From the IMG/VR virus record IMGVR_UViG_3300009537_000005: DNA of 64,000 bases; one strand, given 5' to 3'. Below, piece after piece: positions 1 to 64,000 of this stretch. How positions within the stretch are numbered: the first letter of the stretch is position 1; the number at the start of each line of letters is the position of its first letter. The notes beneath the pieces are model-generated. The model was not told the origin of the DNA, did not search any database, and saw only the letters and a program-made list of their open reading frames with translations. The position numbers and the translations under genes were made by a program. The DNA is from a virus.

Positions 1-123
1 TGGTTTACTTGGCCCGTTGCGATGCTGATGATGATTTATCTATTCATCAATGCCTTTGTTGTATTGTTAATAGAGTGGGACAATGAGTAATTGGTACGAG
101 AAGTCCAGTTATGAAAGGCATGA

Positions 124-318
124 ATGATGATGTCAGAACGTGATACTGCGTTAGCCAATATAATCATCTATTGCTTTGAGGGTGATTATGTTAGCCCCAT
201 GATGTATCTTCAGGGCGGCTTGACCGAAGAGGAAATAAAGAAACTGATGAAAGCCTCCAAGCAACTCAGCGACCTCTGCTTGCAGGAGATACAAAAAAGG
301 AGAAATGCAGATGAGTAG
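124..318 (+). CDS. hypothetical small early protein
   Basis: ORF track; first of a co-oriented run of small ORFs. Confidence 0.3.
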   Translation: MMMSERDTALANIIIYCFEGDYVSPMMYLQGGLTEEEIKKLMKASKQLSDLCLQEIQKRRNADE

Positions 319-514
319 ACCCACATTTCCGCATTGTATTTTACCTGTTGCGTGTATTCGTGCCATTGTCGCCGAGCAAAAAGCTTATGACGACGATCCT
401 GAGGAATATGAAAGACAAGAACGGATTAGGCAGGAAGAAAGAGAATTAGAACAGCAAAGACAGTATGAAAGAAAGCAAATGGAGTGGCAGGAGATCAGGA
501 GGCGGGATGGATAA
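305..514 (+). CDS. hypothetical protein (E/R/Q-rich, helical)
   Basis: ORF track; overlaps the upstream ORF stop by 14 nt. Confidence 0.3.
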   Translation: MQMSRPTFPHCILPVACIRAIVAEQKAYDDDPEEYERQERIRQEERELEQQRQYERKQMEWQEIRRRDG

Positions 515-785
515 ATGTTATAGAATACGCAAAACTTGGTCGAATGGCAATGGAAATTCAAATTATGCCCATCATGCTGATGTAGTAGCACCTCATTGGG
601 CAACAGCATTGAAAGCCGCAAAAGAAGGACGAGTTAGGAACTGGCGATGGATTGATACATGGGATTCGTCTGACGAGGCCTACGAAGAATATGAATATCT
701 ATATCCAGTAGAGCCAGGAAATGCGCCTTGGCATCAGAACAAGATCGCCAAGCCTGTGGAGATCAAGCGAAGGAGGGAGAAGTGA
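465..785 (+). CDS. hypothetical protein; C-terminus EIKRRREK encoded by the 27-nt cassette
   Basis: ORF track; stop TGA 783-785 overlaps GTG 782-784 of the next gene (GTGA). Confidence 0.35.
   Translation: MKESKWSGRRSGGGMDKCYRIRKTWSNGNGNSNYAHHADVVAPHWATALKAAKEGRVRNWRWIDTWDSSDEAYEEYEYLYPVEPGNAPWHQNKIAKPVEIKRRREK
759..785 (+). repeat. 27-nt translational-coupling cassette, copy 1 (GAGATCAAGCGAAGGAGGGAGAAGTGA)
   Basis: Identical 27-mer also at 968-994 and 1185-1211; it encodes EIKRRREK-stop in one frame and SD plus GTG start in another. Confidence 0.7.
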
Positions 786-994
786 GATACTTTGATTATG
801 AGGTACTGGGTTATTGCGAGGCTGGTGTCCCAGCTCCTAGAACTCCAGAAGGTGTTGTCGATTGTCAAGAAAACGCAATGTATCGAATATGGTGGATGGG
901 TAAAGAAATAGATTCCATGCTGTTGTGTCCCGAACACTTCAAGAGTTTCTCAGAAGCAGAGGAAAGAGAGATCAAGCGAAGGAGGGAGAAGTGA
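782..994 (+). CDS. hypothetical protein; probable GTG start inside the repeat (ORF track lists 728..994)
   Basis: AGGAGGGAG SD 8 nt upstream of GTG 782; the same frame ends in a second EIKRRREK cassette. Confidence 0.35.
   Translation: MRYFDYEVLGYCEAGVPAPRTPEGVVDCQENAMYRIWWMGKEIDSMLLCPEHFKSFSEAEEREIKRRREK
968..994 (+). repeat. 27-nt translational-coupling cassette, copy 2
   Basis: Exact repeat. Confidence 0.7.
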
Positions 995-1170
995 CAAAGT
1001 TTGCAGAAATAAAATTAAATGTTGGAGCTACATATGTTCAGCCCTTCGATCAATTAGATGTACTTATTGACGAAATCAAGGAAGGGGAACCGGGGCATGA
1101 ATGGACTATCAAGATCGTTGAAATGACCGAAGAGGAATACGCTGCTTTGCCTGAATTTGAAGGGCACTGA
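991..1170 (+). CDS. hypothetical protein; probable GTG start inside the repeat (ORF track lists 925..1170)
   Basis: GTG 991 is preceded by the cassette SD; GTGA overlap with the upstream stop. Confidence 0.3.
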   Translation: MTKFAEIKLNVGATYVQPFDQLDVLIDEIKEGEPGHEWTIKIVEMTEEEYAALPEFEGH

Positions 1171-1184
1171 AAATCACGAAGATT

Positions 1185-1211
1185 GAGATCAAGCGAAGGA
1201 GGGAGAAGTGA
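1185..1211 (+). repeat. 27-nt translational-coupling cassette, copy 3
   Basis: Exact repeat; GTG 1208 is the start of ORF 1208..1471. Confidence 0.7.
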
Positions 1212-1471
1212 TGTTCGCACCTATATTTGAGAAGAATAGCGATAGATTTATTCTGCGTCTAGAAGATTACATTGCAGAAGATCATAATGGGGCATGGGAA
1301 ATCGGATGGGGAATTGCATTAGTTGAAGGAGTCATAATGGGCTTCAAGTTTACATCTGAAACCATTGAGATCGAAGGCGAAGTTCCTCATGTTCCGGCCA
1401 ATTTAGGCGGATGGCCTGTTGCTGTTTTGTCTGGCCCTACCTTTGATTGTAATGATAACGCCATCAAATAA
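1208..1471 (+). CDS. hypothetical protein
   Basis: GTG start at the identical position in the third copy of the 27-nt cassette. Confidence 0.4.
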   Translation: MMFAPIFEKNSDRFILRLEDYIAEDHNGAWEIGWGIALVEGVIMGFKFTSETIEIEGEVPHVPANLGGWPVAVLSGPTFDCNDNAIK

Positions 1472-1485
1472 GCGAAGGAGGCGGG

Positions 1486-1680
1486 ATGGGCGAAAGACGA
1501 CTTAAGACGACCAACCTAGACGAAGCGAGCGAATGGTTGCTCGATAACATATCAGGTCTGCGGGAGTTTGAACTACAAATAACGATTCGTAGTGAAGACT
1601 TGCTTCCGTTAGTGAAGTTTGTGACAGGTGGGGTTGTAGAAGATGCGTCCAATCAATTGTCACTTTGGACAGAAGAGTAA
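1486..1680 (+). CDS. hypothetical protein
   Basis: ATG preceded by AAGCGAAGGAGG, a partial fourth copy of the cassette. Confidence 0.35.
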   Translation: MGERRLKTTNLDEASEWLLDNISGLREFELQITIRSEDLLPLVKFVTGGVVEDASNQLSLWTEE

Positions 1681-1710
1681 ATTTTAAAATAGTCCCGCTT
1701 TTTAGAGAGG
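1679..1710 (+). promoter_or_regulatory. conserved upstream element AAATTTTAAAATAGTCCCGCTTTTTAGAGAGG (copy 1)
   Basis: Near-identical copies at 7464-7496 and 7737-7770, each 5-10 nt upstream of a small-ORF start. Confidence 0.4.
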
Positions 1711-1714
1711 CTTA

Positions 1715-1999
1715 ATGGTGGATGCACAACAATTTTTACAGATAATCGAAAAAATTTGGTGTCCAGACGGTGTAGCGAAGGGGCTTGGGCCGTGTCGAAA
1801 TTGCATGTTGAGAGCCGCGGTAACCATCCACCACATAACGCCCCGTAGCGTGGCTCCTGAACGTGTCTACGACATAGAAAATGTTCTTCCACTATGCCAT
1901 ATCTGCCACGAGTGGGCAGATACGGCGGGTAAAGCGGGACGAAACGAGTTGTACTTGATAGTGAAAAAAAGACTGGACAAGAAAGTGAGGAAACTATGA
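1715..1999 (+). CDS. HNH endonuclease-like protein
   Basis: Motifs HH-x-N ... PLCHICH (Cys/His HNH core); preceded by the conserved AAATTTTAAAATAGTC element. Confidence 0.55.
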   Translation: MVDAQQFLQIIEKIWCPDGVAKGLGPCRNCMLRAAVTIHHITPRSVAPERVYDIENVLPLCHICHEWADTAGKAGRNELYLIVKKRLDKKVRKL

Positions 2000-2274
2000 A
2001 CATAAAATACGACCGACTACCTGAGCACATGAGGCACGGAGCAAAGCTCTACATTGAACATGGCATTCGACCCGGTGGTTTTTTGACGGCGGTGTTGGAA
2101 AACAACCTTGTTCTCGCCTTTCAATTGGCGGACGGAATCAACCAAGGTTGTATGAAAGACTGGGCTGTGTGGCTAACGTGGGACATCCCCTCTCTTGCTT
2201 GGGGTTCTGCGGAGATGGTAGATATCTGGTCCAGAGCCGGCGGGATGGGACAGTTCGATGATATACCTGATTAG
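1996..2274 (+). CDS. hypothetical protein
   Basis: ORF track; ATGA overlap with the upstream gene. Confidence 0.35.
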   Translation: MNIKYDRLPEHMRHGAKLYIEHGIRPGGFLTAVLENNLVLAFQLADGINQGCMKDWAVWLTWDIPSLAWGSAEMVDIWSRAGGMGQFDDIPD

Positions 2275-2845
2275 CGACCAACACTGGGGACACAATAACA
2301 TACGCCATCTGTCCGTATGGAGAAACTTCGAAACGTTGCAGGATATGGACATCTACATGATTCGAGAATGGAATGGTCGAGTTTTGCCCGGCGATGATGT
2401 GTACCATTTAGGTGACATCTTCTGGAACATTGAGACCGCCCGGCGTGTACTACCCAGACTAAACGGGAACATCCGGCTCATCAAAGGAAATCACGATTGG
2501 TGGTTGGATCGAATGGAAGACGAAGACGAATGGATGTTCGACAAGATAGAGATTCTCGACCCCATACATCGTATCAATTTCAACAAGACGAAGATATGGA
2601 TGTCTCACTTCCCACTTCGAGTGTGGGAAGGTAGTTTTCAAGGTGCTATGCATGTTTATGGGCACTGTCATGGTACAATTGAAAAGGAACGGTTACCTCG
2701 GTCGATGGACATGAGTGTAGACGTGGCCGGCTACCAGCCTTGGACCGTGGAGGAGGTGTGGACTAAGCTGAACAAAGACCCCATTCGGCCGGAGGAACAG
2801 CGTATCTCTGGTGGCCTGAACTATTCAGAAAGGAAAGGACAATGA
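2258..2845 (+). CDS. metallophosphoesterase (calcineurin-like phosphatase fold)
   Basis: D-x-H-x-GH, GD-x-x-W and GNHD motifs in canonical order. Confidence 0.65.
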   Translation: MIYLISDQHWGHNNIRHLSVWRNFETLQDMDIYMIREWNGRVLPGDDVYHLGDIFWNIETARRVLPRLNGNIRLIKGNHDWWLDRMEDEDEWMFDKIEILDPIHRINFNKTKIWMSHFPLRVWEGSFQGAMHVYGHCHGTIEKERLPRSMDMSVDVAGYQPWTVEEVWTKLNKDPIRPEEQRISGGLNYSERKGQ

Positions 2846-3210
2846 ATGACGAAGAGCGAGCAGAAGAGATACAAAGACTCATTAAGAATGTGGACCTCGG
2901 TTCTCTGGATGAAAACAAGAAGAAACTCGTAAAACTAGTCCCAATTCTTTCGTGCAAAATACCCGACTGCCCGGAAGGACTCCATCGGTTCTTGCTTCAC
3001 ATTGATACGTTAGAGGGCACACCAATAGGAGTGAGTCTTGGTGTAGAAGATTGTGAAACGAGCGAAACAGAGGAAATCGTGTTGCTAATCCCTGACGTGT
3101 TGGAATTAATGGAAGCCGTTGGGAACATGATTCGTTTGCAATTGCTAAGACTAGCACTCAGTAGACTGGATTTTGACGACGATGCACCCGAAGATTTATT
3201 ACTTAGTTAG
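2842..3210 (+). CDS. hypothetical acidic protein
   Basis: ORF track; ATGA overlap. Confidence 0.4.
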   Translation: MNDEERAEEIQRLIKNVDLGSLDENKKKLVKLVPILSCKIPDCPEGLHRFLLHIDTLEGTPIGVSLGVEDCETSETEEIVLLIPDVLELMEAVGNMIRLQLLRLALSRLDFDDDAPEDLLLS

Positions 3211-3475
3211 AAAGCTAACGTGGCGAGAAAGCAAGCACTTTTGGCGGACGCAAAGGGCGGAAGTGTACGTTTCCTGTCGGGGGATATGTTGGTTGTGCGG
3301 ACATCGGGTATCCCTAAATGACCGTAAACCATTCTCCATAGACCATATTATCCCCCGTGTGTTGGGAGGTTCGGACAAGCTGTACAACTTGCGACTAACT
3401 CATGCTAGTTGTCATCAGAAGCACTCAAAGACGCAACAGGAGCGACTTGACAGATACGTCGTAAATACGCGATAA
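3173..3475 (+). CDS. HNH endonuclease
   Basis: C-x2-C ... DHIIP ... GG ... N-x-x-L-x-H-x-x-CH-x-x-H: a complete HNH motif. Confidence 0.6.
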   Translation: MTTMHPKIYYLVRKLTWRESKHFWRTQRAEVYVSCRGICWLCGHRVSLNDRKPFSIDHIIPRVLGGSDKLYNLRLTHASCHQKHSKTQQERLDRYVVNTR

Positions 3476-3479
3476 TATA

Positions 3480-3905
3480 GTGAGAGAAAAAATGTGGGAC
3501 GAAGACAGATTACAAGAAGGATGCGACCGATATCACCGTCTGAAAGAGGACGGTCACTTAAATAAAATTGGAGGAAGAATAATGCCAACCGTTTATGCAA
3601 AAGAAGAAGGAGTAATTATTTGGTCGGACTTAAATAGGGCACACAAAGCCGGACGAGTGCCACGGTATGAACCGCTGACTGTTCTTAATTCGTATAAGAA
3701 CTGGTATAGAATCTCTCGGCCGGATGACATCTCTCTGCCACCCGACCCGCTGTACGATGACTACTGGGTACACAACACGGACGTTCTGATGGGACTTCCC
3801 GACCCGATACTACCGGACCCAACACCAGACCCGGTGCCGGGAAATATCAGTATAGACGATGTAGCACAAGCCATTTTCGTAGTCTTGAGATGGTTAAAGC
3901 AGTAA
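3480..3905 (+). CDS. hypothetical protein
   Basis: ORF track. Confidence 0.4.
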   Translation: MREKMWDEDRLQEGCDRYHRLKEDGHLNKIGGRIMPTVYAKEEGVIIWSDLNRAHKAGRVPRYEPLTVLNSYKNWYRISRPDDISLPPDPLYDDYWVHNTDVLMGLPDPILPDPTPDPVPGNISIDDVAQAIFVVLRWLKQ

Positions 3906-3909
3906 GCGC

Positions 3910-4353
3910 TTGGAAGGACCAAGTCAGGCCACATGTATATGGTCTGTTAGCCGCCGTCGGGTGGCAACAAATGGCTCTATGGGCGCTGTTCAACTGGAAG
4001 TGGGAGTGGGGATTTGCCATTCTGTTCGGATTGTCTTGGTTGACAATCTTATTACCGATATATATGTACTGCTACGTAATCTGGCGTACATGGGAGGAGG
4101 TATGAATGAACTAGAACTGCAAACGTACCGATCACAATTCGATAAACATACGCTTCAGATGATGGTAGTGATGTACTTGTATGAATTGTACGACATGATG
4201 TTCGTGGTAGATAGACGAATCGCAAGACTAACACCAAATGGGCGGGAATTGGCTGAGGTTCTGTTAAAAGAGCCCGAATACAGGGATTTTGCTATTGAAA
4301 GGGTCGATTCTGTACGAAAAAACAGTTCAAAGTGGCAAGACTACGTAAATTAG
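3910..4353 (+). CDS. hypothetical protein (alternative overlapping ORF 3890..4105 encodes a TM peptide)
   Basis: ORF track; last ORF before the tRNA-array promoter. Confidence 0.3.
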   Translation: MEGPSQATCIWSVSRRRVATNGSMGAVQLEVGVGICHSVRIVLVDNLITDIYVLLRNLAYMGGGMNELELQTYRSQFDKHTLQMMVVMYLYELYDMMFVVDRRIARLTPNGRELAEVLLKEPEYRDFAIERVDSVRKNSSKWQDYVN

Positions 4354-4365
4354 CAAGTTTGGGGC

Positions 4366-4406
4366 TTGACAAATTTACATTTTGATCCCAAAATATATGT
4401 GCAGGG
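4366..4406 (+). promoter_or_regulatory. sigma70-like promoter of family TTGACAAA-N17-CAAAATATA; drives the tRNA/Y RNA array
   Basis: cTTGACAaatttacattttgaTCCCAAAATATAtg; the same 40-nt architecture recurs at 11665, 38232(-), 51676(-) and 58940(-). Confidence 0.6.
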
Positions 4407-4478
4407 GCTAAAACCCCGGTTTGCCCGATAAAAAATTGCCCGGCTACCTAAATGGATGAACGCAGGGCGGGGCAACTC

Positions 4479-4550
4479 GCAGGGCTGATCTAACTGGAAT
4501 GAGCATTGTCTCCAAAACAATGAATCCTCGTTCGAATCGAGGGCCCTGTG
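4479..4550 (+). tRNA. tRNA-Trp (anticodon CCA)
   Basis: Acceptor GCAGGGC/GCCCTGT, anticodon arm ATTGT-CTCCAAA-ACAAT, T-arm CCTCG-TTCGAAT-CGAGG; weak D-stem. Confidence 0.6.
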
Positions 4551-4555
4551 CTTAT

Positions 4556-4626
4556 AGGCGTGTCGTCTAATGGCAAGACGCGAAGCTGTTAACTTCGTTA
4601 TCTAGGTTCGAGTCCTAGCGTGCCTG
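4556..4626 (+). tRNA. tRNA-Asn (GTT)
   Basis: Acceptor AGGCGTG/CGTGCCT, anticodon arm CGAAG-CTGTTAA-CTTCG, T-arm CTAGG-TTCGAGT-CCTAG. Confidence 0.7.
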
Positions 4627-4632
4627 CCTAAT

Positions 4633-4755
4633 GTGAGCCGAAGGGTCGTGGGTTATCATATCAGAAACGTAAAAGTCGCCTCTCGGGGTGAACATACGAA
4701 GGCAGGAGCCGTGATGCCCGGCCATCTCCCATCCCATTCCTTGCTCGCATAACTT
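4633..4755 (+). ncRNA. Y RNA-like ncRNA A (Ro60-binding-type helix; 3' end abuts tRNA-Ala)
   Basis: 5' box GAGCCGAAGGGTCGTGGGTTATCAT pairs with 3' box CCTTGCTC to give GAGC-[C bulge]-GA / UU-GCUC; a pyrimidine tract CCATCTCCCATCCCATTCC precedes the 3' strand; compare human Y RNA 5' GGUCCGAAGGUAGUGAGUUAUC. Confidence 0.65.
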
Positions 4756-4827
4756 GGGGAATTCATATTAACGGGAGTATGCCTCGTTTGCACCGAGGTC
4801 GTGTGGGTTCGAGTCCCTCATTCTCCA
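4756..4827 (+). tRNA. tRNA-Ala (TGC)
   Basis: Acceptor GGGGAAT/ATTCTCC, anticodon arm CCTCG-TTTGCAC-CGAGG, T-loop TTCGAGT; atypical D-arm. Confidence 0.55.
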
Positions 4828-4947
4828 CCTAGCCCGAGTGACGACGGTCACGAGCATATGCCGGGCAAGGTATTCGTCTCTAGCCGCAAATCGAGACGCC
4901 GCTGCGGAAACTGACCTGCCCCGTAGACGCGGTTTGTTAAGGTCCAC

Positions 4948-5019
4948 GCCCCTCTGGTGAAATGGATATCACTCGTGGCTTCGAACCACGCGTTGCGCGT
5001 TCAAGTCGTGCGGGGGGTG
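4948..5019 (+). tRNA. tRNA-Arg (TCG)
   Basis: Acceptor GCCCCTC/GGGGGGT (G-U pairs), D GTGA-loop-TCAC, anticodon arm CGTGG-CTTCGAA-CCACG, T-loop TTCAAGT. Confidence 0.65.
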
Positions 5020-5087
5020 CCTAATCGGGTCGGGGACATAGCGTTACCTGGCTAAAGTCCGCTGTGTCACAAACTTATCCGAAACAT

Positions 5088-5159
5088 GCCGATATAGCTC
5101 AGATGTAGAGCAGTCGCCTTGTAAGCGACAGTGCGTGGACTCGAGAACCACTATCGGCC
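5088..5159 (+). tRNA. tRNA-Thr (TGT) with a non-canonical T-loop
   Basis: Acceptor GCCGATA/TATCGGC, D GCTC-AGATGTA-GAGC, anticodon arm GTCGC-CTTGTAA-GCGAC; T-loop reads CTCGAGA instead of TTCRAAT. Confidence 0.55.
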
Positions 5160-5162
5160 CCA

Positions 5163-5234
5163 GCGGGCTTGGTGTTAGCAGTAGCACGACGGCCTTCCAA
5201 GCCGCAAGGACGAGTGCGAATCTCGTAGCCCGCT
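5163..5234 (+). tRNA. tRNA-Gly (TCC)
   Basis: Perfect acceptor GCGGGCT/AGCCCGC, anticodon loop CTTCCAA, T-arm ACGAG-TGCGAAT-CTCGT. Confidence 0.7.
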
Positions 5235-5363
5235 CTTAAGCAGAATTAGTTTATCTTAGTAAAACGGAGCCTTGCCAAGGCTCAGTGCGGGGAGCATGGC
5301 CCCGATTCTGCTCCTAAGATACTGTCTGAACAGGAGGTTCGAACCCTCCCAGCAGTATCTCAG

Positions 5364-5434
5364 TGCCTCTTAGTCTAGCGGCAGGACTGCGGTCTTTGGA
5401 ACCGTAAGGCGTGGTTCGAATCCACGAGAGGCAT
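5364..5434 (+). tRNA. tRNA-Gln (TTG)
   Basis: U1-A72 acceptor TGCCTCT/AGAGGCA (bacterial Gln-like), anticodon arm GCGGT-CTTTGGA-ACCGT, T-arm CGTGG-TTCGAAT-CCACG. Confidence 0.75.
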
Positions 5435-5437
5435 CCT

Positions 5438-5566
5438 ATGGTTTGGAACAGTCCTTTTGGTACGATTTATATCTCGCCCGACGTATATTTCGTTCTACTC
5501 GTCGTATGGTTATCTTTGCTTGTATATGGTGGAATGTACATCATGGGAGTGTTCGAAGATAAATAA
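5438..5566 (+). CDS. hypothetical 42-aa hydrophobic peptide (MVWNSPFGTIYISPDVYFVLLVVWLSLLVYGGMYIMGVFEDK) between tRNAs
   Basis: Uninterrupted ATG..TAA frame filling the gap between the two tRNA-Gln genes; predicted single TM helix; below the ORF-track size cutoff. Confidence 0.25.
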   Translation: MVWNSPFGTIYISPDVYFVLLVVWLSLLVYGGMYIMGVFEDK

Positions 5567-5639
5567 TCAGGGACGGTGTAATAGGTTGCACGTCCGGCTC
5601 TGAACCGGAAGATTGCAGGTTCGATCCCTGCTCCCTGAT
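5567..5639 (+). tRNA. tRNA-Gln (CTG)
   Basis: U1-A72 acceptor TCAGGGA/TCCCTGA, anticodon arm TCCGG-CTCTGAA-CCGGA, T-arm GCAGG-TTCGATC-CCTGC. Confidence 0.75.
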
Positions 5640-5718
5640 CCTAGAGACACACAACGGACAAGGCTAGAGGCCGCCGAAGGCGGGTGGGTAGCGAGTGGTT
5701 GACCAGTGTCTCTAACAA

Positions 5719-5791
5719 GCCGCTGTAAGATAAAGGACAGTCGCCAATGCTTCTAACATTGGGAGTGGTGGTTCGAATCCATCCAGCGGTG
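5719..5791 (+). tRNA. tRNA-Arg (TCT)
   Basis: Acceptor GCCGCTG/CAGCGGT, anticodon arm CAATG-CTTCTAA-CATTG, T-arm GGTGG-TTCGAAT-CCATC. Confidence 0.65.
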
Positions 5792-5793
5792 CC

Positions 5794-6025
5794 TATATCG
5801 GGGATTGGGAAAGTCTAGCTAATCCGCTCGCCTTGGACGCGAGAGATCGCTGGGGCAGAGCCAGCATCCCCGACCTAGCCCCCACCGGTACCAGTGAGGG
5901 GTGAGCCTAGTTTCGAGGCCAACTATTCTGTGGCTCAACACAATGTTGGTCCCTGCCTTGAGCAAGTAGGCTAGGCAAATGAAACCCGCCCGGCTGTAGC
6001 GTATGCGAAATTCGCCGGGCAATAC
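5794..6025 (+). ncRNA. unassigned structured spacer in the tRNA array (candidate ncRNA)
   Basis: 232 nt with no tRNA fold; nested inverted repeats (GGGGAT..ATCCCC; GCCCGGC-19nt-GCCGGGC); the overlapping minus-strand ORF 5819..6037 has no support. Confidence 0.25.
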
Positions 6026-6107
6026 GGAAGCGCCCAAAGGAGCGGTACGCGGTCTTGAAAACCGTGAGATGTGAAAGCATGTGGGAGTTCGAGTCTCTCC
6101 GCTTCCG
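6026..6107 (+). tRNA. tRNA-Ser (TGA), class II
   Basis: Acceptor GGAAGCG/CGCTTCC, anticodon arm GCGGT-CTTGAAA-ACCGT, long variable arm (about 18 nt), T-arm GGGAG-TTCGAGT-CTCTC. Confidence 0.75.
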
Positions 6108-6256
6108 CCTAAAGGGTCTATCTGCCCCGGCCCCTAGCTATGGGCACATAGCATAAGAGGTCGCATTCTAGAGGGGCTTGGATTGATCCTAGCCCGCTTC
6201 AAGAGATTGCACCATGTCAGAAAGGACAGAGAGCAAACCATTGGCGGGCTAAACGT

Positions 6257-6328
6257 GGGGATTGTAGTTTATGGAGTAAAACCCTGTCTGTGGAACAGGC
6301 GTAAAGGGTGCGAATCCCTTCAATCCTC
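6257..6328 (+). tRNA. tRNA-His (GTG) with encoded G-1
   Basis: Extra 5' G pairs with C73; acceptor GGGATTG/CAATCCT, anticodon arm CCTGT-CTGTGGA-ACAGG, T-arm AAGGG-TGCGAAT-CCCTT. Confidence 0.75.
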
Positions 6329-6334
6329 CCTCAT

Positions 6335-6406
6335 GTGCTTGTAGCTGAGACAGTCTAGCACTCGGTTGAAGCCCGAGAGACACTGGTGCAATTCCAGTCG
6401 AGCACA
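6335..6406 (+). tRNA. tRNA-Phe (GAA)
   Basis: Acceptor GTGCTTG/CGAGCAC, anticodon arm CTCGG-TTGAAGC-CCGAG, T-arm ACTGG-TGCAATT-CCAGT. Confidence 0.75.
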
Positions 6407-6411
6407 CCTAA

Positions 6412-6484
6412 GTCTCTGATGCGAATGGCAAGCGGACCACCTGCAAAGTGGTTACTAACGTGGGTTCGAATCCCACCAGAGACT
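6412..6484 (+). tRNA. tRNA-Cys (GCA)
   Basis: Acceptor GTCTCTG/CAGAGAC, anticodon arm ACCAC-CTGCAAA-GTGGT, T-arm GTGGG-TTCGAAT-CCCAC; 7-nt variable loop. Confidence 0.65.
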
Positions 6485-6505
6485 CCTTAAAACAAACGAA
6501 GAATT

Positions 6506-6577
6506 GGGTTTGTGGCGAAGTGGCATCGCACCAGCCTCTTAAGCTGTGAGTCGGTAGTTCGAATCTACCCAAGCCCA
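6506..6577 (+). tRNA. tRNA-Lys (CTT)
   Basis: Acceptor GGGTTTG/CAAGCCC, D GCGA-AGTGGCAT-CGC, anticodon loop CTCTTAA, T-arm GGTAG-TTCGAAT-CTACC. Confidence 0.7.
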
Positions 6578-6582
6578 CCTAT

Positions 6583-6663
6583 GCAGTTGTGGTGGAACGG
6601 CATACACGCTGGCCTCAAACCCCAGTGGGGAAACCCGTGCAGGTTCGACTCCTGTCAACTGCA
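6583..6663 (+). tRNA. tRNA-Leu (CAA), class II
   Basis: Acceptor GCAGTTG/CAACTGC, D GTGG-AACGGCAT-ACAC, anticodon loop CTCAAAC, 13-nt variable arm, T-arm GCAGG-TTCGACT-CCTGT. Confidence 0.65.
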
Positions 6664-6667
6664 CTAT

Positions 6668-6741
6668 GCAAGCGTGAAGGGAATGGCATACCTCGGTCAT
6701 TTAAAATGACTGGCTTGGTGGTTCGAGTCCACCCGCTTGTA
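6668..6741 (+). tRNA. tRNA with anticodon TAA (Leu codons UUR) but a short class-I variable loop
   Basis: Acceptor GCAAGCG/CGCTTGT, anticodon arm GGTCA-TTTAAAA-TGACT, 5-nt variable loop, T-arm GGTGG-TTCGAGT-CCACC. Confidence 0.55.
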
Positions 6742-6746
6742 CCTAT

Positions 6747-6821
6747 GCCCTCGTAGGAGAATTGGCATATCCGCACGGTTTAGGCCCGTGGTCAATAGTG
6801 GTTCGAATCCACTCGGGGGTA
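6747..6821 (+). tRNA. tRNA with anticodon TAG (Leu codons CUN) but a short class-I variable loop
   Basis: Acceptor GCCCTCG/CGGGGGT, anticodon arm CACGG-TTTAGGC-CCGTG, 6-nt variable loop, T-arm AGTGG-TTCGAAT-CCACT. Confidence 0.55.
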
Positions 6822-6890
6822 CCTTGTGTAAAGTAGTTTAGATTTTTCTTAACTCAAATCCATTTGAGTATAGTTTTCTTTACTCAACGC

Positions 6891-6965
6891 GCGCCGGTAG
6901 CTCCAATCGGTTAGAGCAGGAGTCTTTTAAACTCAAGGCTGGGGGTTCGAATCCCTCGCGGCGCA
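6891..6965 (+). tRNA. tRNA-Lys (TTT)
   Basis: D GCTC-loop-GAGC, anticodon loop CTTTTAA, T-arm GGGGG-TTCGAAT-CCCTC, acceptor GCGCCGG/GCGGCGC (7-66 mismatch). Confidence 0.65.
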
Positions 6966-6970
6966 CTCCT

Positions 6971-7044
6971 GCCATCATAGTCTAGTGGAAGGACGCAAGC
7001 CTTTCAAGCTTGAGGGCGGGGGTCAGTACCCCGTGATGGTACCA
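6971..7044 (+). tRNA. tRNA-Glu (TTC), CCA encoded
   Basis: Glu-like D-arm GTCTAGTGGAAGGAC, anticodon arm CAAGC-CTTTCAA-GCTTG, T-loop GTCAGTA (non-canonical), 3' TGATGGT-A-CCA. Confidence 0.65.
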
Positions 7045-7045
7045 T

Positions 7046-7117
7046 GCTCTTGTAGTCTAGTGGACAGGACGCTACCCTCTCAAGGTAGAAGCCGGGGTTC
7101 AACTCCCCGTGAGAGCA
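7046..7117 (+). tRNA. tRNA-Glu (CTC)
   Basis: GTCTAGTGGACAGGAC D-arm, anticodon arm TACCC-TCTCAAG? read as CTCTCAA loop (CTC), T-arm CGGGG-TTCAACT-CCCCG, acceptor GCTCTTG/TGAGAGC. Confidence 0.6.
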
Positions 7118-7359
7118 CCTAGGCACGGACCAACGCGGCGAAAGCCGAGGAAGCTCGGGACTACATAGGGCAACTCAGTACAGCCACAGAGACGAGTAAA
7201 GTGAAACGGGCCACGGCTGAGAGTTAGCAATCCCAAGTCGTGCGACAGTGACCCGCTGAGAAGCACAGGTAGGGAGCAGTCACTCGTAAAGAGGGACCGT
7301 CACTTAGTGGCGAGACAGATGTTGGTCGATAACAGAATCCCGGCTATAGTGCCTAACAC
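7118..7359 (+). ncRNA. unassigned 242-nt purine-rich structured spacer (candidate ncRNA)
   Basis: No tRNA fold and no ORF; GAAA-containing motifs (GCGGCGAAAGCCGAGG, GAGTAAAGTGAAACGGGCC); flanked by tRNA-Glu and tRNA-Ser. Confidence 0.2.
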
Positions 7360-7443
7360 GGATGGTTGGCAGAGAGGCTAATTGCACTCGGTTGCTAACC
7401 GAGCGGGGTAACACCCACATAGGTTCGAATCCTATACCATCCG
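7360..7443 (+). tRNA. tRNA-Ser (GCT), class II
   Basis: Perfect acceptor GGATGGT/ACCATCC, anticodon arm ACTCGG-TTGCTAA-CCGAG, long variable arm, T-arm ATAGG-TTCGAAT-CCTAT. Confidence 0.75.
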
Positions 7444-7463
7444 CCTGCGTTATCAAAAAGGCT

Positions 7464-7496
7464 AAAATTTCAAAATAACTTCTCTTTTTGGAGATA
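7464..7496 (+). promoter_or_regulatory. conserved upstream element (copy 2)
   Basis: AAAATTTCAAAATAACTTCTCTTTTTGGAGATA. Confidence 0.4.
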
Positions 7497-7498
7497 TA

Positions 7499-7726
7499 AT
7501 GTATGAAGTAAATATGTTTTATCCGGGCAAAGTCAGAAGTAATCTAGAAAAAGAATTTGACGATAAGATATACGGCCGTTGGGCATCCGGCTATAGCTTT
7601 GAAGATAATATCAGAGACATAGCGTTTAGCATTGAAACTCTAGACCTGGTACGAGATTTGATGGCCTACTTACCCTGTGACGGCTGGATTACGGTACGAC
7701 TGAGAGACGGAGTGGTAGAAGCATAA
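7499..7726 (+). CDS. hypothetical small protein embedded in the tRNA array
   Basis: ORF track; preceded by the conserved AAAATTTCAAAATA...CTTTTTGGAGA element plus SD. Confidence 0.35.
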   Translation: MYEVNMFYPGKVRSNLEKEFDDKIYGRWASGYSFEDNIRDIAFSIETLDLVRDLMAYLPCDGWITVRLRDGVVEA

Positions 7727-7736
7727 ATTACTACCC

Positions 7737-7770
7737 TAAAATTTCAAAATAGTCTCGCTTTTTCGGAGAG
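7737..7770 (+). promoter_or_regulatory. conserved upstream element (copy 3)
   Basis: AAAATTTCAAAATAGTCTCGCTTTTTCGGAGAG. Confidence 0.4.
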
Positions 7771-7776
7771 ATTTCC

Positions 7777-7980
7777 ATGCACAAGCAGAATAATCGTTGG
7801 ACTTGGAAAGAGTTTGGTAAGCGGATCAGCCCACACGCTGGATGGTTTAGTAGATGGAGACGTGGTGACGGGAGACTATGGAAAAAGAAGTTAAGTAAGG
7901 CGCGGAGACGAGCGTGGAAAGACCCACACCAACGGGGATTACTAAGTGTCGAGCGGGAATGTAATTGGAAGACATGGTAA
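7777..7980 (+). CDS. hypothetical basic (R/K/W-rich) small protein
   Basis: ORF track; preceded by a second copy of the same conserved upstream element. Confidence 0.35.
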   Translation: MHKQNNRWTWKEFGKRISPHAGWFSRWRRGDGRLWKKKLSKARRRAWKDPHQRGLLSVERECNWKTW

Positions 7981-8195
7981 TGCGTGGATTAGCATACAGA
8001 CGATATCAAATGGATCGTATCAAGAAGAAACGGGCCCACTACTGGGGTGGACACGCTGGTAGTGATCCAAGACTGTTGGGAATAGTTGCTAAAACACCAC
8101 ACCCTTGTAGTGGCTGGTGTTGTGGCAATCCACGGAAGCATTTTGGCGAGAAGACTCGTCAAGAAATAACATGGACGGCTGGCGATCTCGGTTGA
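7965..8195 (+). CDS. hypothetical small protein; 3' end would overlap tRNA-Ile
   Basis: ORF track; overlaps the 5' part of the tRNA called at 8173, so the true extent is uncertain. Confidence 0.2.
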   Translation: MEDMVMRGLAYRRYQMDRIKKKRAHYWGGHAGSDPRLLGIVAKTPHPCSGWCCGNPRKHFGEKTRQEITWTAGDLG

Positions 8196-8247
8196 ACGCG
8201 CTACTCTGATAAGGTAGTATAGGCAGGTTCGAATCCTGCGCCGTCTA
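8173..8247 (+). tRNA. tRNA-Ile (GAT)
   Basis: Acceptor GGACGGC/GCCGTCT, anticodon arm CTACT-CTGATAA-GGTAG, T-arm GCAGG-TTCGAAT-CCTGC. Confidence 0.65.
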
Positions 8248-8252
8248 CTTCT

Positions 8253-8326
8253 GGACTGGAAGCCAATTGGATTGAGGCATCACTCTTATAAGGTGAGTAT
8301 AGCTGGTTCGACTCCAGCCCGGTCTA
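8253..8326 (+). tRNA. tRNA with anticodon TAT (would read the AUA Ile codon)
   Basis: Acceptor GGACTGG/CCGGTCT, anticodon arm TCACT-CTTATAA-GGTGA, T-arm GCTGG-TTCGACT-CCAGC. Confidence 0.55.
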
Positions 8327-8331
8327 CCTAC

Positions 8332-8405
8332 GGCTTGGTAGCTCAATTGGATAGAGCGCCACACTGTCGATGTGGTGGTTGCGGGTTCAAGTCCCGTCCG
8401 AGTCG
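8332..8405 (+). tRNA. tRNA-Asp (GTC)
   Basis: D GCTC-AATTGGAT-AGAGC, anticodon arm CCACA-CTGTCGA-TGTGG, T-arm GCGGG-TTCAAGT-CCCGT. Confidence 0.7.
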
Positions 8406-8411
8406 CCTTTA

Positions 8412-8492
8412 TAGGGCCGAAGAGTAAGTGGGTTATCATACAGTTGACGTATACCTTCGGGTACTCCCACCCTCACAACTTGCCCTATACAT
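8412..8492 (+). ncRNA. Y RNA-like ncRNA B (short form; compensatory variant of the Ro60-binding helix)
   Basis: 5' box GGGCCGAAGAGTAAGTGGGTTATCAT pairs with 3' box CTCACAACTTGCCC to give GGGC-[C]-GA / UU-GCCC. The A-to-G change on the 5' strand is matched by T-to-C on the 3' strand relative to copies A, C and D. Internal GTACC-TTCG-GGTAC tetraloop hairpin; 3' end abuts tRNA-Val. Confidence 0.65.
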
Positions 8493-8566
8493 GCAGGCTT
8501 AGCTCAGTTGGATAGAGCACTTCTTTTACACAGAAGGTGTCGGGAGTTCGAGTCTCTCAGCCTGTA
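8493..8566 (+). tRNA. tRNA-Val (TAC)
   Basis: Acceptor GCAGGCT/AGCCTGT, D GCTC-AGTTGGAT-AGAGC, anticodon arm CTTCT-TTTACAC-AGAAG, T-arm GGGAG-TTCGAGT-CTCTC. Confidence 0.75.
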
Positions 8567-8573
8567 CCTATAT

Positions 8574-8741
8574 GTGAGCCGACGGTAACAGGGTTCTCGT
8601 CCTTATCAGGAGGAATTCTGAATGCGGGTAACCTGCTATAGTGGTTAAAGTGATGACTAGATCGGGCCCTTATGCTGGTCCGACAACGAAAACATTGCGG
8701 GTCTTGGACCTTCCCCTGGCCACAACTTGCTCACACAACAT
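8574..8741 (+). ncRNA. Y RNA-like ncRNA C (long form, about 168 nt)
   Basis: 5' box GAGCCGACGGTAACAGGGTTCTCGTCCTTATC and 3' box CCTTCCCCTGGCCACAACTTGCTCACACAACAT pair as GAGC-[C]-GA / UU-GCUC; 3' end abuts tRNA-Met. Confidence 0.55.
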
Positions 8742-8815
8742 GCCGAATAGGCCAATTGGATAGGCACCCGTCTCATTAACGGGGTTGTGTGGTTCGATTC
8801 CACAATTCGGTACCA
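8742..8815 (+). tRNA. tRNA-Met or Ile2 (CAT), CCA encoded
   Basis: Acceptor GCCGAAT/ATTCGGT-A-CCA, anticodon arm CCCGT-CTCATTA-ACGGG, T-arm TGTGG-TTCGATT-CCACA; no initiator signature. Confidence 0.7.
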
Positions 8816-8886
8816 CGCGGGGTTGAGGAGCGGCTCCTCCGTAGGCTCATAACCTACTCACGTCGGTTCGAATCCGACCCCCGCTA
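8816..8886 (+). tRNA. second CAT-anticodon tRNA (Met/fMet/Ile2 undetermined); starts directly after the CCA of the previous tRNA
   Basis: D GAGG-AGCGGCT-CCTC, anticodon arm GTAGG-CTCATAA-CCTAC (initiator-like loop sequence), T-arm GTCGG-TTCGAAT-CCGAC, acceptor CGCGGGG/CCCCGCT with a 1-72 mismatch. Confidence 0.5.
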
Positions 8887-8892
8887 CTTAGT

Positions 8893-9044
8893 ACGAGCCG
8901 ACGAGTAAGTGGGTTATCTTCTATCAAAAGAGAGGTCGTGAGTTCGAATCTCACCCCGTCTACCATAGACGGGTAGCTCAGTGGCAGAGCGCTGGCGAAA
9001 GCCTTCCCACTCTCATAACTTGCTCGTACAACATAACTCACAAT
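8893..9044 (+). ncRNA. Y RNA-like ncRNA D with a permuted tRNA-like domain (YrlA-type)
   Basis: 5' box GAGCCGACGAGTAAGTGGGTTATCTT; internal T-arm GTGAG-TTCGAAT-CTCAC; then CCCGTCT-ACCAT-AGACGGG (acceptor stem closed as a hairpin over a CCA-containing loop); then TA-GCTC-AGTGGCA-GAGC D-arm; then 3' box CCTTCCCACTCTCATAACTTGCTCGTACAACAT; followed by tRNA-Tyr. Confidence 0.7.
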
Positions 9045-9125
9045 GGCGGTGCGCCCGTGTGGGAACGGGGTCGGTCTGTAGAACCGATGGCATGCGCATA
9101 GGAAGTTCGATTCTTCACGCCGCCA
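9045..9125 (+). tRNA. tRNA-Tyr (GTA), class II
   Basis: Acceptor GGCGGTG/CGCCGCC, D CCCG-TGTGGGAA-CGGG, anticodon arm TCGGT-CTGTAGA-ACCGA, 12-nt variable arm, T-loop TTCGATT. Confidence 0.7.
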
Positions 9126-9182
9126 CCTAGACCAATTCGGGTCTATTATCCGAGTGGTTTTCTCCTCGGAAAGGAGGATTCA

Positions 9183-10826
9183 GTGACTTACACAAGGCAC
9201 TATAACGTACGAAAGACGCCACAGAACCAACCAATTCCGGGTAAGAACATGGTCGCCAACAGCGCTGGCGGTTTTGCGTTCGCCGTTGACGACTGGGCAC
9301 GTCTAAGACGTTTCTTAATTCTTGGCGCAGAAGGTGGTACATACTACATTGGCGAGAAGGAGCTAACAATCGGGAATGCCGAGGCTGTACTGCGTTGCAT
9401 CAAGGAAGATGGTATTGGTGTTGTTGACACGATTGTTGATGTCAGTAAGGGTGGTAGAGCACCAAAGAACGACCCTGCTCTATTTGCTTTAGCTATGTGT
9501 GCCGGATTAGGAAACGAAAACACGAAGCGCCATGCTCTTAACGCACTGCCAGAAGTAGCACGAATTGGTACTCACCTATTCACTTTCGCAGAGTACGTAC
9601 AAGCGTTTCGTGGCTGGGGACGGTCACTGCGCCGAGCCGTTGGTGAGTGGTACACAACCAAGGAACCAAAGCAACTAGCATACCAGCTAGTGAAGTATCA
9701 ACAGCGGAACGGTTGGTCACACCGTGACTTACTGCGACTATCTCACCCTAAGTCAGATGAGCACAACGTTCTGTTCAATTGGGTGACACAAGGACCGGGC
9801 GAAGGTACACACTTTGATTTGCCGGTAAATGAAGCCACTAGGTTAATTTACGCTTTCGAGAGGGCCAAGACAGCGGACGAAGCAGAGACTATTGAGTTGA
9901 TTATAGACTACGGTCTAACTCGTGAAATGATCCAGACAAAGCACCTAAACAGTGCGGATGTTTGGTTCGCTTTGCTACAGAACATGCCTATGACAGCTAT
10001 GATCCGGAACCTAGGCAAGATGACTCAGGTTGGGCTACTAGGTGACGGCCGATGGGACTCTAACAAGATTGTGCAGGACCGACTGCGAGACTCAGTGCGG
10101 TTGGCCAAGGCAAGAATTCACCCGCTGAATGTTTTAGTAGCTCTGAGAACCTACGATAGCGGTGGCGGATACCGAGGTAAGTTAGTCTGGAATCCGTCGC
10201 GAGACATTGTGAGCGCACTGAATGACGCTTTCTACCTGGCGTTCGATGGAGTATACCCAACAGGCAGGCGGTTTGTGTTGGGCGTGGACGTGAGCAGTAG
10301 CATGAGTGCTACGATAGGCAACACAGTGTTGTCTGCGGCAGAAGCCGCTGTGGCAATGGCGATGGTAATTCGACGAACGGAAGACCAAGCTATAATCCGA
10401 GGATTCGCTGGTGGCGAACGCCGGTATAGCGATCCCTTACAAGGTCCGAACTACGATGGTTTCATGGACTTAGGCATCAGTAGAGAGACACGACTAGAGT
10501 CAGCAATGGAACGGACACGAAACAAGAACTTCGGTCGGACAGACTGTGCTCTGCCTATGTTGTGGGCACTAAAGAACGAGGTCGAAGCTGACGTATTTTG
10601 TATTTTCACTGACTCAGAAACATGGGTAGGAAAAATTCACCCAGTACAGGCGCTACAACAGTACCGAGAAAAGATGAACATCCCGGCTAAGTTGATTGTT
10701 GTGGCGATGACAAGTAATGGCTTCAGCATCGCTGACCCAAACGATGGGGGCATGCTAGACGTGGTGGGATTTGATACATCAATTCCGCAAGTGATGGCGG
10801 ACTTCATTGGGATATCAGGCCCCTAA
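9183..10826 (+). CDS. rsr: Ro60/Rsr orthologue (TROVE domain plus C-terminal vWA domain with a MIDAS motif)
   Basis: N-terminal WARLRRFLILGAEGGTYYIGEKELTIGNAEAVLRCIKEDG...PALFALAMCAG matches Ro60 (human ...[39 protein letters not shown]...PMLFALA); C-terminal VLGVDVSSSMSA is a DxSxS MIDAS motif; GTG start after GGAAAGGAGG. Confidence 0.9.
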   Translation: MTYTRHYNVRKTPQNQPIPGKNMVANSAGGFAFAVDDWARLRRFLILGAEGGTYYIGEKELTIGNAEAVLRCIKEDGIGVVDTIVDVSKGGRAPKNDPALFALAMCAGLGNENTKRHALNALPEVARIGTHLFTFAEYVQAFRGWGRSLRRAVGEWYTTKEPKQLAYQLVKYQQRNGWSHRDLLRLSHPKSDEHNVLFNWVTQGPGEGTHFDLPVNEATRLIYAFERAKTADEAETIELIIDYGLTREMIQTKHLNSADVWFALLQNMPMTAMIRNLGKMTQVGLLGDGRWDSNKIVQDRLRDSVRLAKARIHPLNVLVALRTYDSGGGYRGKLVWNPSRDIVSALNDAFYLAFDGVYPTGRRFVLGVDVSSSMSATIGNTVLSAAEAAVAMAMVIRRTEDQAIIRGFAGGERRYSDPLQGPNYDGFMDLGISRETRLESAMERTRNKNFGRTDCALPMLWALKNEVEADVFCIFTDSETWVGKIHPVQALQQYREKMNIPAKLIVVAMTSNGFSIADPNDGGMLDVVGFDTSIPQVMADFIGISGP

Positions 10827-10834
10827 ACAGTGAT

Positions 10835-10865
10835 CCCGGCACCCAGCCGGGGTCATTCTCTTTTG
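10835..10865 (+). terminator. candidate intrinsic terminator after rsr
   Basis: CCCGGC-ACCCA-GCCGGG hairpin followed by GTCATTCTCTTTTG. Confidence 0.35.
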
Positions 10866-10878
10866 AAAGGAGAGAACA

Positions 10879-11076
10879 ATGTCCAAGACAACCGTGTGTA
10901 TTAAAGCGACTATCTATATTGATGTAGATGTTCCTCACTCTATTGTGGAGGTTGCGACAACGCTTGGTGAATTTCCTGTAGATCAGAAGCTACGAGAAGT
11001 ACTAAAAGATTCACTGGTTCTAATTGTGGATTGGGAAGACGCAGAGGTCGTGGCCCTCTTGTCACAGGACGAATAG
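10879..11076 (+). CDS. hypothetical small protein
   Basis: ORF track; SD GAAAGGAGAGAA upstream. Confidence 0.3.
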   Translation: MSKTTVCIKATIYIDVDVPHSIVEVATTLGEFPVDQKLREVLKDSLVLIVDWEDAEVVALLSQDE

Positions 11077-11097
11077 AAAAATCCAAAGGAGTTAGTT

Positions 11098-11613
11098 ATG
11101 AGAACCGTCAGAGACATGGTGAAGAACGACGAGATGTGGACGCCGCCCGAAGCGACAAACCCATTGATACAGTATCTAGATAACAGTATGACAATTTGGG
11201 AAATGTGTCCTGGTTCTGGACAGATGGTAGATTACTTTGTAACCAGAGGCTACAATGTACTGTGGCACAGTGGGAAGGACGCTTTGCATTGGTCTCCGCC
11301 AGAGTGGTGGGACGTAGCCGTGACTAACCCACCGTGGAGCAAGAAACACTTATTCCTTGAGCGATGTATTAAGTTGGATGATCCCTTCGCATTGCTCCTA
11401 CCAGTCCGAACGCTGGGCGTACGGAGGTGTCAGATATGGCTCGATGACTGTGACTTTTTGTTTTTGCCCAAGAGAATAGATTATACAGGAGGGAACAGTC
11501 CCTATGAAGCAAGCCTTTGGGTTACTAGAAAACTATTACCAAATAGAGTTGTGTTCGCACCACCGGAGTCTATGAATGCCTATGTTCCGGCGGGCGTAAA
11601 ATTCGGGCCATGA
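11098..11613 (+). CDS. DNA N6-adenine methyltransferase (phage Dam-like)
   Basis: Motif I-like CPGSG and catalytic NPPW tetrapeptide; MWTPPE N-terminus typical of phage Dam-family MTases. Confidence 0.6.
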   Translation: MRTVRDMVKNDEMWTPPEATNPLIQYLDNSMTIWEMCPGSGQMVDYFVTRGYNVLWHSGKDALHWSPPEWWDVAVTNPPWSKKHLFLERCIKLDDPFALLLPVRTLGVRRCQIWLDDCDFLFLPKRIDYTGGNSPYEASLWVTRKLLPNRVVFAPPESMNAYVPAGVKFGP

Positions 11614-11664
11614 TGTAGCGAAGGGTACTAGAAGAGTGACTATCAGAGAAAATGGTTTTGGGAC

Positions 11665-11697
11665 TTGACAAATTGTAAATTTGGTCCCAAAATATAG
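11665..11697 (+). promoter_or_regulatory. promoter of the TTGACAAA-N17-CAAAATATA family upstream of the primase gene
   Basis: cTTGACAaattgtaaatttgGTCCCAAAATATAgg; the -10 ends only a few nt before the GTG/ATG, so the mRNA is nearly leaderless. Confidence 0.5.
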
Positions 11698-12600
11698 GTG
11701 ACGGACATGACCGACTTATACGACAAGATAACGGAGATTCTACCAAACTTTGACGAAGTGGGCAGGGGATACATACATACTTACTGTGTATTTCACGACG
11801 ACCGCCAAAAGTCGTTACTGATTTATCCCGACGCTCGCGGCTACACTCCCGGCTTTGTGTGCTTATCGGGCGAATGTAATCGTAGAGGTAGCCTACAAGA
11901 ATTGCTACGAGTTTTAGAGGGTGCACCCCCGCGACCTCGTCACAACTCGGAAAAGGAGAAACCCCCTTATCTTCCGACCGATCTGCATGATCTGATTAAT
12001 TTGACCAATGTGGCACATCGGGATATTCAAGACTCTGAACATCCAGAACGACGACATTATCTGAAACAGAGGGGCGTAGAGGACATGATTGTCCCTGCTC
12101 GTTTAGGATGGTACAAAGGATGGATTTTAACACCCATATATGCTCAGTCTCTAAAGAAACTGGTCGGTGTCTATGCGAGAGCTACTCCGGCGGAGTTCGG
12201 CCGGACTGGCCAGAGATTTCACCAACCCCTAGGCCAGAGGCCGATGTTGTACGTGCCGAACTGGGACATTTGCCTATCGTCCTCCCATGTGGTTGTCGTA
12301 TTTGGTATGATGGACGCTCTAACCTTGTCGCTTATGTTACAACCAGTTGTGACCACCACCGGGGGAAGCAACAGCTTCGACCCGGCATGGCTGTCACAAT
12401 TTCGTTTGCCGATAACGATCATACCGGACGCTAGCGGAGACAGTAAGGCGGCGATAAACTTAGCGGCACAGCTTGGGTGGAGAAGCAAAATACTAAGACT
12501 TCCATACGACGAACAAGTACAAGACCCGGCAGATTTTGCAGAATATGGCCGGTTGAACGAGTTGAAAGGGGTTCTAGATGAAATTGGTGCATTGTCCTGA
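11698..12600 (+). CDS. DNA primase (DnaG-like: CHC2 zinc finger plus TOPRIM)
   Basis: CVFHDDRQKS...C...C zinc-binding N-terminus; IIPDASGDSKAAINLA Toprim acidic motif; the start may be ATG 11707. Confidence 0.6.
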   Translation: MTDMTDLYDKITEILPNFDEVGRGYIHTYCVFHDDRQKSLLIYPDARGYTPGFVCLSGECNRRGSLQELLRVLEGAPPRPRHNSEKEKPPYLPTDLHDLINLTNVAHRDIQDSEHPERRHYLKQRGVEDMIVPARLGWYKGWILTPIYAQSLKKLVGVYARATPAEFGRTGQRFHQPLGQRPMLYVPNWDICLSSSHVVVVFGMMDALTLSLMLQPVVTTTGGSNSFDPAWLSQFRLPITIIPDASGDSKAAINLAAQLGWRSKILRLPYDEQVQDPADFAEYGRLNELKGVLDEIGALS

Positions 12601-12639
12601 CTGCAATGACTTAATCAAACGAGCGGAGGAGAATTAAAG

Positions 12640-12831
12640 ATGGATAAATATCCTTGGCATCCCCAACCGGGGAAGTTATGCCTTACATGCGGAGAGGAGG
12701 AATTACAATACAAATGGTTCGGGGTCGGAAAAGCCCACTGTATGCACTGTAAGGCATGTAAATCTGCGTGGTGGGCCAGAACAGAAAACGAGGCTAAACG
12801 TCAGTACAAAGATAGCCAAGGCGAGGAATAA
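12640..12831 (+). CDS. small zinc-ribbon protein
   Basis: CxxC...CxxC pairs (CLTCGEE / CMHCKAC). Confidence 0.35.
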   Translation: MDKYPWHPQPGKLCLTCGEEELQYKWFGVGKAHCMHCKACKSAWWARTENEAKRQYKDSQGEE

Positions 12832-12851
12832 AAATTTTAAAACGGGAGGAC

Positions 12852-14168
12852 ATGTATGTGTCGGAGCTAAGAAGACATAGAGACCTCAGTGAGACGGTCT
12901 TCGGCCTCGTGCTTGAGGAAAAAATAGAAGCTCAAGATGTGGATGGACAAATGCTTGTCTATCCGTACAATAGAGCGATTGGAGATTTACCCGACGCAGA
13001 CGCCGCAGAACTGAGTCTAAAGTATGGACACGAAGCAATACATGCGGCAATGGAAGCGGCAAAGAATACCAATGGTATTCCGCCCAACAAATGGGTCGAA
13101 CAGTTGGTAATTACGTTCCGAGATTATAAAGTCGTTAACTTAATGGGACGTGTGACCAAGAAAATAAATCAGGGAGAGGATGTAGATTGGGTTTCGGAAC
13201 TTGGTGCGCTGGAACAACTAACCGAGCCAGTCAGTACCGAGCCATTGTCGTGGGCAGACCTCCAAGGAGAATTCAGTCACGAGTGGATGTGGAACGGATG
13301 GATACCACGCAACGAAATGACGTTGTTAGTAGGATGGCAAGAAGCAGGTAAGTCGGCAGTAGCACTATCACTGGTAGATGCGTTTGTAAACGAATCGCCC
13401 CTACCAGACGGGTCATTTTGTCCGTGTCCTACCAACGTCCTTTGGATTGAGACGGAAGGGAGACACAGCGAAAACGTACACCGATCCAGAGAGTGGGAAA
13501 TTAGAGCGGATAAAATATTCTCGCCCACTGGTGATAGCAGAAAAGTTATAGACCTGACACAGCCAGACGATAAGGCAATCATTAGAGCACACGCAATGAA
13601 GCCAGAAATTGGACTGATTGTGATAGACAGCTTAGGCGGGTCATTGATGGACGAAAACGCCGGCGAAGCCAAGAAAATTTTACAGGAGACGGCGAAACTT
13701 GCGCAAGAAACCAGAACAACTATGCTTCTTATTCATCACTTGCGGAAACCGCAGGGAAAGGAGAAAGGAACGAGACCAACACTTCACATGGTTCGTGGAC
13801 ACAGTGGCATTACTCAGTTTGCGCCAAGTGTCATTGCAATTGAGCACGACCCTGACTTGCCTTATAGAACCCTGTTTTCTCTAAAAAACAACTTTATCGA
13901 GAAGCCAAGGGACATCGAGTTTACAATCGGCCCGTTGGGACCAGTATTCGGAGCCAACACAGCAAGTGCGGTTCAAAAGGCAATACGAGACGAGTTCGTA
14001 GACTGGCTAGAAACGATAGATCAACCAATACAATCTAAAGACCTAGTGCGGAAGGCACAGGCGGAGGGACACGAGAAAGAGACGATTAAGCTGGCGTTAA
14101 AGCACCCAAGAGTGCAAGTATCACGACATAACGGATTAACTTTCATATCGACTAAGGAGATAACATGA
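12852..14168 (+). CDS. RecA-fold replicative helicase (DnaB/RepA-like), primase-associated
   Basis: Walker A GWQEAGKSAVAL, Walker B LIVIDSLG, RKPQGKEKG arginine-finger region; sits next to the primase. Confidence 0.55.
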   Translation: MYVSELRRHRDLSETVFGLVLEEKIEAQDVDGQMLVYPYNRAIGDLPDADAAELSLKYGHEAIHAAMEAAKNTNGIPPNKWVEQLVITFRDYKVVNLMGRVTKKINQGEDVDWVSELGALEQLTEPVSTEPLSWADLQGEFSHEWMWNGWIPRNEMTLLVGWQEAGKSAVALSLVDAFVNESPLPDGSFCPCPTNVLWIETEGRHSENVHRSREWEIRADKIFSPTGDSRKVIDLTQPDDKAIIRAHAMKPEIGLIVIDSLGGSLMDENAGEAKKILQETAKLAQETRTTMLLIHHLRKPQGKEKGTRPTLHMVRGHSGITQFAPSVIAIEHDPDLPYRTLFSLKNNFIEKPRDIEFTIGPLGPVFGANTASAVQKAIRDEFVDWLETIDQPIQSKDLVRKAQAEGHEKETIKLALKHPRVQVSRHNGLTFISTKEIT

Positions 14169-14959
14169 CTAGGGTAATAGATAGCCCATCGGCAGGAACA
14201 AGAGGAGACGGAACGGTTAAGGTTGTGGACAATCATAACGTTCGAATTGTAATCGTAGACAAGGAAAAGAAGTCACACGAATTCAATCTGACTTACGACC
14301 AAGGCGTCAACATGGTAAGTATTGGCGACTGGCCTCTTCAGTCCATTGAGGATGTAAACATCAAGATGACGCCAGACTTGGACGACATTGAGACGATTAG
14401 TCCACGTAACGGAGTCTTCTACGTAGAGTTTGATGTGTTTGGCGCAGAGCCAGGCAAGCTCCCCACAATTAGGTACAAAGAAGAGGGCAAACCATTCCCA
14501 GCCGCCAAGTGGGAGAACCCGGAGCGTTACCTGAGCTATCCGCTGTACAAGATTTTGGCAGTCGGACCATACCCAGATGACAGTCCGTACATTGGTATGA
14601 CCATCATGGACTTCCTAACATACGAGTGGGAATGGGACGAGAACCTAGAAGAGTGGCTGATCGTTGGCAGTAAGCGCCGAAAGTGGCACGAACACTTACT
14701 ATCATTCCTGGATGTGTTTGGGTATGACCTACAACACGACACACTAGGGATGGGAGAAATGTACGATGCTGGCGGCCCCGCCGAAATTCCCAACATTCTG
14801 CCGGAACTGGAAGGTATTTTGCAAGAACGAGGACGACTAGCAATTGTAGAGATGGAGAATGGTTGGATACAGTCTGACTCAATTAAGCGAGCCCAGGCCG
14901 GAATGACAAAAGAAAGACTTCGGAGCATTGTTAGCGGCGACGAAGGCCAGCCAGAGTAA
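14165..14959 (+). CDS. hypothetical protein
   Basis: ORF track; ATGA overlap with the helicase. Confidence 0.45.
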   Translation: MTRVIDSPSAGTRGDGTVKVVDNHNVRIVIVDKEKKSHEFNLTYDQGVNMVSIGDWPLQSIEDVNIKMTPDLDDIETISPRNGVFYVEFDVFGAEPGKLPTIRYKEEGKPFPAAKWENPERYLSYPLYKILAVGPYPDDSPYIGMTIMDFLTYEWEWDENLEEWLIVGSKRRKWHEHLLSFLDVFGYDLQHDTLGMGEMYDAGGPAEIPNILPELEGILQERGRLAIVEMENGWIQSDSIKRAQAGMTKERLRSIVSGDEGQPE

Positions 14960-16616
14960 GGAAATGAGAGAGCTTCCACGCGAGGCGAAACCCAATGAAT
15001 TGGTCAGCATCGACATCGAAATGTTTGGAATGTCAAAACCACATCGAGCAGACGGAACATTCGCTTCGATGTCGATTGCGTACCCCAATGGTGACGCTTA
15101 TTTGGTTACTGACGAACAACGAATTCGACCCGCACTTGACCGGATCAATCCGGGCGTGTGGGTTATGCAAAATGCCTTATTCGACCTGCGTATACTGCGG
15201 CGCTATACAGAAGTTTCCCAACGATTCGTTCACGATACAATGGTGGTCGAGCAGGACCTCTTTGGCGGGTGGTATAGTAGGTTTGATTTACAAAATTTGG
15301 CTCGTCGCTGGCTTGGCCTTTATGTCGATAAAAACATCCGTAAAAAATTTGAAAAGACGTCTGTCCTAACACCAGAGATGAAACAGTATTCTTTGGACGA
15401 CGCCATCTATACTGTACGGGTGGCGCAAAAGCAAAGGGAATATATTTACAAAGTATATGACGGAGAAATACCGTGGTACACAGAGATTGACGAACCCGCA
15501 ATTTGGGCCATTCTGGATATGCAACCAATCCCAGTAGATGTAGACGGATGGATTGCTTATGCAAAGACCAAAACAGCCGAAGCACTTGAGAGACAAGAGG
15601 CAATTGGTTTTAACGTCAACTCCCACAAGATTGTTAAGATAGAAATAGAAACACTACTTGGACGTAGAATCAAGAACACGAACGAGAAGAAGACATTAAC
15701 ACCACTGTTAATGAAGTTAGACTCAGAACATCCGGCGGCACTGTTTATTCGAGAAGTCATAGCAGTGAGGAAATTACGAAAGGCTGCTGATACGTACGGT
15801 ATGTCGTGGTTAAAGGATGTAGAGGATGGTCTAGTCTATCCATCGTGGTGGATAACGGGCGCAGAAACGGGACGAATGGCGTGCTCTGATCCTAACATGC
15901 AGAATGTACCAGTGCGGACAGACCCAACGTATAGAACATTCTTCCCGGCCTTACCAGGCCACGTAGTGCAGGTATCAGATGTGTCTCAGCAAGAACCGGG
16001 GTTCAGTGCCCTATTGAGTGGAGACAGAGTGCTTCTAGACGAAATAGAGCGCGGAGTTAAGGGGCATCAAGTTACAGCCGAGCACTTCAATGTAGACTAT
16101 GATACCGGTAAGGCCATCAATCTTGCATTAAACTACGGAATGACGGGATATGGACTGTCTGCTACGGTTGGCATTTCAAAAGAAGCGGCCGAGGCCGGTA
16201 TTCTAAAAAGAGACCGCCACTATCGAACGATGACGGCGTGGCGCAAGAAGAAAATTAGCGAGGCTAGACGTACTTATCATGTACGCACAGTGACAGGACG
16301 ACCGGTATGGGTAAATCCCTACAATCAAAGTGGACAGTGGGAACGTAACGCACAAAATGGTCCTATTCAAGGGTCGGCGGCAGACCACACCAAGTTAGCT
16401 TTAGTAAATTTACATCAGAAGTGCAAGAAAGAAGGGTTACCATTCATGGTGACACACGTAGTACATGACGAGATAGTTCAGCAGGCACCGCTGCCGAAAG
16501 ACAAGTTGTATGCTAGTACGATGAAGGAAGCGTGGGACAAATCTAGTCAGAGACTAGCACCGGGAATAAACATCACCGCCAATATAGTACAAGGAGAAAC
16601 GTGGGGGGTGAAATGA
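14928..16616 (+). CDS. family A DNA polymerase (PolA-like) with an N-terminal 3'-5' exonuclease
   Basis: Exo I SIDIEMFG; Pol motif A RRWLGLYVDKN-like; motif B KAINLALNYGMTGYGLS; motif C VVHDEIV. Confidence 0.85.
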   Translation: MLAATKASQSKEMRELPREAKPNELVSIDIEMFGMSKPHRADGTFASMSIAYPNGDAYLVTDEQRIRPALDRINPGVWVMQNALFDLRILRRYTEVSQRFVHDTMVVEQDLFGGWYSRFDLQNLARRWLGLYVDKNIRKKFEKTSVLTPEMKQYSLDDAIYTVRVAQKQREYIYKVYDGEIPWYTEIDEPAIWAILDMQPIPVDVDGWIAYAKTKTAEALERQEAIGFNVNSHKIVKIEIETLLGRRIKNTNEKKTLTPLLMKLDSEHPAALFIREVIAVRKLRKAADTYGMSWLKDVEDGLVYPSWWITGAETGRMACSDPNMQNVPVRTDPTYRTFFPALPGHVVQVSDVSQQEPGFSALLSGDRVLLDEIERGVKGHQVTAEHFNVDYDTGKAINLALNYGMTGYGLSATVGISKEAAEAGILKRDRHYRTMTAWRKKKISEARRTYHVRTVTGRPVWVNPYNQSGQWERNAQNGPIQGSAADHTKLALVNLHQKCKKEGLPFMVTHVVHDEIVQQAPLPKDKLYASTMKEAWDKSSQRLAPGINITANIVQGETWGVK

Positions 16617-17113
16617 ACGAGTGCGCAGGCTGTGGACGATATATTCTAGAGCCAGAAGGTCCGCCGGATGCAGACATCTTAATCGTCGGTGATGCGCCCA
16701 ATCAATATGACTTACACGAAGGCAGACTGTGGACAGGAGATTTCGGCGATTTGTTGCGAAGTGAACTGCGAAAACAGGGGATAGTCTATAAAAATTGTAG
16801 GGTGACGAACATGTGGCGTCATCCCAAGAATAGTAACTGTGACTTTGAGAAATACCATATTAATTCGCTGCTTAGCGAGATGGAACACCGACCCGCTCTC
16901 TTACTACTCGGTGCGGAAACGGTTACTTATTTTACGGGCTATGGAGTTAGCGAGGTAAGCGGTTTGCGGGTAGATACTTTGCCCCAGAGGAAGTATCTCG
17001 TTCCGAAAAGTGCGGGTATGGTATTTGCCTTATTCAACCCAGCAATTGTTTTACATGAAAAACTAGGTGAAATAAGACACGGACTAACAAAATTTGCGGA
17101 AGCGATAAGATGA
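16601..17113 (+). CDS. uracil-DNA glycosylase family 4-like protein
   Basis: GPPDADILIVGDAPNQYDLHEGRLWTGDFGDLL matches the family-4 UDG GxGP...ExPG..ED..G.PF.G..G.LL signature; overlaps the polA 3' end. Confidence 0.65.
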   Translation: MGGEMNECAGCGRYILEPEGPPDADILIVGDAPNQYDLHEGRLWTGDFGDLLRSELRKQGIVYKNCRVTNMWRHPKNSNCDFEKYHINSLLSEMEHRPALLLLGAETVTYFTGYGVSEVSGLRVDTLPQRKYLVPKSAGMVFALFNPAIVLHEKLGEIRHGLTKFAEAIR

Positions 17114-17760
17114 CAGATATTGGGCATGCTCACGACCAAATAATGGTTGTGCCAGATAAATTCGTTCAGAAAATGAACGCCGAAATTGACGAAGTAATGA
17201 AAAGTGCCAAGGAGTCGGGCGATCCCACCCCAGCATTAGATTTTGCGGCGTCGCTGGCGGCCACTGGCTATTTGCGGGGGATTCAATTAGCCCGACTTCT
17301 GTATGAACTAGACGAGGCGTGGTCGGAATTTAGCACAGATGACGCTGTAGAAGATGCGGTGTTTAAGCACATGGGTATTGCGAATCAGACGTTTGGTAAG
17401 TATAGTAGGATGTATCGCTATGTGCTAAAGGACCGCCCACGTCTCGTTGGGAAACCCATTCGCGGTCTCATAGGACTAATAGCCGCCGCACGAGACGAGG
17501 AGTTTGACGACGATGATTGGGAAGACATATATGATGCTATCGACGTGGCCAGTATGCTGGCCGTTAGGAATAGAGTACGAGGCGTTCAAACGTCCGGTCA
17601 TTCTCGTATCGTTATTGAGCATGCTAGAGATGGCTACGTTAGAGCCCGTAGGGGAGACGAAACAGAAGAACTGGGGTTCTTAACACGTAAACCGAAGACA
17701 GACTTAGGGCGACGTGCGTTAGATCGTATACAACGCGGGTCGGGAATGGTGGAAAGATGA
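17110..17760 (+). CDS. hypothetical protein
   Basis: ORF track; ATGA overlap. Confidence 0.45.
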   Translation: MTDIGHAHDQIMVVPDKFVQKMNAEIDEVMKSAKESGDPTPALDFAASLAATGYLRGIQLARLLYELDEAWSEFSTDDAVEDAVFKHMGIANQTFGKYSRMYRYVLKDRPRLVGKPIRGLIGLIAAARDEEFDDDDWEDIYDAIDVASMLAVRNRVRGVQTSGHSRIVIEHARDGYVRARRGDETEELGFLTRKPKTDLGRRALDRIQRGSGMVER

Positions 17761-17898
17761 GCATAGTAATTTGTTCTGCGTGCGATAAGCGAATTGATTT
17801 AGACTTTGTTTCTGACATAATCTGGATAAGATACAGACCGTATCATTTTGATTGCGCCGACGAGTTGGGCCTGTTAAATGAAGATGGAGAACCCATAG

Positions 17899-18888
17899 AT
17901 GACGACGAAAGAGGTTAAACCCATTGATGAGATTGTGATTATCGGGGATACGTACCCCGTTGTGCGCTTACCTCTCGGTCTTTACTCGATTGATAAAGCG
18001 TTTGGATTTAAAGGCGTCGATGGACTACCACTACGTTCAGTTGTGGAACTCTATGGTCCAAGTCACTCCGGAAAAACTACATTCGCTCTCGACATAGCGG
18101 CGAAAGTAAACCCGGAAGGAGAAATTTGGTATGCCGATTTGGAAGGGACGCTTGACAAAGAATACGCCCGAGAGGTCGTTCACACAGCGGGTTTTCGGGG
18201 CACATTACGAATCACTGACTACACGGAGGAAAAGAAAGGTAAGATTGTTATGCGCTCGCATGAGATACAGGTTCAAGAGGCTATTGAGGCGATGGCAAGA
18301 CCGGAAGTCTCGGCGGGGATATTAGACAGCATCGGTGCTTTCTTTACTGTTGTGGAGGCTGGTAAAGATTTGGGCGAGCGAACGATGGGTCAGCGAGCCA
18401 AAACAATTGCGGATGCTTCTCGTTGGCTATCGGCTGGACTACGCGTTGTGGAAGACCCTAAGCTCTTCGTCTATATTAATCACACCCACCCAAATATCGG
18501 AGGCCGTGGATTTATCACTCCGGGCGGCGAAACTAAAACGTATATTGCGAACACTAGAGTGTGGATCAGAGTTGTGGACAGTGACCGCCCGACAGCCACA
18601 GGAAATTTTCTCGCAGAAGCCAAAGTCCAAAAACTAAAACACGGCGGAACGCATGCTGAACGCAAGGGATGGATATATTTTATACCTGGATATGGAGTGG
18701 CACGAGGCATGACTGCCGTGTTCGATTGTTACAAGTATGGATTGGCTGACTTGGGTAACGTAGTACGGCTCGACGGTGAAAGTCATGGACGAATGAGACA
18801 ACTCGTAGATGCAGAAGTAAACGGAGAGCGCGAAGTGTTTGAGCCATTTCACGCGGCTTTGAAAGGACTAGACAATGATAAAGATTAG
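17899..18888 (+). CDS. RecA-like recombinase (RecA/Sak4/UvsX fold)
   Basis: Walker A LYGPSHSGKTTFAL (compare RecA GPESSGKTT), Walker B-like ILDS. Confidence 0.65.
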   Translation: MTTKEVKPIDEIVIIGDTYPVVRLPLGLYSIDKAFGFKGVDGLPLRSVVELYGPSHSGKTTFALDIAAKVNPEGEIWYADLEGTLDKEYAREVVHTAGFRGTLRITDYTEEKKGKIVMRSHEIQVQEAIEAMARPEVSAGILDSIGAFFTVVEAGKDLGERTMGQRAKTIADASRWLSAGLRVVEDPKLFVYINHTHPNIGGRGFITPGGETKTYIANTRVWIRVVDSDRPTATGNFLAEAKVQKLKHGGTHAERKGWIYFIPGYGVARGMTAVFDCYKYGLADLGNVVRLDGESHGRMRQLVDAEVNGEREVFEPFHAALKGLDNDKD

Positions 18889-19594
18889 TAACTCGGCGCT
18901 GCAACAATTCCTATCGGGATGCCCCGGTCGGCTAAAATACTTTCAGGAGTATAAGTTGAAAGAGCAGTACCTACCGAGACACATGAAGTTTGGAATTGAA
19001 GTACACAGACTTGTGGAAGATGGCTTACCAGCACGAGCATATGAGCACGGTATAGACCCAGTGGCAGCTGACATTGCTCGTAAGATGATAAAGGTGCTGA
19101 AGAAGCAAGGTTACGAAATACTAGATCGAGAAGTGTGGCACCATGCTCCGTTGACTGACGAGATAGAAGTCGTGGGTGTAATAGATATTGTTGCTAGAAA
19201 CATAGATGGGATTCCAGTTTTGATAGACCTAAAAACTGGAGCTAGACAGTGGGTCAAACTAAAGCAAACGTCCGGAGAACTTCGTATACCAAAGGCGGAG
19301 ACGTTTCAAGCTCCCATTTATTTAACTGCTCCATATGAAGACCCATACTTCAACGGAGAATGGCCGCAACGATTGGACTATTTGATGGTTCCGAACGATG
19401 GACGAACAAAGATACATCCTTTCTATGAAAGCGACGACGCCAGAGACAACCTAATTCAGGCTTGTGAACTACTCAAAGCCTCAGAAGACGCCGGATATTT
19501 CGTTCTCAATAGGGGCTGGTTATGTGGAGATTGCGACTGGCGGCGACTGTGTTGGAAACAACCAAATTGGAAGAGATATTATGACGAAAGATAG
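18875..19594 (+). CDS. PD-(D/E)XK nuclease with a Cas4-like Cys cluster (RecB-family exonuclease)
   Basis: VIDIVA...LIDLKTG (D...D-x-K), QAPIYL (QxxxY), N-terminal Cys plus C-terminal CGDCDWRRLC (4-Cys Fe-S-type). Confidence 0.55.
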   Translation: MIKISNSALQQFLSGCPGRLKYFQEYKLKEQYLPRHMKFGIEVHRLVEDGLPARAYEHGIDPVAADIARKMIKVLKKQGYEILDREVWHHAPLTDEIEVVGVIDIVARNIDGIPVLIDLKTGARQWVKLKQTSGELRIPKAETFQAPIYLTAPYEDPYFNGEWPQRLDYLMVPNDGRTKIHPFYESDDARDNLIQACELLKASEDAGYFVLNRGWLCGDCDWRRLCWKQPNWKRYYDER

Positions 19595-19772
19595 AGCGAG
19601 ATGCGAAGGGTGTGGTTTCTTCCCGTTCGTAGAGGACTTAGAACTTGAAGACGCCGTGGAAATTTATCCTGAAACATGGGAAATGACTTATAGTCATTAT
19701 ATACAAATAGCGATAGATGATTTTCGACGCTGTGGGCCAGTTGTAATCTATGGAGAAGACGATGAACATTAA
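19581..19772 (+). CDS. hypothetical small protein (ORF track lists 19464..19772; ATG 19581 avoids the overlap)
   Basis: In-frame ATG giving an ATGA-type junction with the nuclease gene; CEGCG motif. Confidence 0.3.
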   Translation: MTKDRARCEGCGFFPFVEDLELEDAVEIYPETWEMTYSHYIQIAIDDFRRCGPVVIYGEDDEH

Positions 19773-20193
19773 TTGGCGCAAATGGTTATGTAGACTAGAC
19801 ATTCAGCACCGATGGGATCGGCATAGAGACATCCTTGGTCCACAGAGGGGAGCCACGAAAACTTGTTTGCGATGTGGACGAAGCGTAAAGTGGGTCTATG
19901 GGTGGGTCAATGGCAGGCAAGAGTTAGGAATGTACTGGTGCTCTGAAAAGGACGCTCCTTTAGTAGGTGGATGGATAGCAGGAAACATACTCTTCGCCAT
20001 GATACTTGGCACCATCTGTCATTTTACCAAGTTTATGCCCGAGACGTCGTGGTGGCAACATGTAGGTATGTTTATCTTGGCTCCAGTCATCCTGGTAGTC
20101 TTTTTTCTGGTCTTTACAGGACTCGCTCTGGGTGTAAGTTGTGTATTTAGTCAAGGGTGGAAGCGATTTAATGAATGGTTGAACAATGCCTGA
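19750..20193 (+). CDS. hypothetical membrane protein
   Basis: Two or three predicted TM helices (ILFAMILGTICHF; FILAPVILVVFFLVFTGLALGV). Confidence 0.4.
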   Translation: MEKTMNINWRKWLCRLDIQHRWDRHRDILGPQRGATKTCLRCGRSVKWVYGWVNGRQELGMYWCSEKDAPLVGGWIAGNILFAMILGTICHFTKFMPETSWWQHVGMFILAPVILVVFFLVFTGLALGVSCVFSQGWKRFNEWLNNA

Positions 20194-20217
20194 CCAAACG
20201 CACGTGGAGGTGGCAAG

Positions 20218-20544
20218 ATGAGCGACACTGTTTTTAAGGCATTCGAAAGATGGGTATGCAAAATATTCGGCGGAGAAAGGTGGTGGGAAGCCCCAGAAGA
20301 ATGTAAAGGTACTGATCCCTTCGCTCCAGAAGCAAAATATCGCAAACGTATACCCAATTGGTTAGAAGACATGGTGCTGCAAGCAGAGCGACAAGCTCGT
20401 GATGACCAATTGCCACTTGTAGTATTGGGGGAACGACAAAGAAAACGTATTGATAGTTTAGTAATAATCCGGCTAATCGACTTTATTGATTGGTACGTCG
20501 GTTGGCATACCGAACCAGAGGCCGTAGACTCTGACGACACATAA
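20218..20544 (+). CDS. hypothetical protein
   Basis: ORF track; SD GGAGGTGG. Confidence 0.4.
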   Translation: MSDTVFKAFERWVCKIFGGERWWEAPEECKGTDPFAPEAKYRKRIPNWLEDMVLQAERQARDDQLPLVVLGERQRKRIDSLVIIRLIDFIDWYVGWHTEPEAVDSDDT

Positions 20545-20560
20545 TAAAGGAGGAAAATCT

Positions 20561-20911
20561 ATGGACGGTTTCGTACCAGAGCTAGTCTTGGGTGGAGTGT
20601 CTGCAATCGTAGGAGTTATCCTACTTGTGGAGAGTCTCAAGCGGCTTGGCGTTGCCAAGAGCGACCCGAAAGAGGGGTGGTTAACATACCAGCGTGCGGC
20701 GCTGTTGTCTGGTGTGGTACTTGGTAGCTTTGCCCTTGTGGCTGACCCCGCGTTCCCTAACGGTCGAGCGGAAATGATTCAGACTATTGCCGAATACCTA
20801 TTCGGAGGCATAGCCTCTGGATTGGCTTACGACCTTGTTGGGGATGCGTTCTTCGCTCGCTTACAGCAGATCGTGGATGCCGTGCTAGGTCGAGTCGGCA
20901 CGGATTTCTAG
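20561..20911 (+). CDS. hypothetical membrane protein
   Basis: TM helices; SD AAAGGAGGAAAA. Confidence 0.4.
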   Translation: MDGFVPELVLGGVSAIVGVILLVESLKRLGVAKSDPKEGWLTYQRAALLSGVVLGSFALVADPAFPNGRAEMIQTIAEYLFGGIASGLAYDLVGDAFFARLQQIVDAVLGRVGTDF

Positions 20912-20966
20912 GCGGTAACATAGGAGCGGGGTTCTACGGCCCCGCCCCGACAACAAAGGAGACTGT

Positions 20967-21680
20967 ATGAGTAATTATTGGACTAAGCAGGAAGAACAAG
21001 AACTTTGGACGTATGTCAATGGACCAACACGACTTCAATATAAAACCGTTGCGCGTTACATGGACCGGTCGGTAGACGCCATTCGCAATAAGGTATTTCA
21101 AATGCGAAAGATGCACGGCAACGACTGGCTTCGTGAAGAAAGGATCGGGTTCTTCGACATCGAGGCGACACACCTAAAGGCAAACATTGGTCAAATGATT
21201 TCGTGGGCCATAAAACCTTTGGGAGAACCAGAGAAGTTCTTTGGTTGGACGCGACATGAAGCAATCCGGTGGGACAAAATGGATCGTCGTATCATGAAGG
21301 AACTAATCAGGGAACTAAAGAATTATGACTTGATTGTAACCTACTACGGAACCGGCTTCGACAACAAATTCATTCGAACCAGAGCCATGATCCTTGGACT
21401 ACCTGGTTTCCCGACGTTTGGACAGCTAAAACACTATGATGTGTACTACTCGGTGAAGAACAAGATGTCTCTACACAGTAATCGCTTGGCTGTAGCTACG
21501 CAAACACTAGGCATCGAGGGTAAAACACCATTACCACCTGAAATATGGGGACCAGGACGATTGGGTTATCCGGACGCCATGGCGTTGATTGAAGAGCACA
21601 ACCGAGAGGACGTAAAAATCCTAGAGGAACTGTACCTCGAGATAATTCCTTATGTCCAAGTTCAACGAAAGTCTATCTAA
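20967..21680 (+). CDS. DnaQ-like (RNase H-fold) 3'-5' exonuclease with an N-terminal HTH-like region
   Basis: Exo I FFDIEAT, YYGTGFDNKF, later HNRED acidic/His motif. Confidence 0.5.
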   Translation: MSNYWTKQEEQELWTYVNGPTRLQYKTVARYMDRSVDAIRNKVFQMRKMHGNDWLREERIGFFDIEATHLKANIGQMISWAIKPLGEPEKFFGWTRHEAIRWDKMDRRIMKELIRELKNYDLIVTYYGTGFDNKFIRTRAMILGLPGFPTFGQLKHYDVYYSVKNKMSLHSNRLAVATQTLGIEGKTPLPPEIWGPGRLGYPDAMALIEEHNREDVKILEELYLEIIPYVQVQRKSI

Positions 21681-21694
21681 GGAAAGGAGGAAAA

Positions 21695-21883
21695 ATGAAC
21701 GGTAAATCTTGGGCCACGGTGCTAACGTCCACGGGGATTGCGGCGCTTGCGCTGCTCGGGATAATCACTGTAGCAACACACCGTATCCCACGGTCATTCG
21801 TGAGTGTGTTATTGCTTACCGGCGGTATCACACTATTAGTCGCCGCTTGGTATAAGAGAGCGGAAGGAGAAGAAGGAGAATGA
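21695..21883 (+). CDS. small membrane protein
   Basis: Two TM helices; ATGA overlap with the next gene. Confidence 0.35.
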   Translation: MNGKSWATVLTSTGIAALALLGIITVATHRIPRSFVSVLLLTGGITLLVAAWYKRAEGEEGE

Positions 21884-22827
21884 AGTACGTTGTGTTACCA
21901 ATTATTGGGGTACTGGTATTGGTGGGGAACGTTGCGTTCTTTAGTTCCTGGAATCCCGTCGAGTACGGTACCGTCGAAGCTGTGACTGAGTACGGAGCGT
22001 TGACTGGAGAAGTATTCAAAGAGGGTTTGAATTGGAAAACACCGTTTATCCAAGGTACCAGAGAATACAGCGTCCTGACACGAACATACGAAACCAGCGA
22101 ACATCCGGAGGAGTCACAAGCTGACTTTACTGACTTTCCGGTGACGGCTCAAACGTCAGATGGACAGCAAATTGAAGTAACCTATACCGCGAAGTTCCGT
22201 ATTGATGAGAGCGATGTGTTGTATGTTCTTCGAAACTGGGGCGATATAAACGAGGTCGTAGAGAATGTAGTCAAAGCCGATAGCCGCTCGTGGTCACGAA
22301 AGTTAGCACAGAACTTCGAAGCCGAGGGGCTGTTCTCAGGTTCGGGTATTCAGGAATACGAAACAAACGTACGTGAAACTTTGACCAGGACCTTTAAGGG
22401 CGCTGGCGTAACGATGGTTGACTTCTTAGTCCGCAAGATTACGTTCGATCCCGACTACGTACAGGCCATCGAAAACCAACAAATTGAGCAAGAACGTATT
22501 CAGACCGCAGAGTTCACGGCGCAAGCCGCTGAGTTCGAGCGAGATGCACAAATCAGGGCGGCAGAGGCCGAGAAGCAACGGGACATTTTGTTGGCAGAAG
22601 CTAACGCCCAGAAGACACTTCTAAACGCCGAGGCTAACGCACAGGCCATTGTTTTAGAGGCCAATGCTCAAGCAGGTGCTATCAGAGTGCAAGGCGAAGC
22701 ACTGAGAAGTTTCAGCGAAATGATGCAGTGGACGTTCCTAGAGCAGTGGAACGGTGTACTGCCCATCTATATGACAGGTGAGTCAATCACCCCACTATTG
22801 CCGTTGGAAGAGATCGGAGGCAATTAA
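21880..22827 (+). CDS. SPFH/band-7 (prohibitin/HflC-like) domain protein
   Basis: N-terminal TM anchor, SPFH-like core and C-terminal Ala/Glu/Gln coiled coil (AQAAEFERDAQIRAAEAEKQR). Confidence 0.55.
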   Translation: MKYVVLPIIGVLVLVGNVAFFSSWNPVEYGTVEAVTEYGALTGEVFKEGLNWKTPFIQGTREYSVLTRTYETSEHPEESQADFTDFPVTAQTSDGQQIEVTYTAKFRIDESDVLYVLRNWGDINEVVENVVKADSRSWSRKLAQNFEAEGLFSGSGIQEYETNVRETLTRTFKGAGVTMVDFLVRKITFDPDYVQAIENQQIEQERIQTAEFTAQAAEFERDAQIRAAEAEKQRDILLAEANAQKTLLNAEANAQAIVLEANAQAGAIRVQGEALRSFSEMMQWTFLEQWNGVLPIYMTGESITPLLPLEEIGGN

Positions 22828-23013
22828 ATGGAGAAAGCTAGAAAGTACCTAGAACGACGAAAGGCTCTGGCCGCAGAGAGACTAGTACTGATTGCTCAGT
22901 ACCAAACAGAAGCAAGAGCCGAAATAGTAGACTTGGCTGATTTGGCTGATAGAATAAAGGACACTGTCCTAATGCTAAAGCGTGTCGTTGATGCAGACAT
23001 AGTTGATGTTTAG
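22828..23013 (+). CDS. hypothetical small protein
   Basis: ORF track; 4-nt convergent overlap with the minus-strand gene. Confidence 0.3.
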   Translation: MEKARKYLERRKALAAERLVLIAQYQTEARAEIVDLADLADRIKDTVLMLKRVVDADIVDV

Positions 23014-23276
23014 GCGAAGATAGTCCAACCTAATAGAGCCATAACTAAAGCAGATAGGGATGCGACGAGTCTCTCTAGTATCCCTATTCTCTTTCCATTT
23101 TCGGACTCCCGTTTCGCCAGCGTCGATATCATATCGGTGTTCTTGATGATACCTGCCAGCAGGATACGGTTGCTCACTCTCTGTGGCAAATCTCCTGCCG
23201 TTTCTAGGTCTCTGAGTTCTTGAAGTATTCCGTCGTTAAATGACATGATGTGCCTCTCTATCTTACGCCTCCACAT
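23010..23276 (-). CDS. lysis-associated membrane protein (holin or spanin candidate)
   Basis: C-terminal TM helix; immediately downstream of the endolysin gene on the same strand, with overlap. Confidence 0.35.
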   Translation of the reverse strand: MWRRKIERHIMSFNDGILQELRDLETAGDLPQRVSNRILLAGIIKNTDMISTLAKRESENGKRIGILERLVASLSALVMALLGWTIFA

Positions 23277-24153
23277 AAGACACGTTTTTTGCCCACTTGA
23301 CTAACTTTGCGATCTCGGCCTGATTGGCCTTAACCTGCTTTTCTAAGTCTCCATTCGGAGGAGGGGTTGGTGCGATGTTCATGATTTCGTGAAACTTGGC
23401 TACTGTCCACATCCATCGGTCGAGATCAATTCTAGTGCTCATCATACCAACCAATTTACCGTCGGCATGACTGGTAGTTTGATGAATCATAACTTGACTG
23501 ATGTCCACCGTATCCGGCAGTGCCGTAGGCCAAGGGTGCTCATCAGGCTGGTTAGGCCATAACCACTGTGCAATCCACCATACGATTTCAGAAAACCAAT
23601 CCTGCGTTTCCATGAACCCATCGGTGAACCACTTCGCTGAATAAACCCCCACGTCTACCCCAAGTTCGGCTTTTGTTAAGTTGAGGGCACCAATCGTTTG
23701 ATCTGAGATGTGCTTCTTGGAGTAATTATTGTGTACTTCGACGTCCCACCAAATCCACTTCGGAAGTGGGCCGCCCAACTTATTGATAATGTCTCTGAGC
23801 CTACCAACTTGTGATGGTACGTCATGGTTGGGAATGAGAACGTGATAGACCATCCAAGGGAAGTTGTTATTCTCGCACTTCTGAGCGCTGGCTATGAACT
23901 GTGTATCGTCATAGCTAACATTCTTACCTTGACCAGTACGAATAATGGCCGCTTTGAATTTCGGTGGGCCATAGACCATGTGCTTACCAATGTCCACGTC
24001 GCCCTGAAAGTGACTCCAGTCCGACATAAGTATCCTTGGGTCAGTTGCGGACGGTGGAAAAGGACTTGCGACTGCGGTGGCTACTGCGGCGAGAGCCCTT
24101 CTCGGAGCACTTGTTGGCGTCTTACCTACGTTTGCTGTAATAACCTTTGTCAT
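23263..24153 (-). CDS. endolysin, GH25-type muramidase candidate
   Basis: DWSHFQG motif close to the GH25 signature DVSxxQG; Ala-rich signal/linker at the N-terminus. Confidence 0.55.
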   Translation of the reverse strand: MTKVITANVGKTPTSAPRRALAAVATAVASPFPPSATDPRILMSDWSHFQGDVDIGKHMVYGPPKFKAAIIRTGQGKNVSYDDTQFIASAQKCENNNFPWMVYHVLIPNHDVPSQVGRLRDIINKLGGPLPKWIWWDVEVHNNYSKKHISDQTIGALNLTKAELGVDVGVYSAKWFTDGFMETQDWFSEIVWWIAQWLWPNQPDEHPWPTALPDTVDISQVMIHQTTSHADGKLVGMMSTRIDLDRWMWTVAKFHEIMNIAPTPPPNGDLEKQVKANQAEIAKLVKWAKNVSYVEA

Positions 24154-24210
24154 TAGTATAACCTCGTTTGTTTGTTGTGATAACCCCTGTCATTAATATT
24201 CTAATTGTAT

Positions 24211-24891
24211 TTATCCCATAGTAACAAAGAAAAATCCTTCTGCGGGCCCAGCACCTGGAAGCAAAGCCACCCCAACACTTACGAAAGAGTGTTGTGCGGA
24301 CGAAACGTTCCATGTGATTTGGCCCGCAGAAGATGGCTGATCTCCAAAAACAACGTCTGAATTTACCATGTCTAAACCCGCTCTGGGAACCATAGAACTG
24401 TTACCACTTGTGGGTAACGGGTGTGCCTGAAGAACAGTGGCCCCTGCTATTACCCATCCGCCCAATACTCCACCCGAAACCGTTGTTCCTATTTTAGTAC
24501 TTACTGACTGCGTCCAGGCACTTGTAAGGTCACCCACTTGAGTAGTTCCTAAATATGAGGCTACGACAAGACCCACGTCTTCCACTGTCGAGCCGAGGGT
24601 TACCTCGACGGCTTGTGGTCCCTCAGGCGGATGGCGAAATGAAAATAAAGCAATGTTAGCAATGCTTTGAGATTTTTGGACAAGCAGGGAGGCGCTAGAG
24701 CCGGCGTAAGTTACCGTGGGACTCAACGACGTAGAACCTCTCCAACCAACCAAAATCGTCACTAAACTATTTGAACTGCCTGCCGTGTGATTCACACTTA
24801 TAGTAGATACATTTGCACCTTTAGCAGTAGATATAGAATTTAATCCTATTGTCACAATGACCTCGTGCCCCAAAGAGACAACGCCGCCCAC
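24211..24891 (-). CDS. tail fibre / distal tail protein candidate (G/S/T/V-rich)
   Basis: Low-complexity beta-rich composition typical of fibres. Confidence 0.4.
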   Translation of the reverse strand: MGGVVSLGHEVIVTIGLNSISTAKGANVSTISVNHTAGSSNSLVTILVGWRGSTSLSPTVTYAGSSASLLVQKSQSIANIALFSFRHPPEGPQAVEVTLGSTVEDVGLVVASYLGTTQVGDLTSAWTQSVSTKIGTTVSGGVLGGWVIAGATVLQAHPLPTSGNSSMVPRAGLDMVNSDVVFGDQPSSAGQITWNVSSAQHSFVSVGVALLPGAGPAEGFFFVTMG

Positions 24892-25946
24892 GTAAGTGAA
24901 GATGAACCGGCCGTCACCTCGAAAGTTAAATAATCCCCCTCAGTCCATGTAGTTGTGGCGCTCGAACCGGCCGCACCAGAGGTTCGTTGAGCACCCGACA
25001 AAGTAAAGTCAGCGGACGAAATAGAATTGTTAGATGATGTAGGCGTAGATGATAAGTCGTCTATATATATCCCAATGCCAATATCTCCCGCTATATTCGA
25101 CACCATTTCAAAGCCATCCCACCCCACGCTCCATGGAATGCGAAAAGTGCCCCTTACGCCCTCGACAATTGTCGAGTTACCGCCGCTGAAAAAGGCCGTA
25201 AGACTCCATGGGACTGTGCCGCCGCCACTTGGTGTTCTCCACGCCGCCACACCGCCGGTCGTTTCCAGAACTTGTCCAGAAGTACCAACAGTAGACCCGA
25301 TTGTACCGGGAATTGTTGTAGAATTTCTCCACGCTAACGCTGAACCAGTTGTCTGTAAAACTTGCCCGGACGAACCTGCTCCAAGTACGGTCATAAATCC
25401 AGAAGAATCGCCGGTCCACAATTCTCCCATGTCAAGTCCCACCCAATTGGGTTTACCTCCATCCATGAACAACATTGTGCCTGATGATCCTAGACTCCAC
25501 AGTGGTCTAACTTGAGTTGTATCAAAAAATAAAACACTCGGAGAACCGGGTTTTGCCAACTCGGTCACTTCTCCCGATGAATTGCCATAAAACAAAGTTC
25601 CAGATGACATACCTACCCAAGTAGCTACACCGCCGGTTGACTGTAGAATTTGTCCGGAACTGCCAACTGTAGACCCAATTGAGCCAGGCAGAGACAGAGA
25701 CGCAGGATTTACCCATTTGGTCTCTCCGGCCGTTGTCTGAAGAACTTGACCAGCTTTTCCAGCCTTAATCCACTCCTCGTTGAGCCTAAATCGGTTATTG
25801 GGACCGAGAATACCAGCCATCTGAGCGCGTAGTTGTTTTATTTCTCCTTGGAGAACGCTCAGAGTAGCAACAATGTCTTCGACTTCTGTACTTTGTGCTG
25901 TTGGAAATACCATGATTACAGTCCCAAGATAATAGACATTACGCAC
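24852..25946 (-). CDS. tail fibre protein candidate
   Basis: N-terminal coiled coil (LQGEIKQLRAQMAGILG) then Gly/Ser/Thr-rich repeats. Confidence 0.45.
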   Translation of the reverse strand: MRNVYYLGTVIMVFPTAQSTEVEDIVATLSVLQGEIKQLRAQMAGILGPNNRFRLNEEWIKAGKAGQVLQTTAGETKWVNPASLSLPGSIGSTVGSSGQILQSTGGVATWVGMSSGTLFYGNSSGEVTELAKPGSPSVLFFDTTQVRPLWSLGSSGTMLFMDGGKPNWVGLDMGELWTGDSSGFMTVLGAGSSGQVLQTTGSALAWRNSTTIPGTIGSTVGTSGQVLETTGGVAAWRTPSGGGTVPWSLTAFFSGGNSTIVEGVRGTFRIPWSVGWDGFEMVSNIAGDIGIGIYIDDLSSTPTSSNNSISSADFTLSGAQRTSGAAGSSATTTWTEGDYLTFEVTAGSSSLTWAALSLWGTRSL

Positions 25947-26262
25947 TGGCTCCCGGTTTTAGAACGTGAATAACGATACCAGTTTTGTACGTTACTCCAC
26001 CTGACGCCATGGCAGGTTCGACCACAATCGTTAAACCACCGTATCCAGATGGAATAGTAATAAGGGGCACAGTCTGAACGTTCGAAATAACAGACGTGCT
26101 ACCGCTCAATATATTTGACGTGTCGTCTGACCCATTAACAAAGGCGGCGCATCCCGCCGTTGAAATTGTACTGAATTGGCTCCACGTCAGAGCGAAGGCT
26201 CTGCTTTCGCCTTCCCGCATGATCTGGTCGCCTTCGAGGATAAATGGTGTTTCCTGACTCAT
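25939..26262 (-). CDS. hypothetical structural protein
   Basis: ORF track; overlaps neighbours by 8 nt. Confidence 0.35.
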   Translation of the reverse strand: MSQETPFILEGDQIMREGESRAFALTWSQFSTISTAGCAAFVNGSDDTSNILSGSTSVISNVQTVPLITIPSGYGGLTIVVEPAMASGGVTYKTGIVIHVLKPGASA

Positions 26263-26367
26263 TACGAAACTCCTAAGTGGTTAGAAACGAATTTGACCCA
26301 TTCTATTCTTAGATTTCCGAAGCGCCGTCCGGTAATATCTTCAATTTTGTGGGTTTCTTGTGACATA

Positions 26368-27198
26368 TTATTCCTCTATAATAAAATGAATTAACAGGTT
26401 ATGAGCAGTTGCTTGGCGATATTGGTCTGTAAACAGTTCGTATTGTGGATCAAGCGTAAAGCCCGCTGCTACGTACGTTACACTTACCGGCACTGTACTA
26501 GGAACCCCTCCTCCATATACCACCTGCTCCCATGCTATTTTCTGTTCGGATGATCCGTGCCACCCACTACGAATAATTGTGTTGTGACTCGATTGTCCTA
26601 TTTCACTAATTCCATCTGCGTCCCACTGATAAAAAGACGAATTCTCTTTTGTTGTGGGGTACGTAAAGGTAAGAGGAGGATAAGCAGACGATACGGCCGC
26701 CCAACCTGTGTATCCAAGTGTCATAGAAAGGCCGGCTCCTGAAGATATTGATACGCCGGGATTTGTTGATGTCCCCGTCGATGTAACAATCGTTGCTGTG
26801 CTAACAAAGGTGGTGCCATAAAAACAGGCGACATTAACATAAATTTGAGACATAGTAGACGGAAAGGTAACAGAAACTTCTCCTATGTCCGCACCCGCCA
26901 CCGTTGTAGGTTCTACACTATACAAATGAAGATTTAGATAATGAGACGAATCTTCTTGAACGGTTCCGCTGGACAAGAGCGTGGCGGCTACTCCATCCCA
27001 AGTTACTGACGACGGGGCCGAATCCGCCCCTCTAGAAAATACACCAATGATTGCAATGCCGCCGGTTGTAACGCCGGGTGCCATAGTAAACGTCGTTCCG
27101 GCTGTACCACTGCTTGCTGGTTCATTATACGTCGTATTCAAAACACGAATCATGGTATTGCCAGAATTAATACCGACAGTTGATCTTGGTCCTGCCAT
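26368..27198 (-). CDS. tail fibre-like protein (S/T/G-rich)
   Basis: Composition; position in the tail module. Confidence 0.4.
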   Translation of the reverse strand: MAGPRSTVGINSGNTMIRVLNTTYNEPASSGTAGTTFTMAPGVTTGGIAIIGVFSRGADSAPSSVTWDGVAATLLSSGTVQEDSSHYLNLHLYSVEPTTVAGADIGEVSVTFPSTMSQIYVNVACFYGTTFVSTATIVTSTGTSTNPGVSISSGAGLSMTLGYTGWAAVSSAYPPLTFTYPTTKENSSFYQWDADGISEIGQSSHNTIIRSGWHGSSEQKIAWEQVVYGGGVPSTVPVSVTYVAAGFTLDPQYELFTDQYRQATAHNLLIHFIIEE

Positions 27199-27776
27199 TA
27201 TCCAAACAACTCCCGCACAATCCGTCGTGCGTCGTCTAGGTCTTCTGGGTGGTCAAACTCCAGACGAATGATTTCTTGAAGCCCACGATGCCGCAGAATT
27301 TCATTTAGAATTTGATCTCGTTCTCGGTCTGATTCCATTCTAGAAGAATGGCCGTGAATGAACCCCGCACCAGTCTCAACCGGAAATGGAATTCCCCCGT
27401 CGTACACAATAAAGTCGATGGTTCTTTCTTCGCCGGGCAGTTCGTATGCACTATGGACTTCGTATTGAAACACAAAATCTAGTCTGGCTTCGTTTAGTGC
27501 TATAGCAAATCGCTCTTCGAGCTTAGATGCCTCTTCGCCCCGCACGTAGCCCGTTAGAATTTCCGCTGCCTCCGCTACTGGCGTCACGAAATCGGGGTCT
27601 AGTCGTGCTTTACGGCTGGTCTTAAACTCGTATGGCCGGACGATCCCCGGAACTCGAACATCGGACTTCGATCTACGTCGCGTCTTTAAATTCGGGTCTC
27701 TGAAGATAGCCTTTGATCCCAATTTACCAATGGACATTATAATTCCCTGATGGCAAGTCTTAGAACACCGCCCCAT
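27198..27776 (-). CDS. hypothetical virion protein
   Basis: ORF track; ATGA-type overlap. Confidence 0.4.
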   Translation of the reverse strand: MGRCSKTCHQGIIMSIGKLGSKAIFRDPNLKTRRRSKSDVRVPGIVRPYEFKTSRKARLDPDFVTPVAEAAEILTGYVRGEEASKLEERFAIALNEARLDFVFQYEVHSAYELPGEERTIDFIVYDGGIPFPVETGAGFIHGHSSRMESDRERDQILNEILRHRGLQEIIRLEFDHPEDLDDARRIVRELFG

Positions 27777-30505
27777 TCCCCTTCAGGAGTTGTAAAGGTA
27801 CGATTAAGAATTGGATGTTCAGAAAATACATAGATATTGTCCATCGCTGACCACACAGACCGCATTAAAATAGGTTGGTTGCTCTCCGCCGCCTCTCGCA
27901 ACCAAGCATAAAACTTATCCGGATCAGAATCTCTAAGTCCCTGGCTATCTACTTGGAAGTCTCCAGCCTTGGCTTCGATATTCCACAGTCTTTTAACGGG
28001 CGTTCGGCCTACCGCCTTTAGTGTAGCGGCAAGTAGTTCTGATGGAACCGTGCTATTTTGCGTCACAGCCCGGAATCGGAATCGAATAGCGTGCTTGTCG
28101 CCCCGTCGAATAAACAATTCGTCCTGTGGCGACCGATAGAACTGACCCATGGGTGTCCACCGAGTTGATCGAATGTTGTCATCCAGCTGATACTCTACAT
28201 AGATACGAGAGATGCTTGACGCTAGGCTTTGGGTATGAGCATCCAGTCCGTAAAAGAGCTTCTTCAATTGTGTAGCGCCCATATCCACCGTGGCGGTTTC
28301 AAGCACACTTTCGTGTTGGTAGTGAATGTCCTTGTCGTTCCGAGGATTCAGCGTATCCTTCGGGAACGGCATAGAAATCAATTCGCCACCCTCACTGAAC
28401 CACATTCTAGGCCGAGCACCGGCGTTATTCTGGAAGTGCACTTCTTGCATCCTGTAACCAGTACTGTATGCTCGGTGAATTTCATGCCAGCCCTTCGTTC
28501 CGTCCCACGCCATTATGGCGCTCCGGCCAGTTGTGCCAGCATCAATAGAGTGGAAGCTCCACGCTATCACGGGCACAGACGCAGAGATTGGTCCTTGGTG
28601 GCCTGGCTTCAGACCGGCACCACGCCACGGCCCGATGTCGTCTAGTGTTCCTTGGTACAGTCGTTCCAAAGAGTGGCTCCACGATAGGTGAAGCAGTAGA
28701 TTTTGCGTGAAGAGACTCCGACCGTTATTACTACTTGGGAAGGCATCAAGACCGATGTTTACTTTCTCTGCTCTTTGGTCCTTAACTACCCACAAGCTAT
28801 CTTCTTTGGCGGCGTACAAAAATCCACCATAGTCTGTTAGGTTTGTGAACGGATAGTCGGACGATCCAACGGCACTCACAAGACTGCTGGCCGTGCTAAA
28901 TGCAATAGACGATCCCTTGGTTGTGGGAGATTTGCCATAATAAATATCTGCGTCACTGCTTATGGCACCATAAATTCTATTTTCACTTGAAACTTGGAAG
29001 TTGTGAAAATAGTCTGGTTTTATGGCAGTAGTGTTCTTTAGGTTCTCGTGGACGCTTGAGTTCCAGTAGAAAGTCCCAATGAAAGTAGAATTTCCGAACG
29101 CAAAGTAGGCAACGTCACCAGCCACCATTACGTCTTTGACAGCGGCGTCTCCAACAGCAGAACTGGCCACCACTGACTCCCAGTGGTTTGTGTCGTGAAT
29201 AACCATTTCGCTATCGGCAGAAGATGGCGCTTGATCCAAAGACACACTTAGTTTTGCTCCGCCGTCCGCTCCGGATGATGCCGCCACTGCTGTGATTGGA
29301 GCCTCAAGTCCGGAACCGGTTCCTTTAATAATTGCCAATGTAGCGCCCACAAGATATGACGCTTCGCTTGAAATGGTGTTGCAATGAAAAGCATCTGTTG
29401 TACCAGCAACCGCTGACGAGTGTTTTCCACGAACACCGTTGATTAGAAGTAAACTCGAACTACCATCTGCGTCCATGGACACAGCGTATGTAGCTCGTTC
29501 CATTTCAAATAACTTCCAACGACGACCACGTTTGGCAATCTTTGCGGGCGCTGTTCTAAAGTAGAAGTTGACCGTTGATGCGACCCGAGTTGATCCATTA
29601 CCCCTCGTAGCAGAACTGTTGCTTGCCGCAGATGTATTATATCCGATTTCCCAGTGATTTGCCACCGTGCCGGCTTGGGTTGTCCATAGATACACCCAAA
29701 TCGCCTTTGTGGTAGAGCCATCTTGTGCTACCGCCGAAGTAAGCGTTGCATTCCACACTACACTTTCGAGTGCTTCTATTCCAGTTGATCCTAATGTCGT
29801 AAGATTAGATGACGCAGAAGATATTCCCGTCGTTGATGCGTCCGTTGTGGCTAGTACTCTCAGTGGAGCAGGGGGCACTCCAAATCGACGAATCCATGTT
29901 TGAACTCGTTTGATGTCATAAGCACCGCTACTTTGTGTAAAACTACGGCCGTAAATGACGTCTCCAGATGATGCGACAGTTGACGCAGTAAAGGACTGCC
30001 AACTCATAGATCGACCAACGTCGAATCTATTTGCGCCCGGCATTAGTACATCGCCGGTCAGTGTAGACATCTCGCCCCAACTCCATTGTGGGGCTTGGTG
30101 CCATACACCCGGTGTTAAGGTCCAACCATATCCATCGTAATACTGGGTCGGGTCGTTAGAAAAGAACTCACTGCCGCGACCACCCGACCAATCCCGCATC
30201 TCGATGTGGGCAAATGACGGATCAAAGTCACCGAACCTCTTGCCACCACCGCCGCCTTTCTCAATGTTGGACGGAGTAAGGGCACTCTCAACGATAGATC
30301 GAGCGCCTCTTTTTAGTTTTACGCCCCAGATGCGACCACCACCCTGTAAGGATATATGGTGAGTGGCCCCAGGCGACTCGGGCCTCACATATACACTCAT
30401 TAAGATGTTACTCCTGTAGATGGCGCTGGGATTCGAGTACCTATCAGTGAACCATAGCCGGGGATCATTAATTTGGGCTTTCGTTTCGGTTGTGGTATAG
30501 GCCAC
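27737..30505 (-). CDS. large tail protein (922 aa; host-specificity/baseplate candidate)
   Basis: Size and position; S/T/G/A-rich repetitive regions. Confidence 0.45.
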   Translation of the reverse strand: MAYTTTETKAQINDPRLWFTDRYSNPSAIYRSNILMSVYVRPESPGATHHISLQGGGRIWGVKLKRGARSIVESALTPSNIEKGGGGGKRFGDFDPSFAHIEMRDWSGGRGSEFFSNDPTQYYDGYGWTLTPGVWHQAPQWSWGEMSTLTGDVLMPGANRFDVGRSMSWQSFTASTVASSGDVIYGRSFTQSSGAYDIKRVQTWIRRFGVPPAPLRVLATTDASTTGISSASSNLTTLGSTGIEALESVVWNATLTSAVAQDGSTTKAIWVYLWTTQAGTVANHWEIGYNTSAASNSSATRGNGSTRVASTVNFYFRTAPAKIAKRGRRWKLFEMERATYAVSMDADGSSSLLLINGVRGKHSSAVAGTTDAFHCNTISSEASYLVGATLAIIKGTGSGLEAPITAVAASSGADGGAKLSVSLDQAPSSADSEMVIHDTNHWESVVASSAVGDAAVKDVMVAGDVAYFAFGNSTFIGTFYWNSSVHENLKNTTAIKPDYFHNFQVSSENRIYGAISSDADIYYGKSPTTKGSSIAFSTASSLVSAVGSSDYPFTNLTDYGGFLYAAKEDSLWVVKDQRAEKVNIGLDAFPSSNNGRSLFTQNLLLHLSWSHSLERLYQGTLDDIGPWRGAGLKPGHQGPISASVPVIAWSFHSIDAGTTGRSAIMAWDGTKGWHEIHRAYSTGYRMQEVHFQNNAGARPRMWFSEGGELISMPFPKDTLNPRNDKDIHYQHESVLETATVDMGATQLKKLFYGLDAHTQSLASSISRIYVEYQLDDNIRSTRWTPMGQFYRSPQDELFIRRGDKHAIRFRFRAVTQNSTVPSELLAATLKAVGRTPVKRLWNIEAKAGDFQVDSQGLRDSDPDKFYAWLREAAESNQPILMRSVWSAMDNIYVFSEHPILNRTFTTPEGEWGGVLRLAIREL

Positions 30506-31302
30506 CTTACTCGCGCTTCTGCTACCTGTTGTTTAGCATCATTCCACCGTTGAATATCAAACTCTTCGGCTCCACGAGCCCGTGAGTTTCTATATTCATA
30601 CATTTTCTCAACAAGTAATAGCGTCGCCAGTTCTGGGTGGACTGCTTCGTCAATAAGCGCTGTTGACACATCTACCCGTTGATGATGATCTTGGAACCAA
30701 ACCTGAATATCTCGACCGCTAGGAAGATAGTCCCCCAAAACTAGCTGGTTCTGTGCCCCGGCTGTGGATGGTATAATGTCATATTGGCCTTCATACAAAT
30801 CAATCCAGTTTGGATCGGTAGCAGAAGAACCAGTCTGTCCTTCAAATCGAACCCTGAACGGCCGTCCGTACTTGGCCGCCAAAGGTAGGTTATAGACCAG
30901 CTGGCTGGCCGACGACTGCATGCTTCTATCTGTGCGTACAATGGGCCCAGCGGCTCGTAGGGCATCATTGGCTAGTTCGACCATAACTTCAAAGCCGAAC
31001 TCTGGCGTTGTGTATCCAAAGGAAATAGCAGATAGAGTTGTAGAAAGCTGGGCCGTAGATACCGATACAGTTGACCACGACCACTGTCCGGAAGAAGCGT
31101 CATAGTCTGTGATGCGCGCAAAGTAGCTCAATGTCGAGAAGAACAAAGTACCGTTGTTGTACACATCATCGGCCGTAGCCGACGACTTAAGTTGTGAATT
31201 AATTATTCCAGCCGACGAGTCTATATTACTCGATGTCTCGAATTGTATAGTCCCCACTTTCAGGTGGGCTGACTTCATCATATCAAAAAGTGCAAAGGTC
31301 AT
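30400..31302 (-). CDS. tail/baseplate protein candidate
   Basis: ORF track; position. Confidence 0.4.
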   Translation of the reverse strand: MTFALFDMMKSAHLKVGTIQFETSSNIDSSAGIINSQLKSSATADDVYNNGTLFFSTLSYFARITDYDASSGQWSWSTVSVSTAQLSTTLSAISFGYTTPEFGFEVMVELANDALRAAGPIVRTDRSMQSSASQLVYNLPLAAKYGRPFRVRFEGQTGSSATDPNWIDLYEGQYDIIPSTAGAQNQLVLGDYLPSGRDIQVWFQDHHQRVDVSTALIDEAVHPELATLLLVEKMYEYRNSRARGAEEFDIQRWNDAKQQVAEARVRWPIPQPKRKPKLMIPGYGSLIGTRIPAPSTGVTS

Positions 31303-31374
31303 TAAAGTTCCTCACAGACACATGATCGCCAATGGCTTCTTTGTCTTGTGTTAGAAGCCCCGTTTGTATAACAT

Positions 31375-32193
31375 TTATTTGTCTGTAAATTCCGAATCTG
31401 GTAAATTCCCGAATTCAGAGCTAAAATGGACGTCATTATCTTCCTCCGTTTCTTCTACAGACGTAAGACTCTCCACTACAACTGGTTCAATATGGGAAAC
31501 ATCCGATTCTGTGTCTGAAATTTCTTCTTTTACTTCTATTGTCGGAAGATCGGGCTGTTGTAGACCGTGTTCAAGGACTGACCTTTCATGTACCGGACCG
31601 CTCTGTAGTGGTTGTTTAACCACCGGTAGATCATCAAGTTTGATGTCGTCTGGGATTGGATTGAACGTCGGCTTTTCTACGTCGTGTGGTTTCACCGGTC
31701 CAAGAGGAACTGGTTCTACCTCTATTCTAGCGCCCATGTCTTCTCTCAAAGCATTAAACACTTTTACACACCGAACTAGAAATTCGCGAGACAAATTTGT
31801 TCCGCTGGCACCTTCTCTTGGGTCTAGGTCTTCTGCCCAGTCCACCAGTTCTCGAATCATTCTGTCTCGAACTCGAAATAGGGCACTTGAACGGGCCTTA
31901 AATTCTCCTTCCGAAATTTCACTAGATACTGTCTTTAAATATAGAGCAGTTCTTTGTTCCTCAATGAACTGTCGCACGGCTTGGTTCTGCTTTGTTCTCA
32001 GACCGGCGTTTACTTTGAAGTGAGTTTCCGCTTTCCCGCCTGTAAATGCTTCTGCCGCTTCCTTAAACGACTTATTTGGTGTTAGGGGCTTACCCGCTGG
32101 ATTACCCTTAGTGGGCATGTGTCCGAACTGTCCGCCGATGAACTTTGGTCTCTTTTGAGTCATTCTATTCTCCCAGCTTTCGGGCGGGCGCAA
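31375..32193 (-). CDS. hypothetical structural protein (basic N-terminus, acidic C-terminus)
   Basis: ORF track. Confidence 0.4.
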   Translation of the reverse strand: MRPPESWENRMTQKRPKFIGGQFGHMPTKGNPAGKPLTPNKSFKEAAEAFTGGKAETHFKVNAGLRTKQNQAVRQFIEEQRTALYLKTVSSEISEGEFKARSSALFRVRDRMIRELVDWAEDLDPREGASGTNLSREFLVRCVKVFNALREDMGARIEVEPVPLGPVKPHDVEKPTFNPIPDDIKLDDLPVVKQPLQSGPVHERSVLEHGLQQPDLPTIEVKEEISDTESDVSHIEPVVVESLTSVEETEEDNDVHFSSEFGNLPDSEFTDK

Positions 32194-32373
32194 AGCGATC
32201 CTTCTGATCTTGCTTCAATGCCCGCAGAAGCCTTAAGTATGGTGATTCCGGTTTGGGAGGAGGAGGGGAATCGGGATGAATCCCCATCAGAAACCTTTGA
32301 CTGTGCGGCAGTAGTTCCTCCCACGATTTACGCCGCATTTCTTCTTCGAGGTCTACAAAACTTAGTTGTTCCA

Positions 32374-32619
32374 CTATTTTCTGTTTTTCTTGCCGAAGAT
32401 CAATTCATGAACTAGATCATTGAACGACGGTCTTAGGACACTCACCAAATCCTGCGGTGGCTGTACGGTATCTATCTGCCCATCTGCTCGTTTCTGCAAT
32501 GGAAGATTCTTTCCGGCGACTCCGCCCATAACTGAACCCGCCATTGGTCTCGCAGTTAGAACTTTAGCCTTCTTCTCGCTCTTCGGTTTGATTTTTACTT
32601 TTGCTTGTCTACGCGCCAT
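32374..32619 (-). CDS. hypothetical small basic protein
   Basis: ORF track. Confidence 0.3.
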   Translation of the reverse strand: MARRQAKVKIKPKSEKKAKVLTARPMAGSVMGGVAGKNLPLQKRADGQIDTVQPPQDLVSVLRPSFNDLVHELIFGKKNRK

Positions 32620-32993
32620 TATGAAATCCTCTTACCATCTTCGTCAAACTCAGGCCAGCCCCTTGTTGGTGGTCCAAAGTGATACCGATGGATTCTGTTG
32701 TCATTATATCGGCTCCGCACAACTCTGTATACTTGATCCGGGTGAGTCGCGTATTCCCGCAGTTCGGCTTCAATCTCGTCGGCTTGGCCGTCATTAGGAA
32801 GAACAGCCATGCTGTCTTCGAACTGTATGTCCCCTGCTTCTGTCTTGATACGAGCGTCACCGATTCCCTGTACGTTTAACAACGAATGTTGTTTATTTCG
32901 AAAGTGACGATTGGTTTTGTCTTTTAAAGACTGATTGACTGGTTTCTCTGTCGCTAGAATTTTGGTGACTTCATCATAAATTTTACCGCTCAT
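32619..32993 (-). CDS. hypothetical protein
   Basis: ORF track. Confidence 0.4.
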   Translation of the reverse strand: MSGKIYDEVTKILATEKPVNQSLKDKTNRHFRNKQHSLLNVQGIGDARIKTEAGDIQFEDSMAVLPNDGQADEIEAELREYATHPDQVYRVVRSRYNDNRIHRYHFGPPTRGWPEFDEDGKRIS

Positions 32994-33002
32994 CTTCTCT
33001 CC

Positions 33003-33839
33003 TTAATGTTCTTGTAATAGGGTTACGGCCCCATGAGACCACCCGGCAGTTATAATTTTACCGCCTCCACCGATGTAATAGGCCCGAAATCCTACTTCCT
33101 GTCCTGCGCTTAAATCTGCTATCGTAAGGACACTATGTGTATTTCCAAAAGCCGATCCGCCGGTAGCGGCTATTTTATATTTTAGCGCAAGCCATTTGTT
33201 ATTTGTATAATCCCTTATTCCCATAGACATATTAGAAATCGGGATTTGGATGTAAAGGTGTCCGGTTATCAAATAGAGCCCAGCCGTGCCTATTGTTACT
33301 ACGGAACTTCCGGTGCTAAACATATTTCCGTAGTCATAGTGTTCGCTATCGAAGTTTACGGCAAGGTCTGCGCCTGTCGAAAAACTCTGATTTGATGAGT
33401 GTTTGCAAGACACTGCATCTTTAGTTAGGTCATAATCAGCTAATGATGCGGCGAACCAAGTTTCGAATTCACCAGAACCAATAGCCAGAGTCGACGCAGC
33501 TAACACCTCCAGTTCAACCGTGTCCCCGGCACTAGCGTAATAAAATCCAAGTACAGCATTTTTACCTGTTCCGCTATTTGGATTCATCGTACCGCCAGCA
33601 ATCTCTACTGTACTGTTCACTAAGAGACGCATATGATATGTATAATTAACACCAGCAAGGTTTTGCATCTGTGCCGCGATTGCATATAGTCCGTCTTGTG
33701 GAAGACTTAAACGATTGTTAGCATTGTCCGCAACAGAACTGTAGTCCCAATCATCTGTATCGAAAGCAATGGTCTGCCACGATCCAGTTGTTCCTACGTT
33801 TTGAGTGCTGGCCGCGTAAATTCTACCGCCTACAGACAT
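33003..33839 (-). CDS. tail tube/sheath-module protein candidate
   Basis: ORF track; beta-rich. Confidence 0.4.
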   Translation of the reverse strand: MSVGGRIYAASTQNVGTTGSWQTIAFDTDDWDYSSVADNANNRLSLPQDGLYAIAAQMQNLAGVNYTYHMRLLVNSTVEIAGGTMNPNSGTGKNAVLGFYYASAGDTVELEVLAASTLAIGSGEFETWFAASLADYDLTKDAVSCKHSSNQSFSTGADLAVNFDSEHYDYGNMFSTGSSVVTIGTAGLYLITGHLYIQIPISNMSMGIRDYTNNKWLALKYKIAATGGSAFGNTHSVLTIADLSAGQEVGFRAYYIGGGGKIITAGWSHGAVTLLQEH

Positions 33840-34345
33840 TATACACCCCTCAACAAAGCACCGCTTAGGGTTGCCTTAACTTTTTTATTGTAAACCAAAG
33901 CGCCAGCGGCACTTTGACGTACCCATACCGCGACCGTATCTCCGGCAGAAAGCTCTAAGGTGGCCGCTCCGTTAAACCATCCTCTACCATTAGAAAGATA
34001 CACGGTGGCAGGAGCATAAGCAATGCCGTTAATCATCAAATAAACATACCATCCTGCTCCACCGTCTTGTCCGCCGGGATCGCCTCCAGTAAATGAAATT
34101 GCCCACACACCGCCATATCCAGTTGGAATTGTGACAATGGTGTCGTCTACTCCAGAAGAGAAGAACGAAGATCCCGCCGGTTGTTCGTAAATAATGTTTT
34201 CAAAGGAAACCGAAGTGGTATTGTCAACGTTTACTGTGTAGCTACTATCGCGTTGTACCATAAAGCCAGCGAAATCGAGGCCGCTCCCACCACCACTCAG
34301 AGACTTTCCTCCGTGATGTCCCAATCCCAATAGAAGGAGACCCAT
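33839..34345 (-). CDS. tail module protein
   Basis: ORF track; ATGA overlap. Confidence 0.4.
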   Translation of the reverse strand: MGLLLLGLGHHGGKSLSGGGSGLDFAGFMVQRDSSYTVNVDNTTSVSFENIIYEQPAGSSFFSSGVDDTIVTIPTGYGGVWAISFTGGDPGGQDGGAGWYVYLMINGIAYAPATVYLSNGRGWFNGAATLELSAGDTVAVWVRQSAAGALVYNKKVKATLSGALLRGV

Positions 34346-34770
34346 TAGTCACCCCACAACAGTCCAGTTAGTCCACCGTCGGCGTGCGCCACCGTGCTTC
34401 TAATAGAAAAGTAACCCGCTTCGATACCCATTATGTTTGCCGCTCCGAGCATTCCTGCTCCGGGTTCAGCACATAAAAAGATCGTCGTTAGAGTAGCACC
34501 AGAGCTTCTACCATAGTTTAGCTTGATAGGAACCGTGCTGATTGCCACAGCAGTTGACCCGCTGATAGCAAAGCCACGAAGTCGAAAGGTAGGAAGGGAA
34601 CCGTAGTGTGGAGTTTGACTTGACAAAGATGAAACATACCCACTCATAGGATTCCATTCGACTATAAGACCCGCCGCGGTCGAATGACCACTAGCGAACC
34701 ACGGTCGATTTTGATTTGCCATATTTTCCTCTAATAAAGATAAAGCCGGGGGACCGAGCCCCCGGCCCAT
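34345..34770 (-). CDS. head-tail joining protein candidate
   Basis: ORF track. Confidence 0.35.
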   Translation of the reverse strand: MGRGLGPPALSLLEENMANQNRPWFASGHSTAAGLIVEWNPMSGYVSSLSSQTPHYGSLPTFRLRGFAISGSTAVAISTVPIKLNYGRSSGATLTTIFLCAEPGAGMLGAANIMGIEAGYFSIRSTVAHADGGLTGLLWGD

Positions 34771-34794
34771 AGTTCAGACCATTGCTGATCTAGG

Positions 34795-35217
34795 TTAGGT
34801 TGTTACACCATCCCACGAAACGGTTGAGTTTGATGTCTTGGCGTTCAGTCCTCGGCTACCCGGAATTGCCAGATATCGGTTGTCGTTGAGACCAACGAAC
34901 TCGATAGTCTGTCCATCTTCCGACGTAGAGTTAAACTGCGCCCATACGTATGTTGTACCGTCTAGGATGATATCAAACGCAGTGCTCGGACCGATTAAGG
35001 TACCGGAGCTAACAGCGTCCGCCGTGAACGCAAATCTAAATGACAATCCAAATTCAGGAGTTGGCAATTGGATTCGCTGGGCAGATGACTGACCGCCTAC
35101 CAATAACAGCCGACCGGCGTCTTCTGAGGCAACCGTAGTTGCGGTAGACGCTGTAGACAGTTTTTTAGGCAGTCCATGTCGTGCGCCTAACCCCATGTAT
35201 GAAGGAACTCTACTCAT
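34795..35217 (-). CDS. head-tail joining protein candidate
   Basis: ORF track. Confidence 0.35.
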   Translation of the reverse strand: MSRVPSYMGLGARHGLPKKLSTASTATTVASEDAGRLLLVGGQSSAQRIQLPTPEFGLSFRFAFTADAVSSGTLIGPSTAFDIILDGTTYVWAQFNSTSEDGQTIEFVGLNDNRYLAIPGSRGLNAKTSNSTVSWDGVTT

Positions 35218-35238
35218 AGTTTTTCTCCTGGGTTAGGT

Positions 35239-35964
35239 TTACGCAGTTGTTCCTGCTGCTATTTGGAATAGCTGGGCAGTTGAGTTAGTTGCGTTGTTCA
35301 ACACGTTCTGAAGGCCCCAGATCGGGCCCGCTGTTGAGATGCAGATGAACTTGAACCAGTTCGGTCCAGATGATACGTGCGTCACGGCTCCGGTTGAAAT
35401 CACTGTGTTAGTGCTGTCGATATGAGCCCAAATCTCTCCACCAGCATTGGCACCTGTAGTCATGAAGTGATATTGGTCGCCCGCCGTTGTGTTTAGAATG
35501 AAATCGAACTCCATACCAACGGCCAGATTGCCCGATGATGGTAAGTGATAGAAGCAGCTTGATGCCCCCACCGTGCTGATGACGTGTAGCTTTCCGGCAT
35601 TTGACGACAGTACCGTGTACTGTGTCGTAGCGCCAGCTAGAGCTACCTGTCCTTTCTTACCGGCAGAGTCAAGAATCTGAGCGCCGCCAGCGAACAAACC
35701 AGAAGAGTTCATTTCCATCTTGACTGATGATCCAGATAGTGCTAGGAAACCACCATCAGCGTCAAGTGCCGCAACGTCATTACCTGCGATTGTTGAGCCT
35801 TCTGGTACATAGTCTCGGAATGTGAAGAATCGTCCAGTGTTTGCAGTTGAGTGAGTAAACGTTAGCATAGTTCGAGATGAATCGAACTGTCGCATTTCGG
35901 ACTCGCCCCTGCTTGGTAGTGCTAGGCCGTTATAAAAATTACGACCTAAAGGTGTCTTAGGCAT
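35239..35964 (-). CDS. virion protein (Ig-like/decoration candidate)
   Basis: ORF track; immediately downstream of the capsid gene. Confidence 0.4.
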   Translation of the reverse strand: MPKTPLGRNFYNGLALPSRGESEMRQFDSSRTMLTFTHSTANTGRFFTFRDYVPEGSTIAGNDVAALDADGGFLALSGSSVKMEMNSSGLFAGGAQILDSAGKKGQVALAGATTQYTVLSSNAGKLHVISTVGASSCFYHLPSSGNLAVGMEFDFILNTTAGDQYHFMTTGANAGGEIWAHIDSTNTVISTGAVTHVSSGPNWFKFICISTAGPIWGLQNVLNNATNSTAQLFQIAAGTTA

Positions 35965-36048
35965 GTTATTTCCTTCCCTTGTTTGATATAAGGAGGGCTA
36001 AACCGTGGTCAGGGAAAACCTTTAGCTTTAGCCCCCCGTAATTTCCGA

Positions 36049-37278
36049 TTAGATGCCGATCACTTGTCGCTCTGCACCAACTTCCAGACGGAACAATCTA
36101 TTCTCGGCTGGTCGGCCGAAGCCGATGATGTGTCGCCAACCCAAGGTTCGGAACTGCTTCAGTGTACCGGTGTCATCCGGAGGGATGATCCGACCAAATT
36201 CACCTTCAGCGCCGTCATACACCTTGGCTAGAGAGTTAGCACCGAAGACTACAACGGCGTGTGCTTGGTTGTAGCTTTCTACGATGGCACCAGAACTGTA
36301 AGCGTAGTTTAGTCCGCCGTTGGGTCCGGAACCGATGACGTTCATGCTTGTTGTCGTACCGTCTACTACGTAGAAGGTCTCGACTTCTGCATTTTCGCCA
36401 AGTGCTGTGGTTTCTCTGTTACCAATTGTGAAGTATGAGTTACTTGCAGATGAAATTGATGTGTTTAGATTGATAGATGTTGAGCCTGCGCTCACATCTG
36501 CGGATAGAGAAGCGCTCGTCGGACCTCGGCTTGATCCGCCGCCCATGAAGATTTTCGCGTTGTTGCTTTGAACGATCTTCACACCGGACATAGTCATGCC
36601 GATTTCGCCGTTTAGAACCACTTCTGGTCCGGCATCTCGATACTGTCCGATCAGGATAACTCCTGTATCTTCAGCCAAATCCATTACCACAACATCTCGC
36701 ATAACTGCCGCGAGACCTGCACCAACGCCCGCACCAACAGATGGAATCTTAGGTGCCGCCGACAAGAATGCCGCCGCGTTGTATAGCAGGGCAGGTGTCA
36801 GTTGGTGAGATGATAATCCGGATCGGGCTGTACCAGTACCATATGCAACAGCAGAGCCCGCTATAGCCGCACTTCGTGCGACGAAGTCGATTGTCTGTGC
36901 TGCGTTGTCAGCCACCAATTCTGCCGCCGCCTGCTCTATCGGAACCTGTGATTGAGCCCGAGTTAGAAGACCAAGTTGTACGGCATTACCGTAGAAACTT
37001 GGGCTTACGTCGAAGCTCTGGTCAGCCAGCTGCACAGGAGAGATATCTACATACTCTGACCGTGCTGTGTTAGCTGGCGCTAGTGGGCTGAAGAACGGAA
37101 GTCGCAGACTTGAAAATCTGTTGCCGTCTTGTAGCACACCCTTCTCAGGAACGTAAGAGATAGGCGCTTGGGCATAAACATATTGTAGTGGCTGGCGCAA
37201 TTCATAGTTTCTTTGTAAGATGACAATAAGTGAGTCACCAAGTTCTGATTGGCCTGTAACAGCCATGTTTGCCTCCAA
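36049..37278 (-). CDS. major capsid protein candidate
   Basis: 409 aa directly downstream of the scaffold-like gene, followed by a hairpin; composition consistent with an HK97-fold capsid protein. Confidence 0.5.
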   Translation of the reverse strand: MEANMAVTGQSELGDSLIVILQRNYELRQPLQYVYAQAPISYVPEKGVLQDGNRFSSLRLPFFSPLAPANTARSEYVDISPVQLADQSFDVSPSFYGNAVQLGLLTRAQSQVPIEQAAAELVADNAAQTIDFVARSAAIAGSAVAYGTGTARSGLSSHQLTPALLYNAAAFLSAAPKIPSVGAGVGAGLAAVMRDVVVMDLAEDTGVILIGQYRDAGPEVVLNGEIGMTMSGVKIVQSNNAKIFMGGGSSRGPTSASLSADVSAGSTSINLNTSISSASNSYFTIGNRETTALGENAEVETFYVVDGTTTSMNVIGSGPNGGLNYAYSSGAIVESYNQAHAVVVFGANSLAKVYDGAEGEFGRIIPPDDTGTLKQFRTLGWRHIIGFGRPAENRLFRLEVGAERQVIGI

Positions 37279-37295
37279 TTATTTACGAGGCGGTA

Positions 37296-38174
37296 TTATG
37301 CTCCTTGATAGTATTTGACATTAGGGTCTTGTGGTTTGTATTTAATGTCGTGCTCTTCATACGAAGTTGCCAACAGTTTGTCTACCTCCGCCTTGGCCGC
37401 TCTGGCCGCGTCGGAACCAGCACCCTTAGTTCGAATAGCATCTTGTAGGGCTTTCATCACCGCGTCGTAGTTTTCGCTTGTTGGGGGTGTTACGTCATTG
37501 GAGGGTGGCGGGGTTCCTCCCCCACCTTCAGGTAGTGCCGCCGCCACAGGGATTTCGGCCCCAGTCCTGATAGCAATGTACAAATCGTTGAGTGCGGTGT
37601 AAGCGTCGATCTTTGTATCATAGCGTCCAGACTGAACCTGAGCTAGAGCGTCTGCTGGTATCTCTAACTCGTCCTTTGTGGCACGATCTTGGATATTCTG
37701 CACGGCTTGTGCCCACTCCATTTCCCACTCAGCTTTTCTCTGAGCTGTTCGTCCCGCTTCGTCCGGAGCGGGTTGGATTGAAGTTAGAGCTTCTTGTATT
37801 TTAGCGTCCAGCGCTGATTCGAGATTCTGCGTTGCTTCTGCTCGTTCGATCTGCGCTAAAATATCATCCCAATTGCCGTCCGCTTCTTCGACTCGAGACT
37901 TGATGTTCAAAAGCTCGTCAAGTTTAGTTTCAAATCGACCATAGCGACGGTCATGTTTGGATTGGACTTCTCGCTCGGCTAATTGTTCCAACAGTTCCTT
38001 TTGGGCGTCGGAAAATGATGCCAGCTTCTCGTCCAAAAGCTCTGACACACGCTCCTCAGTAATCCCACTCGGAACCGAAGGTTGCTGTCCCTCTGCGACG
38101 CTTGAAACTTCTCCCACGGACGGTGCGATAGGTTCCGCGACGCTAGAGGCGCTCTCTAGTTCTTTGTCGGTCAT
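37296..38174 (-). CDS. scaffolding protein candidate
   Basis: Acidic, highly helical/coiled-coil 292-aa protein immediately upstream of the capsid gene; own promoter at 38232-38267. Confidence 0.5.
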   Translation of the reverse strand: MTDKELESASSVAEPIAPSVGEVSSVAEGQQPSVPSGITEERVSELLDEKLASFSDAQKELLEQLAEREVQSKHDRRYGRFETKLDELLNIKSRVEEADGNWDDILAQIERAEATQNLESALDAKIQEALTSIQPAPDEAGRTAQRKAEWEMEWAQAVQNIQDRATKDELEIPADALAQVQSGRYDTKIDAYTALNDLYIAIRTGAEIPVAAALPEGGGGTPPPSNDVTPPTSENYDAVMKALQDAIRTKGAGSDAARAAKAEVDKLLATSYEEHDIKYKPQDPNVKYYQGA

Positions 38175-38231
38175 CTAAGATGCCTCCATTTAATTGTTCG
38201 GTAGTTAAGTGAAAAAGCTAAACTACCGTCT

Positions 38232-38267
38232 ATGTATATTTTGGGACCATTTCATTCGTTTGTCAAG
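38232..38267 (-). promoter_or_regulatory. minus-strand promoter of the TTGACAAA family (scaffold/capsid operon)
   Basis: Reverse complement reads gtcTTGACAaacgaatgaaatgGTCCCAAAATATAcatag. Confidence 0.55.
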
Positions 38268-38289
38268 ACATTTGTGCCAATTTGTGCAT

Positions 38290-38320
38290 TACCAACACAT
38301 AAAACGGTCCTAAAATATAC
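38290..38320 (+). promoter_or_regulatory. divergent plus-strand variant promoter pointing into the 3' end of the giant minus-strand gene
   Basis: TTACCA-N16-TAAAATATAcATG; shares the GGTCCTAAAATATA core; would give an antisense or leaderless transcript over ORF 38321..38578. Confidence 0.3.
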
Positions 38321-38477
38321 ATGGGAGACGTTTATCGACTGGGGAAGATATTGATTTTGCCCATCCAACCCAAATTCAGATGGGTTAGTAATTATCATCC
38401 CAGATGCGAGGGTAATCTGATAGATTATGCTTCCCGCTGTAAGCGGGGCTGTTGGCCCCTGAATTATTCTCATAAGA

Positions 38478-41400
38478 TTATCTACCGCCTAAAAGCTCCC
38501 ATAAATGCGGCGGTAACCCATCTGGGTCGTTCAGAAGTCGTTTTAACGGCCCCGGAGCCAAATTTTCGAATGCTGTAGGCGATTGTCCTTGTACACCCAT
38601 TTGTTCCAATTCCGACTGATATCTCGCCGCCGATGCTTCAAGTTCGCCTTCTCGGGCCAGAGCAATCCGTAAAATACGATCAAACTCCCACCGAACTCTG
38701 GTTTCTAGTTCGGCGTTTTCTTGTAGCATAGACGCGGCACCATTCGGATTGCTGTTTACAATCTTGTAATATCGTCTCGCAGATTGCTTTGTAGACGGCC
38801 ACAATGAATCTGCCTGCGCTCGAATGTGGTCTACCACATCGGCTTGGGTACGATTGTTGGCCGACTGTCCCTGTGCGTAGGACATCACTTGGTCACTAAT
38901 CCATCTTTGTTGTTCATCTACATTGAATGATTGTATCTCAACATTGGGATCAATCACGTTTTCTTCGCCTCTAAAGAATGGGCCCTGCCGTTCTTCTATG
39001 GTGTCTCCCAATTCCAGTACCTTCTGGTCTATGATTGGTAGCATCTCGTCTCGCATAACCAAATAGCCCTTCAATTCTGGGTTGTCCTTGAAGTATTTGT
39101 TAGCAGCTTTGGTTTCTCCCATATCTTTTAGTTCGTGATATACAGACCACTTGTCCCAGATGTTATCCCCAAAGACTTGTTCTACTGTTTGGTAGAACTG
39201 ACCCTTATAGAACTTCTCCAGCTTTTCTACACTGCCGTAGTATGTCATAAGAGACGGACTACCGTTAATTGTCATTTGTTTGAAGTCCAGAGCTTCCTGT
39301 ACGATTGGGTTCGCTTTTAGGAAATTTCGCATGGCGTCTTGGTTAGACTCGTCGAACGATGCGTAATATAAATCCACTTTTTGCCAGATATCCTCGCCAA
39401 AAACCTTTTCGCCGTGTGCCATCATGTCTGAATATTCTTGAGAAGCCCTATCCCAATCTCGTCGAGTTGCGTCCGGAGGTACGTCCAACAAAGCCCCCAG
39501 TTGCATCACGCCGCCCATAAAGTCCAAACGTTGTGCTTCTGATAGCTCCGATAGGTCGCCCTTGTTCGATCTAAATTGTGTAATGGTGTCATAATCCATA
39601 TTAGCCACTTTTGCCATTTCAAACGACATGCCTGGTGGGATACGATTTAGTACGTTCCATGCCAGAGCTTCGTCTCGTTCTAGGCCACCCTTTTTCGCCA
39701 GTAGAATAGTGTCTAAAAACGGATACGCCTCTCGAAGCATGTTCCATCCCTTTGCGTAGTTTTCCTCTGACACGTCTGGTCGGTGAGCTATTAGGTTACG
39801 CATTTCCTTATACATAGTGTCAATTTGAATGTCACCTTCTGGTCGTGGCTTTGCTCCCACACCAAACATAAACTGTCCGGCAATGAGACCCCAATGGCTG
39901 GCACGGTCATGAATTGCCCGCGCTCTGGCCACGTCCCAAATCTCACCTTCCTGTCGATAGGCGGCTTCTATAATTTCGGCCTCAGTCCACTTACCCTCAT
40001 TAACCATCAAACCTAACTGACGACCAACTCTACCGCGTTCGTAGGCTTCTACGCCTACCTTTGAGCCAGTGAATGCCAAAGGATCACCACCGCCCCACAG
40101 GTGAACGGCCGGGTCAATCTCGATTCCCAGACCTTGTGGGTCAACCAGTGCTGTAATGTCTCTGATTGCCTTACTTTGTGGAAGTAGACGACCTGCCCAT
40201 CGCGCGGCGGCTTCTTCTTCTCCCTGTAAGCTGTAGTACGCCGCTAGTCCATAGGTAAATGGCGTCCACACAGACGGTCCCATTTTTTGTATGTCTTCCA
40301 TGGCACCGCCCCACCAGTCCTTTCGTCTTTGTGGGTCAGTGAAGTCAACATTCGTTAGGCCGTGAAGTGGATTAATCATGGCTTCTAGGTTGAAGTACAG
40401 GGGATTTTCTGCGTCCAGACCAAATAGATCGTTAGTGTTCATTTGGTATTTCCACCAGTCCGGTAGACCAGCGTGTTTCTTTTCTAGAAAGCGCCGGTAC
40501 TGTAAGTAGTGAGTCAGGATGGCGGGTGTTTGTACCATTCTTTTCATCCACTTAGCATATGATCGGCTGTACCAGAACTGGTATGGAAAAATTAGACCAG
40601 CGACCATGTCGAACCCGTACCGCTTGCCATAGTTATGCAGAGCAAAGTCCCGCTCTTTTACCGCTACCTGTCCTGCCATGGTTCTTACTTCATTAATTTT
40701 TTCTTGAATACCACTCGCGCCTTCTCGTAGACGAGCCCATTCTTCGTTACTGTAGGCAGCTCTGTGAGGAGAAAGCTGAGGGGAGTCGTCAAGAGTATTT
40801 AGGTGCGCCAACACTTCGTCGATACTTTTCTTTACTTGAGGGAAGGTTGCGTAGTCTGAACGTGCCACTGTAGGTGTGGCATCATCCATGGCCGCTATAA
40901 TAGGAGTAGAAAATCGTTCTGGGGGATCAGTTCTAGGTGTGTATAAATAACGACGACCACCTTCCGCTTCATCAATTATCAAGCCATCAATCTGATCGTA
41001 GAACCTATGTAGGTCTTTTGTATCAGGCTGTATGCCCATTTCTAGTTTGAACTCGTCGGACAATTTCTTCATTTCGTCCATGAATTTGGTTCCTACGCCA
41101 CGTCCTCGTTGTGCTTCCGGAACCACGAACTTACCCGGACGCCATCCCATCCCTTTATTAGTCTTAAATTGCGGCTGAAACAGAGCGTAATCACCATCAC
41201 CCAAATCTATTCTGTAGATGTCCTCGGTGAAGAAGAACTCGTCTTGCATAGACTGTGGTAAATCGGCCTCGTTAACCTTTACATATCGTTCTGCTATTGC
41301 GGATCGAATGGCCGTTTGTTCGACATCCAGGCCGTCTTGAATCGCTTTAATTCGTCTATCAATTTCTGCTATCTCGGCCTGTCTCACTTCTTCTAATTGC

Positions 41401-44400
41401 TCAGGAGCAGTCTTCAGTCTCTTCTCCATCCTGTTCATTCTAGCCGACAATTCGTTATACCTATTGGCATTCTCTGCAACGTCGTCTGGAATTGATATCT
41501 GTGATCGCTTAACACTTCTTCTACCAAGTGGTGTGTTGACATAGATTTTGTCTTGTCCGCCCGGTGTAGTGTATGGTAAACTATCCACGCTAACGCGGAG
41601 CGGCTTGTCTCCGAATCCTGTAACCAGAACTTCACTACCTTCTCGCAGTTCGCCCCAATCTCCAGCCGGATTATTCAGCATATTAATCTCAGTCTGAAGT
41701 TCTCTCATTTGGAACTTGATGCTGTCCCGAGTCTGTCCGCCAAGAAAGATAGTAGTCTTTTCTTCTTCAAGAAGTCTAATTGTCAACGCACTGTCTGGTT
41801 CCTTTCCAGCCAGAATTCTCAACATTTCTTCCGCTCTAGCCTCAGAACCGGCCACGTCTTTGATGGCCTCGCCTAACACGTCGTCTAGAAGACCCATAGT
41901 CTCTTTCGGATCGAATGTTCCGTCCTGCGCTTGTGTGCGTATATTGTGTATGAACCGACGGACGGTTTCGGCAGTTGCTTCTAGCCCCTCTGGTTCTAGG
42001 GCCTTCGATGCCGCCTTTCGAATCATCCATGTGTCGATTAACAAGTCCTCTAGTTCGTTTGCCCCCACTCTTAAAATAGCATTGCCATTTCCGTCCATAA
42101 CCGTTCGGTGCATAGCATCTGCCAGAGAGTGCTTTCGTCGAACCCTCTCAAGCATTGGCTCAATCAGCTTGCTAATTTCTCCTGTACCTTCTGGATCAAG
42201 GACATGTTTGAACTTCTCGATCCCATCCATGTAGTGATTCATTTGCCCAAGAAAGCCTTCCCAATATTCTCGGGTGGCTTTTTCTGTATATCCTCTCCAC
42301 AAAGAATTCTTGAACATTCTATTTAAATCTGCTTTAGGAAGTTCCTCCGCAAATTCCGGAACTGGTCCCATCCAACCTCTTTGCTTGTGCCACAGGTCTA
42401 AAATGGAAATATGTTGCATTTCTGTTACTTCGTCGTTCCACTTCCAAACTTGTGTCCGGAAGTTGAGCATTGTGCGACGTACCCCAGTTTCACCGGCCAT
42501 TACCGAGTCCGCCTTCTTCTTTGATTCTTGAATTACATTGAACATGAAGTCCTTGGCTTTTCGACCCATTGACTTCGCTTCGTCAACACTTCTGGCTCCA
42601 CGCGTAAAATGATTATGTACGGCATCTCCGACCATTCTCAGTGTATCGTCTAGAGCGGCACTGGCCTCGTCAACCATTACTTGAGCAGTGTGAACTTTTC
42701 GTTCGAATAAGTCGCCCAAACGGTTACCTCGTATACCACCCATCCCCTTTTCAATGTCCGCAATCTCTTCTATATAACGTGGGTCTCGACGAATAACTCC
42801 TTCCCCAGAGGCGAGGAAGCCCCGTCCTTGATGCTGATTTACTATTTCATTTAAACGTGTGGCTTGTTCCTGCCTAGAAAGACTTGGGTTTAGCGCTTTC
42901 CGAACGGCGTCGTCAAGGTGTAGTTTCTCTAGAATGGCCAATTGACGGTCATTTAGAAATAGGAGGTTAGACAAATTGTCTACTCCCCGTGCGTCAGCAA
43001 ATTCTACAAGTGCCTTATTCACATCCCCGTAATGCTTCTTAATTAGTCGCTGTAATACCTTCACATCTCCGGGGTTTTTTACAAGCTGATCTAGTCCCTG
43101 CAACGCATATTTCGGCGTAAGAAATCTATTCATGAATCGCTTGACCGACCGAGCCATAACATGCGTACCAGCAATTACTTCGTCTTCTGATGCCTTTGTA
43201 GCGAAGTAATTGAACTTACCTTTCATCCAGTCTCCAGCATCAAACGACGCCGCCGCTCCGCCACCAATACCACGACGTTCTGCGGCTGGAGCAAAGCCAC
43301 CAAGATAATCATTCAAAGTATTTCTAGCCCACTTCCGACTCCAAGGGTTCTCGAAAAACGATTCGGCGGCGGCCTTAGGACTCACGTCCACAAAAAGCAC
43401 AGCGAAGTTACCCATTCTGTTTCTCATACGATATGCTGGGTTAAGTCCCATGAACAAAGTTCCTTGGGCTTTTCCTGCCGCTCTATACGCAGGTCGAACT
43501 TTACTGTATATCTGATGAAGCGTTTGATGTAGCTGGTTGGGTGCATTCGCCGCCCATGGTTTTGTTTCTAGAATCTTATTTGCTTTTGCCACGTCCTCGG
43601 CTTTACCAGACTTTAGCAATTCTGTGTACTTTCCATGTTCTTCAATTCGTCTTCCGATTGTAGGAAAAATATCATTTGTAATTCTCTTTAATTCGTCAGC
43701 TAGGAGTTGGTTTGTTTTCACTATGTCGCCACCGGCTTCGTCTAACAACTCCACGATCCTCTTACCGTTATTATCTCCCATTAATCTACGCCATACGTGT
43801 GCCGTTCGCTGTGCATTTTCTCCGAACAATAAGTTCTTCGGAATGTTGGTGCCCTTTATGGCATTCTGTACGTTTTCAAGCGCTTCCAATCTAGCCACGT
43901 CCTCTAGGTTGCTGTCCAATAACTTAGACAAATCATTCATAAGACGAACGGCGTCGTCTGGTCCTTCCGTCAGAGATACCAATTGGTGAATTGTATCTGA
44001 CATATTTTCTGTTAGTGTATTTTGTAAGGAATCTGCGGTTTCTGTCAGAAGTCCTCGCAGTCCTCCAAGGTCTTCGGCCCTACGAGCATCGCCAGCAATA
44101 TCATCTACAGCTCGCCGTGCTCCGTCGTTTATCCACTGTAACAATTCTGCTGTAGCCTTCTGGATTTTTCCAACGTCTCCTCCTTCTGCCGCAACGTCAA
44201 TCGCCCGCATAAGTCTTTTGCCGTCTCGGGCAACCTTAACGCCATCACCAAATGCGCCTAGATCGGCGGCGAGCGGAAGGAGTTTCTTTGCGCCAAGAGA
44301 AATTAGGTTAAGGGGATCAAATAAGAACTCTCCCATAAGTTCTTCTAGGGGGTCTTCCAATTCCATAGCCAGCAAACGGGGGTCTTCACCAGCGGCTACT

Positions 44401-45290
44401 CTCCGCAGGAATTCTTCTTTAACGGCAATGTCTTTCCATGCCGTATATCCAAGTTCGGATGCAAGCTCATTTCGATCTTTCGTAACTTCGTCTAGCGAAG
44501 TTGCGCCTGTAATTTGGTGTATAGCTTCCTTGAAGAAAACCGGAAATGCCTTGAGTGGACCTACGTATCCCCTCCATCTCTCTAGTTCTTCGTCGGTAAC
44601 TAATTTATCCTGTTGTAGAGAAGCAATTGAGTTTAGATACGCAGGACCAGTAACGTCAACTTTCCACCATCTGTCTAATTCTTGGGCTCCTAGTCCTATA
44701 AAGGAAACGAACGAACCAACTGCCCGAGGGATAACGTTAAGAACACTTAGCTTGTCGCCACCAACAGATTCGGCACCTTCCCAGCCTGCTCTAATCCCCT
44801 CGGCGGCAATACCCAATAGTGCCATGAAGGACTGTCCGTATTTCTTCCCTGCTGTGGCATTGCCGGCTTCTGCCTCAGTGTCCCAATAATCGTATACGTC
44901 CTTTACCTGGCCCAACGATGCCTTTAGGGCAGGATTATCGTCCGGCAGTTCAGTCCTGTCTTCTGTGAATTTGTAGGAGATTCGTGCCCAAATGCCCTTC
45001 AAACCGGGACCAAAATCGGGCTTTCCGTTGAACTGCCAACCACGAGCGGTTTCCGGCAGTTCTTCTCCATTCGGACCAAAAATGGCCGTCTTGTAGTCCC
45101 AATCAGTGGGCATTCCTCGATCATCGTACTCTCGCGCGACGCCGGGAAAAGGACTGTTGATAGAGTTTAATTGAGCTCGCCAATCTTCGGGACTTTCGTA
45201 ATTGTACGTGAACGATGCTTTAATCGACTCAGTTTGTGGCACCGTGCCTGCCGTTGCGCCAAATGCTCCTTTTGCTTTTCGTCTTGCCAT
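38478..45290 (-). CDS. giant 2270-aa virion-associated protein (function unknown)
   Basis: Single uninterrupted ORF between the LysM protein gene and the scaffold promoter; mixed helical and globular segments; no motif I can assign. Confidence 0.6.
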   Translation of the reverse strand: MARRKAKGAFGATAGTVPQTESIKASFTYNYESPEDWRAQLNSINSPFPGVAREYDDRGMPTDWDYKTAIFGPNGEELPETARGWQFNGKPDFGPGLKGIWARISYKFTEDRTELPDDNPALKASLGQVKDVYDYWDTEAEAGNATAGKKYGQSFMALLGIAAEGIRAGWEGAESVGGDKLSVLNVIPRAVGSFVSFIGLGAQELDRWWKVDVTGPAYLNSIASLQQDKLVTDEELERWRGYVGPLKAFPVFFKEAIHQITGATSLDEVTKDRNELASELGYTAWKDIAVKEEFLRRVAAGEDPRLLAMELEDPLEELMGEFLFDPLNLISLGAKKLLPLAADLGAFGDGVKVARDGKRLMRAIDVAAEGGDVGKIQKATAELLQWINDGARRAVDDIAGDARRAEDLGGLRGLLTETADSLQNTLTENMSDTIHQLVSLTEGPDDAVRLMNDLSKLLDSNLEDVARLEALENVQNAIKGTNIPKNLLFGENAQRTAHVWRRLMGDNNGKRIVELLDEAGGDIVKTNQLLADELKRITNDIFPTIGRRIEEHGKYTELLKSGKAEDVAKANKILETKPWAANAPNQLHQTLHQIYSKVRPAYRAAGKAQGTLFMGLNPAYRMRNRMGNFAVLFVDVSPKAAAESFFENPWSRKWARNTLNDYLGGFAPAAERRGIGGGAAASFDAGDWMKGKFNYFATKASEDEVIAGTHVMARSVKRFMNRFLTPKYALQGLDQLVKNPGDVKVLQRLIKKHYGDVNKALVEFADARGVDNLSNLLFLNDRQLAILEKLHLDDAVRKALNPSLSRQEQATRLNEIVNQHQGRGFLASGEGVIRRDPRYIEEIADIEKGMGGIRGNRLGDLFERKVHTAQVMVDEASAALDDTLRMVGDAVHNHFTRGARSVDEAKSMGRKAKDFMFNVIQESKKKADSVMAGETGVRRTMLNFRTQVWKWNDEVTEMQHISILDLWHKQRGWMGPVPEFAEELPKADLNRMFKNSLWRGYTEKATREYWEGFLGQMNHYMDGIEKFKHVLDPEGTGEISKLIEPMLERVRRKHSLADAMHRTVMDGNGNAILRVGANELEDLLIDTWMIRKAASKALEPEGLEATAETVRRFIHNIRTQAQDGTFDPKETMGLLDDVLGEAIKDVAGSEARAEEMLRILAGKEPDSALTIRLLEEEKTTIFLGGQTRDSIKFQMRELQTEINMLNNPAGDWGELREGSEVLVTGFGDKPLRVSVDSLPYTTPGGQDKIYVNTPLGRRSVKRSQISIPDDVAENANRYNELSARMNRMEKRLKTAPEQLEEVRQAEIAEIDRRIKAIQDGLDVEQTAIRSAIAERYVKVNEADLPQSMQDEFFFTEDIYRIDLGDGDYALFQPQFKTNKGMGWRPGKFVVPEAQRGRGVGTKFMDEMKKLSDEFKLEMGIQPDTKDLHRFYDQIDGLIIDEAEGGRRYLYTPRTDPPERFSTPIIAAMDDATPTVARSDYATFPQVKKSIDEVLAHLNTLDDSPQLSPHRAAYSNEEWARLREGASGIQEKINEVRTMAGQVAVKERDFALHNYGKRYGFDMVAGLIFPYQFWYSRSYAKWMKRMVQTPAILTHYLQYRRFLEKKHAGLPDWWKYQMNTNDLFGLDAENPLYFNLEAMINPLHGLTNVDFTDPQRRKDWWGGAMEDIQKMGPSVWTPFTYGLAAYYSLQGEEEAAARWAGRLLPQSKAIRDITALVDPQGLGIEIDPAVHLWGGGDPLAFTGSKVGVEAYERGRVGRQLGLMVNEGKWTEAEIIEAAYRQEGEIWDVARARAIHDRASHWGLIAGQFMFGVGAKPRPEGDIQIDTMYKEMRNLIAHRPDVSEENYAKGWNMLREAYPFLDTILLAKKGGLERDEALAWNVLNRIPPGMSFEMAKVANMDYDTITQFRSNKGDLSELSEAQRLDFMGGVMQLGALLDVPPDATRRDWDRASQEYSDMMAHGEKVFGEDIWQKVDLYYASFDESNQDAMRNFLKANPIVQEALDFKQMTINGSPSLMTYYGSVEKLEKFYKGQFYQTVEQVFGDNIWDKWSVYHELKDMGETKAANKYFKDNPELKGYLVMRDEMLPIIDQKVLELGDTIEERQGPFFRGEENVIDPNVEIQSFNVDEQQRWISDQVMSYAQGQSANNRTQADVVDHIRAQADSLWPSTKQSARRYYKIVNSNPNGAASMLQENAELETRVRWEFDRILRIALAREGELEASAARYQSELEQMGVQGQSPTAFENLAPGPLKRLLNDPDGLPPHLWELLGGR

Positions 45291-47143
45291 TATCCTACCG
45301 CCGGTGCGCCGATGCGCCAGTTGTATAGAGTGGTTCCTTGTCCACCACCGAATCCGCCTCTGGTACCACCTCCGCCTCCAGTAGGAATGGTGTTAAAGAC
45401 AGAACCAATGCCCAGAAGAGAAGAAACACCACTATTTGTTGGACTAGAAAGTAACTGTCTGTTAATCCAAATGTCTCCAACATTACGTTCCCAACCTTGT
45501 TCTGTCAAAAAGTCCTCTACTTCTTTCTTTGTAGTGATATCACTAAATTCACGAAGGGCATCGGGATCAGTATTCATAAGGCCCAGAAGCCGCATTAGAT
45601 TGTCGCTCTGAACACCAGAAATTCTCGGATCGTGTAGAGCTTTTTCTATAATAGACATAGCCCACAATTCTCCGTCGGCTAGCGCTCCTAAAAAGGCTAT
45701 TCCGTCCTTTACTTGCTCTCCAATTTCGTCAGGTCGTAGCATTCCTTCAGACATTAGAGTACCCGCTGTGATTGCCACATTCATATCCCAGTTTTGTTGC
45801 ATACCCAAAAGCACGTCTGGCCGCTGGGCTGAGTTTTGAAGAGTAAATTTTTTCTCTCCCAATGTGATAGGATTATTCCATCGGTGAATCATTTCGTCTG
45901 TCGTTACTTCTGCCGGTTCTGTATTTACGCGCGCATCAATGGCCTCCGGACTACTTGTTGATGTCGCCTTAAATCCAGTCATGTGTACTGCTCTTTGTAT
46001 AGCTTGGTCAGGCTCCATTCCTCTTTCTATAAGTGATAGCATGTAGTTCACTTGTCGTTGTGTCATACTAGTAGGTAGATACCGAGTAGTAATCTGATCC
46101 ATTATTTCTTGGGCTTGAACAGACTTCGGGTGAGTAGGGTCTGGCTCACCGCCTAATGCAGTGTAGATTTGACCGGCCACCATATTTTGGCGAACTTTTG
46201 TAAAGTCAATAATAGTTCCAATTTCAAACGGACCTTTCTCAGTTCCGAACGCCAGTCGAACTGCCTCGTCGAACGGTACTCCATTACTAACCATTTCCCC
46301 AACGATTGCTTCTCGCTCGGCATTGGTCATGTCTGGCGAGAATCGACTGAGAGGCACACCACCAACCACTTCTGGTTGACCTTCACCTTCTTGTCGGATA
46401 CCTCTAGCCTCTCGTAACTTTCTTATCGCTTCTATGTCGAGGGGTATATCCGCTTTGTCCACAACGCGGCCGGTTCTGATTTGAGGACCGCCCTCTGCTA
46501 TAGGCTGTCTTGGGATTAGTTTGTCTCCGCGCCTTCTAGCGCCCCGAATCACGCCGAATCGTTCTGATCTTGGTCTTTTTCTTAGTCTATCCATGACATC
46601 TTTGGGTAAAATGTCCTCTAGTCCAACGGTACCACTTTCTAGTTGCGCCTGAAATTCTGGGCTTATGGCAGGTGTAATCTGTGCATCTCGTCCGGCCTGT
46701 GCAAAGTTTGCTAGTTGTGTAGCCGAAAATTCTAATTTTGTTAGTTGTGGGGCTTCTCCCGTCGCCGGTTCAACAAGATCGCTAACAAACGGCGCTCCTC
46801 CGTCCTGTTCGAAAAGCCCTTGGAGATTTAGCCCCTGTGCCGCCGCTCCGTATCCTCCTCCGGGACCTCTATAAAATTCTCCTATTTCTCTTAGTCCCTC
46901 TCCCGGAACGCCAGTAACAGAAAACGTCCCGGCAGAATATGATCCGCTAGCAATTCGTTCCGCGGCGACATTTCGCTGTTGAGCGCCAAAGCTTTTGGTA
47001 GGAAGCTGAATTCTTTGTCCGGGCATAATTAAATCAGGATCACGAAGTCTTGGATTGGCGGCCACTAAATCCAAAAGATTAATGCCGGCCCGCCGGGCAA
47101 TTTTTGCTAAACTGTCTCCACTTCTTATTGTGTATGATGGCAT
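45290..47143 (-). CDS. LysM domain-containing 617-aa protein (minor head / MuF-like or peptidoglycan-binding ejection protein candidate)
   Basis: N-terminal YTIRSGDSLAKIARRAGINLLDLVAANP...PGQRIQLP is a canonical LysM motif; immediately downstream of portal; C-terminal Gly-rich tail. Confidence 0.55.
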   Translation of the reverse strand: MPSYTIRSGDSLAKIARRAGINLLDLVAANPRLRDPDLIMPGQRIQLPTKSFGAQQRNVAAERIASGSYSAGTFSVTGVPGEGLREIGEFYRGPGGGYGAAAQGLNLQGLFEQDGGAPFVSDLVEPATGEAPQLTKLEFSATQLANFAQAGRDAQITPAISPEFQAQLESGTVGLEDILPKDVMDRLRKRPRSERFGVIRGARRRGDKLIPRQPIAEGGPQIRTGRVVDKADIPLDIEAIRKLREARGIRQEGEGQPEVVGGVPLSRFSPDMTNAEREAIVGEMVSNGVPFDEAVRLAFGTEKGPFEIGTIIDFTKVRQNMVAGQIYTALGGEPDPTHPKSVQAQEIMDQITTRYLPTSMTQRQVNYMLSLIERGMEPDQAIQRAVHMTGFKATSTSSPEAIDARVNTEPAEVTTDEMIHRWNNPITLGEKKFTLQNSAQRPDVLLGMQQNWDMNVAITAGTLMSEGMLRPDEIGEQVKDGIAFLGALADGELWAMSIIEKALHDPRISGVQSDNLMRLLGLMNTDPDALREFSDITTKKEVEDFLTEQGWERNVGDIWINRQLLSSPTNSGVSSLLGIGSVFNTIPTGGGGGTRGGFGGGQGTTLYNWRIGAPAVG

Positions 47144-47343
47144 TATACTTCCTCTTCAAGAGGCGGAAGAATTTGAGACGGTGGTCTATCTCGTAGTTCT
47201 AGCGCTTCTTGTGGCGTCATGCGCTTTAGACGGTTTTCCGGCATCCGTCCTTCCATGGTCGCCTCTACCCACTCCTGAAACCATCGTTGTACTCGTAGCT
47301 GAGATTCTAGCTCCGCGATGTCCCATTCTCTTTGTGTAAGCAT
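47143..47343 (-). CDS. hypothetical small protein
   Basis: ORF track; tight coupling on both sides. Confidence 0.3.
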   Translation of the reverse strand: MLTQREWDIAELESQLRVQRWFQEWVEATMEGRMPENRLKRMTPQEALELRDRPPSQILPPLEEEV

Positions 47344-49205
47344 TATTCTAATCCGCCGCCCACTGGGTTACCGGCTTCGTCTACTCCGGTTGCCTGGGCG
47401 GGCGATGTCTGACCCGGAGCGAACTGGTCGCTCGGCAGACCACCTTGATTGGTATCAAATCCCGGTCCTTCAAGTCCCGCTTCTGCTCCGGCCGGTGTGC
47501 CTTGCCGTTGTGCCCCAACCTGTTGTTGTGCCAAAGCCTGTTGTTGCATAGCGGCGGCCATTTCGGCTTGTGCTTGTTGTTGAACCTGTTGAATAATTTG
47601 TTGGATTGTGTTGGCCGAGTCGAATTGTATCTTCTGAAGGACGCCCTGTAAATAAGCCATATCAAATTGTTCGAATGTCCACATCTTGATTTTTTCGTCT
47701 GGATTTGTTTCGCCCAGTTGCTCAAGTACGTCTCTAGTTGGGAGTTTCAAATGTTGGCTGATTTGGATTGCGGTTTGTACTCTCTGCTGCCGATCAATGG
47801 GAACGTCTTGTTGTAGCTCAACACTCATATAAATTCGTTTTGGATCAATGTCATCGGCTGGGATTTCATATTCAAAGTTGTTTTCGTCGTAGCCTTTTAT
47901 TCCTTTCTTTGATACCTTACCCCAGTTTAGCATAGTTCGATATGCTTCTTCGAACCAACGTTCGCCTAGGAACTTGTAAGGCATAAGAGATGCCATCGCC
48001 TGCTGCACTCGCAAGTTAAACCCAGAGAATGTTTCCTCGGGTCCGGCTTCGGCGTTAATCAGCACTCGGGGAAGTGTGCTTTGATTCATTTCAAATATGA
48101 ATCTATCATACGCTTCTCTAAGTGCCGGGTCTAGCCCTTGTTGAGGCATAGCTTCTACGTCGTGCCCAGCGGGTACGTCCCACGTGCCCCCCGGCTCGCC
48201 ATAATCGGCCGTTACGGTATCTGGTCGAATACCGGTCCGCTTTACTTTCGGACCGGCCGCTTCGGCAATCGCTTCTGAAATTTGCAACGATCCAATAATA
48301 TTCGTATTTACAAATTGGTCAGCTTTCCAAATTCCGTATAACAGTGGGAACCGACTGTGGTGCGGTTCTACTTCTAGCTGGCTTCCGCCAACCACACATG
48401 CCCACGGTAGGAACTCATACTCCCAGTTTTCGTTCATAAGCATAATTGCTTCGTCTGTCTTACCTGGGTCTGTCAGAGCGTCTAACGTTAAGCCGGGCAC
48501 AATAAACACTGTGTGTTGATTGTAATCCGACCAGTCGAAGAAAAGCCAATCTTTCGACGCCTCATCCTTGTCTATAAGTGCCTGAAGTTCTGGGTTATTC
48601 CAAAAGATTTGAATGTCGTTGACTTTCTTGTTGGTAACATACAATACCGACTCTAACATGTAGTCAGAGTATCTAGTATAAACGTTCTTGGGGTTTCGAA
48701 GATTAATTACAAAGTCACCATAGCGAAGTGCGGCTCTCTGTCGATTTGAATTCCCGCCTAGTTTCTCAATCGCCTTAATTTGTGTAGGTAAGTGGACGAT
48801 TTGTCCTACGATTTCATCGTACATAACCGCAGAACGCACAACATCCTGGCGCAAAACCGCCCGTCGTCTGACTGCTTTGTCCATCTGCCACTTTAGTGCC
48901 ATTTCCCATTGATTTGCGATGTCTCTGGAGAATTCTCCAAAATTGCCGGGAATAGTAAATGGATCAATCTTGATGCGTTCGTCTAAACCTGATAATACTC
49001 GAACTGCGGCCTTGATTGCATCATTAGGAGCAGTGGTCTTTACTTCTCGAATCCACTCAGCATCCATGCCGCTTGGTAGTGACCATTCGAGTCTAGCAAT
49101 TTGGTCTGTTTGTATCTGCATCTTTCGCAGGTCTGCGTACTCGTTTATGAGGTCACGCGCAATCTCGATGTAAAAGTCTACTCTTTCTTCTTTTGGCTTG
49201 GTCAT
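47343..49205 (-). CDS. portal protein candidate
   Basis: 620 aa directly downstream of the large terminase; Q-rich C-terminal tail. Confidence 0.5.
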   Translation of the reverse strand: MTKPKEERVDFYIEIARDLINEYADLRKMQIQTDQIARLEWSLPSGMDAEWIREVKTTAPNDAIKAAVRVLSGLDERIKIDPFTIPGNFGEFSRDIANQWEMALKWQMDKAVRRRAVLRQDVVRSAVMYDEIVGQIVHLPTQIKAIEKLGGNSNRQRAALRYGDFVINLRNPKNVYTRYSDYMLESVLYVTNKKVNDIQIFWNNPELQALIDKDEASKDWLFFDWSDYNQHTVFIVPGLTLDALTDPGKTDEAIMLMNENWEYEFLPWACVVGGSQLEVEPHHSRFPLLYGIWKADQFVNTNIIGSLQISEAIAEAAGPKVKRTGIRPDTVTADYGEPGGTWDVPAGHDVEAMPQQGLDPALREAYDRFIFEMNQSTLPRVLINAEAGPEETFSGFNLRVQQAMASLMPYKFLGERWFEEAYRTMLNWGKVSKKGIKGYDENNFEYEIPADDIDPKRIYMSVELQQDVPIDRQQRVQTAIQISQHLKLPTRDVLEQLGETNPDEKIKMWTFEQFDMAYLQGVLQKIQFDSANTIQQIIQQVQQQAQAEMAAAMQQQALAQQQVGAQRQGTPAGAEAGLEGPGFDTNQGGLPSDQFAPGQTSPAQATGVDEAGNPVGGGLE

Positions 49206-49274
49206 ACTTTACCCTATAATTTTGTATCTAAATTTGTCGGATTTGTCCGCGGCGAAGACATTTAACTTTTCTTA

Positions 49275-50996
49275 TTATAGACGCGTCTCAACAAAACCAT
49301 GAAAAGGATTTTTCTTTTTGGACCTCTGTCCTAGTTGTCGTACTGGGTCAGCAAATGAGATCAAAGCGTGGTAAATAGCATAGTAAATGGCGTCTAAGAT
49401 ATCTGCTGCCTTATCACCGCGTTTACGAATATCAGGATATCGTTTCAAGACCTTTTCTACTTCCGCCAAGAAAATGGCCTGTTGCTGATCTCCGACATGG
49501 TCTTTGTCTAAAAGCACGACTCGTTCGCCTGCAAACATGGGTTCGAGATTCATTTCCCATCGCCGTTCTTTGCTTTCACTTCCGGGTGTAACTCCCCAGA
49601 TAGGCATAGATTGATGAGTTGTTCGGGCTAAGATGTGCATAAACTCTTTACCGCCGGCCGCTTCTTCAATTTGTACTGCTTCCATATTGTTGTACTTCGT
49701 CCAGTATTCGAGAGTTAATCGCTCCGCCTGTGATTGTGTTACCCGCGCAACTACTCCATCAATGATGATCCATGTTCCGCTTTCTGGATGTTGAGCAATC
49801 ACAACCAGCGCAAAGTAGCTTCGTTCTGACCCCGTTCCTTCTCCAGCCGCGTAGTCACAACCAATTCTGTGAAACCAATAATCTTTGTGTATTTGAACTA
49901 CTCTAAACGTAAAGTGCTTATCGAACTCGCCTACTAGCTTTAGTAAACGATTTTTCATAAATTCCCGCTTGCCTGGCGATGTGTCGGCATCATAAATTGC
50001 TTGAATAGCCTCAACAGGAAATACCTCAGGACAAGTTGGTGTTCCCGGCCACGTTCCTTCAAGAGTAATCGGGGTTTCAATCTTTATATATTGTGGACTC
50101 TCTGGAAGCGTCTGCGTTAGGTCGTCGTCGTTCCAAGGTGTCCCAATCATACCCAGACGGCTTGTGGGCTGACGTGTGGGCTCCACTTCTGATATGAAGC
50201 GAGTTTTGATCGTCTCTGTTTCGTTCAGCGTTTCGCCGGCCCGGTGGAGGTCGTCCGCCAGCATTAAATTCGAAGTTCTGGAACCAAGAACACCGGCACC
50301 TCCAATACCAAACTTCGAGATGGTCGGTGACGTCCTTGATGCCTCCATCAACGCCCACTCGTCTTCAGGAACGGTTGTATCAATAACACTGTAACCCGTT
50401 CCGGCGCTCCATTCGCCTCCCGCTTGGCCTGGCCGCGACTTCGGTACAACCTTCGGAAACCACAGCTTCCATGCTGGGTTGTTAACGATGATATTTGCTA
50501 TCCCTTCTGCCGCTTTGCGAGCCGGAGCATCTGCCACTCGTATAATCAAATTTTCAAGGTGGGGATACAGGCCAGTTCCATAAACCATTAGGTTCCTCAT
50601 GAAAATTGATTTTCCAAATCCACGACTAGCAATAATTACCGGTGAAACTCGTTTTGACCAACATTGCCAACAGTGATCTGCCCACTTTTGTTGGTGGGAT
50701 AACAAAGGAAGGGTAGTCGCCGTAAGAAAAAACAATGCGAACCCCTCTGGACTGTCGGCTTTAATTTCTGGGTTAGGAATGGGATTTGATCCATAAGTTG
50801 GGAGTAGTTTCCATTGTTTGGGCGATAATGCGCCCTCGGGAGCTTCTATATACCAGTCGTGTTCTACTTGTCTGAAGAATTGGAAGAAGTCTCGCCCAAT
50901 TGCTTCGCTTATACGCTTTACTTCATTTTCTATTGCTTCGGGAGATACGATTGCTCCTTGCAGGGCATTATCCAATAAAAGCCTAATTTGGATCAT
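49275..50996 (-). CDS. terminase large subunit
   Basis: Walker A ASRGFGKS, Walker B LMLADDL, C-terminal RNase H-like nuclease region; 573 aa. Confidence 0.75.
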   Translation of the reverse strand: MIQIRLLLDNALQGAIVSPEAIENEVKRISEAIGRDFFQFFRQVEHDWYIEAPEGALSPKQWKLLPTYGSNPIPNPEIKADSPEGFALFFLTATTLPLLSHQQKWADHCWQCWSKRVSPVIIASRGFGKSIFMRNLMVYGTGLYPHLENLIIRVADAPARKAAEGIANIIVNNPAWKLWFPKVVPKSRPGQAGGEWSAGTGYSVIDTTVPEDEWALMEASRTSPTISKFGIGGAGVLGSRTSNLMLADDLHRAGETLNETETIKTRFISEVEPTRQPTSRLGMIGTPWNDDDLTQTLPESPQYIKIETPITLEGTWPGTPTCPEVFPVEAIQAIYDADTSPGKREFMKNRLLKLVGEFDKHFTFRVVQIHKDYWFHRIGCDYAAGEGTGSERSYFALVVIAQHPESGTWIIIDGVVARVTQSQAERLTLEYWTKYNNMEAVQIEEAAGGKEFMHILARTTHQSMPIWGVTPGSESKERRWEMNLEPMFAGERVVLLDKDHVGDQQQAIFLAEVEKVLKRYPDIRKRGDKAADILDAIYYAIYHALISFADPVRQLGQRSKKKNPFHGFVETRL

Positions 50997-51570
50997 TTAG
51001 CGGAACCTCGATTATAATAACCTCGTCTTCCGCCATTTCCCAATTCATCTGAGAATCAACCAATGAAGCCACGTCCTCGTTTCCTTGTGCCCGCTGGTCT
51101 TCAATATATGCCTTTGCCTGTGGTGGGGTAAAACGGAAGTTCATAAGTTTTACTTGTCGATTGTCTATAAGTACTTTAGCATCCGCGCCGTCTGGTATTT
51201 CGTTCATAAGTTGCAAAAGCAGTTTGGCAGAAGCGGCTTTGCCCTTAAGTGCTTGCCTGAACTGGGGATAAAGTATCGTGTAAGCCAGCGCTTGGTCGTA
51301 CGAGACATCTTCACCCAATTCTTCTGAGACAAACGCAATTAAAGCTTCGCGATTGCGAGCTTCTTGTTTTTCCCATCTTTTTAAGGCCGCTTGCCGACCC
51401 GACTCTGGATTAAACAACGGATGTGCTCCAGGAGGTCTTTTAGTAAAGCGTCCCTCATTTCTTTCCTCGACAGTGTTATTTTCGGGTTTGTTCTGTCCAT
51501 TCTGGATCACTCTTTCTTCGCTCCGCAATCGCTTGTTTTCCCAAAGCAGAAACGCGCTTGTGCTCATCAA
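50983..51570 (-). CDS. terminase small subunit candidate
   Basis: 195-aa basic/helical protein immediately upstream of TerL, behind the promoter at 51676-51710. Confidence 0.35.
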   Translation of the reverse strand: MMSTSAFLLWENKRLRSEERVIQNGQNKPENNTVEERNEGRFTKRPPGAHPLFNPESGRQAALKRWEKQEARNREALIAFVSEELGEDVSYDQALAYTILYPQFRQALKGKAASAKLLLQLMNEIPDGADAKVLIDNRQVKLMNFRFTPPQAKAYIEDQRAQGNEDVASLVDSQMNWEMAEDEVIIIEVPLNDPN

Positions 51571-51675
51571 GATTTGGGTCTTTTCAATTGTGTTTCGAAT
51601 TACAACTGATGTGACTAATGAAATGCCGACGAAGCGCCTATCGTCTCGTTTTTCTTCGGGCGTGGCGCTCCTCTA

Positions 51676-51710
51676 AGTATATTTTGGGATCATAAGGACG
51701 TTTTGTCAAG
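51676..51710 (-). promoter_or_regulatory. minus-strand promoter of the TTGACAAA family (packaging operon)
   Basis: Reverse complement reads gttcTTGACAaaacgtccttatgaTCCCAAAATATActtag. Confidence 0.55.
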
Positions 51711-51969
51711 AACTTCCCTTAAATTCGGGGTCATTTATCGCAAAATTCGCTCCCAAAGCGGCCAAAAGTTGTAAAATATCTGTTCTAGTGATCGCCGGAT
51801 CAGTTATTGATAGTCTTGTGTACACTTCTTCTACCAAAGTTCGCATTTTCGAGCGCTCAGAGCGTTCCATTTTCATTAGAGCGCTCGAAAACACTTTTCG
51901 GCCGGTGTATTGAAGTTCGGCGGCGAGTTTACTTGTTGTACTTCCCATTTTCTTGCTCCATAAGCTCAT
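51706..51969 (-). CDS. hypothetical small protein
   Basis: ORF track. Confidence 0.3.
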   Translation of the reverse strand: MSLWSKKMGSTTSKLAAELQYTGRKVFSSALMKMERSERSKMRTLVEEVYTRLSITDPAITRTDILQLLAALGANFAINDPEFKGSS

Positions 51970-53161
51970 CTAATAGCGCCGTCGTTTCTTCAAAGTCCTC
52001 CAGCCAATTCGTTCGGATAACAAAATCTATCAAATGTTTATTTCCTTGTTGAACAAATGACTTATACGGCAAATCTTCCCACGTACCAACCAGATTTTCT
52101 TCGACCGGGTCTTCTCCAAGCGGTTCTCCTCTGGCTTGTGCTTCCTCTTTACTCGGGCTGGCATATCCATACGTCATGTAGCCATGGTAATTTTCTAGTC
52201 TTCCAGGCATAACGTTCTGTGCATAAGCAATAAACGTATCTTGAGGGAAATAAACCTCAATTCCATGCGCCGCGCATTGTCCTAACCACCATTCCATACC
52301 CGGTCGTTGTTGAAAATATTCTGTTTCTACCTGCTCTAGTTCGCACCCATAAATTTCAATACGTTCCCAATCCTTCACACCAGTTAATTTTTCATAAATT
52401 ACCAATGCAAGCATATAACTGAATGTCGAAGCGAAATACTGGTGTACATAACCAGCGCCTCGTGGTAATTTATCACCAATCAAAAGCTCACAGACCTCTC
52501 TCAAAGGAAATTTTACACTATTCGGAACGTCCGCAAAGTGCCTCTGCATGTAAATTTGAGGTACTTTGCTCTCTTGTAGCCATTTCCAATGGTCTTCTGC
52601 GTATCGAGTTCGTCGTCTAGTGAATCTCCAGCGATGGTGAAGCTGGAACCAGCGATCAAATAACGATATTTTTTCTTTAAAGATGACAGCGGAGTCATTC
52701 AAACCCCACCATTCGTCGATGCCAGTCTCGTTCCATGGTGCCAAAGGTCCACTTCGGCTGTGTGTACCCATCATCACAACAGTTTTCTTGTCCTTTCGTT
52801 GTTTCATTCGTTCTCGAATTGTGATCGGATGTGCCCTAGCAACGTAATCATATGCCATTTTCTTTTCTCTCGATGACGAGGGGCGCTCTGTCGACGGTAT
52901 GTTGAAGTTTGCTTCGCCGTCTTCGTTCACAGTAAGCGCCGTATGATTGTTGCACATCGGACAATTTATCGGATGAGTTCCAACCGGCATCATCGGGATA
53001 CTTACATTGAAGTTAAGTTCATCTCCACGAACCGGTGCCATTGGATTTGCTTGTCCATGCGCGCTTCTTTTGTGATTTCGTAGCGCCGCCACAGACCCAA
53101 ACTCCTTTTCGCATAGTGGACATTTCTTCTTTTGTTTTCTAGGTCTATTTCTTTTCGTCAT
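51929..53161 (-). CDS. hypothetical protein with an N-terminal C2H2-type zinc finger
   Basis: CPLCEKEFGSVAALRNHKRSAH. Confidence 0.4.
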   Translation of the reverse strand: MTKRNRPRKQKKKCPLCEKEFGSVAALRNHKRSAHGQANPMAPVRGDELNFNVSIPMMPVGTHPINCPMCNNHTALTVNEDGEANFNIPSTERPSSSREKKMAYDYVARAHPITIRERMKQRKDKKTVVMMGTHSRSGPLAPWNETGIDEWWGLNDSAVIFKEKISLFDRWFQLHHRWRFTRRRTRYAEDHWKWLQESKVPQIYMQRHFADVPNSVKFPLREVCELLIGDKLPRGAGYVHQYFASTFSYMLALVIYEKLTGVKDWERIEIYGCELEQVETEYFQQRPGMEWWLGQCAAHGIEVYFPQDTFIAYAQNVMPGRLENYHGYMTYGYASPSKEEAQARGEPLGEDPVEENLVGTWEDLPYKSFVQQGNKHLIDFVIRTNWLEDFEETTALLDELMEQENGKYNK

Positions 53162-53913
53162 TAGAATGCCGTCACTGGGGCAATGGGCCCGAACTTTCTC
53201 GATGGTAGTCTACGACGAAGTGATAGAAAGATTCCATTCTTGTAAAATATCGACCAGTCCTCGTTTTCGTGGATGATCTTATTCACGCCGTGAAATACAT
53301 CTGGATAGCCTTCTTCGTAGTTGTCGAAACCGATATAATCTGATGTCCGCTTGCTTACATTCTCGAAGTCTTTATACGGCATATCTCGCATATGATCGCC
53401 ATCAATGTAAGCAGTAACAAAATTATTTTCTTCCAATTCTTCCGGCCATGGATCGGAGTACTTCTGAATTAAATTTAACTTCACGTCAAACAGCTTGGCG
53501 TTCTTTCTCAACTCCTCTGGGGTAGCGACAAGCAGACTTTGATCTTCTTTTGGTTGACCGGTAGTGGGGTCTATAATTCTAATGTCCTCCTCCCTTTTTT
53601 CAGCGTCGTACGGATCAATACAATATACTTCTCCTTCTAATCCCAACTTTCGTTTTACAAGAGCCACGGCGATGGCGCTTGCTCCAAACAAAGTCCCAAT
53701 CTCTACGTGGTCTCCGTCGCCGGCGTTGGCAACCATGCTCATCAGGAAAACCAAACTCGCTCCGCCATCGGCAATTCTGCCTGTAAATTCCTTATCTTTC
53801 ATGCTCTGATTAAGTTCTTGCATAACTTTAAATACTTCTGGGTAAATCCTCATTACTTGGCCTCCGGTAATTTCGCCGCGCCTTGGGCGACAGCAATTTC
53901 TGCCAATTCCCAC
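53161..53913 (-). CDS. class I SAM-dependent methyltransferase (TylF/MycF-like O-methyltransferase)
   Basis: GDGDHVEIGTLFGASA Rossmann SAM-binding segment and YIDGDH metal/substrate motif. Confidence 0.45.
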   Translation of the reverse strand: MGIGRNCCRPRRGEITGGQVMRIYPEVFKVMQELNQSMKDKEFTGRIADGGASLVFLMSMVANAGDGDHVEIGTLFGASAIAVALVKRKLGLEGEVYCIDPYDAEKREEDIRIIDPTTGQPKEDQSLLVATPEELRKNAKLFDVKLNLIQKYSDPWPEELEENNFVTAYIDGDHMRDMPYKDFENVSKRTSDYIGFDNYEEGYPDVFHGVNKIIHENEDWSIFYKNGIFLSLRRRLPSRKFGPIAPVTAF

Positions 53914-54599
53914 TCTTCACGGGTATTGATGTCGAACCCTTCCCATTCGTCCACAACAAACGGAACGATGATTGATCCAGCTATGCTCCGTGTTTCGTAA
54001 ACGGTTTTCGTTCTGGCAAATTCCATACCAGCAGTTTGGACGTAGACATCAAACAGAGATTGAGTTGGTGAACTGTGCCACGGTTGAAATTCTGGCCCCA
54101 TAGGAAACAAGGGCAATAGTAGATTGTCTCGAATAACCCACATCTTGCCTGGGTGTTCTGATGCTCGTCGTACAGTTCTTAAAGAATCCGCCTCTTGGCG
54201 AAAATAGAATTCTGACGCTGCCGCCGAAATTAGACTTGCGCTTCGGAATGGACTTGTTACTCTTAAAATAGCAAATACATCTGCTGGATCGCCATCTTCA
54301 TCAAGTTTTTGTAGCGCCCACTGTACCCATTCGATATCCGGCGAATTGTCCTGTACTGTGTAATTTGGACGTTTCCACGGAACTGATGCTCCGTAGTCCT
54401 TGGCTATTTCGGCGTGCACGTCGCTCTTCACAACCGCTATAACTCGATCAAAAACACCACTGTTGATGGCCGCTCGAATTGTGTACGCCATAAGCGGATG
54501 TCCAGCCAAAAGTGCCTGTTCTTTATCCAGTCCGTCAATTAGACCTACTCTACTCCCACCTGCCCGAAGTGGAATAAACGCTACCGTATTTGTTCGCAT
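53853..54599 (-). CDS. cytidylyltransferase of the CMP-nonulosonic acid synthetase (NeuA/CMP-Kdo synthetase) family
   Basis: N-terminal AFIPLRAGGSRVGL (compare NeuA IPARGGSKGL) and FDRVIAVVKSD. Confidence 0.55.
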   Translation of the reverse strand: MRTNTVAFIPLRAGGSRVGLIDGLDKEQALLAGHPLMAYTIRAAINSGVFDRVIAVVKSDVHAEIAKDYGASVPWKRPNYTVQDNSPDIEWVQWALQKLDEDGDPADVFAILRVTSPFRSASLISAAASEFYFRQEADSLRTVRRASEHPGKMWVIRDNLLLPLFPMGPEFQPWHSSPTQSLFDVYVQTAGMEFARTKTVYETRSIAGSIIVPFVVDEWEGFDINTREEWELAEIAVAQGAAKLPEAK

Positions 54600-55591
54600 T
54601 GAAGTAATTCTCCTTTTTTCACGTCTCTATCCAACCGATGACGCACAAATTTTGCTACATTTAACTTGGTTGGATACAAACCCCCCGGTTTCATGGGAGA
54701 CTGTATCGCTATATGATATTCTTTTATTTTCGTTCCTTTTTTCAAATCCCTTCCCCAATAGAGACTATGTGCCATTTTTTGAATCGGCGCAATTTCGGAC
54801 TTCATTGGTTGGTCTCGCCATTCTAACGCCCTGGCTGTGCGGTTTAGGTACTTAACGTACTGTTGGAGCCCGAAAAACTCCAAAGAGAACCTGTGGTCGG
54901 TTCCTTTTGCGTTGTGATCCAAGGTTATGTGCTTTTCAAAGACTCTGGCTCCAAGAGCATATGCCGCCGCCCCAAGCTCAATCCCATCCTGGTGGTCTGA
55001 CAAACCAATTGGAATGTACGGGAATGTTTCCTGAAGAACCGAAATCCTTCGAAGATTCATCATATCAGGTGGACAGGGATACGCTGCTACGCAGTGGAGG
55101 ATTGTTAGAGGATAATCCACAGGAAAAAGCGATACAGTTCTTATTATCGAATTTACAGACTGTCCTCCTACTGACATAATTGTCGGTTTGCCTGTTTTTA
55201 CAATTTCGCAAACTAAAAGATGATTTGTAACGTGGGCCGACGCGATTTTGTACTTACTAACATCTAATTTCTCTAAAAACTTTACGGATGGAATATCAAA
55301 CGGAGTAACGAAAAATTCTAGACCTTTTGATTCCGCGTATTGCTTTAGGGTCTCAAATTCGCTGGTTCCGAACTCTAGGGCTTCTCTGTGAGCCCCATAA
55401 GTCGGTCCGTAGCCATCATATGGCCTATTAAACATTTCGTCCGTATATAAACTTCGATTGTCCCGCTTTTGAAATTTTACGGCGTCTGTACCAGCTAGAT
55501 GTGCCATATCAATCAGCTTGTGAGCATCTTGAAGACTGCCATTGTGATTACCGCCAATTTCTGCTATGATGTAGGGGCTATTGTTGTCCAT
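54581..55591 (-). CDS. NeuB-family nonulosonic acid synthase (sialic/pseudaminic/legionaminic acid synthase)
   Basis: YIIAEIGGNHNGSLQDAHKLIDMAHLAGTDAVKFQKR is the classic NeuB signature; C-terminal SAF-like segment. Confidence 0.8.
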   Translation of the reverse strand: MDNNSPYIIAEIGGNHNGSLQDAHKLIDMAHLAGTDAVKFQKRDNRSLYTDEMFNRPYDGYGPTYGAHREALEFGTSEFETLKQYAESKGLEFFVTPFDIPSVKFLEKLDVSKYKIASAHVTNHLLVCEIVKTGKPTIMSVGGQSVNSIIRTVSLFPVDYPLTILHCVAAYPCPPDMMNLRRISVLQETFPYIPIGLSDHQDGIELGAAAYALGARVFEKHITLDHNAKGTDHRFSLEFFGLQQYVKYLNRTARALEWRDQPMKSEIAPIQKMAHSLYWGRDLKKGTKIKEYHIAIQSPMKPGGLYPTKLNVAKFVRHRLDRDVKKGELLQCEQIR

Positions 55592-55802
55592 AAAGTATTA
55601 ATCCTAGTATTCCTAGTACTACAAGAGAAGTTATTGATACAGCAATCCACGCTAAAAATAACTCCACATAGGTATCGCCAAAATAATCGTCTGGCTGTCC
55701 GTCGTTGTCTTTGTCTTGCCAAGGCCACTTCACTATAAACCTCCTGTTGAAAATCCACCGTCGCCGTTCCATAGTGATGTAGTAGTAAGAACGCCGTTCC
55801 AT
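55578..55802 (-). CDS. small membrane protein
   Basis: ORF track; one TM helix. Confidence 0.3.
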   Translation of the reverse strand: MERRSYYYITMERRRWIFNRRFIVKWPWQDKDNDGQPDDYFGDTYVELFLAWIAVSITSLVVLGILGLILYGQQ

Positions 55803-55984
55803 GGTGATGTAGTAGGGAAAACCAAACCACCCGACCGAAAGTCTGGTGTACCGTTGGAACTGGCGACATATTTCGATAGTTCTGGCAGTCTACTTGCCGG
55901 TAGTCCCGCTCCACATCCCGAACATTGCAACTGGGTTTCCCCGTCGTTCGCCTGGTTGCAATATTCACATTTTATTCTTCTCAT
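55733..55984 (-). CDS. small zinc-ribbon protein
   Basis: CEYC...CSGC. Confidence 0.3.
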   Translation of the reverse strand: MRRIKCEYCNQANDGETQLQCSGCGAGLPASRLPELSKYVASSNGTPDFRSGGLVFPTTSPWNGVLTTTSLWNGDGGFSTGGL

Positions 55985-56130
55985 AATTTATTCCCCTTTC
56001 CATTCAAAGGTTGTAACATATAGAATTCCTACGAAGCATTTGAATATAGAAAATCCAAATGATCGTGCATCTTTCCACTCTGTCGGTTCATTCCACGTAA
56101 AAGCAATTGGTAAAGTGGGAAACGGTTGAA

Positions 56131-56904
56131 TTACCATGCGCAGTAACCTCCGTCGATCAAAACCTGCTGGCCAGCAAACTCTGGACACTCTATTGCGAAT
56201 CTGAGGGCGGCTCGCCAACTTTGTTCGCTAATTGCTCTACCCAACGGAACGTTTTTAAAAAACTTTTCTTTGAATTCATCGGGAAGTCCCTTATCCAGCG
56301 GTCCGAAAGCAATGGTAACGGACCGAATATTGTGGCTTCCGTACTGTACGGTAATTGACCTTGATAATTGAATAAGTGCCGCTTTCGAGAGGTTGTAGGC
56401 AACTGGTTTTTCAAATCCCTCGTCATAGTTCCTCCAATCGGCACCAATGTTACCCATGATGCTACCAATGTTGATTATTACTCCTCCTCCGATGGCCTTC
56501 ATCCCCGGAATAAATGCCTTTGCGACATTAGCCGACCCGACAAGGTTCACATTGAGTATTTTTTCCATGTCTCCGAAAAAAGTGGCTCCAGAGCCGGGTG
56601 GATTGTCAATCGCCGCGTTGTTAACCACAACAGATGGTATTATGCCCTCTTCAAACAAATCGGCGGCATAGGCTCGCAACAAATCGGGGTTTGTTACATC
56701 ATATAGAGGCAAATCATAGCTAAAGACCTCATAACCCATCCGTGTTAGTTCGTCTATCCAGATTGGCCCCACCCGTCCGCTTCCGCCCGTTACTACTGCG
56801 TACTTCACGTACGTCGGTGGGGATGCCAATGAGGCCAAGCTTCTTTCCCAGTCAAAGTTAAAGTATTCTCCTACTTTCCAGTTGACCATTGTGTCTTGTT
56901 TCAT
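56131..56904 (-). CDS. short-chain dehydrogenase/reductase (SDR)
   Basis: TGGSGRVG Rossmann motif, NNAA, catalytic YNLSK (YxxxK). Confidence 0.7.
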   Translation of the reverse strand: MKQDTMVNWKVGEYFNFDWERSLASLASPPTYVKYAVVTGGSGRVGPIWIDELTRMGYEVFSYDLPLYDVTNPDLLRAYAADLFEEGIIPSVVVNNAAIDNPPGSGATFFGDMEKILNVNLVGSANVAKAFIPGMKAIGGGVIINIGSIMGNIGADWRNYDEGFEKPVAYNLSKAALIQLSRSITVQYGSHNIRSVTIAFGPLDKGLPDEFKEKFFKNVPLGRAISEQSWRAALRFAIECPEFAGQQVLIDGGYCAW

Positions 56905-58166
56905 GCCGATATCCTCACATACGTTGGTTCGCTTTTCTTTAACGCTGTTTTGAGGGTCGTATATATTTCATCAGGCGCTGGTTGGATTACATCCATTAAA
57001 TTTCCGATATACTCGGCGTCGTCAAGGCTTTGATGACTGATACCCGGCCCGGATGGGTCTAGAGGCCCCGCCATAGTTCCAATGTACACTACAGCTGTTC
57101 CTTCAGTAAGCTGGTTGTAAATTTGTTCGAATGCCCGGCGAATGAAACAAGCATAGGTAGCAAAAATCGGCTTTTGTCCCATCAAGGCGCGGGCCGAGGC
57201 AAAGGAGACTGCGTTTTGCTCCGCAATACCAAAGTCAAATACTCTATCAGGAAATTTTTCGCGAAGGTCGTATAAATGGAGGTCTCGCGCAGTATCGGCC
57301 GTAACCAAAATAACATCCTCATCGTTTTCCATAATCTTCTTGACCGATAGGCCCAGGGCTTTCATCTTTGAATTTTCTGGAAGCTCCGCTCCGGGCGCTC
57401 CGAAATGTGATTCTACTGTTCCTTCAAATTCCGTTCCCTTTCCTTTTGTTGTTATAAGAACAACCAGCCACGGGCCGCTCTCGCGATGCTCCTCTACCGT
57501 ATCTAAAATAAGATTAATCTCATCTAGGTCGTTTCCGTTCTCTGTACCTGCTACACTCCATCCAGCACCAACAAACATTTTTACAATTCGGTCTGTTGTG
57601 AGTTCAGTGGGCCCGTCTTGACTGAATTGGTTATAGTCGACGATAGCAACAATATTATTGACTTCATAATTTGCTGCCGCCAAGGCCGCCTCCCAATTCT
57701 GTCCCTCCATCATCTCCCCGTCGCCTAGAAGGACGTAAACCATTCTATCTTGGTCGAGGGCAAATCCAAGGGCTTTGGAAAGCCCCATTCCCAACGAACC
57801 GGTATTCGCCTCGATTCCGGGTATGTCCACGGTGGGATGACCGGGCAGGCCACCGTTGTTTCTGAAAGTATCCAACCGTCCCACATCAAGAATCCCACTC
57901 TCGGCCAGTACGGCATACTGTGCCAATGCGTCGTGTCCTTTTGAGGAGATAAATATGTCATCTTCATCCATCCTGTCCCTGATCGCTACGATAGCATCCA
58001 GCGACGATAAGGACGTTCCTAGGTGCCCCTTGCCCGCTTTCTCGACGATTTCAATAATTCGGGCTCGTAGCCGCTCGATCATTTCTTTACGTTCTTCTTT
58101 AGTGCCGCTAAGTGCTTCGTCGTCTTTTGTACTGTCGGGTGTGTCTTCTTTTCTTTTATAGGGCAT
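56901..58166 (-). CDS. transketolase-like thiamine-diphosphate enzyme (TPP-binding and Pyr domains in one 421-aa chain)
   Basis: GH...GSLGMGLS TPP-binding region and FGIAEQNAVSFASA pyrimidine-binding region. Confidence 0.65.
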   Translation of the reverse strand: MPYKRKEDTPDSTKDDEALSGTKEERKEMIERLRARIIEIVEKAGKGHLGTSLSSLDAIVAIRDRMDEDDIFISSKGHDALAQYAVLAESGILDVGRLDTFRNNGGLPGHPTVDIPGIEANTGSLGMGLSKALGFALDQDRMVYVLLGDGEMMEGQNWEAALAAANYEVNNIVAIVDYNQFSQDGPTELTTDRIVKMFVGAGWSVAGTENGNDLDEINLILDTVEEHRESGPWLVVLITTKGKGTEFEGTVESHFGAPGAELPENSKMKALGLSVKKIMENDEDVILVTADTARDLHLYDLREKFPDRVFDFGIAEQNAVSFASARALMGQKPIFATYACFIRRAFEQIYNQLTEGTAVVYIGTMAGPLDPSGPGISHQSLDDAEYIGNLMDVIQPAPDEIYTTLKTALKKSEPTYVRISA

Positions 58167-58177
58167 TGTTTGTCTCC

Positions 58178-58486
58178 TTACCTTAATTCCTTTATTTTAA
58201 CAACAGCTTTACGTGGAATAATCATCATTGCATCTCCGTCTCTCGGCTGTTGATTTTCTTCTTCTCCTTTAGAACATCCAGTCCACGCAAAACTTTGTAG
58301 AAGTCCAATTCGATCTTTTTCGTCTATAAGTAAATAGCCAATGGTTCTGCATTGTAGAGATACATTACGCCCACCACTTTCGTAGTTCTCTAATTCAAGC
58401 CAACCGGTGCGTAAATGACTGTCAACCCACGTAACTTCAACTTTTTGATTTTTTCTCATTGTTCTCTCCCAACCGTTGACTTCCAT
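58178..58486 (-). CDS. hypothetical protein
   Basis: ORF track. Confidence 0.35.
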   Translation of the reverse strand: MEVNGWERTMRKNQKVEVTWVDSHLRTGWLELENYESGGRNVSLQCRTIGYLLIDEKDRIGLLQSFAWTGCSKGEEENQQPRDGDAMMIIPRKAVVKIKELR

Positions 58487-58737
58487 AAGGGGTCAACATA
58501 ATCTTCTTCCTTTCGATTTTTTTCCCACCAGTCCTTCTTATCCCCGTCTAGGTCTCCAACCTCTCGCAAGATATACCAACTGAGAAATACCTCCAGCATT
58601 TGGCCGACAAAAGTTAGGCCCGCTAAAATAAGAATTGCCCACTCCATTACCATAGCTCCGTAATTCGTAATGCCACCAAAATTAGAATGGTACCCATCGT
58701 TTATTCCTCCCCCGGTTTTTGTTCGGGCGGGTTCCAT
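58456..58737 (-). CDS. hypothetical membrane protein
   Basis: ORF track; TM helix; first gene after the promoter at 58940-58972. Confidence 0.35.
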   Translation of the reverse strand: MEPARTKTGGGINDGYHSNFGGITNYGAMVMEWAILILAGLTFVGQMLEVFLSWYILREVGDLDGDKKDWWEKNRKEEDYVDPLWKSTVGREQ

Positions 58738-58939
58738 AGGTCTTCTCGTATAAATATGCCGTTACAATCGCCATGAGGCCGTGCTATAACGTCCGGCGGT
58801 GTGATGTCGAGCGGTACTTCCAATTCCCACTGGGCGTCACAAAACTGGCAATCATAGGTATAAATCCAGGTTCCGTCCAATTAAGTTCTCCTGCTTAATT
58901 TACTCTAGGTTAAGTGAAAAGGCTTAACTCCCCTTCACC

Positions 58940-58972
58940 TATATATTGGGACCAAAACCTCGTTTTGTCAAC
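58940..58972 (-). promoter_or_regulatory. minus-strand promoter of the TTGACAAA family (sugar-cluster operon)
   Basis: Reverse complement reads ggggTTGACAaaacgaggttttgGTCCCAATATATAggtg. Confidence 0.55.
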
Positions 58973-59039
58973 CCCCAAATTCCTAGGTGATGCCTAATTT
59001 ATACCAAGGTGAATTAAAAAGTACTCTCCGCAACTTTTG

Positions 59040-59440
59040 ACGGGTAACGCGGGAATAAGGAGAGATGTAGACCTACTAGGGGGGTACCCTTCCAACCGAC
59101 CTAGGACGCAAATTCTGTGTGTGTGTACAAGCATAATAGCCCCACGGGGTGTATGGGAGTGGGGGTAGAGTACCGCTATATGTGGGGGATAGGGGTGAAA
59201 ATGGGCTAACCGGGCGGGGGTGGGGCGGATTCAGCACGTAGAACAAAGAAGAATCACGTAGGAGAAGGAGGAATCACGTAGGGATCGGTACAGTAGGGGG
59301 TCTAAGAACGATTCTAAGGGGTAGTTATGGGGTCTGTGTATGGTGGAAAGCCAATTCGCACCCCGCATGCTGTTAGGATGATAGTGGGGGGAATCAAAAC
59401 ACCCCATCCAGTTAGTAGAATGGGGTGTTTATGGGGGATC
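59040..59440. repeat. G-tract-rich noncoding island (C-rich on the transcribed minus strand)
   Basis: At least 12 runs of G4-G6 on the + strand within 400 nt; GT dinucleotide repeat; direct repeat GAATCACGTAGG x2 (59253, 59273); no ORF on either strand. Confidence 0.6.
59397..59435 (-). terminator. intrinsic terminator of the minus-strand gene 59448-60119
   Basis: ACACCCCA-N14-TGGGGTGT hairpin, followed on the minus strand by TTTTGATT. Confidence 0.5.
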
Positions 59441-59447
59441 GTGTGGA

Positions 59448-60119
59448 CTAAGCTAAACCTTGTATCCACCTAACTACGAACAGCACGCTAGACCACAAGG
59501 TCATGGGATACTCTTTAGTCAACTGAACGTCTCCATAGGGTTGTATCACCAAGGGGCGAAGATATCCGCCGTTGACCCTAGGGGTGGGGAGAGCAGGATC
59601 ACCGTCTAACAACGTTGGCACGTTGGTATTCGCACGGGGTCTAAACTCCCATGGCTTACCAGTAGGGCGACGTCCACTTTGAATAAGGACATCTAGCTCA
59701 CGCTCCAAGTCGTCATGAGCTAGATTGACCAGGTAACTTTCGTGCACAGCAAGTAGACTTGTGATCTTGTGATAGTTATCCATTATCTTATCCCCCTTAT
59801 CACGTAGGTCCTTAGCTTGCCGAATACTCGGTAAGTACACGTACTTTTTACCATGACGTTGGGCGTACTCTCTCTCACGTCGTCGTTGTCTAGCACTTTC
59901 CCTTTGTTCTTCGGTTTGCCTTGCGCGATACTCACGCATATATGCCGCTCGTTTGTCCTTATCTTCTCGTGTCTTATCAGACTTTTCATGCTTTCGTTTA
60001 GGTTCAGGTTCAGTATGTTTTACAATCCCCGTCCTTGCGCCCATGGCAGTAGTGGATTGCAATTCTATTGCCTTGCGCAATATCCTATTTTGTAGCTTAC
60101 GCTTTACTTTCGTACTCAT
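59448..60119 (-). CDS. hypothetical basic protein (R/K/E-rich)
   Basis: ORF track. Confidence 0.45.
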   Translation of the reverse strand: MSTKVKRKLQNRILRKAIELQSTTAMGARTGIVKHTEPEPKRKHEKSDKTREDKDKRAAYMREYRARQTEEQRESARQRRREREYAQRHGKKYVYLPSIRQAKDLRDKGDKIMDNYHKITSLLAVHESYLVNLAHDDLERELDVLIQSGRRPTGKPWEFRPRANTNVPTLLDGDPALPTPRVNGGYLRPLVIQPYGDVQLTKEYPMTLWSSVLFVVRWIQGLA

Positions 60120-60266
60120 TACCTATCCTTTCATTGCAATGTCAGTCTACTCAACTGCACATAAATTGTATCACAGGTGTCAAATTACTCTAGGGATTTT
60201 AGGACTGTGTGGACAATCTGCTCTGCTATATAAAGGAAAGCTCAAAACAGCACGTATGAATGGTCT

Positions 60267-60300
60267 TTGACTCAGACGTCGTAAAAATGGTAAACTATAT
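60267..60300 (+). promoter_or_regulatory. promoter/operator repeat copy 1 (TTGACT-N18-TAAACT)
   Basis: TTGACTcagacgtcgtaaaaatggTAAACTatat, a degenerate copy of the CACGTCGTAAACGTG palindrome. Confidence 0.5.
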
Positions 60301-60360
60301 CGTAAGGATCAGTCGGTTGATTGCCTGATCCTTACAATCAAATAAGAAAGGACGTCGATA

Positions 60361-60624
60361 ATGGCAACCTTTGACTTTGACAACGGATATCAAACAAACA
60401 CAGGAAAGCAGTCAACTAAACGTAGACGAATAAAAACAAACCGAGTGTATGGTGCACCATGTGATTGTTTTGACCTAGGTCTAACCTGTCCACATACTAC
60501 AAAGGAAAAAACAACCAACATACCAGACTCGATTGTTCTAGACAGTACGGACAAACGTCCAGATTGGCAAAAACACTTTGTGGTCGAAAGGAGTCAGAAC
60601 ACACAACGTTATAAGGCAGGATAG
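60361..60624 (+). CDS. hypothetical small protein
   Basis: ORF track; downstream of promoter copy 1. Confidence 0.4.
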   Translation: MATFDFDNGYQTNTGKQSTKRRRIKTNRVYGAPCDCFDLGLTCPHTTKEKTTNIPDSIVLDSTDKRPDWQKHFVVERSQNTQRYKAG

Positions 60625-60661
60625 GCCAACGAAAAAGCAGTACAGATGAAGTAACGTTTAC

Positions 60662-60696
60662 TTGACTCGCACGTCGTAAACGTGGTAAACTAGATT
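60662..60696 (+). promoter_or_regulatory. promoter/operator repeat copy 2
   Basis: TTGACTcgCACGTcgtaaACGTGgTAAACTagatt. Confidence 0.55.
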
Positions 60697-60781
60697 GTAG
60701 GGCAGTGCGGATTGCAATTGACTACGGTCGATTGCAGTGCGGGCGACCCTACGCTCAAATACAATTTGAAAGGATGATACA

Positions 60782-61006
60782 ATGGCAACAAACGTGGTAC
60801 AGAGTCGCGAAGACGCTCAGTTAAAGGCGTCAAAGCGAATCAATACAGCACTAGACAAGTTTAGACAAATTGGTAACACGGTCAATTGGGCCTTGACTAC
60901 CGAGGATCGACTTGCCATGGCAGATGCAATAGAGCAAGGGGCGGTCGAACTGGTCGAAAAACTGCGCGGTTCGAGCGCTAGTGGATCAACCGAATTTTCG
61001 TTCTAA
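60782..61006 (+). CDS. hypothetical small protein
   Basis: ORF track. Confidence 0.4.
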   Translation: MATNVVQSREDAQLKASKRINTALDKFRQIGNTVNWALTTEDRLAMADAIEQGAVELVEKLRGSSASGSTEFSF

Positions 61007-61105
61007 GATGTAGTGTTTCACAAGGCGACTAACTGGGTCAAAATCTAACACATCGCCGTAGTTAGTCGCCGTAGAAACCCAACATCACATTATAAGGGAG
61101 TTGAA

Positions 61106-61345
61106 ATGGTGACAATACTTGACTTAGATAGACGCGATCCTCTGGTAGTGTCCAGCACAATCTGGCAAGGAAGTGAACGTGTGGATATTCGGACCCACTA
61201 CTATGCGAAAGAATCCGACGAACTAAGCCCTACCAAGAAGGGAGTCAGCCTCAAGATCGACGAAGTACCAATTGTAGTACAGGCTGTTCTTGACGCCTAC
61301 AACCAAATGACGGGACAAAATCTAAGCTTGACTCACACGTCGTAA
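61106..61345 (+). CDS. hypothetical small protein
   Basis: ORF track; SD AAGGGAG. Confidence 0.4.
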   Translation: MVTILDLDRRDPLVVSSTIWQGSERVDIRTHYYAKESDELSPTKKGVSLKIDEVPIVVQAVLDAYNQMTGQNLSLTHTS

Positions 61346-61362
61346 ACGTGGTAAACTATATT
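61328..61362 (+). promoter_or_regulatory. promoter/operator repeat copy 3
   Basis: TTGACTcaCACGTcgtaaACGTGgTAAACTatatt. Confidence 0.55.
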
Positions 61363-61648
61363 GAAGGGAGACGACATGATTACAGTACTACCAAGAAACC
61401 AAGATGGCACGCTATCCAGCTTCGCATGGCCGGGGGGATATCGACTCTGGTATTATGGATGGGAAAACGACGAATGGGTAACACTTTGCCCCGAGTGTGC
61501 AAATGATTACAGTCGAGACACCGAGCGAATGGAGACCTTCGAATTTGACTGCGCTTATCCAGTGTGGGAGGGCGACCCAACTTTATGCGACGAATGTCAA
61601 GCCGAGTATCCGAGCGAATATGGTAATCCATACGCACCAGAGGACTAG
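61361..61648 (+). CDS. hypothetical Cys-rich protein (CPEC...CDEC)
   Basis: ORF track; zinc-ribbon-like Cys pairs. Confidence 0.4.
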   Translation: MKGDDMITVLPRNQDGTLSSFAWPGGYRLWYYGWENDEWVTLCPECANDYSRDTERMETFEFDCAYPVWEGDPTLCDECQAEYPSEYGNPYAPED

Positions 61649-61775
61649 ACATGAATCCCCCACCAATCGACCGGCTTGTATACGGAGTCATTTCGTGGTA
61701 TAAGATGGGGGAGATTTTAGTCGTGATGATAGGACTATGTTGTCTACTATCACAGTGGGCAATCTTGGAGGGTGA

Positions 61776-62009
61776 ATGATGCACCACAAAATGTCTGTAA
61801 AGGTCAACCTACGAAATCATCTAATTCGAACTGCGAAAGACAATGCGAAAGCACGAGGACATATATTAGGAACGTTTGACCTATACGGATTAAACCGTGC
61901 CTATGCAAACTGTCTTTGCTGTAATTGTTGGATACAGATAAATACAAACCCTTCGGTAAATGAAATTGACATTGCCGGAACTGCTATAGCTTTGCAATGC
62001 GAGGAGTAA
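61776..62009 (+). CDS. hypothetical small protein
   Basis: ORF track. Confidence 0.35.
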   Translation: MMHHKMSVKVNLRNHLIRTAKDNAKARGHILGTFDLYGLNRAYANCLCCNCWIQINTNPSVNEIDIAGTAIALQCEE

Positions 62010-62012
62010 ACG

Positions 62013-62348
62013 ATGTGCGATTGCACCCCCGATAGCGGACTGCCTAATTGTCTTTGTAGGAATTGTGGAGAACCTTCTTTCTCCCTTGATAACTATCCAT
62101 GGGGCGACTGGACCGCGCGTGATTGGTCCGAACCTCAAGAATTATCCAACTGGACGATTGATGACGAGGGGAGGGAGATAATTCCCACGGCAAGTATAAA
62201 ATATAACGAGAAGGGACTTTCACTTTCAAGTCTATGGCAAGGTAGGAACATAGTCGCATGTTGGGACAACGAGGGCAACCAATTCAGTCTACATCACGCC
62301 TATAGTCTTATGTTTGACCTAGCACGCAACCTAGGATTGTTTGACTGA
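62013..62348 (+). CDS. hypothetical Cys-rich protein
   Basis: ORF track. Confidence 0.4.
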   Translation: MCDCTPDSGLPNCLCRNCGEPSFSLDNYPWGDWTARDWSEPQELSNWTIDDEGREIIPTASIKYNEKGLSLSSLWQGRNIVACWDNEGNQFSLHHAYSLMFDLARNLGLFD

Positions 62349-62349
62349 C

Positions 62350-62384
62350 TTGACTCGCACGTCGTAAACGTGGTAAACTAGATT
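62350..62384 (+). promoter_or_regulatory. promoter/operator repeat copy 4
   Basis: TTGACTcgCACGTcgtaaACGTGgTAAACTagatt; additional TTGACT at 62341. Confidence 0.55.
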
Positions 62385-62398
62385 ATGGAGACAACAAA

Positions 62399-62584
62399 AT
62401 GGAACACTTAGAATTACAAATTACATTCGTTGCCAAATGTGAAAAAGACATGGAACATTTACGGGAAATTTTATACGAGCTAAAATGGTTTATAGTGGGC
62501 TGTAACATTGACGACGAAAATGAAGGTATTAAGTTTTTGGGGTTTACTGAAAACGAATGGTATGCAGATAGTCCGTTCGAATAA
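62399..62584 (+). CDS. hypothetical small protein
   Basis: ORF track. Confidence 0.35.
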   Translation: MEHLELQITFVAKCEKDMEHLREILYELKWFIVGCNIDDENEGIKFLGFTENEWYADSPFE

Positions 62585-62595
62585 CCCCAACAAAT

Positions 62596-62668
62596 GTCCT
62601 CTTAGTCTAGAGGTCTAGGACACCGACTTCTCAGGTCGGGAACGTAGGTTCGAATCCTACAGAGGACA
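62596..62668 (+). tRNA. tRNA-Glu (CTC), isolated copy
   Basis: GTCCTCT-TA-GTCTAGAGGTCTAGGAC D-arm closely resembles bacterial tRNA-Glu; anticodon arm CCGAC-TTCTCAG-GTCGG; T-arm GTAGG-TTCGAAT-CCTAC. Confidence 0.65.
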
Positions 62669-62783
62669 CCTAGCCGTCCCGTCGGCCAGTGGCCCTACGC
62701 TGGCAGAAGTAGGCAGAAGCTAAATACCCAGTCAACCACGGGAGAAGACTGGTTTCTTCTCACTACGTCTGAAAGGAAAGAAC

Positions 62784-63857
62784 ATGAAGCTCAAGAAACA
62801 CGAAATAGTCGAATGCAAATCAAACACTGACGTAACAACACTATCACAAGTAGGAAGAGACGAAATTAGGAGGTTCTTGGGTATTGCTACCACCGGACGT
62901 TTTTGTTTTGGTAGGTGTTGTCCCATGCCGTTTAGTTGGTCTATAGAACAAAATGCAGACGACATACAACAAGGGTACCGAGGAAAGCTAACAACTAGAA
63001 TCTCTGCCTACGTATTTAAAACCACCGGTATGTCTTTATCTCCCCCGGAAAAACAACACATCGGTAACATTATCTATCAACATACAATACAGCCAGAAAA
63101 CTACCTGTTGAAAATGGACGACAACATCATAGGAATGGAAGAAGACAGGTTTGGGGACGGAGGGTCATGTTTCTATGGTGACAACGAGGGAGCGAGAGAA
63201 TTAATGCAAGATAATGGATTCCTCGTGGCGAAAATATACACAGAAGATGGGCATCCCAAAGCACGGGCATGGGCATACGAGCTCGCAAATCACGGTCTTA
63301 TACTGTTCAATGGGTACGGATTTGATGGCAAGTCTACGATTGAACACGCCAAAATAATATCATCCGTACTAGACGAACCGTATTCAAATGTAGAACTATG
63401 GAATTATGGTCAACGCTCTGGCCTTTTGTACCTAAATAACGGATCGGGTTATTTAGTAGGAGAATCAGACCTAACAGAATTCGACTTTCGCATAGACGAG
63501 GAGCCATATCAAAGAGGAGAAAGGTGTTATAGCTGCGGCGAGAGGGGCGCTTCATATTGGCATTGGGTAGATTATGAACAATACTGTGACCCGTGCTACG
63601 AAGACAACTTCTATGAGTGTAGCCAATGTGATGAGCCTGTTTCTATAGAATATGCCGAAAGGATCAACAATGGTGCATACCACCTTGAGTGCGCCTATGA
63701 TAAAGGATACACAAGATGTGAAAGTTGTGATGACTGGGCTTATAGACCAAGCGGACGGTATGATGATGATGGATACGAGATTCCCGTGTGTAATAGTTGT
63801 TCTCCTGATTTTAACACCTTAGAAGACTTGGAAGAGAAAGGAATACAACCCAGATGA
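62784..63857 (+). CDS. hypothetical 357-aa Cys-rich protein (multiple CxxC zinc-ribbon motifs)
   Basis: ORF track; SD GAAAGGAAAG; CYSCGERG, CDPC, CSQCDEP, CESCDDW, CNSC. Confidence 0.45.
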   Translation: MKLKKHEIVECKSNTDVTTLSQVGRDEIRRFLGIATTGRFCFGRCCPMPFSWSIEQNADDIQQGYRGKLTTRISAYVFKTTGMSLSPPEKQHIGNIIYQHTIQPENYLLKMDDNIIGMEEDRFGDGGSCFYGDNEGARELMQDNGFLVAKIYTEDGHPKARAWAYELANHGLILFNGYGFDGKSTIEHAKIISSVLDEPYSNVELWNYGQRSGLLYLNNGSGYLVGESDLTEFDFRIDEEPYQRGERCYSCGERGASYWHWVDYEQYCDPCYEDNFYECSQCDEPVSIEYAERINNGAYHLECAYDKGYTRCESCDDWAYRPSGRYDDDGYEIPVCNSCSPDFNTLEDLEEKGIQPR

Positions 63858-64000
63858 ACATAAAACAGCTTCAGCACAGATGTCACCAAAAAATTAAAGA
63901 CTTCCATGATTTAGGCGAAGTGAATCACCCCGTGGGAGGAGAATACATCTACATAGACAGAGGCACGAACATTTTGGGAGTCGCTCATTTGGACACATGG

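Follow-up and report, generated by a model that had tools for sequence, protein, structure and literature searches.

A 27-nt stop/start junction repeated between unrelated small genes of an uncultured tailed phage

The repeat and the genes around it

The DNA analysed here is a 64-kb stretch (the window, used in that sense throughout) of a JGI metagenome assembly of 69,284 nt, derived from an uncultured tailed phage with a GC content of 47.4%, for which no nucleotide-level relatives were found among cultured phages. Its + strand carries 26 tRNA genes (4479-9127) and replication genes encoding a primase/helicase, a DNA polymerase, a UvsX-like recombinase (17899-18888) and an exonuclease-like protein; the - strand encodes virion functions, head and packaging among them. 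The array of repeats described below opens the + strand block, among small genes that are packed closely together (Table 1). A consensus scan of positions 1-5000 revealed no strong promoter or terminator consensus between the genes of the array, so that it may reasonably be inferred that they are co-transcribed.

Table 1. Genes and junction copies of the array, with positions given in window coordinates
Feature	Position	Strand	Remarks
g124	124..318	+	small gene; its family probably supplies the junction; homologues P0029, P0030
g124 3' end, diverged junction copy, …LQEIQKRRNADE-stop	283-318	+	overlaps start of next gene
g305	311..514	+	g124-type tail …WQEIRRRDG-stop; source annotation start ATG311
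Junction copy c0 (variant), GGCAGGAGATCA-GGAGGCGGGATGGATAA	485..514	+	SD AGGAGG, ATG507, TAA512-514; contains 14-mer AGGAGGCGGGATGG
g507	507..785	+	widespread small-protein family (…NWRWIDTFD…); tail EIKRRREK from copy 1
Exact junction copy 1	759..785	+	g507 end, TGA783-785, SD AAGGAGG 770-776, GTG782
g782	782..994	+	Cys-rich small-protein family (FDYEVL…C…C…WW…C.EH); tail from copy 2
Exact junction copy 2	968..994	+	g782 end, SD, GTG991 overlapping TGA992-994
g991	991..1170	+	gene module; homologues in L020, L021; matches phrog_24528
Exact junction copy 3	1185..1211	+	intergenic; SD for g1211
g1211	1211..1471	+	widespread small-protein family; start ATG1211 probable, GTG1208 alternative
Junction copy c4 (hybrid), ATCAA+ATA+AGCGAAGGAGG then CGGGATGG	1464..1489	+	3-nt insertion creates TAA1469-1471; start ATG1486
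g1486	1486..1680	+	body fused to cassette ATG; homologues in L012, L014

The 27-mer GAGATCAAGCGAAGGAGGGAGAAGTGA had been reported to occur three times in an earlier reading of the sequence alone (hereafter the sequence-only reading). A scan of the window confirms three exact copies on the + strand, spaced by 209 and 217 nt and all lying within 450 nt of each other. No chance matches were obtained in 100 dinucleotide-preserving shuffles with up to three mismatches allowed, and even at three mismatches the 64-kb window contains no further match. The repeat exists and is no product of chance. Three more, diverged copies accompany it, all copies falling within 283-1489, and alignment shows that six consecutive junctions are related, namely g124/g305, g305/g507, g507/g782, g782/g991, g991/g1211 and g1211/g1486.

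The last of these junctions contains what had been described as a partial fourth copy at 1474-1488. The copy exists but was placed slightly wrongly: the exact stretch in common with the 27-mer, AAGCGAAGGAGG, lies at 1470-1481 (four matches compared with 0.32 expected), and similarity reaches upstream to ATCAA at 1464 once a 3-nt insertion is allowed. An exact 14-mer, AGGAGGCGGGATGG, is common to 497-510 and 1476-1489 (two matches compared with 0.02 expected), and c4 has the character of a hybrid, its 5' half being of the type seen in copies 1-3 and its 3' half of the c0 type. At the other end of the array the 3' end of g124, CAGGAGATACAAAAAAGGAGAAATGCAGATG, is itself a diverged copy of the junction.

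Reading frames, gene starts and translation signals

As the sequence-only reading had recognised, the cassette supplies a Shine-Dalgarno (SD) sequence and a GTG that overlaps a stop codon, the full arrangement being a TGA stop, the SD AAGGAGG, a 5-nt spacer and the overlapping GTG. At copies 1 and 2 this gives a GTGA stop/start overlap (782-785 and 991-994) with the SD inside the upstream ORF. The ORFs ending at 785 and 994 share the tail EIKRRREK, so that two consecutive proteins, those of g507 and g782, do indeed end in the same basic peptide. The reading of the repeat as this peptide plus a stop codon does not, however, extend to copy 3, where the corresponding frame is open only from 1161, without an ATG, GTG or TTG, and belongs to no ORF. 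Copy 3 begins 14 nt past the stop codon of g991 (1168-1170) and is therefore intergenic, from which it follows that the identity of the copies is held at the nucleotide level and that the EIKRRREK tail is a by-product. Equally, since no ORF ends at copy 3, the translational coupling that had been proposed for the cassette cannot apply there; at copies 1 and 2 the layout is right for it, and we infer from the sequence that translation is coupled at these two junctions. The 11 nt immediately 5' of the SD, GAGATCAAGCG, are also invariant, although copy 3 is non-coding, and they recur unchanged in a copy on a contig of only 33% GC (L018, see below).

A 3-periodic Markov model of coding potential, for which the long genes of the window served as training set, placed the annotated frame first of six for every small ORF, and this frame runs straight through the junction. 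GTG782 and GTG991 are the best-supported starts, on the grounds of the N-termini of homologues, which begin directly behind the cassette, the gene calls of the source and the lack of an SD ahead of the upstream alternatives. Members of the g782 family begin 1-3 residues ahead of a conserved FDYEVL, which fits GTG782, and homologues of g991 begin MKYAKYAEIK, to be compared with (V)TKFAEIK when translation starts at GTG991, which agrees with that start. The upstream ATGs at 728 and 925, which had been named as competing starts, are actually a TTG and a GTG, and neither is preceded by an SD. It had further been claimed that three genes start at the identical position in the cassette. This seems to hold for GTG782 and GTG991, but for the third gene the most likely start is ATG1211, located 3 nt past the cassette GTG1208, as several members of the g1211 family begin MF(A/V)PI(F/Y)EK, which fits ATG1211 over GTG1208. 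The spacing from AAGGAGG is thus 5 nt for GTG782 and GTG991, and 8 nt for ATG1211. The starts in the source annotation, which also contains the exact g507 product, are GTG782, GTG991 and ATG1211.

When paired with an E. coli-type 16S tail, the cassette SD has a predicted SD/anti-SD energy of -12.8 kcal/mol, placing it at rank 2-4 of 56 starts. It is unpaired in predicted folds, and the three junctions show no excess folding when compared with shuffles (z = -0.07, +0.64 and +1.08). The cassette has no Rfam match, and no inverted repeats were found at the cassettes. A structured RNA element was rejected, as neither an Rfam match nor excess folding was seen. A programmed frameshift yielding fusion proteins was also rejected from the sequence: the succession of SD, spacer, AAG and UGA bears a superficial likeness to the prfB site, but the downstream gene is read in the -1 frame relative to the upstream one, and a slippery heptamer is lacking.

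Gene bodies, the g124 family and other genomes

The genes joined by these junctions behave as independent modules. All-against-all BLASTP of the small proteins finds no similarity among the gene bodies of the array beyond the shared tail, and the idea of a paralogous gene array was rejected for that reason. The genes are not ORFans either: exhaustive HMMER searches with g507, g782, g1211 and g124 as queries retrieved 205 proteins at E<=1e-3, large families being found for the first three, and close homologues of g991 exist. The possibility that g507 and g782 are fused in other genomes was dropped when the HMMER matches inspected proved to be variable extensions.

Where homologues could be placed in their genomic surroundings, those surroundings differ from the array. 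The similarity of g991 to genes of L020 and L021 (86% amino-acid and 79% nucleotide identity) is limited to window positions ~1003-1172; its left end falls within a few bases of copy 2 and its right end ~12 nt short of copy 3. In L020 and L021 the gene has its own start (MMKYAKY…), a different ribosome-binding site (RBS) and other neighbours, and the cassette is absent from both of its sides. Homologues of g507 (L022 and L023) and of g1211 (L024) likewise have other neighbours and other junctions, the cassette being absent at the g507 homologues in L022 and L023; an alignment search of IMG/VR with g507 yielded one locus, again with different neighbours. The g305 homologue in L014 begins MSRPEFP and has a different C-terminus. 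Homologues of g1486 in L012 and L014 carry 7-9 additional N-terminal residues, so that in the window the g1486 body is trimmed at its N-terminus and fused to the ATG of the cassette.

A probable source of the junction can be seen in the g124 family, of which two homologues are informative. P0030 (46% identity, 47 aa), from a 94-kb contig of 33% GC (L018), ends …LQEIKRRREK-stop (…KQLSDLCLQEIKRRREK-stop), encoded by an exact 28-mer. No other genes in common between L018 and the window could be detected, and its GTGA is followed by just a 12-codon ORF before the next gene. P0029 (82% identity) comes from L019, which has ~78% nucleotide identity to the window over the replication genes. Here the g124 homologue ends …WQEIQKRRRGE-stop and is followed by a 10-codon ORF and then directly by a homologue of the gene at window position 11098. 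The window stretch 305-11080 is missing at that position in L019, placing the break in synteny at the 3' end of g124, and the L019 tail together with the start of the mini-ORF aligns with the g305 tail and the first codons of g507, that is, with c0. On the best reading of these comparisons, every junction copy would be a copy of the 3' end of a g124-family gene, and the EIKRRREK tail a by-product of that copying.

The exact cassette is rare. In all collections searched, L018 is the only other contig to carry it, at the end of its g124 homologue; this is the outcome of the search of other genomes that the sequence-only reading had suggested. When metagenome contigs were scanned for the central 20-mer, two loci were obtained, L018 and L017, the latter being set aside as a chance-like single match. 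IMG/VR contains neither the 27-mer nor its halves, except for 11 contigs matching the 5' 18-mer, which were discarded as a single unrelated gene lineage with the 18-mer inside a coding region. The 27-mer is absent from cultured phages and the 20-mer from bacterial genomes; the 3' 18-mer has 16 bacterial matches compared with ~17 expected by chance (2 x 596 Gb / 4^18), and none of the 16 extends beyond the 18-mer. The cassette is also absent from L012, L014 and L015 (~70% phosphoesterase identity), and the exact cassette from L019. One of these relatives, L012, repeats a 13-mer RBS context, GATTAGAAAGGAG, before two consecutive genes. The suggestion that the repeat is a modular, duplicable gene-junction element is supported by the comparative data from L018, L019 and L020/L021 and by the families to which the gene bodies belong.

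Comparison with known systems and possible origins

Promoter-early stem-loops (PeSLs) are mobile regulatory cassettes of T4-type phages, ~100 bp long and intergenic, which comprise a sigma-70 promoter and a terminator stem-loop and number ~50 per genome (Arbiol et al. 2010, PMC2839356; Comeau et al. 2014, PMC4122927). The likeness to the window lies in short, repeated expression cassettes that are found on either side of small accessory or ORFan genes, where the early region is plastic, that include the stop codon of the upstream gene along with the SD and start of the downstream one, and that are proposed substrates for recombination, by which the flanked genes may be inserted, deleted and shuffled while carrying expression signals with them. 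This phage, too, encodes a UvsX-type recombinase. As to indels between relatives bounded by the element, a further mark of PeSLs, the homology of g991 to L020/L021 stops near copies 2 and 3 and the synteny break against L019 falls at the 3' end of g124; among the genomes searched, none carried one module more or fewer. However, the element in the window has only 27 nt, and the scan of 1-5000 shows no promoter-like site in or beside any copy. Its junctions lack a stable stem-loop, the cassette being predicted to be unpaired, and it is partly coding, specifying the upstream C-terminus, so that it would act, if at all, on translation. It is also confined to three exact and three diverged copies at a single locus.

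The start-associated sequences (SAS) of Cluster K mycobacteriophages have a 13-bp consensus, GGGATAGGAGCCC, and are present in 11-19 copies over half the genome, conserved within the cluster (Pope et al. 2011, PMC3203893). Like the cassette, they are repeated asymmetric sequences with an SD core, located in one orientation a few bases upstream of starts and beside non-structural genes of different families; the upstream stop codon is sometimes inside them, and their conservation exceeds the needs of rRNA pairing. The window sequence is nevertheless different, longer, restricted to one locus and missing from the relatives found. The SAS consensus is not found at the cassettes, the whole window having a single match with two mismatches (44684, - strand) compared with 1.03 expected, and inverted repeats like those of the extended SAS are also absent from the cassettes.

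Copies 1 and 2, with AAGGAGG followed after 5 nt by GTGA and the SD inside the last codons of the upstream gene, resemble ordinary ATGA/GTGA coupling, and it is this position of the SD that makes the tails rich in K, R, E and G. Such overlaps normally vary from one junction to the next, whereas here 27 nt are identical at three, one of them without the end of an upstream ORF. There is a resemblance, finally, to mosaic phages, which exchange gene modules through short identical sequences. De Paepe et al. (2014, PMC3945230) described relaxed homologous recombination in temperate lambdoid phages at homology regions of hundreds of bp, but in the window the junction is the sole shared sequence. The junctions show no attC-type imperfect inverted repeat or structure of the kind found in integrons, and no integrase was seen among those window proteins that were scanned. 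The cassette resembles a miniature, translation-level counterpart of the PeSL and looks like an SAS, but it lacks the defining features of both. Gene shuffling in phages is already known, and this junction is a neat variant rather than a new kind of system.

How might the array have arisen? We consider it probable, though well short of certain, that the stop/SD/start junction has been copied by recombination during the insertion of gene modules and that it also provides strong, coupled translation. The six aligned junctions, the unrelated gene bodies and the homologues without a cassette all speak for a junction element copied in this way. The junction after g124 would be a hotspot for the insertion, one after another, of unrelated small accessory genes, a position indicated by the synteny break of L019 at the 3' end of g124. 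Each insertion would leave the new gene body flanked on either side by a copy of the junction, whether the junction copies of different genomes had crossed over or excised circles were involved, as proposed for PeSLs. The outcome would be the array g124, g305, g507, g782, g991, g1211 and g1486, all in one stop/SD/start socket, with the three identical copies either the most recent or homogenised, and with the c4 hybrid the product of a crossover inside the shared AGGAGG core. A captured promoterless ORF would receive from the socket a very strong, unstructured RBS and, at copies 1 and 2, the GTGA overlap would couple its translation along a single polycistronic early mRNA.

The UvsX-type recombinase of the phage fits this account, and the 27-nt cassette falls within the 23-27 bp given for the minimal pairing segment of Red-beta (PMC3945230). 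Against it, a homology of 27 bp recombines inefficiently, and the hybrid c4 would imply crossovers of just 6-7 nt. The relatives L012, L014 and L015 lack the cassette, leaving L018 as the sole other carrier contig, and among the genomes searched none was found with the same array plus or minus one module. The perfect conservation of GAGATCAAGCG could equally reflect selection on a binding site.

That last point is the core of the main rival explanation, which we regard as rather unlikely overall: the 27-mer would be a cis-regulatory site in mRNA or DNA, recognised by a protein or small RNA of phage or host that co-regulates the translation of a small set of early genes, much as has been suggested for SAS; selection for binding instead of recent copying would then have kept the identity. 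All 27 nt are conserved, among them 11 nt without an obvious role in rRNA pairing, even where copy 3 is non-coding; the identical 28-mer in L018 has G+C-rich codons that look out of place at 33% GC; and the placement relative to starts resembles that of SAS, which lie 3-7 bp upstream and contain AGGAG (PMC3203893). Against it, the exact copies number just three, crowded into 450 nt of a 64-kb window; relatives lack the element at homologous genes, the variants c0 and c4 have lost or altered parts of it, and in L018 its GTG stands at the head of a 12-codon ORF only. The want of a shared RNA structure, an Rfam match or the SAS consensus also tells against it. Less probable again, in our view, are independent strong RBSs that were made identical by gene conversion or convergent selection and have no role in gene assembly. 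Conversion is favoured by copies ~210 nt apart on the same strand; the weak recurrence of RBS contexts in relatives (such as GATTAGAAAGGAG in L012) and a cassette SD that is among the strongest of the window also speak for this view. But convergence fails to explain why 27 of 27 positions agree, non-SD bases among them, conversion requires pre-existing homology, and neither accounts for the exact copy at the g124 homologue of L018, the synteny break at g124 in L019, the hybrid c4 or the resemblance of the c0 and c1-c2 tails to that of g124.

We give very little credence to the remaining explanations, which the data already contradict, that the copies are remnants of a tandemly duplicated small gene which has diverged except at the junction, or that they are an artefact of assembly. 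The similar spacing of 209 and 217 nt might suggest duplication, but the gene bodies are mutually dissimilar and belong to different conserved families. An artefact might be suspected in a sequence taken from a metagenome assembly, yet the best-of-six coding frame runs through every junction, the independent assembly L018 has the identical 28-mer, and sequencing reads, like the usual final k-mers of assemblers, are longer than 27 nt.

Returning to the copying of the junction by recombination, a bolder version would see in it a dedicated, laterally shared gene-capture socket, a minimal stop/SD/start unit common to unrelated phages (47% and 33% GC), through which promoterless small ORFs could enter a translationally coupled early operon directly, with no more than general phage recombination. 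This we think unlikely. If true, the socket would amount to integron-like gene capture without an integrase, at the level of translation signals; in a variant of the same proposal the invariant GAGATCAAGCG would also be the address of a trans-acting translational regulator.

The early regions of phages contain many small, fast-turning-over genes, and how these are gained without wrecking expression is understood only in part. PeSLs showed that cassettes can double as expression signals and recombination sites; the present locus suggests that the same logic may be possible with a far smaller unit acting on translation. The end of a gene would be reused as a universal adaptor, giving a captured ORF both a strong RBS and coupling to its neighbour. 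For annotation this is a reason for caution, as common C-terminal peptides do not imply homology, and for synthetic operons the sequence may represent a natural coupling cassette that is ready for use. If general, such an arrangement would explain why the mosaic boundaries of phages so frequently coincide exactly with gene junctions, and why short basic tails are common to unrelated small proteins.

Surroundings of the cassette

The 27-nt cassette, which combines a stop codon, a Shine-Dalgarno sequence and a start codon at junctions between small genes, carries one GATC in each copy despite the under-representation of this tetranucleotide throughout the window (169 observed against around 249 expected from base composition). 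The gene running from one copy into the next, g782 (782-994, + strand), is a member of a conserved family of proteins of around 60 residues in which C12, C28, C49 and H52 are invariant and a WW motif is also present. The family looks like a small zinc-binding domain.

In two other contigs, the unrelated L018 and the closer relative L019, the homologue of the small gene g124 is followed by a mini-ORF (see table), whose start codon lies within an overlapping GTGA or ATGA and which ends at, or just before, the start of the next gene. The first codons of g507, the gene ending in the first cassette copy, are similar to the L019 mini-ORF. These mini-ORFs look like either scars left where modules were deleted or ORFs that relay translational coupling.

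Features of the window and other contigs
Feature	Source	Coordinates	Strand	Remark
Mini-ORF after g124-family gene	L018	7596-7636	-	12 codons
Mini-ORF after g124-family gene	L019	558-590	+	10 codons
HNH endonuclease gene	window	1715-1999	+	free-standing
HNH endonuclease gene	window	3173-3475	+	free-standing
tRNA cluster	window	4479-9127	+	26 genes; most amino acids covered
tRNA-Glu	window	62596-62670	+	apart from cluster
547-aa protein gene	window	9183-10826		directly downstream of tRNA cluster; match to phrog_850 ('RNA-binding protein')
2270-aa ORF	window	38478-45290	-	within virion gene block
42-nt promoter-like repeat	window	60266-60307, 60661-60702, 61327-61368, 62349-62390	+	four copies
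Second promoter-like repeat	window	4358-4401, 11657-11700	+	conserved
Second promoter-like repeat	window	38216-38266, 51659-51709, 58921-58971	-	conserved
FtsH-like, sigma-70-family and S21 loci jointly	L012	103-1857, 8548-9273		
	L014	2796-3707		
	L015	1-1051, 6624-6824		

A block absent from a close relative

When L019 561-607 is compared with window ~305-11080, the g124 homologue is seen to be followed directly by a gene homologous to the one at window 11098, which is methyltransferase-like, so that around 10.8 kb of the window has no counterpart at that site. The missing content comprises small genes, the two HNH genes, the phosphoesterase, the tRNA cluster and the 547-aa gene. Since a phosphoesterase segment from the same sample as L019 (L016) shows 83% amino acid and 72% nucleotide identity, the block may be located elsewhere or in another strain. 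In the window, the two HNH genes bracket the phosphoesterase region; homologues of both are present, at varying positions, in related contigs.

Promoter-like repeats and expression genes

Judged by sequence, the promoter-like 42-nt repeats (CTTGACTCGCACGTCGTAAACGTGGTAAACTAGATT…; TTGACT, 17 nt, TAAACT), each copy of which is followed by a small ORF, are a second set of cassettes that recur beside small genes, putatively at the level of transcription. They are nearer in kind than the 27-mer to PeSLs, the mobile promoter-early stem-loop cassettes of T4-type phages. A second promoter-like repeat (TTTGGGACTTGACAAAT…GGTCCCAAAATATAGGTG) contains a GGGAC/GTCCC inverted repeat around its -35/-10 region and, on both strands, is sited where gene blocks begin, with a divergent pair at window 38232-38322.

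Related phage contigs without the cassette encode an FtsH-like AAA+/Peptidase_M41 protein and sigma-70-family factors, and one of them, L015, a homologue of ribosomal protein S21. Phage-encoded S21 could have a bearing on translation initiation in this phage lineage.

What the first reader, a model, noticed from the sequence alone, without database searches (positions are those of the whole stretch)
4366..58972. A 40-nt conserved promoter family TTGACAAA-N14-(G/A)TCC-CAAAATATA present in six copies, including a divergent back-to-back pair
Copies are at 4366-4406 (+, tRNA array), 11665-11697 (+, primase operon), 38232-38267 (-, scaffold/capsid), 51676-51710 (-, packaging) and 58940-58972 (-, sugar cluster), plus a weaker + copy at 38290-38320. 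All share a perfect -35 TTGACA, a 17-nt spacer ending in TCC, and CAAAATATA. The conservation extends well beyond sigma70 contacts, which suggests recognition by a phage-modified RNAP or a phage factor. The same motif heads the tRNA/Y RNA array, a replication operon and several structural operons. The 38232/38290 pair is divergent, and the + member fires antisense into the 3' end of the 2270-aa gene.
Basis: seen in the sequence. Interest (0 to 1): 0.5.

Follow-up and report, generated by a model that had tools for sequence, protein, structure and literature searches.

The report
Conserved phage middle/late promoter family
An uncultured deep-sea-sediment phage starts its five large non-early gene blocks with near-identical copies of a bacterial-type promoter that carries extra conserved bases; the family is real and conserved in relatives, but it is an ordinary kind of phage feature.

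Summary
Five near-identical sites, (gGGrC)TTGACAAA-N9-TG-R-TCC-CAA(A/T)AT-ATA-nnT-R, lie at +4366, +11665, -38266, -51709 and -58971. All are intergenic and point into the downstream operon. The sixth copy (+38288) matches only the -10-proximal half, has no -35, and is absent from two relatives.

Relatives at about 70% DNA identity carry the motif at the same five positions (14 sites). The -35 (TTGAC), the 17-nt spacer, A-11 and T-7 never change, while the N9 spacer and flanks drift. This is the signature of a primary-sigma (sigma70-type) promoter.

Also conserved are AA(-29/-28), T-20, TG(-18/-17), TCC(-15..-13), ATA(-6..-4) and T-1/R+1. A second family with a different spacer and an extended -10 (TTGACT-N18-TGG-TAAACT-ATA, five + strand copies) heads the small early genes.

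Family A is therefore most likely the delayed (middle/late) class. Its class-specific spacer element is probably read by a regulator, but this is unproven. No phage sigma or RNA polymerase was found in this clade. Verdict: a new member of a known kind, of modest interest.

The parts
4360..4405 (+). Family A site S1 (-41..+5). TTGACA at 4366-4371, CAAAAT at 4389-4394, predicted start G4401. Heads the tRNA array, RNase P-like RNA, YrlA-like RNA and Ro60 operon. Subclass A1 (TGGGGC at -41..-36).
   Evidence: Orthologous sites precede the tRNA arrays of relatives: L017 4185 and L015 211.
11659..11704 (+). Family A site S2. TTGACA at 11665-11670, CAAAAT at 11688-11693, predicted start G11700, only 7 nt before the primase ATG at 11707. 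Heads the replication block (primase, helicase, PolA, UDG, RecA-like, nuclease). Subclass A1 (TGGGAC at -41..-36, a 9-bp inverted repeat of GTCCCAAAA).
   Evidence: Orthologues are L015 9948, L016 709 and L017 10050.
38227..38272 (-). Family A site S3. TTGACA at 38266-38261, predicted start A38231. Heads the 292-aa ORF (scaffold by position only; no family hit), the N4-gp56-type major capsid gene and the downstream virion genes. Subclass A2 (no upstream GGGRC).
   Evidence: Orthologues are L002 3792 and L014 8453.
51670..51715 (-). Family A site S4. TTGACA at 51709-51704, where the TGA inside it is the stop codon of the upstream ORF 51706-51969. Predicted start A51674. Heads the 195-aa ORF, large terminase, putative portal (weak hit only), LysM protein and the 2270-aa ORF. 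Subclass A2.
   Evidence: Orthologues are L006 7958 and L004 2629.
58932..58977 (-). Family A site S5. TTGACA at 58971-58966, -10 CAATAT, predicted start G58936. Heads the sugar (NeuB / cytidylyltransferase / SDR / transketolase-like) block. Subclass A1 (TGGGGG at -41..-36).
   Evidence: The orthologue L006 304 carries TTGACG...GGTCCTAAAGTATA.
38288..38327 (+). Weak sixth copy: ATTACC-N17-TAAAAT-ATA. It matches only the -10-proximal half (cGGTCCTAAAATATAcat). It would fire antisense to the 3' end of the 2270-aa ORF. It is not conserved in relatives, so its function is doubtful.
   Evidence: 17.9 bits; 5 mismatches; absent from L002 and L014.
60267..60302 (+). Context: Family B (early-type) promoter, TTGACT-N18(ACGTCGTAAA..TGG)-TAAACT-ATA. 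This is the first of four copies at the start of the + strand arm of small ORFs.
60662..60697 (+). Context: Family B promoter copy.
61328..61363 (+). Context: Family B promoter copy.
62350..62385 (+). Context: Family B promoter copy.
3447..3482 (+). Context: Family B variant, TTGACA-N18(ACGTCGTAAA)-GATAAT-ATA, inside the small-ORF region just upstream of S1.
61106..61345 (+). Early ORF (79 aa) with a PC4-like single-stranded-DNA-binding domain. It is the only early product with a nucleic-acid-binding family assignment above the curated threshold, and is a purely speculative candidate co-factor.
   Evidence: PF02229, E 3.1e-10, 39.8 bits against a cut-off of 25.
10829..10857 (+). Intrinsic-terminator-like hairpin (12 pairs, 7 G-C, then a T-run) that closes the S1 operon after the Ro60 gene and before S2.

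Best explanation
Family A is the promoter set of the phage's delayed (middle plus late) transcription class. The five copies head the five large non-early gene blocks in the window: tRNA/Ro60, replication, sugar metabolism, packaging/portal and head/tail. The host RNA polymerase carrying its primary (sigma70-type) sigma binds TTGACA at -35 and (C/T)AAnAT at -10 across a 17-nt spacer. It starts at the conserved purine 7 nt downstream of the hexamer.

The bases conserved outside the hexamers and specific to this family are AA at -29/-28, T-20, TG at -18/-17, R-16 and TCC at -15..-13. In the tRNA, replication and sugar copies there is also GGGRC at -40..-36. I infer that these bases are a class signal read by a regulator, probably an early phage product. 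That regulator would set the timing or strength of this class relative to the early Family B promoters, which have a different conserved spacer and an extended -10.

Shown here: the sites, their positions, their conservation pattern and the existence of two families. Inferred: which polymerase and sigma act, where transcription starts, and whether any factor is involved.
For: - **Sites and placement.** There are five near-identical copies, all intergenic and co-oriented with the downstream operon.
- **Conservation in relatives.** 14 sites from the window and from relatives' contigs at about 67-78% DNA identity occupy the same five positions.
- **Pattern of variation.** In these 14 sites TTGAC, the 17-nt spacing, A-11 and T-7 are invariant. 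The -10 hexamer itself varies (CAAAAT, CAAGAT, CAATAT, TAAAGT). The N9 spacer and the flanks carry about 0-0.5 bit. That is the pattern expected if sigma regions 4 and 2 read the site.
- **Start site.** T-1 occurs in 13/14 sites and R+1 in 14/14. Most predicted transcripts begin with a hairpin within 0-4 nt of +1, and the three S3 orthologues achieve this with different sequences.
- **A second family.** Family B has a sigma70-like -35, an extended -10 (TGG-TAAACT) and a different conserved spacer. It lies only before small + strand ORFs. Two classes read by the same polymerase type therefore differ mainly in spacer elements.
- **No phage sigma in this clade.** A sigma70_r2/r4 gene exists only in a distant clade (49% capsid identity). 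That clade has a different motif, aTTTgC...GCTATAATA, at the scaffold site and just upstream of the primase gene. No homologue appears in the window, nor on the 69,284-, 73,734-, 44,752- or 26,335-bp contigs of this clade.
- **No phage RNA polymerase family** was found in any ORF tested.
- **Subclasses.** GGGRC at -40..-36 is present in 8/8 sites of S1, S2 and S5 and in 0/6 sites of S3 and S4 (virion genes), across all genomes.
- **Precedent.** Host-RNAP-dependent phages such as YuA and 14-1 have highly conserved promoter motifs that appear to need phage factors (PMC10914365).
Against: - There are no transcription data, so the start sites and the acting polymerase are inferred from sequence only.
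- A consensus -35 at 17 nt from CAAAAT resembles strong factor-independent phage promoters. From my own knowledge, lambda PL is TTGACA-17-GATACT. No factor may therefore be required.
- The 14 sites represent only five independent loci in closely related genomes, so the middle-versus-late split rests on 3 loci against 2.
- No DNA-binding regulator was identified. The only early-gene hit above threshold is a PC4-like ssDNA-binding domain, whose known phage homologue is linked to replication.
- About 5.3 kb of the source contig lies outside the window and could not be fetched.
- The 2270-aa ORF has no recognisable family.
- RTCCCAA is not depleted elsewhere in the genome (32 observed against 18 expected), so there is no sign of avoidance of a factor site.
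Confidence: 0.5

Rival explanations
1. These are plain, factor-independent strong host-sigma70 promoters. The extra conserved bases reflect common descent of the copies, copy-to-copy homogenisation, and selection for optimal contacts with the host polymerase itself (sigma region 3 and the beta' zipper at -18..-13, and an AT-rich discriminator). They are not a regulator site.
For: The -35 is perfect, the spacer is 17 nt, and A-11 and T-7 are present. The ATA discriminator is shared with Family B, so at least that part is not class-specific. No regulator, sigma or RNA polymerase was found.
Against: Family B shows that the same phage, and presumably the same host polymerase, uses a quite different spacer (ACGTCGTAAA..TGG) with an extended -10. 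TCC and TG(-18/-17) are therefore not a general requirement. These positions stay invariant at five loci in at least four relatives' contigs while the neighbouring N9 bases are free. A lytic phage that fires tRNA, replication and virion genes from one unregulated promoter type would have no temporal control of these blocks.
Confidence: 0.28
2. The promoters are read by an alternative host sigma of the heat-shock (sigma32/RpoH) type, or are dual sigma70/sigma32 promoters. The C before TTGA and the CCC run immediately upstream of A-11 resemble CTTGAA-N-CCCCATnT.
For: C-36 occurs in 11/14 sites, and C-14, C-13, C-12 and A-11 are conserved in 13-14 of 14. In sigma32 promoters the -35 is CTTGAA, and the CC at -15/-14 acts as an 'extended -10' read by K130; the dnaKp1 sequence is CCCCCTTGAAGACGTGGTTTACGACCCCATTTA (PMC10216364).
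Against: Position 5 of the -35 is C in 14/14 sites (TTGACA, the sigma70 consensus), not A. Position -15 is T, not C. Positions -10 and -8 are A, not T. The distance from -35 to A-11 is 1 bp longer than in dnaKp1 (my count). The host is unknown, so its RpoH consensus cannot be checked.
Confidence: 0.1
3. The contiguous conserved block from -20 to +5 (T-TGRTCCCAAnATATAnnTRnAnG) is the promoter of a phage-encoded polymerase or sigma-like specificity factor. That factor would be encoded either in the 5.3 kb outside the window or by an unrecognisable protein such as the 2270-aa ORF. TTGACA would then be a separate or auxiliary element.
For: The length and position of the block are similar to single-subunit RNA polymerase promoters (-17..+6; my own knowledge). 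The 2270-aa ORF has no detectable family. A distant relative does encode its own sigma. The capsid protein is of the N4-gp56 type, and N4-like phages carry a giant virion polymerase (my own knowledge).
Against: An invariant TTGAC at an invariant 17-nt distance from an NAnnnT hexamer in 14/14 sites is hard to explain without sigma regions 4 and 2. The base right after TATA is variable, so there is no fixed initiating G. No RNA polymerase or sigma family was hit in any ORF tested, and no sigma homologue lies on this clade's contigs. Virion polymerases serve early genes, whereas the early region here has classic extended -10 sigma70 promoters.
Confidence: 0.07
4. The repeats are not promoters. 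They could instead be a repeated recombination, packaging or replication signal, or a mobile cassette.
For: None specific; this is only the general possibility for any dispersed repeat.
Against: All five copies are intergenic and oriented with the downstream genes. Only about 32-46 nt are conserved, with a free N9 core. The conservation follows the -35/-10 pattern, and there are no flanking repeats or associated genes.
Confidence: 0.03

Closest known systems
Strong sigma70-type phage promoters (e.g. lambda PL/PR, T7 A1; recalled from my own knowledge)
   Same: A -35 of TTGACA or TTGACT, a 17-nt spacer, and a -10 hexamer with a non-T first base but with A at position 2 and T at position 6. They are read by unmodified host holoenzyme.
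   Different: Family A additionally conserves -29/-28, -20..-13 and -6..-4 across all copies and across related genomes. Its -10 (CAAAAT) matches TATAAT at only 4 of 6 positions. No experiment exists for it.
Highly conserved 'phage-specific' promoter motifs in host-RNAP-dependent phages (Pseudomonas phages YuA and 14-1; PMC10914365)
   Same: Several copies of a highly conserved motif are spread over the genome of a phage without its own polymerase. The motif is conserved among relatives and is suspected to need a phage-encoded factor.
   Different: The YuA and 14-1 motifs do not resemble bacterial promoters and were inactive alone in reporter assays. Family A contains a consensus -35 and a plausible -10.
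N4 late transcription: host sigma70 holoenzyme activated by the phage single-stranded-DNA-binding protein (my own knowledge)
   Same: The capsid protein is of the N4-gp56 type. The virion genes lie on the strand opposite the early and replication genes. Host-type promoters precede the virion genes. There is an early ssDNA-binding-fold protein (PC4-like).
   Different: No virion polymerase, RNAPII or N4 SSB homologue was detected. The early promoters here are sigma70-type, not hairpin promoters. The same motif also heads the replication genes and the tRNAs.
Phage-encoded sigma systems (phiEco32 / 7-11 type; PMC8948821 and PMC4331800, listed)
   Same: Early genes use host sigma70 promoters, and later genes use a distinct conserved promoter motif. 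A distant relative of this phage does encode a sigma70_r2/r4 protein.
   Different: No sigma gene was found in this clade. The sigma-encoding clade uses a different motif, aTTTgC...GCTATAATA.
sigma32 (RpoH) heat-shock promoters, CTTGAA-N-CCCCATnT (PMC10216364)
   Same: A C precedes TTGA, and a C-run lies directly upstream of A-11.
   Different: Family A has TTGACA rather than TTGAAA, T at -15, A at -10 and -8, and a spacing 1 bp longer.

Membership tests
Primary-sigma (sigma70-type) -35/-10 promoter | -35 hexamer close to TTGACA | tested here: met
   TTGACA in 12/14 sites and TTGACG in 2/14. The weak sixth copy fails (ATTACC).
Primary-sigma (sigma70-type) -35/-10 promoter | -10 hexamer with A at position 2 and T at position 6, 16-18 nt from the -35 | tested here: met
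   The hexamers are CAAAAT, CAAGAT, CAATAT and TAAAGT. A-11 and T-7 are present in 14/14 sites and the spacer is 17 nt in 14/14. The generic scan lists the sites at 10/12 matches.
Primary-sigma (sigma70-type) -35/-10 promoter | Located upstream of a transcription unit and co-oriented with it | tested here: met
   5/5 sites are intergenic and co-oriented. The same holds in relatives.
Primary-sigma (sigma70-type) -35/-10 promoter | Initiation by host holoenzyme at a purine 6-8 nt after the -10 | not testable with these tools
   Only sequence-level consistency is available: T-1 in 13/14 sites, R+1 in 14/14, and 5'-proximal hairpins.
sigma32 (RpoH) promoter | CTTGAA(A) at -35 and CCCCATnT at -10, with CC at -15/-14 | tested here: not met
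   C-36 is present in 11/14 sites and C-14..C-12 plus A-11 are present. However -31 is C in 14/14 sites, -15 is T in 14/14, -10 is A in 14/14, and -8 is A (G in one site).
Single-subunit (T7-like) or N4-type phage RNA polymerase promoter | A phage-encoded RNA polymerase gene in the genome | tested here: inconclusive
   No RNA polymerase family was hit in any ORF tested, and the 2270-aa ORF has no Pfam, PHROG or PDB-sequence match. The 5.3 kb of the contig outside the window was not seen, and no structure prediction was made.
Single-subunit (T7-like) or N4-type phage RNA polymerase promoter | A contiguous conserved block about -17..+6 with a fixed initiating base (T7 type), or a hairpin promoter (N4 virion polymerase) | tested here: not met
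   A block from -20 to +5 is conserved. The base after TATA varies, and the separate invariant TTGAC at a fixed distance is not a feature of such promoters. No conserved stem-loop spans the motif: the TGGGAC/GTCCCA repeat is found only in S1, S2 and S5 and has a 19-nt gap.
Phage-encoded sigma-dependent promoter (phiEco32, SPO1 type) | A sigma-family gene in the phage genome | tested here: not met
   tblastn with the distant clade's sigma finds nothing in the window or the close relatives' loci. The database search finds homologues only on the 75,995-bp contig and on short contigs, none on this clade's contigs. Pfam scans of the early ORFs give no sigma hit.
T4-type middle promoter (MotA/AsiA sigma appropriation) | A MotA box centred at about -30 replacing the -35, with a good -10 (my own knowledge) | tested here: not met
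   A canonical TTGACA -35 is retained in all copies.

The most novel reading that the evidence does not exclude
Family A is not a stand-alone sigma70 promoter. It would need an unidentified phage-encoded specificity factor that reads the T-TGRTCC element at -20..-13, with GGGRC at -40..-36 marking a 'middle' subclass (tRNA, replication, sugar genes) as against a 'late' subclass (virion genes). That would be a new way of re-targeting host RNA polymerase in an uncultured deep-sea-sediment phage lineage.
Probability: 0.3. Interest if true: 0.55.

Novelty: new member of a known kind. Interest (0 to 1): 0.3.

Why it matters
The finding gives an operon map and a likely two-class (early versus delayed) transcription programme for an uncultured phage lineage from deep-sea sediments that has no cultured relatives. 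This lineage carries unusual cargo: about 27 tRNAs, a Ro60/Y-RNA module, an RNase P-like RNA and a nonulosonic-acid pathway.

The two promoter families are compact, well-defined test objects for in vitro transcription. They could also help to predict the host and to look for a new polymerase-directing factor. In itself, a conserved sigma70-like promoter family in a phage is expected biology.

Tried and rejected
- **Wrong spacing.** My first pattern used wrong spacing (N12 between TTGACAAA and RTCC) and gave 0 hits. The true gap is N11.
- **No matches in phage collections.** The exact-motif scan of IMG/VR found nothing. Capsid and terminase searches of IMG/VR found no relatives. INPHARED gave no DNA match and only about 23-32% protein matches to uncultured phages and to Agrobacterium phage OLIVR. 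There is therefore no cultured relative and no host.
- **Unrelated motif hits.** The other metagenome hits (L001, L003, L005, L007) and all four genome hits (Chryseobacterium, a Rhodospirillaceae MAG and others) lack the TG and have no similarity to the window. I treat them as chance matches, so no host promoter of this type was found.
- **Source contig not retrievable.** Three look-ups aimed at the missing 5.3 kb failed because the source contig is not in the position index.
- **Phage sigma hypothesis.** This was rejected for this clade.
- **N4-like scheme.** The 2270-aa ORF shows no polymerase or any other family.
- **Factor-site avoidance.** RTCCCAA is not depleted elsewhere, with 32 observed against 18 expected, so this test is uninformative.
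- **Family B in relatives.** It was not found, but the fetched loci barely cover the early regions.
- **Hairpin or cruciform reading.** The TGGGAC...GTCCCA repeat is only a 6-9 bp stem with a 19-nt gap and is absent from S3 and S4, so I rejected it as a general feature.
- **Possible seventh copy.** A partial GTCCTAAAAT on the - strand at about 60195 has no -35 and is compatible with chance.

Full report
**What is in the sequence**

Aligned on TTGACA (first T at +4366, +11665, -38266, -51709, -58971) they read (g)GGrC-TTGACAAA-N9-TG-R-TCC-CAA(A/T)AT-ATA-nnT-R.
- Within the window, 21 of 32 positions are invariant.
- TCCCAAAATATA occurs exactly four times and twice more with one mismatch, and those are the six reported places.
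- A matrix built from the five sites scores them 50-55 bits, which is circular. It scores the sixth place 17.9 bits and everything else 3.7 bits or less, against at most 13.1 bits in 20 shuffles.
- The title's 'N14' is a miscount.
- The sixth copy (+38288) has only the -10-proximal half (cGGTCCTAAAATATAcat) and no -35 (ATTACC).

**Genomic setting**

The window is most of a 69,284-bp metagenomic phage contig.
- The + strand carries small ORFs (60361-64000 and 1-4353), a 27-tRNA array (4479-9127), a Ro60/TROVE gene, and then primase, helicase, PolA, UDG, a RecA-like protein and a nuclease.
- The - strand (58737 down to 23010) carries a sugar block (transketolase-like, SDR, NeuB, cytidylyltransferase, methyltransferase). 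It continues with the large terminase, a 620-aa ORF with a weak connector/adaptor hit (probably the portal), a LysM protein, a 2270-aa ORF and a 292-aa ORF with no family hit that sits where a scaffold gene would. Then come an N4-gp56-type major capsid protein, tail genes and a lysozyme.
- Each strong copy lies in an intergenic gap at the head of one of these blocks and points into it. S1 heads the tRNA/Ro60 block, which ends at a strong terminator at 10829-10857. S2 heads replication, S5 sugar, S4 packaging down to the 2270-aa ORF, and S3 head and tail.
- In S4 the TGA inside TTGACA is the stop codon of the preceding ORF.

**Relatives**

- No cultured phage is similar, and IMG/VR has neither the motif nor close capsid or terminase relatives.
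- An exact-motif scan of metagenomes found two relatives, SDBU01000846.1 and SDBT01050139.1. They are 67-78% identical to the window over kilobases and come from deep-sea sediment projects.
- Capsid and primase homologues led to further contigs.
- In these relatives the motif sits at the orthologous places: before the tRNA array (L017 4185, L015 211), before primase (L015 9948, L016 709, L017 10050), before the scaffold/capsid genes (L002 3792, L014 8453), before the packaging genes (L006 7958, L004 2629), and before the sugar block (L006 304).
- The remaining metagenome and genome hits (Chryseobacterium and others) lack the TG and share no other similarity. About that many hits are expected by chance for some 20 specified bases in collections of this size (my estimate).

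**Pattern of conservation (14 sites)**

- Invariant: T-35 T G A C-31, T-18, G-17, T-15, C-14, C-13, A-11, A-10, T-7 and A-6.
- Nearly invariant: A-30, A-29, A-28, T-20, C-12, A-8, T-5, A-4, T-1, purine at +1, A+3 and G+5.
- The nine spacer bases from -27 to -19 (except T-20) and the flanks carry roughly 0-0.5 bit.
- The hexamer 17 nt from TTGACA varies (CAAAAT, CAAGAT, CAATAT, TAAAGT; TAAAAT in the weak copy), but never at its second (A) or sixth (T) base.
- This is what selection on a sigma70-family -10 element produces, and it fixes the register of the promoter. The predicted starts are G4401, G11700, A38231, A51674 and G58936.
- Most predicted transcripts begin with a hairpin within four bases of +1. 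The three S3 orthologues do so with different sequences. This fits 5'-terminal stabilising hairpins but is only suggestive, with z-scores from -2 to -2.8 in four of eight.
- S2 is the exception. Its predicted start is 7 nt before the primase ATG at 11707. That ATG is the start used for the database protein P0037. Short leaders recur in the relatives.

**A second promoter family**

The small-ORF region has its own family, TTGACT-CnCACGTCGTAAAnnTGG-TAAACT-A(T/G)A.
- Copies lie at +60267, +60662, +61328 and +62350, with a variant TTGACA-N18-GATAAT-ATA at +3447.
- It has an 18-nt spacer, an extended -10 (TGn) and a better -10 hexamer.
- Its position, before short ORFs of unknown function at the start of the + arm, is that of an early class.
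- It matters for the finding in two ways. First, the ATA after the -10 is common to both families, so it is not a Family A signal. Second, the polymerase that reads this phage does not need TCC or TG(-18/-17). Those bases and AA(-29/-28) are therefore the features specific to Family A.

**Subclasses**

GGGRC directly upstream of the -35 (consensus TnGGGrC at -41..-36) is present in all eight S1, S2 and S5 sites. In S2 it forms a 9-bp inverted repeat with GTCCCAAAA. It is absent from all six S3 and S4 sites, in every genome examined. The split coincides with tRNA, replication and metabolic genes against virion genes. It rests on only five independent loci, so I treat it as a lead.

**The sixth copy**

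The + strand copy at 38288 is 22 bp from S3 and would run antisense to the 3' end of the 2270-aa ORF. A 14-mer with one mismatch is unlikely by chance (about 0.02 expected, my arithmetic). However, the site lacks a -35 and the region is not conserved in L002 or L014. Its predicted start falls inside the ATG of the 85-aa ORF that follows. I regard it as a partial duplicate of doubtful function.

**Who reads Family A?**

- A distant clade (49% capsid identity; the 75,995-bp contig) encodes a sigma70_r2/r4 protein. It carries a different motif, aTTTgC...GCTATAATA, at the scaffold site and just upstream of the primase gene, and its early promoters have an extended -10.
- That sigma has no homologue in the window or the close relatives' loci. 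In the protein database it has homologues only on that clade's contigs, none on the 69,284-, 73,734-, 44,752- or 26,335-bp contigs.
- No ORF tested hits an RNA polymerase family, and the 2270-aa ORF hits nothing at all.
- Among the early products, only a 79-aa PC4-like ssDNA-binding domain passes a curated threshold. A neighbouring Zn-ribbon hit is sub-threshold.
- The most economical reading is therefore host holoenzyme with its primary sigma.
- The C before TTGA and the CCC before A-11 recall sigma32 promoters (CTTGAA...CCCCATTT, with CC at -15/-14 as an extended -10; PMC10216364). But C-31, T-15, A-10, A-8 and the spacing do not fit.

**Is a factor needed?**

This is open.
- For a factor: class-specific bases are held invariant at five loci across several related contigs next to freely drifting bases. 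A second class exists with a different spacer. There is also a possible middle/late sub-signal.
- Against a factor: the core promoter looks self-sufficient, and no regulator was found.
- Precedents exist for conserved promoter motifs in host-dependent phages that seem to need phage factors (YuA and 14-1; PMC10914365).

**Verdict**

This is a real, conserved promoter family and very probably the delayed transcription class of a novel uncultured phage. It is a new member of a known kind. The mechanistic suggestion of a modified polymerase or a phage factor is plausible but unproven.

Noticed in passing
window 7120-7359 (+); L017 7978-8279: Inside the phage tRNA array, a 240-nt stretch aligns end to end with bacterial RNase P RNA class A (RF00010). 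It scores 49.4 bits, below the gathering score of 100, with E 1.4e-14 to 3.7e-13. The GAGGAAgcUCgGG and ACAGAAuCC core strands and GCCACAGA are present, but the specificity-domain helices are deleted. A relative has the same hit (50.8 bits). This may be a miniature phage-encoded RNase P RNA.
   Followed up: partly
window 8907-9015 (+) and 9183-10826 (+); L015 6275-6384 and 6951-8588: A YrlA-like Y RNA (RF02553) matches the full model at 43.4 bits, below the gathering score of 69, with E 3e-7. It lies at the end of the tRNA array, just upstream of a Ro60 orthologue (TROVE plus Ro60 vWA, E 1e-49 to 1e-64). The same pair occurs in a relative. This looks like a phage-borne Ro60/Y RNA module transcribed from S1.
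   Followed up: partly
window 3447-3482, 60267-60302, 60662-60697, 61328-61363, 62350-62385 (+): A second, distinct conserved promoter family reads TTGACT-N18(ACGTCGTAAA..TGG)-TAAACT-ATA, with an extended -10. All copies lie before small + strand ORFs, so it is the likely early class. Three spacers contain the dyad CACGT-N5-ACGTG.
   Followed up: partly
window 61106-61345 (+): An early 79-aa ORF carries a PC4 (transcriptional coactivator p15) ssDNA-binding domain (PF02229, E 3e-10). The next ORF (61376-61648) has a weak, sub-threshold DksA/TraR-type Zn-ribbon hit.
   Followed up: partly
L018 5037-5831; L012 9114; L018 9807: A distant clade of the same phage group (49% capsid identity) encodes its own sigma70_r2/r4 protein. 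At the scaffold site and just upstream of the primase gene it has a different motif, aTTTgC...GCTATAATA. The window's clade has no such sigma.
   Followed up: partly
window 38478-45290 (-): A 2270-aa ORF lies between the LysM protein and the scaffold/capsid genes. It has no Pfam, PHROG or PDB-sequence match. It is conserved in relatives at 2241 aa in L014 and 2082 aa in L012. It may be an ejected internal protein or a very divergent virion enzyme.
   Followed up: partly
window 58972-59447: A 476-nt non-coding, G-rich stretch lies upstream of S5. It contains repeated ...AATCACGTAGG... units and runs of GGGG. Part of it (59027-59122) is conserved in L006. Its function is unknown.
   Followed up: no
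window 11700-11709 (+); L017 ~10085; L015 ~9983: The primase mRNA would have a leader of only 7 nt (GACGGAC-AUG) with no Shine-Dalgarno sequence. The leader would be 6 nt in L017 and 18 nt in L015. Translation would therefore be nearly leaderless.
   Followed up: no
window 51706-58166 (-): The S5 operon encodes a NeuB-family nonulosonic-acid synthase, a cytidylyltransferase-like protein, an SDR, a transketolase-like protein (N-terminal and pyrimidine-binding domains only), a methyltransferase and a 410-aa protein with a C2H2-like zinc finger. This amounts to a phage-borne sugar-modification pathway.
   Followed up: partly
window 38182-38231 (-) and 58887-58936 (-): The S3 and S5 leaders share AGTTwAGCyTTTTCACTTAAC. 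Most Family A transcripts are predicted to start with a hairpin within 4 nt of +1.
   Followed up: partly
window 62596-62670 (+): An isolated tRNA-Glu(CTC) lies in the early region, far from the array, which already holds a tRNA-Glu(CTC) at 7046-7119.
   Followed up: no
window ~60186-60199 (-): A partial resemblance to the -10 half of Family A (aGTCCTAAAATccc) lies upstream of the 223-aa - strand ORF 59448-60119. It has no -35 and is compatible with chance.
   Followed up: partly
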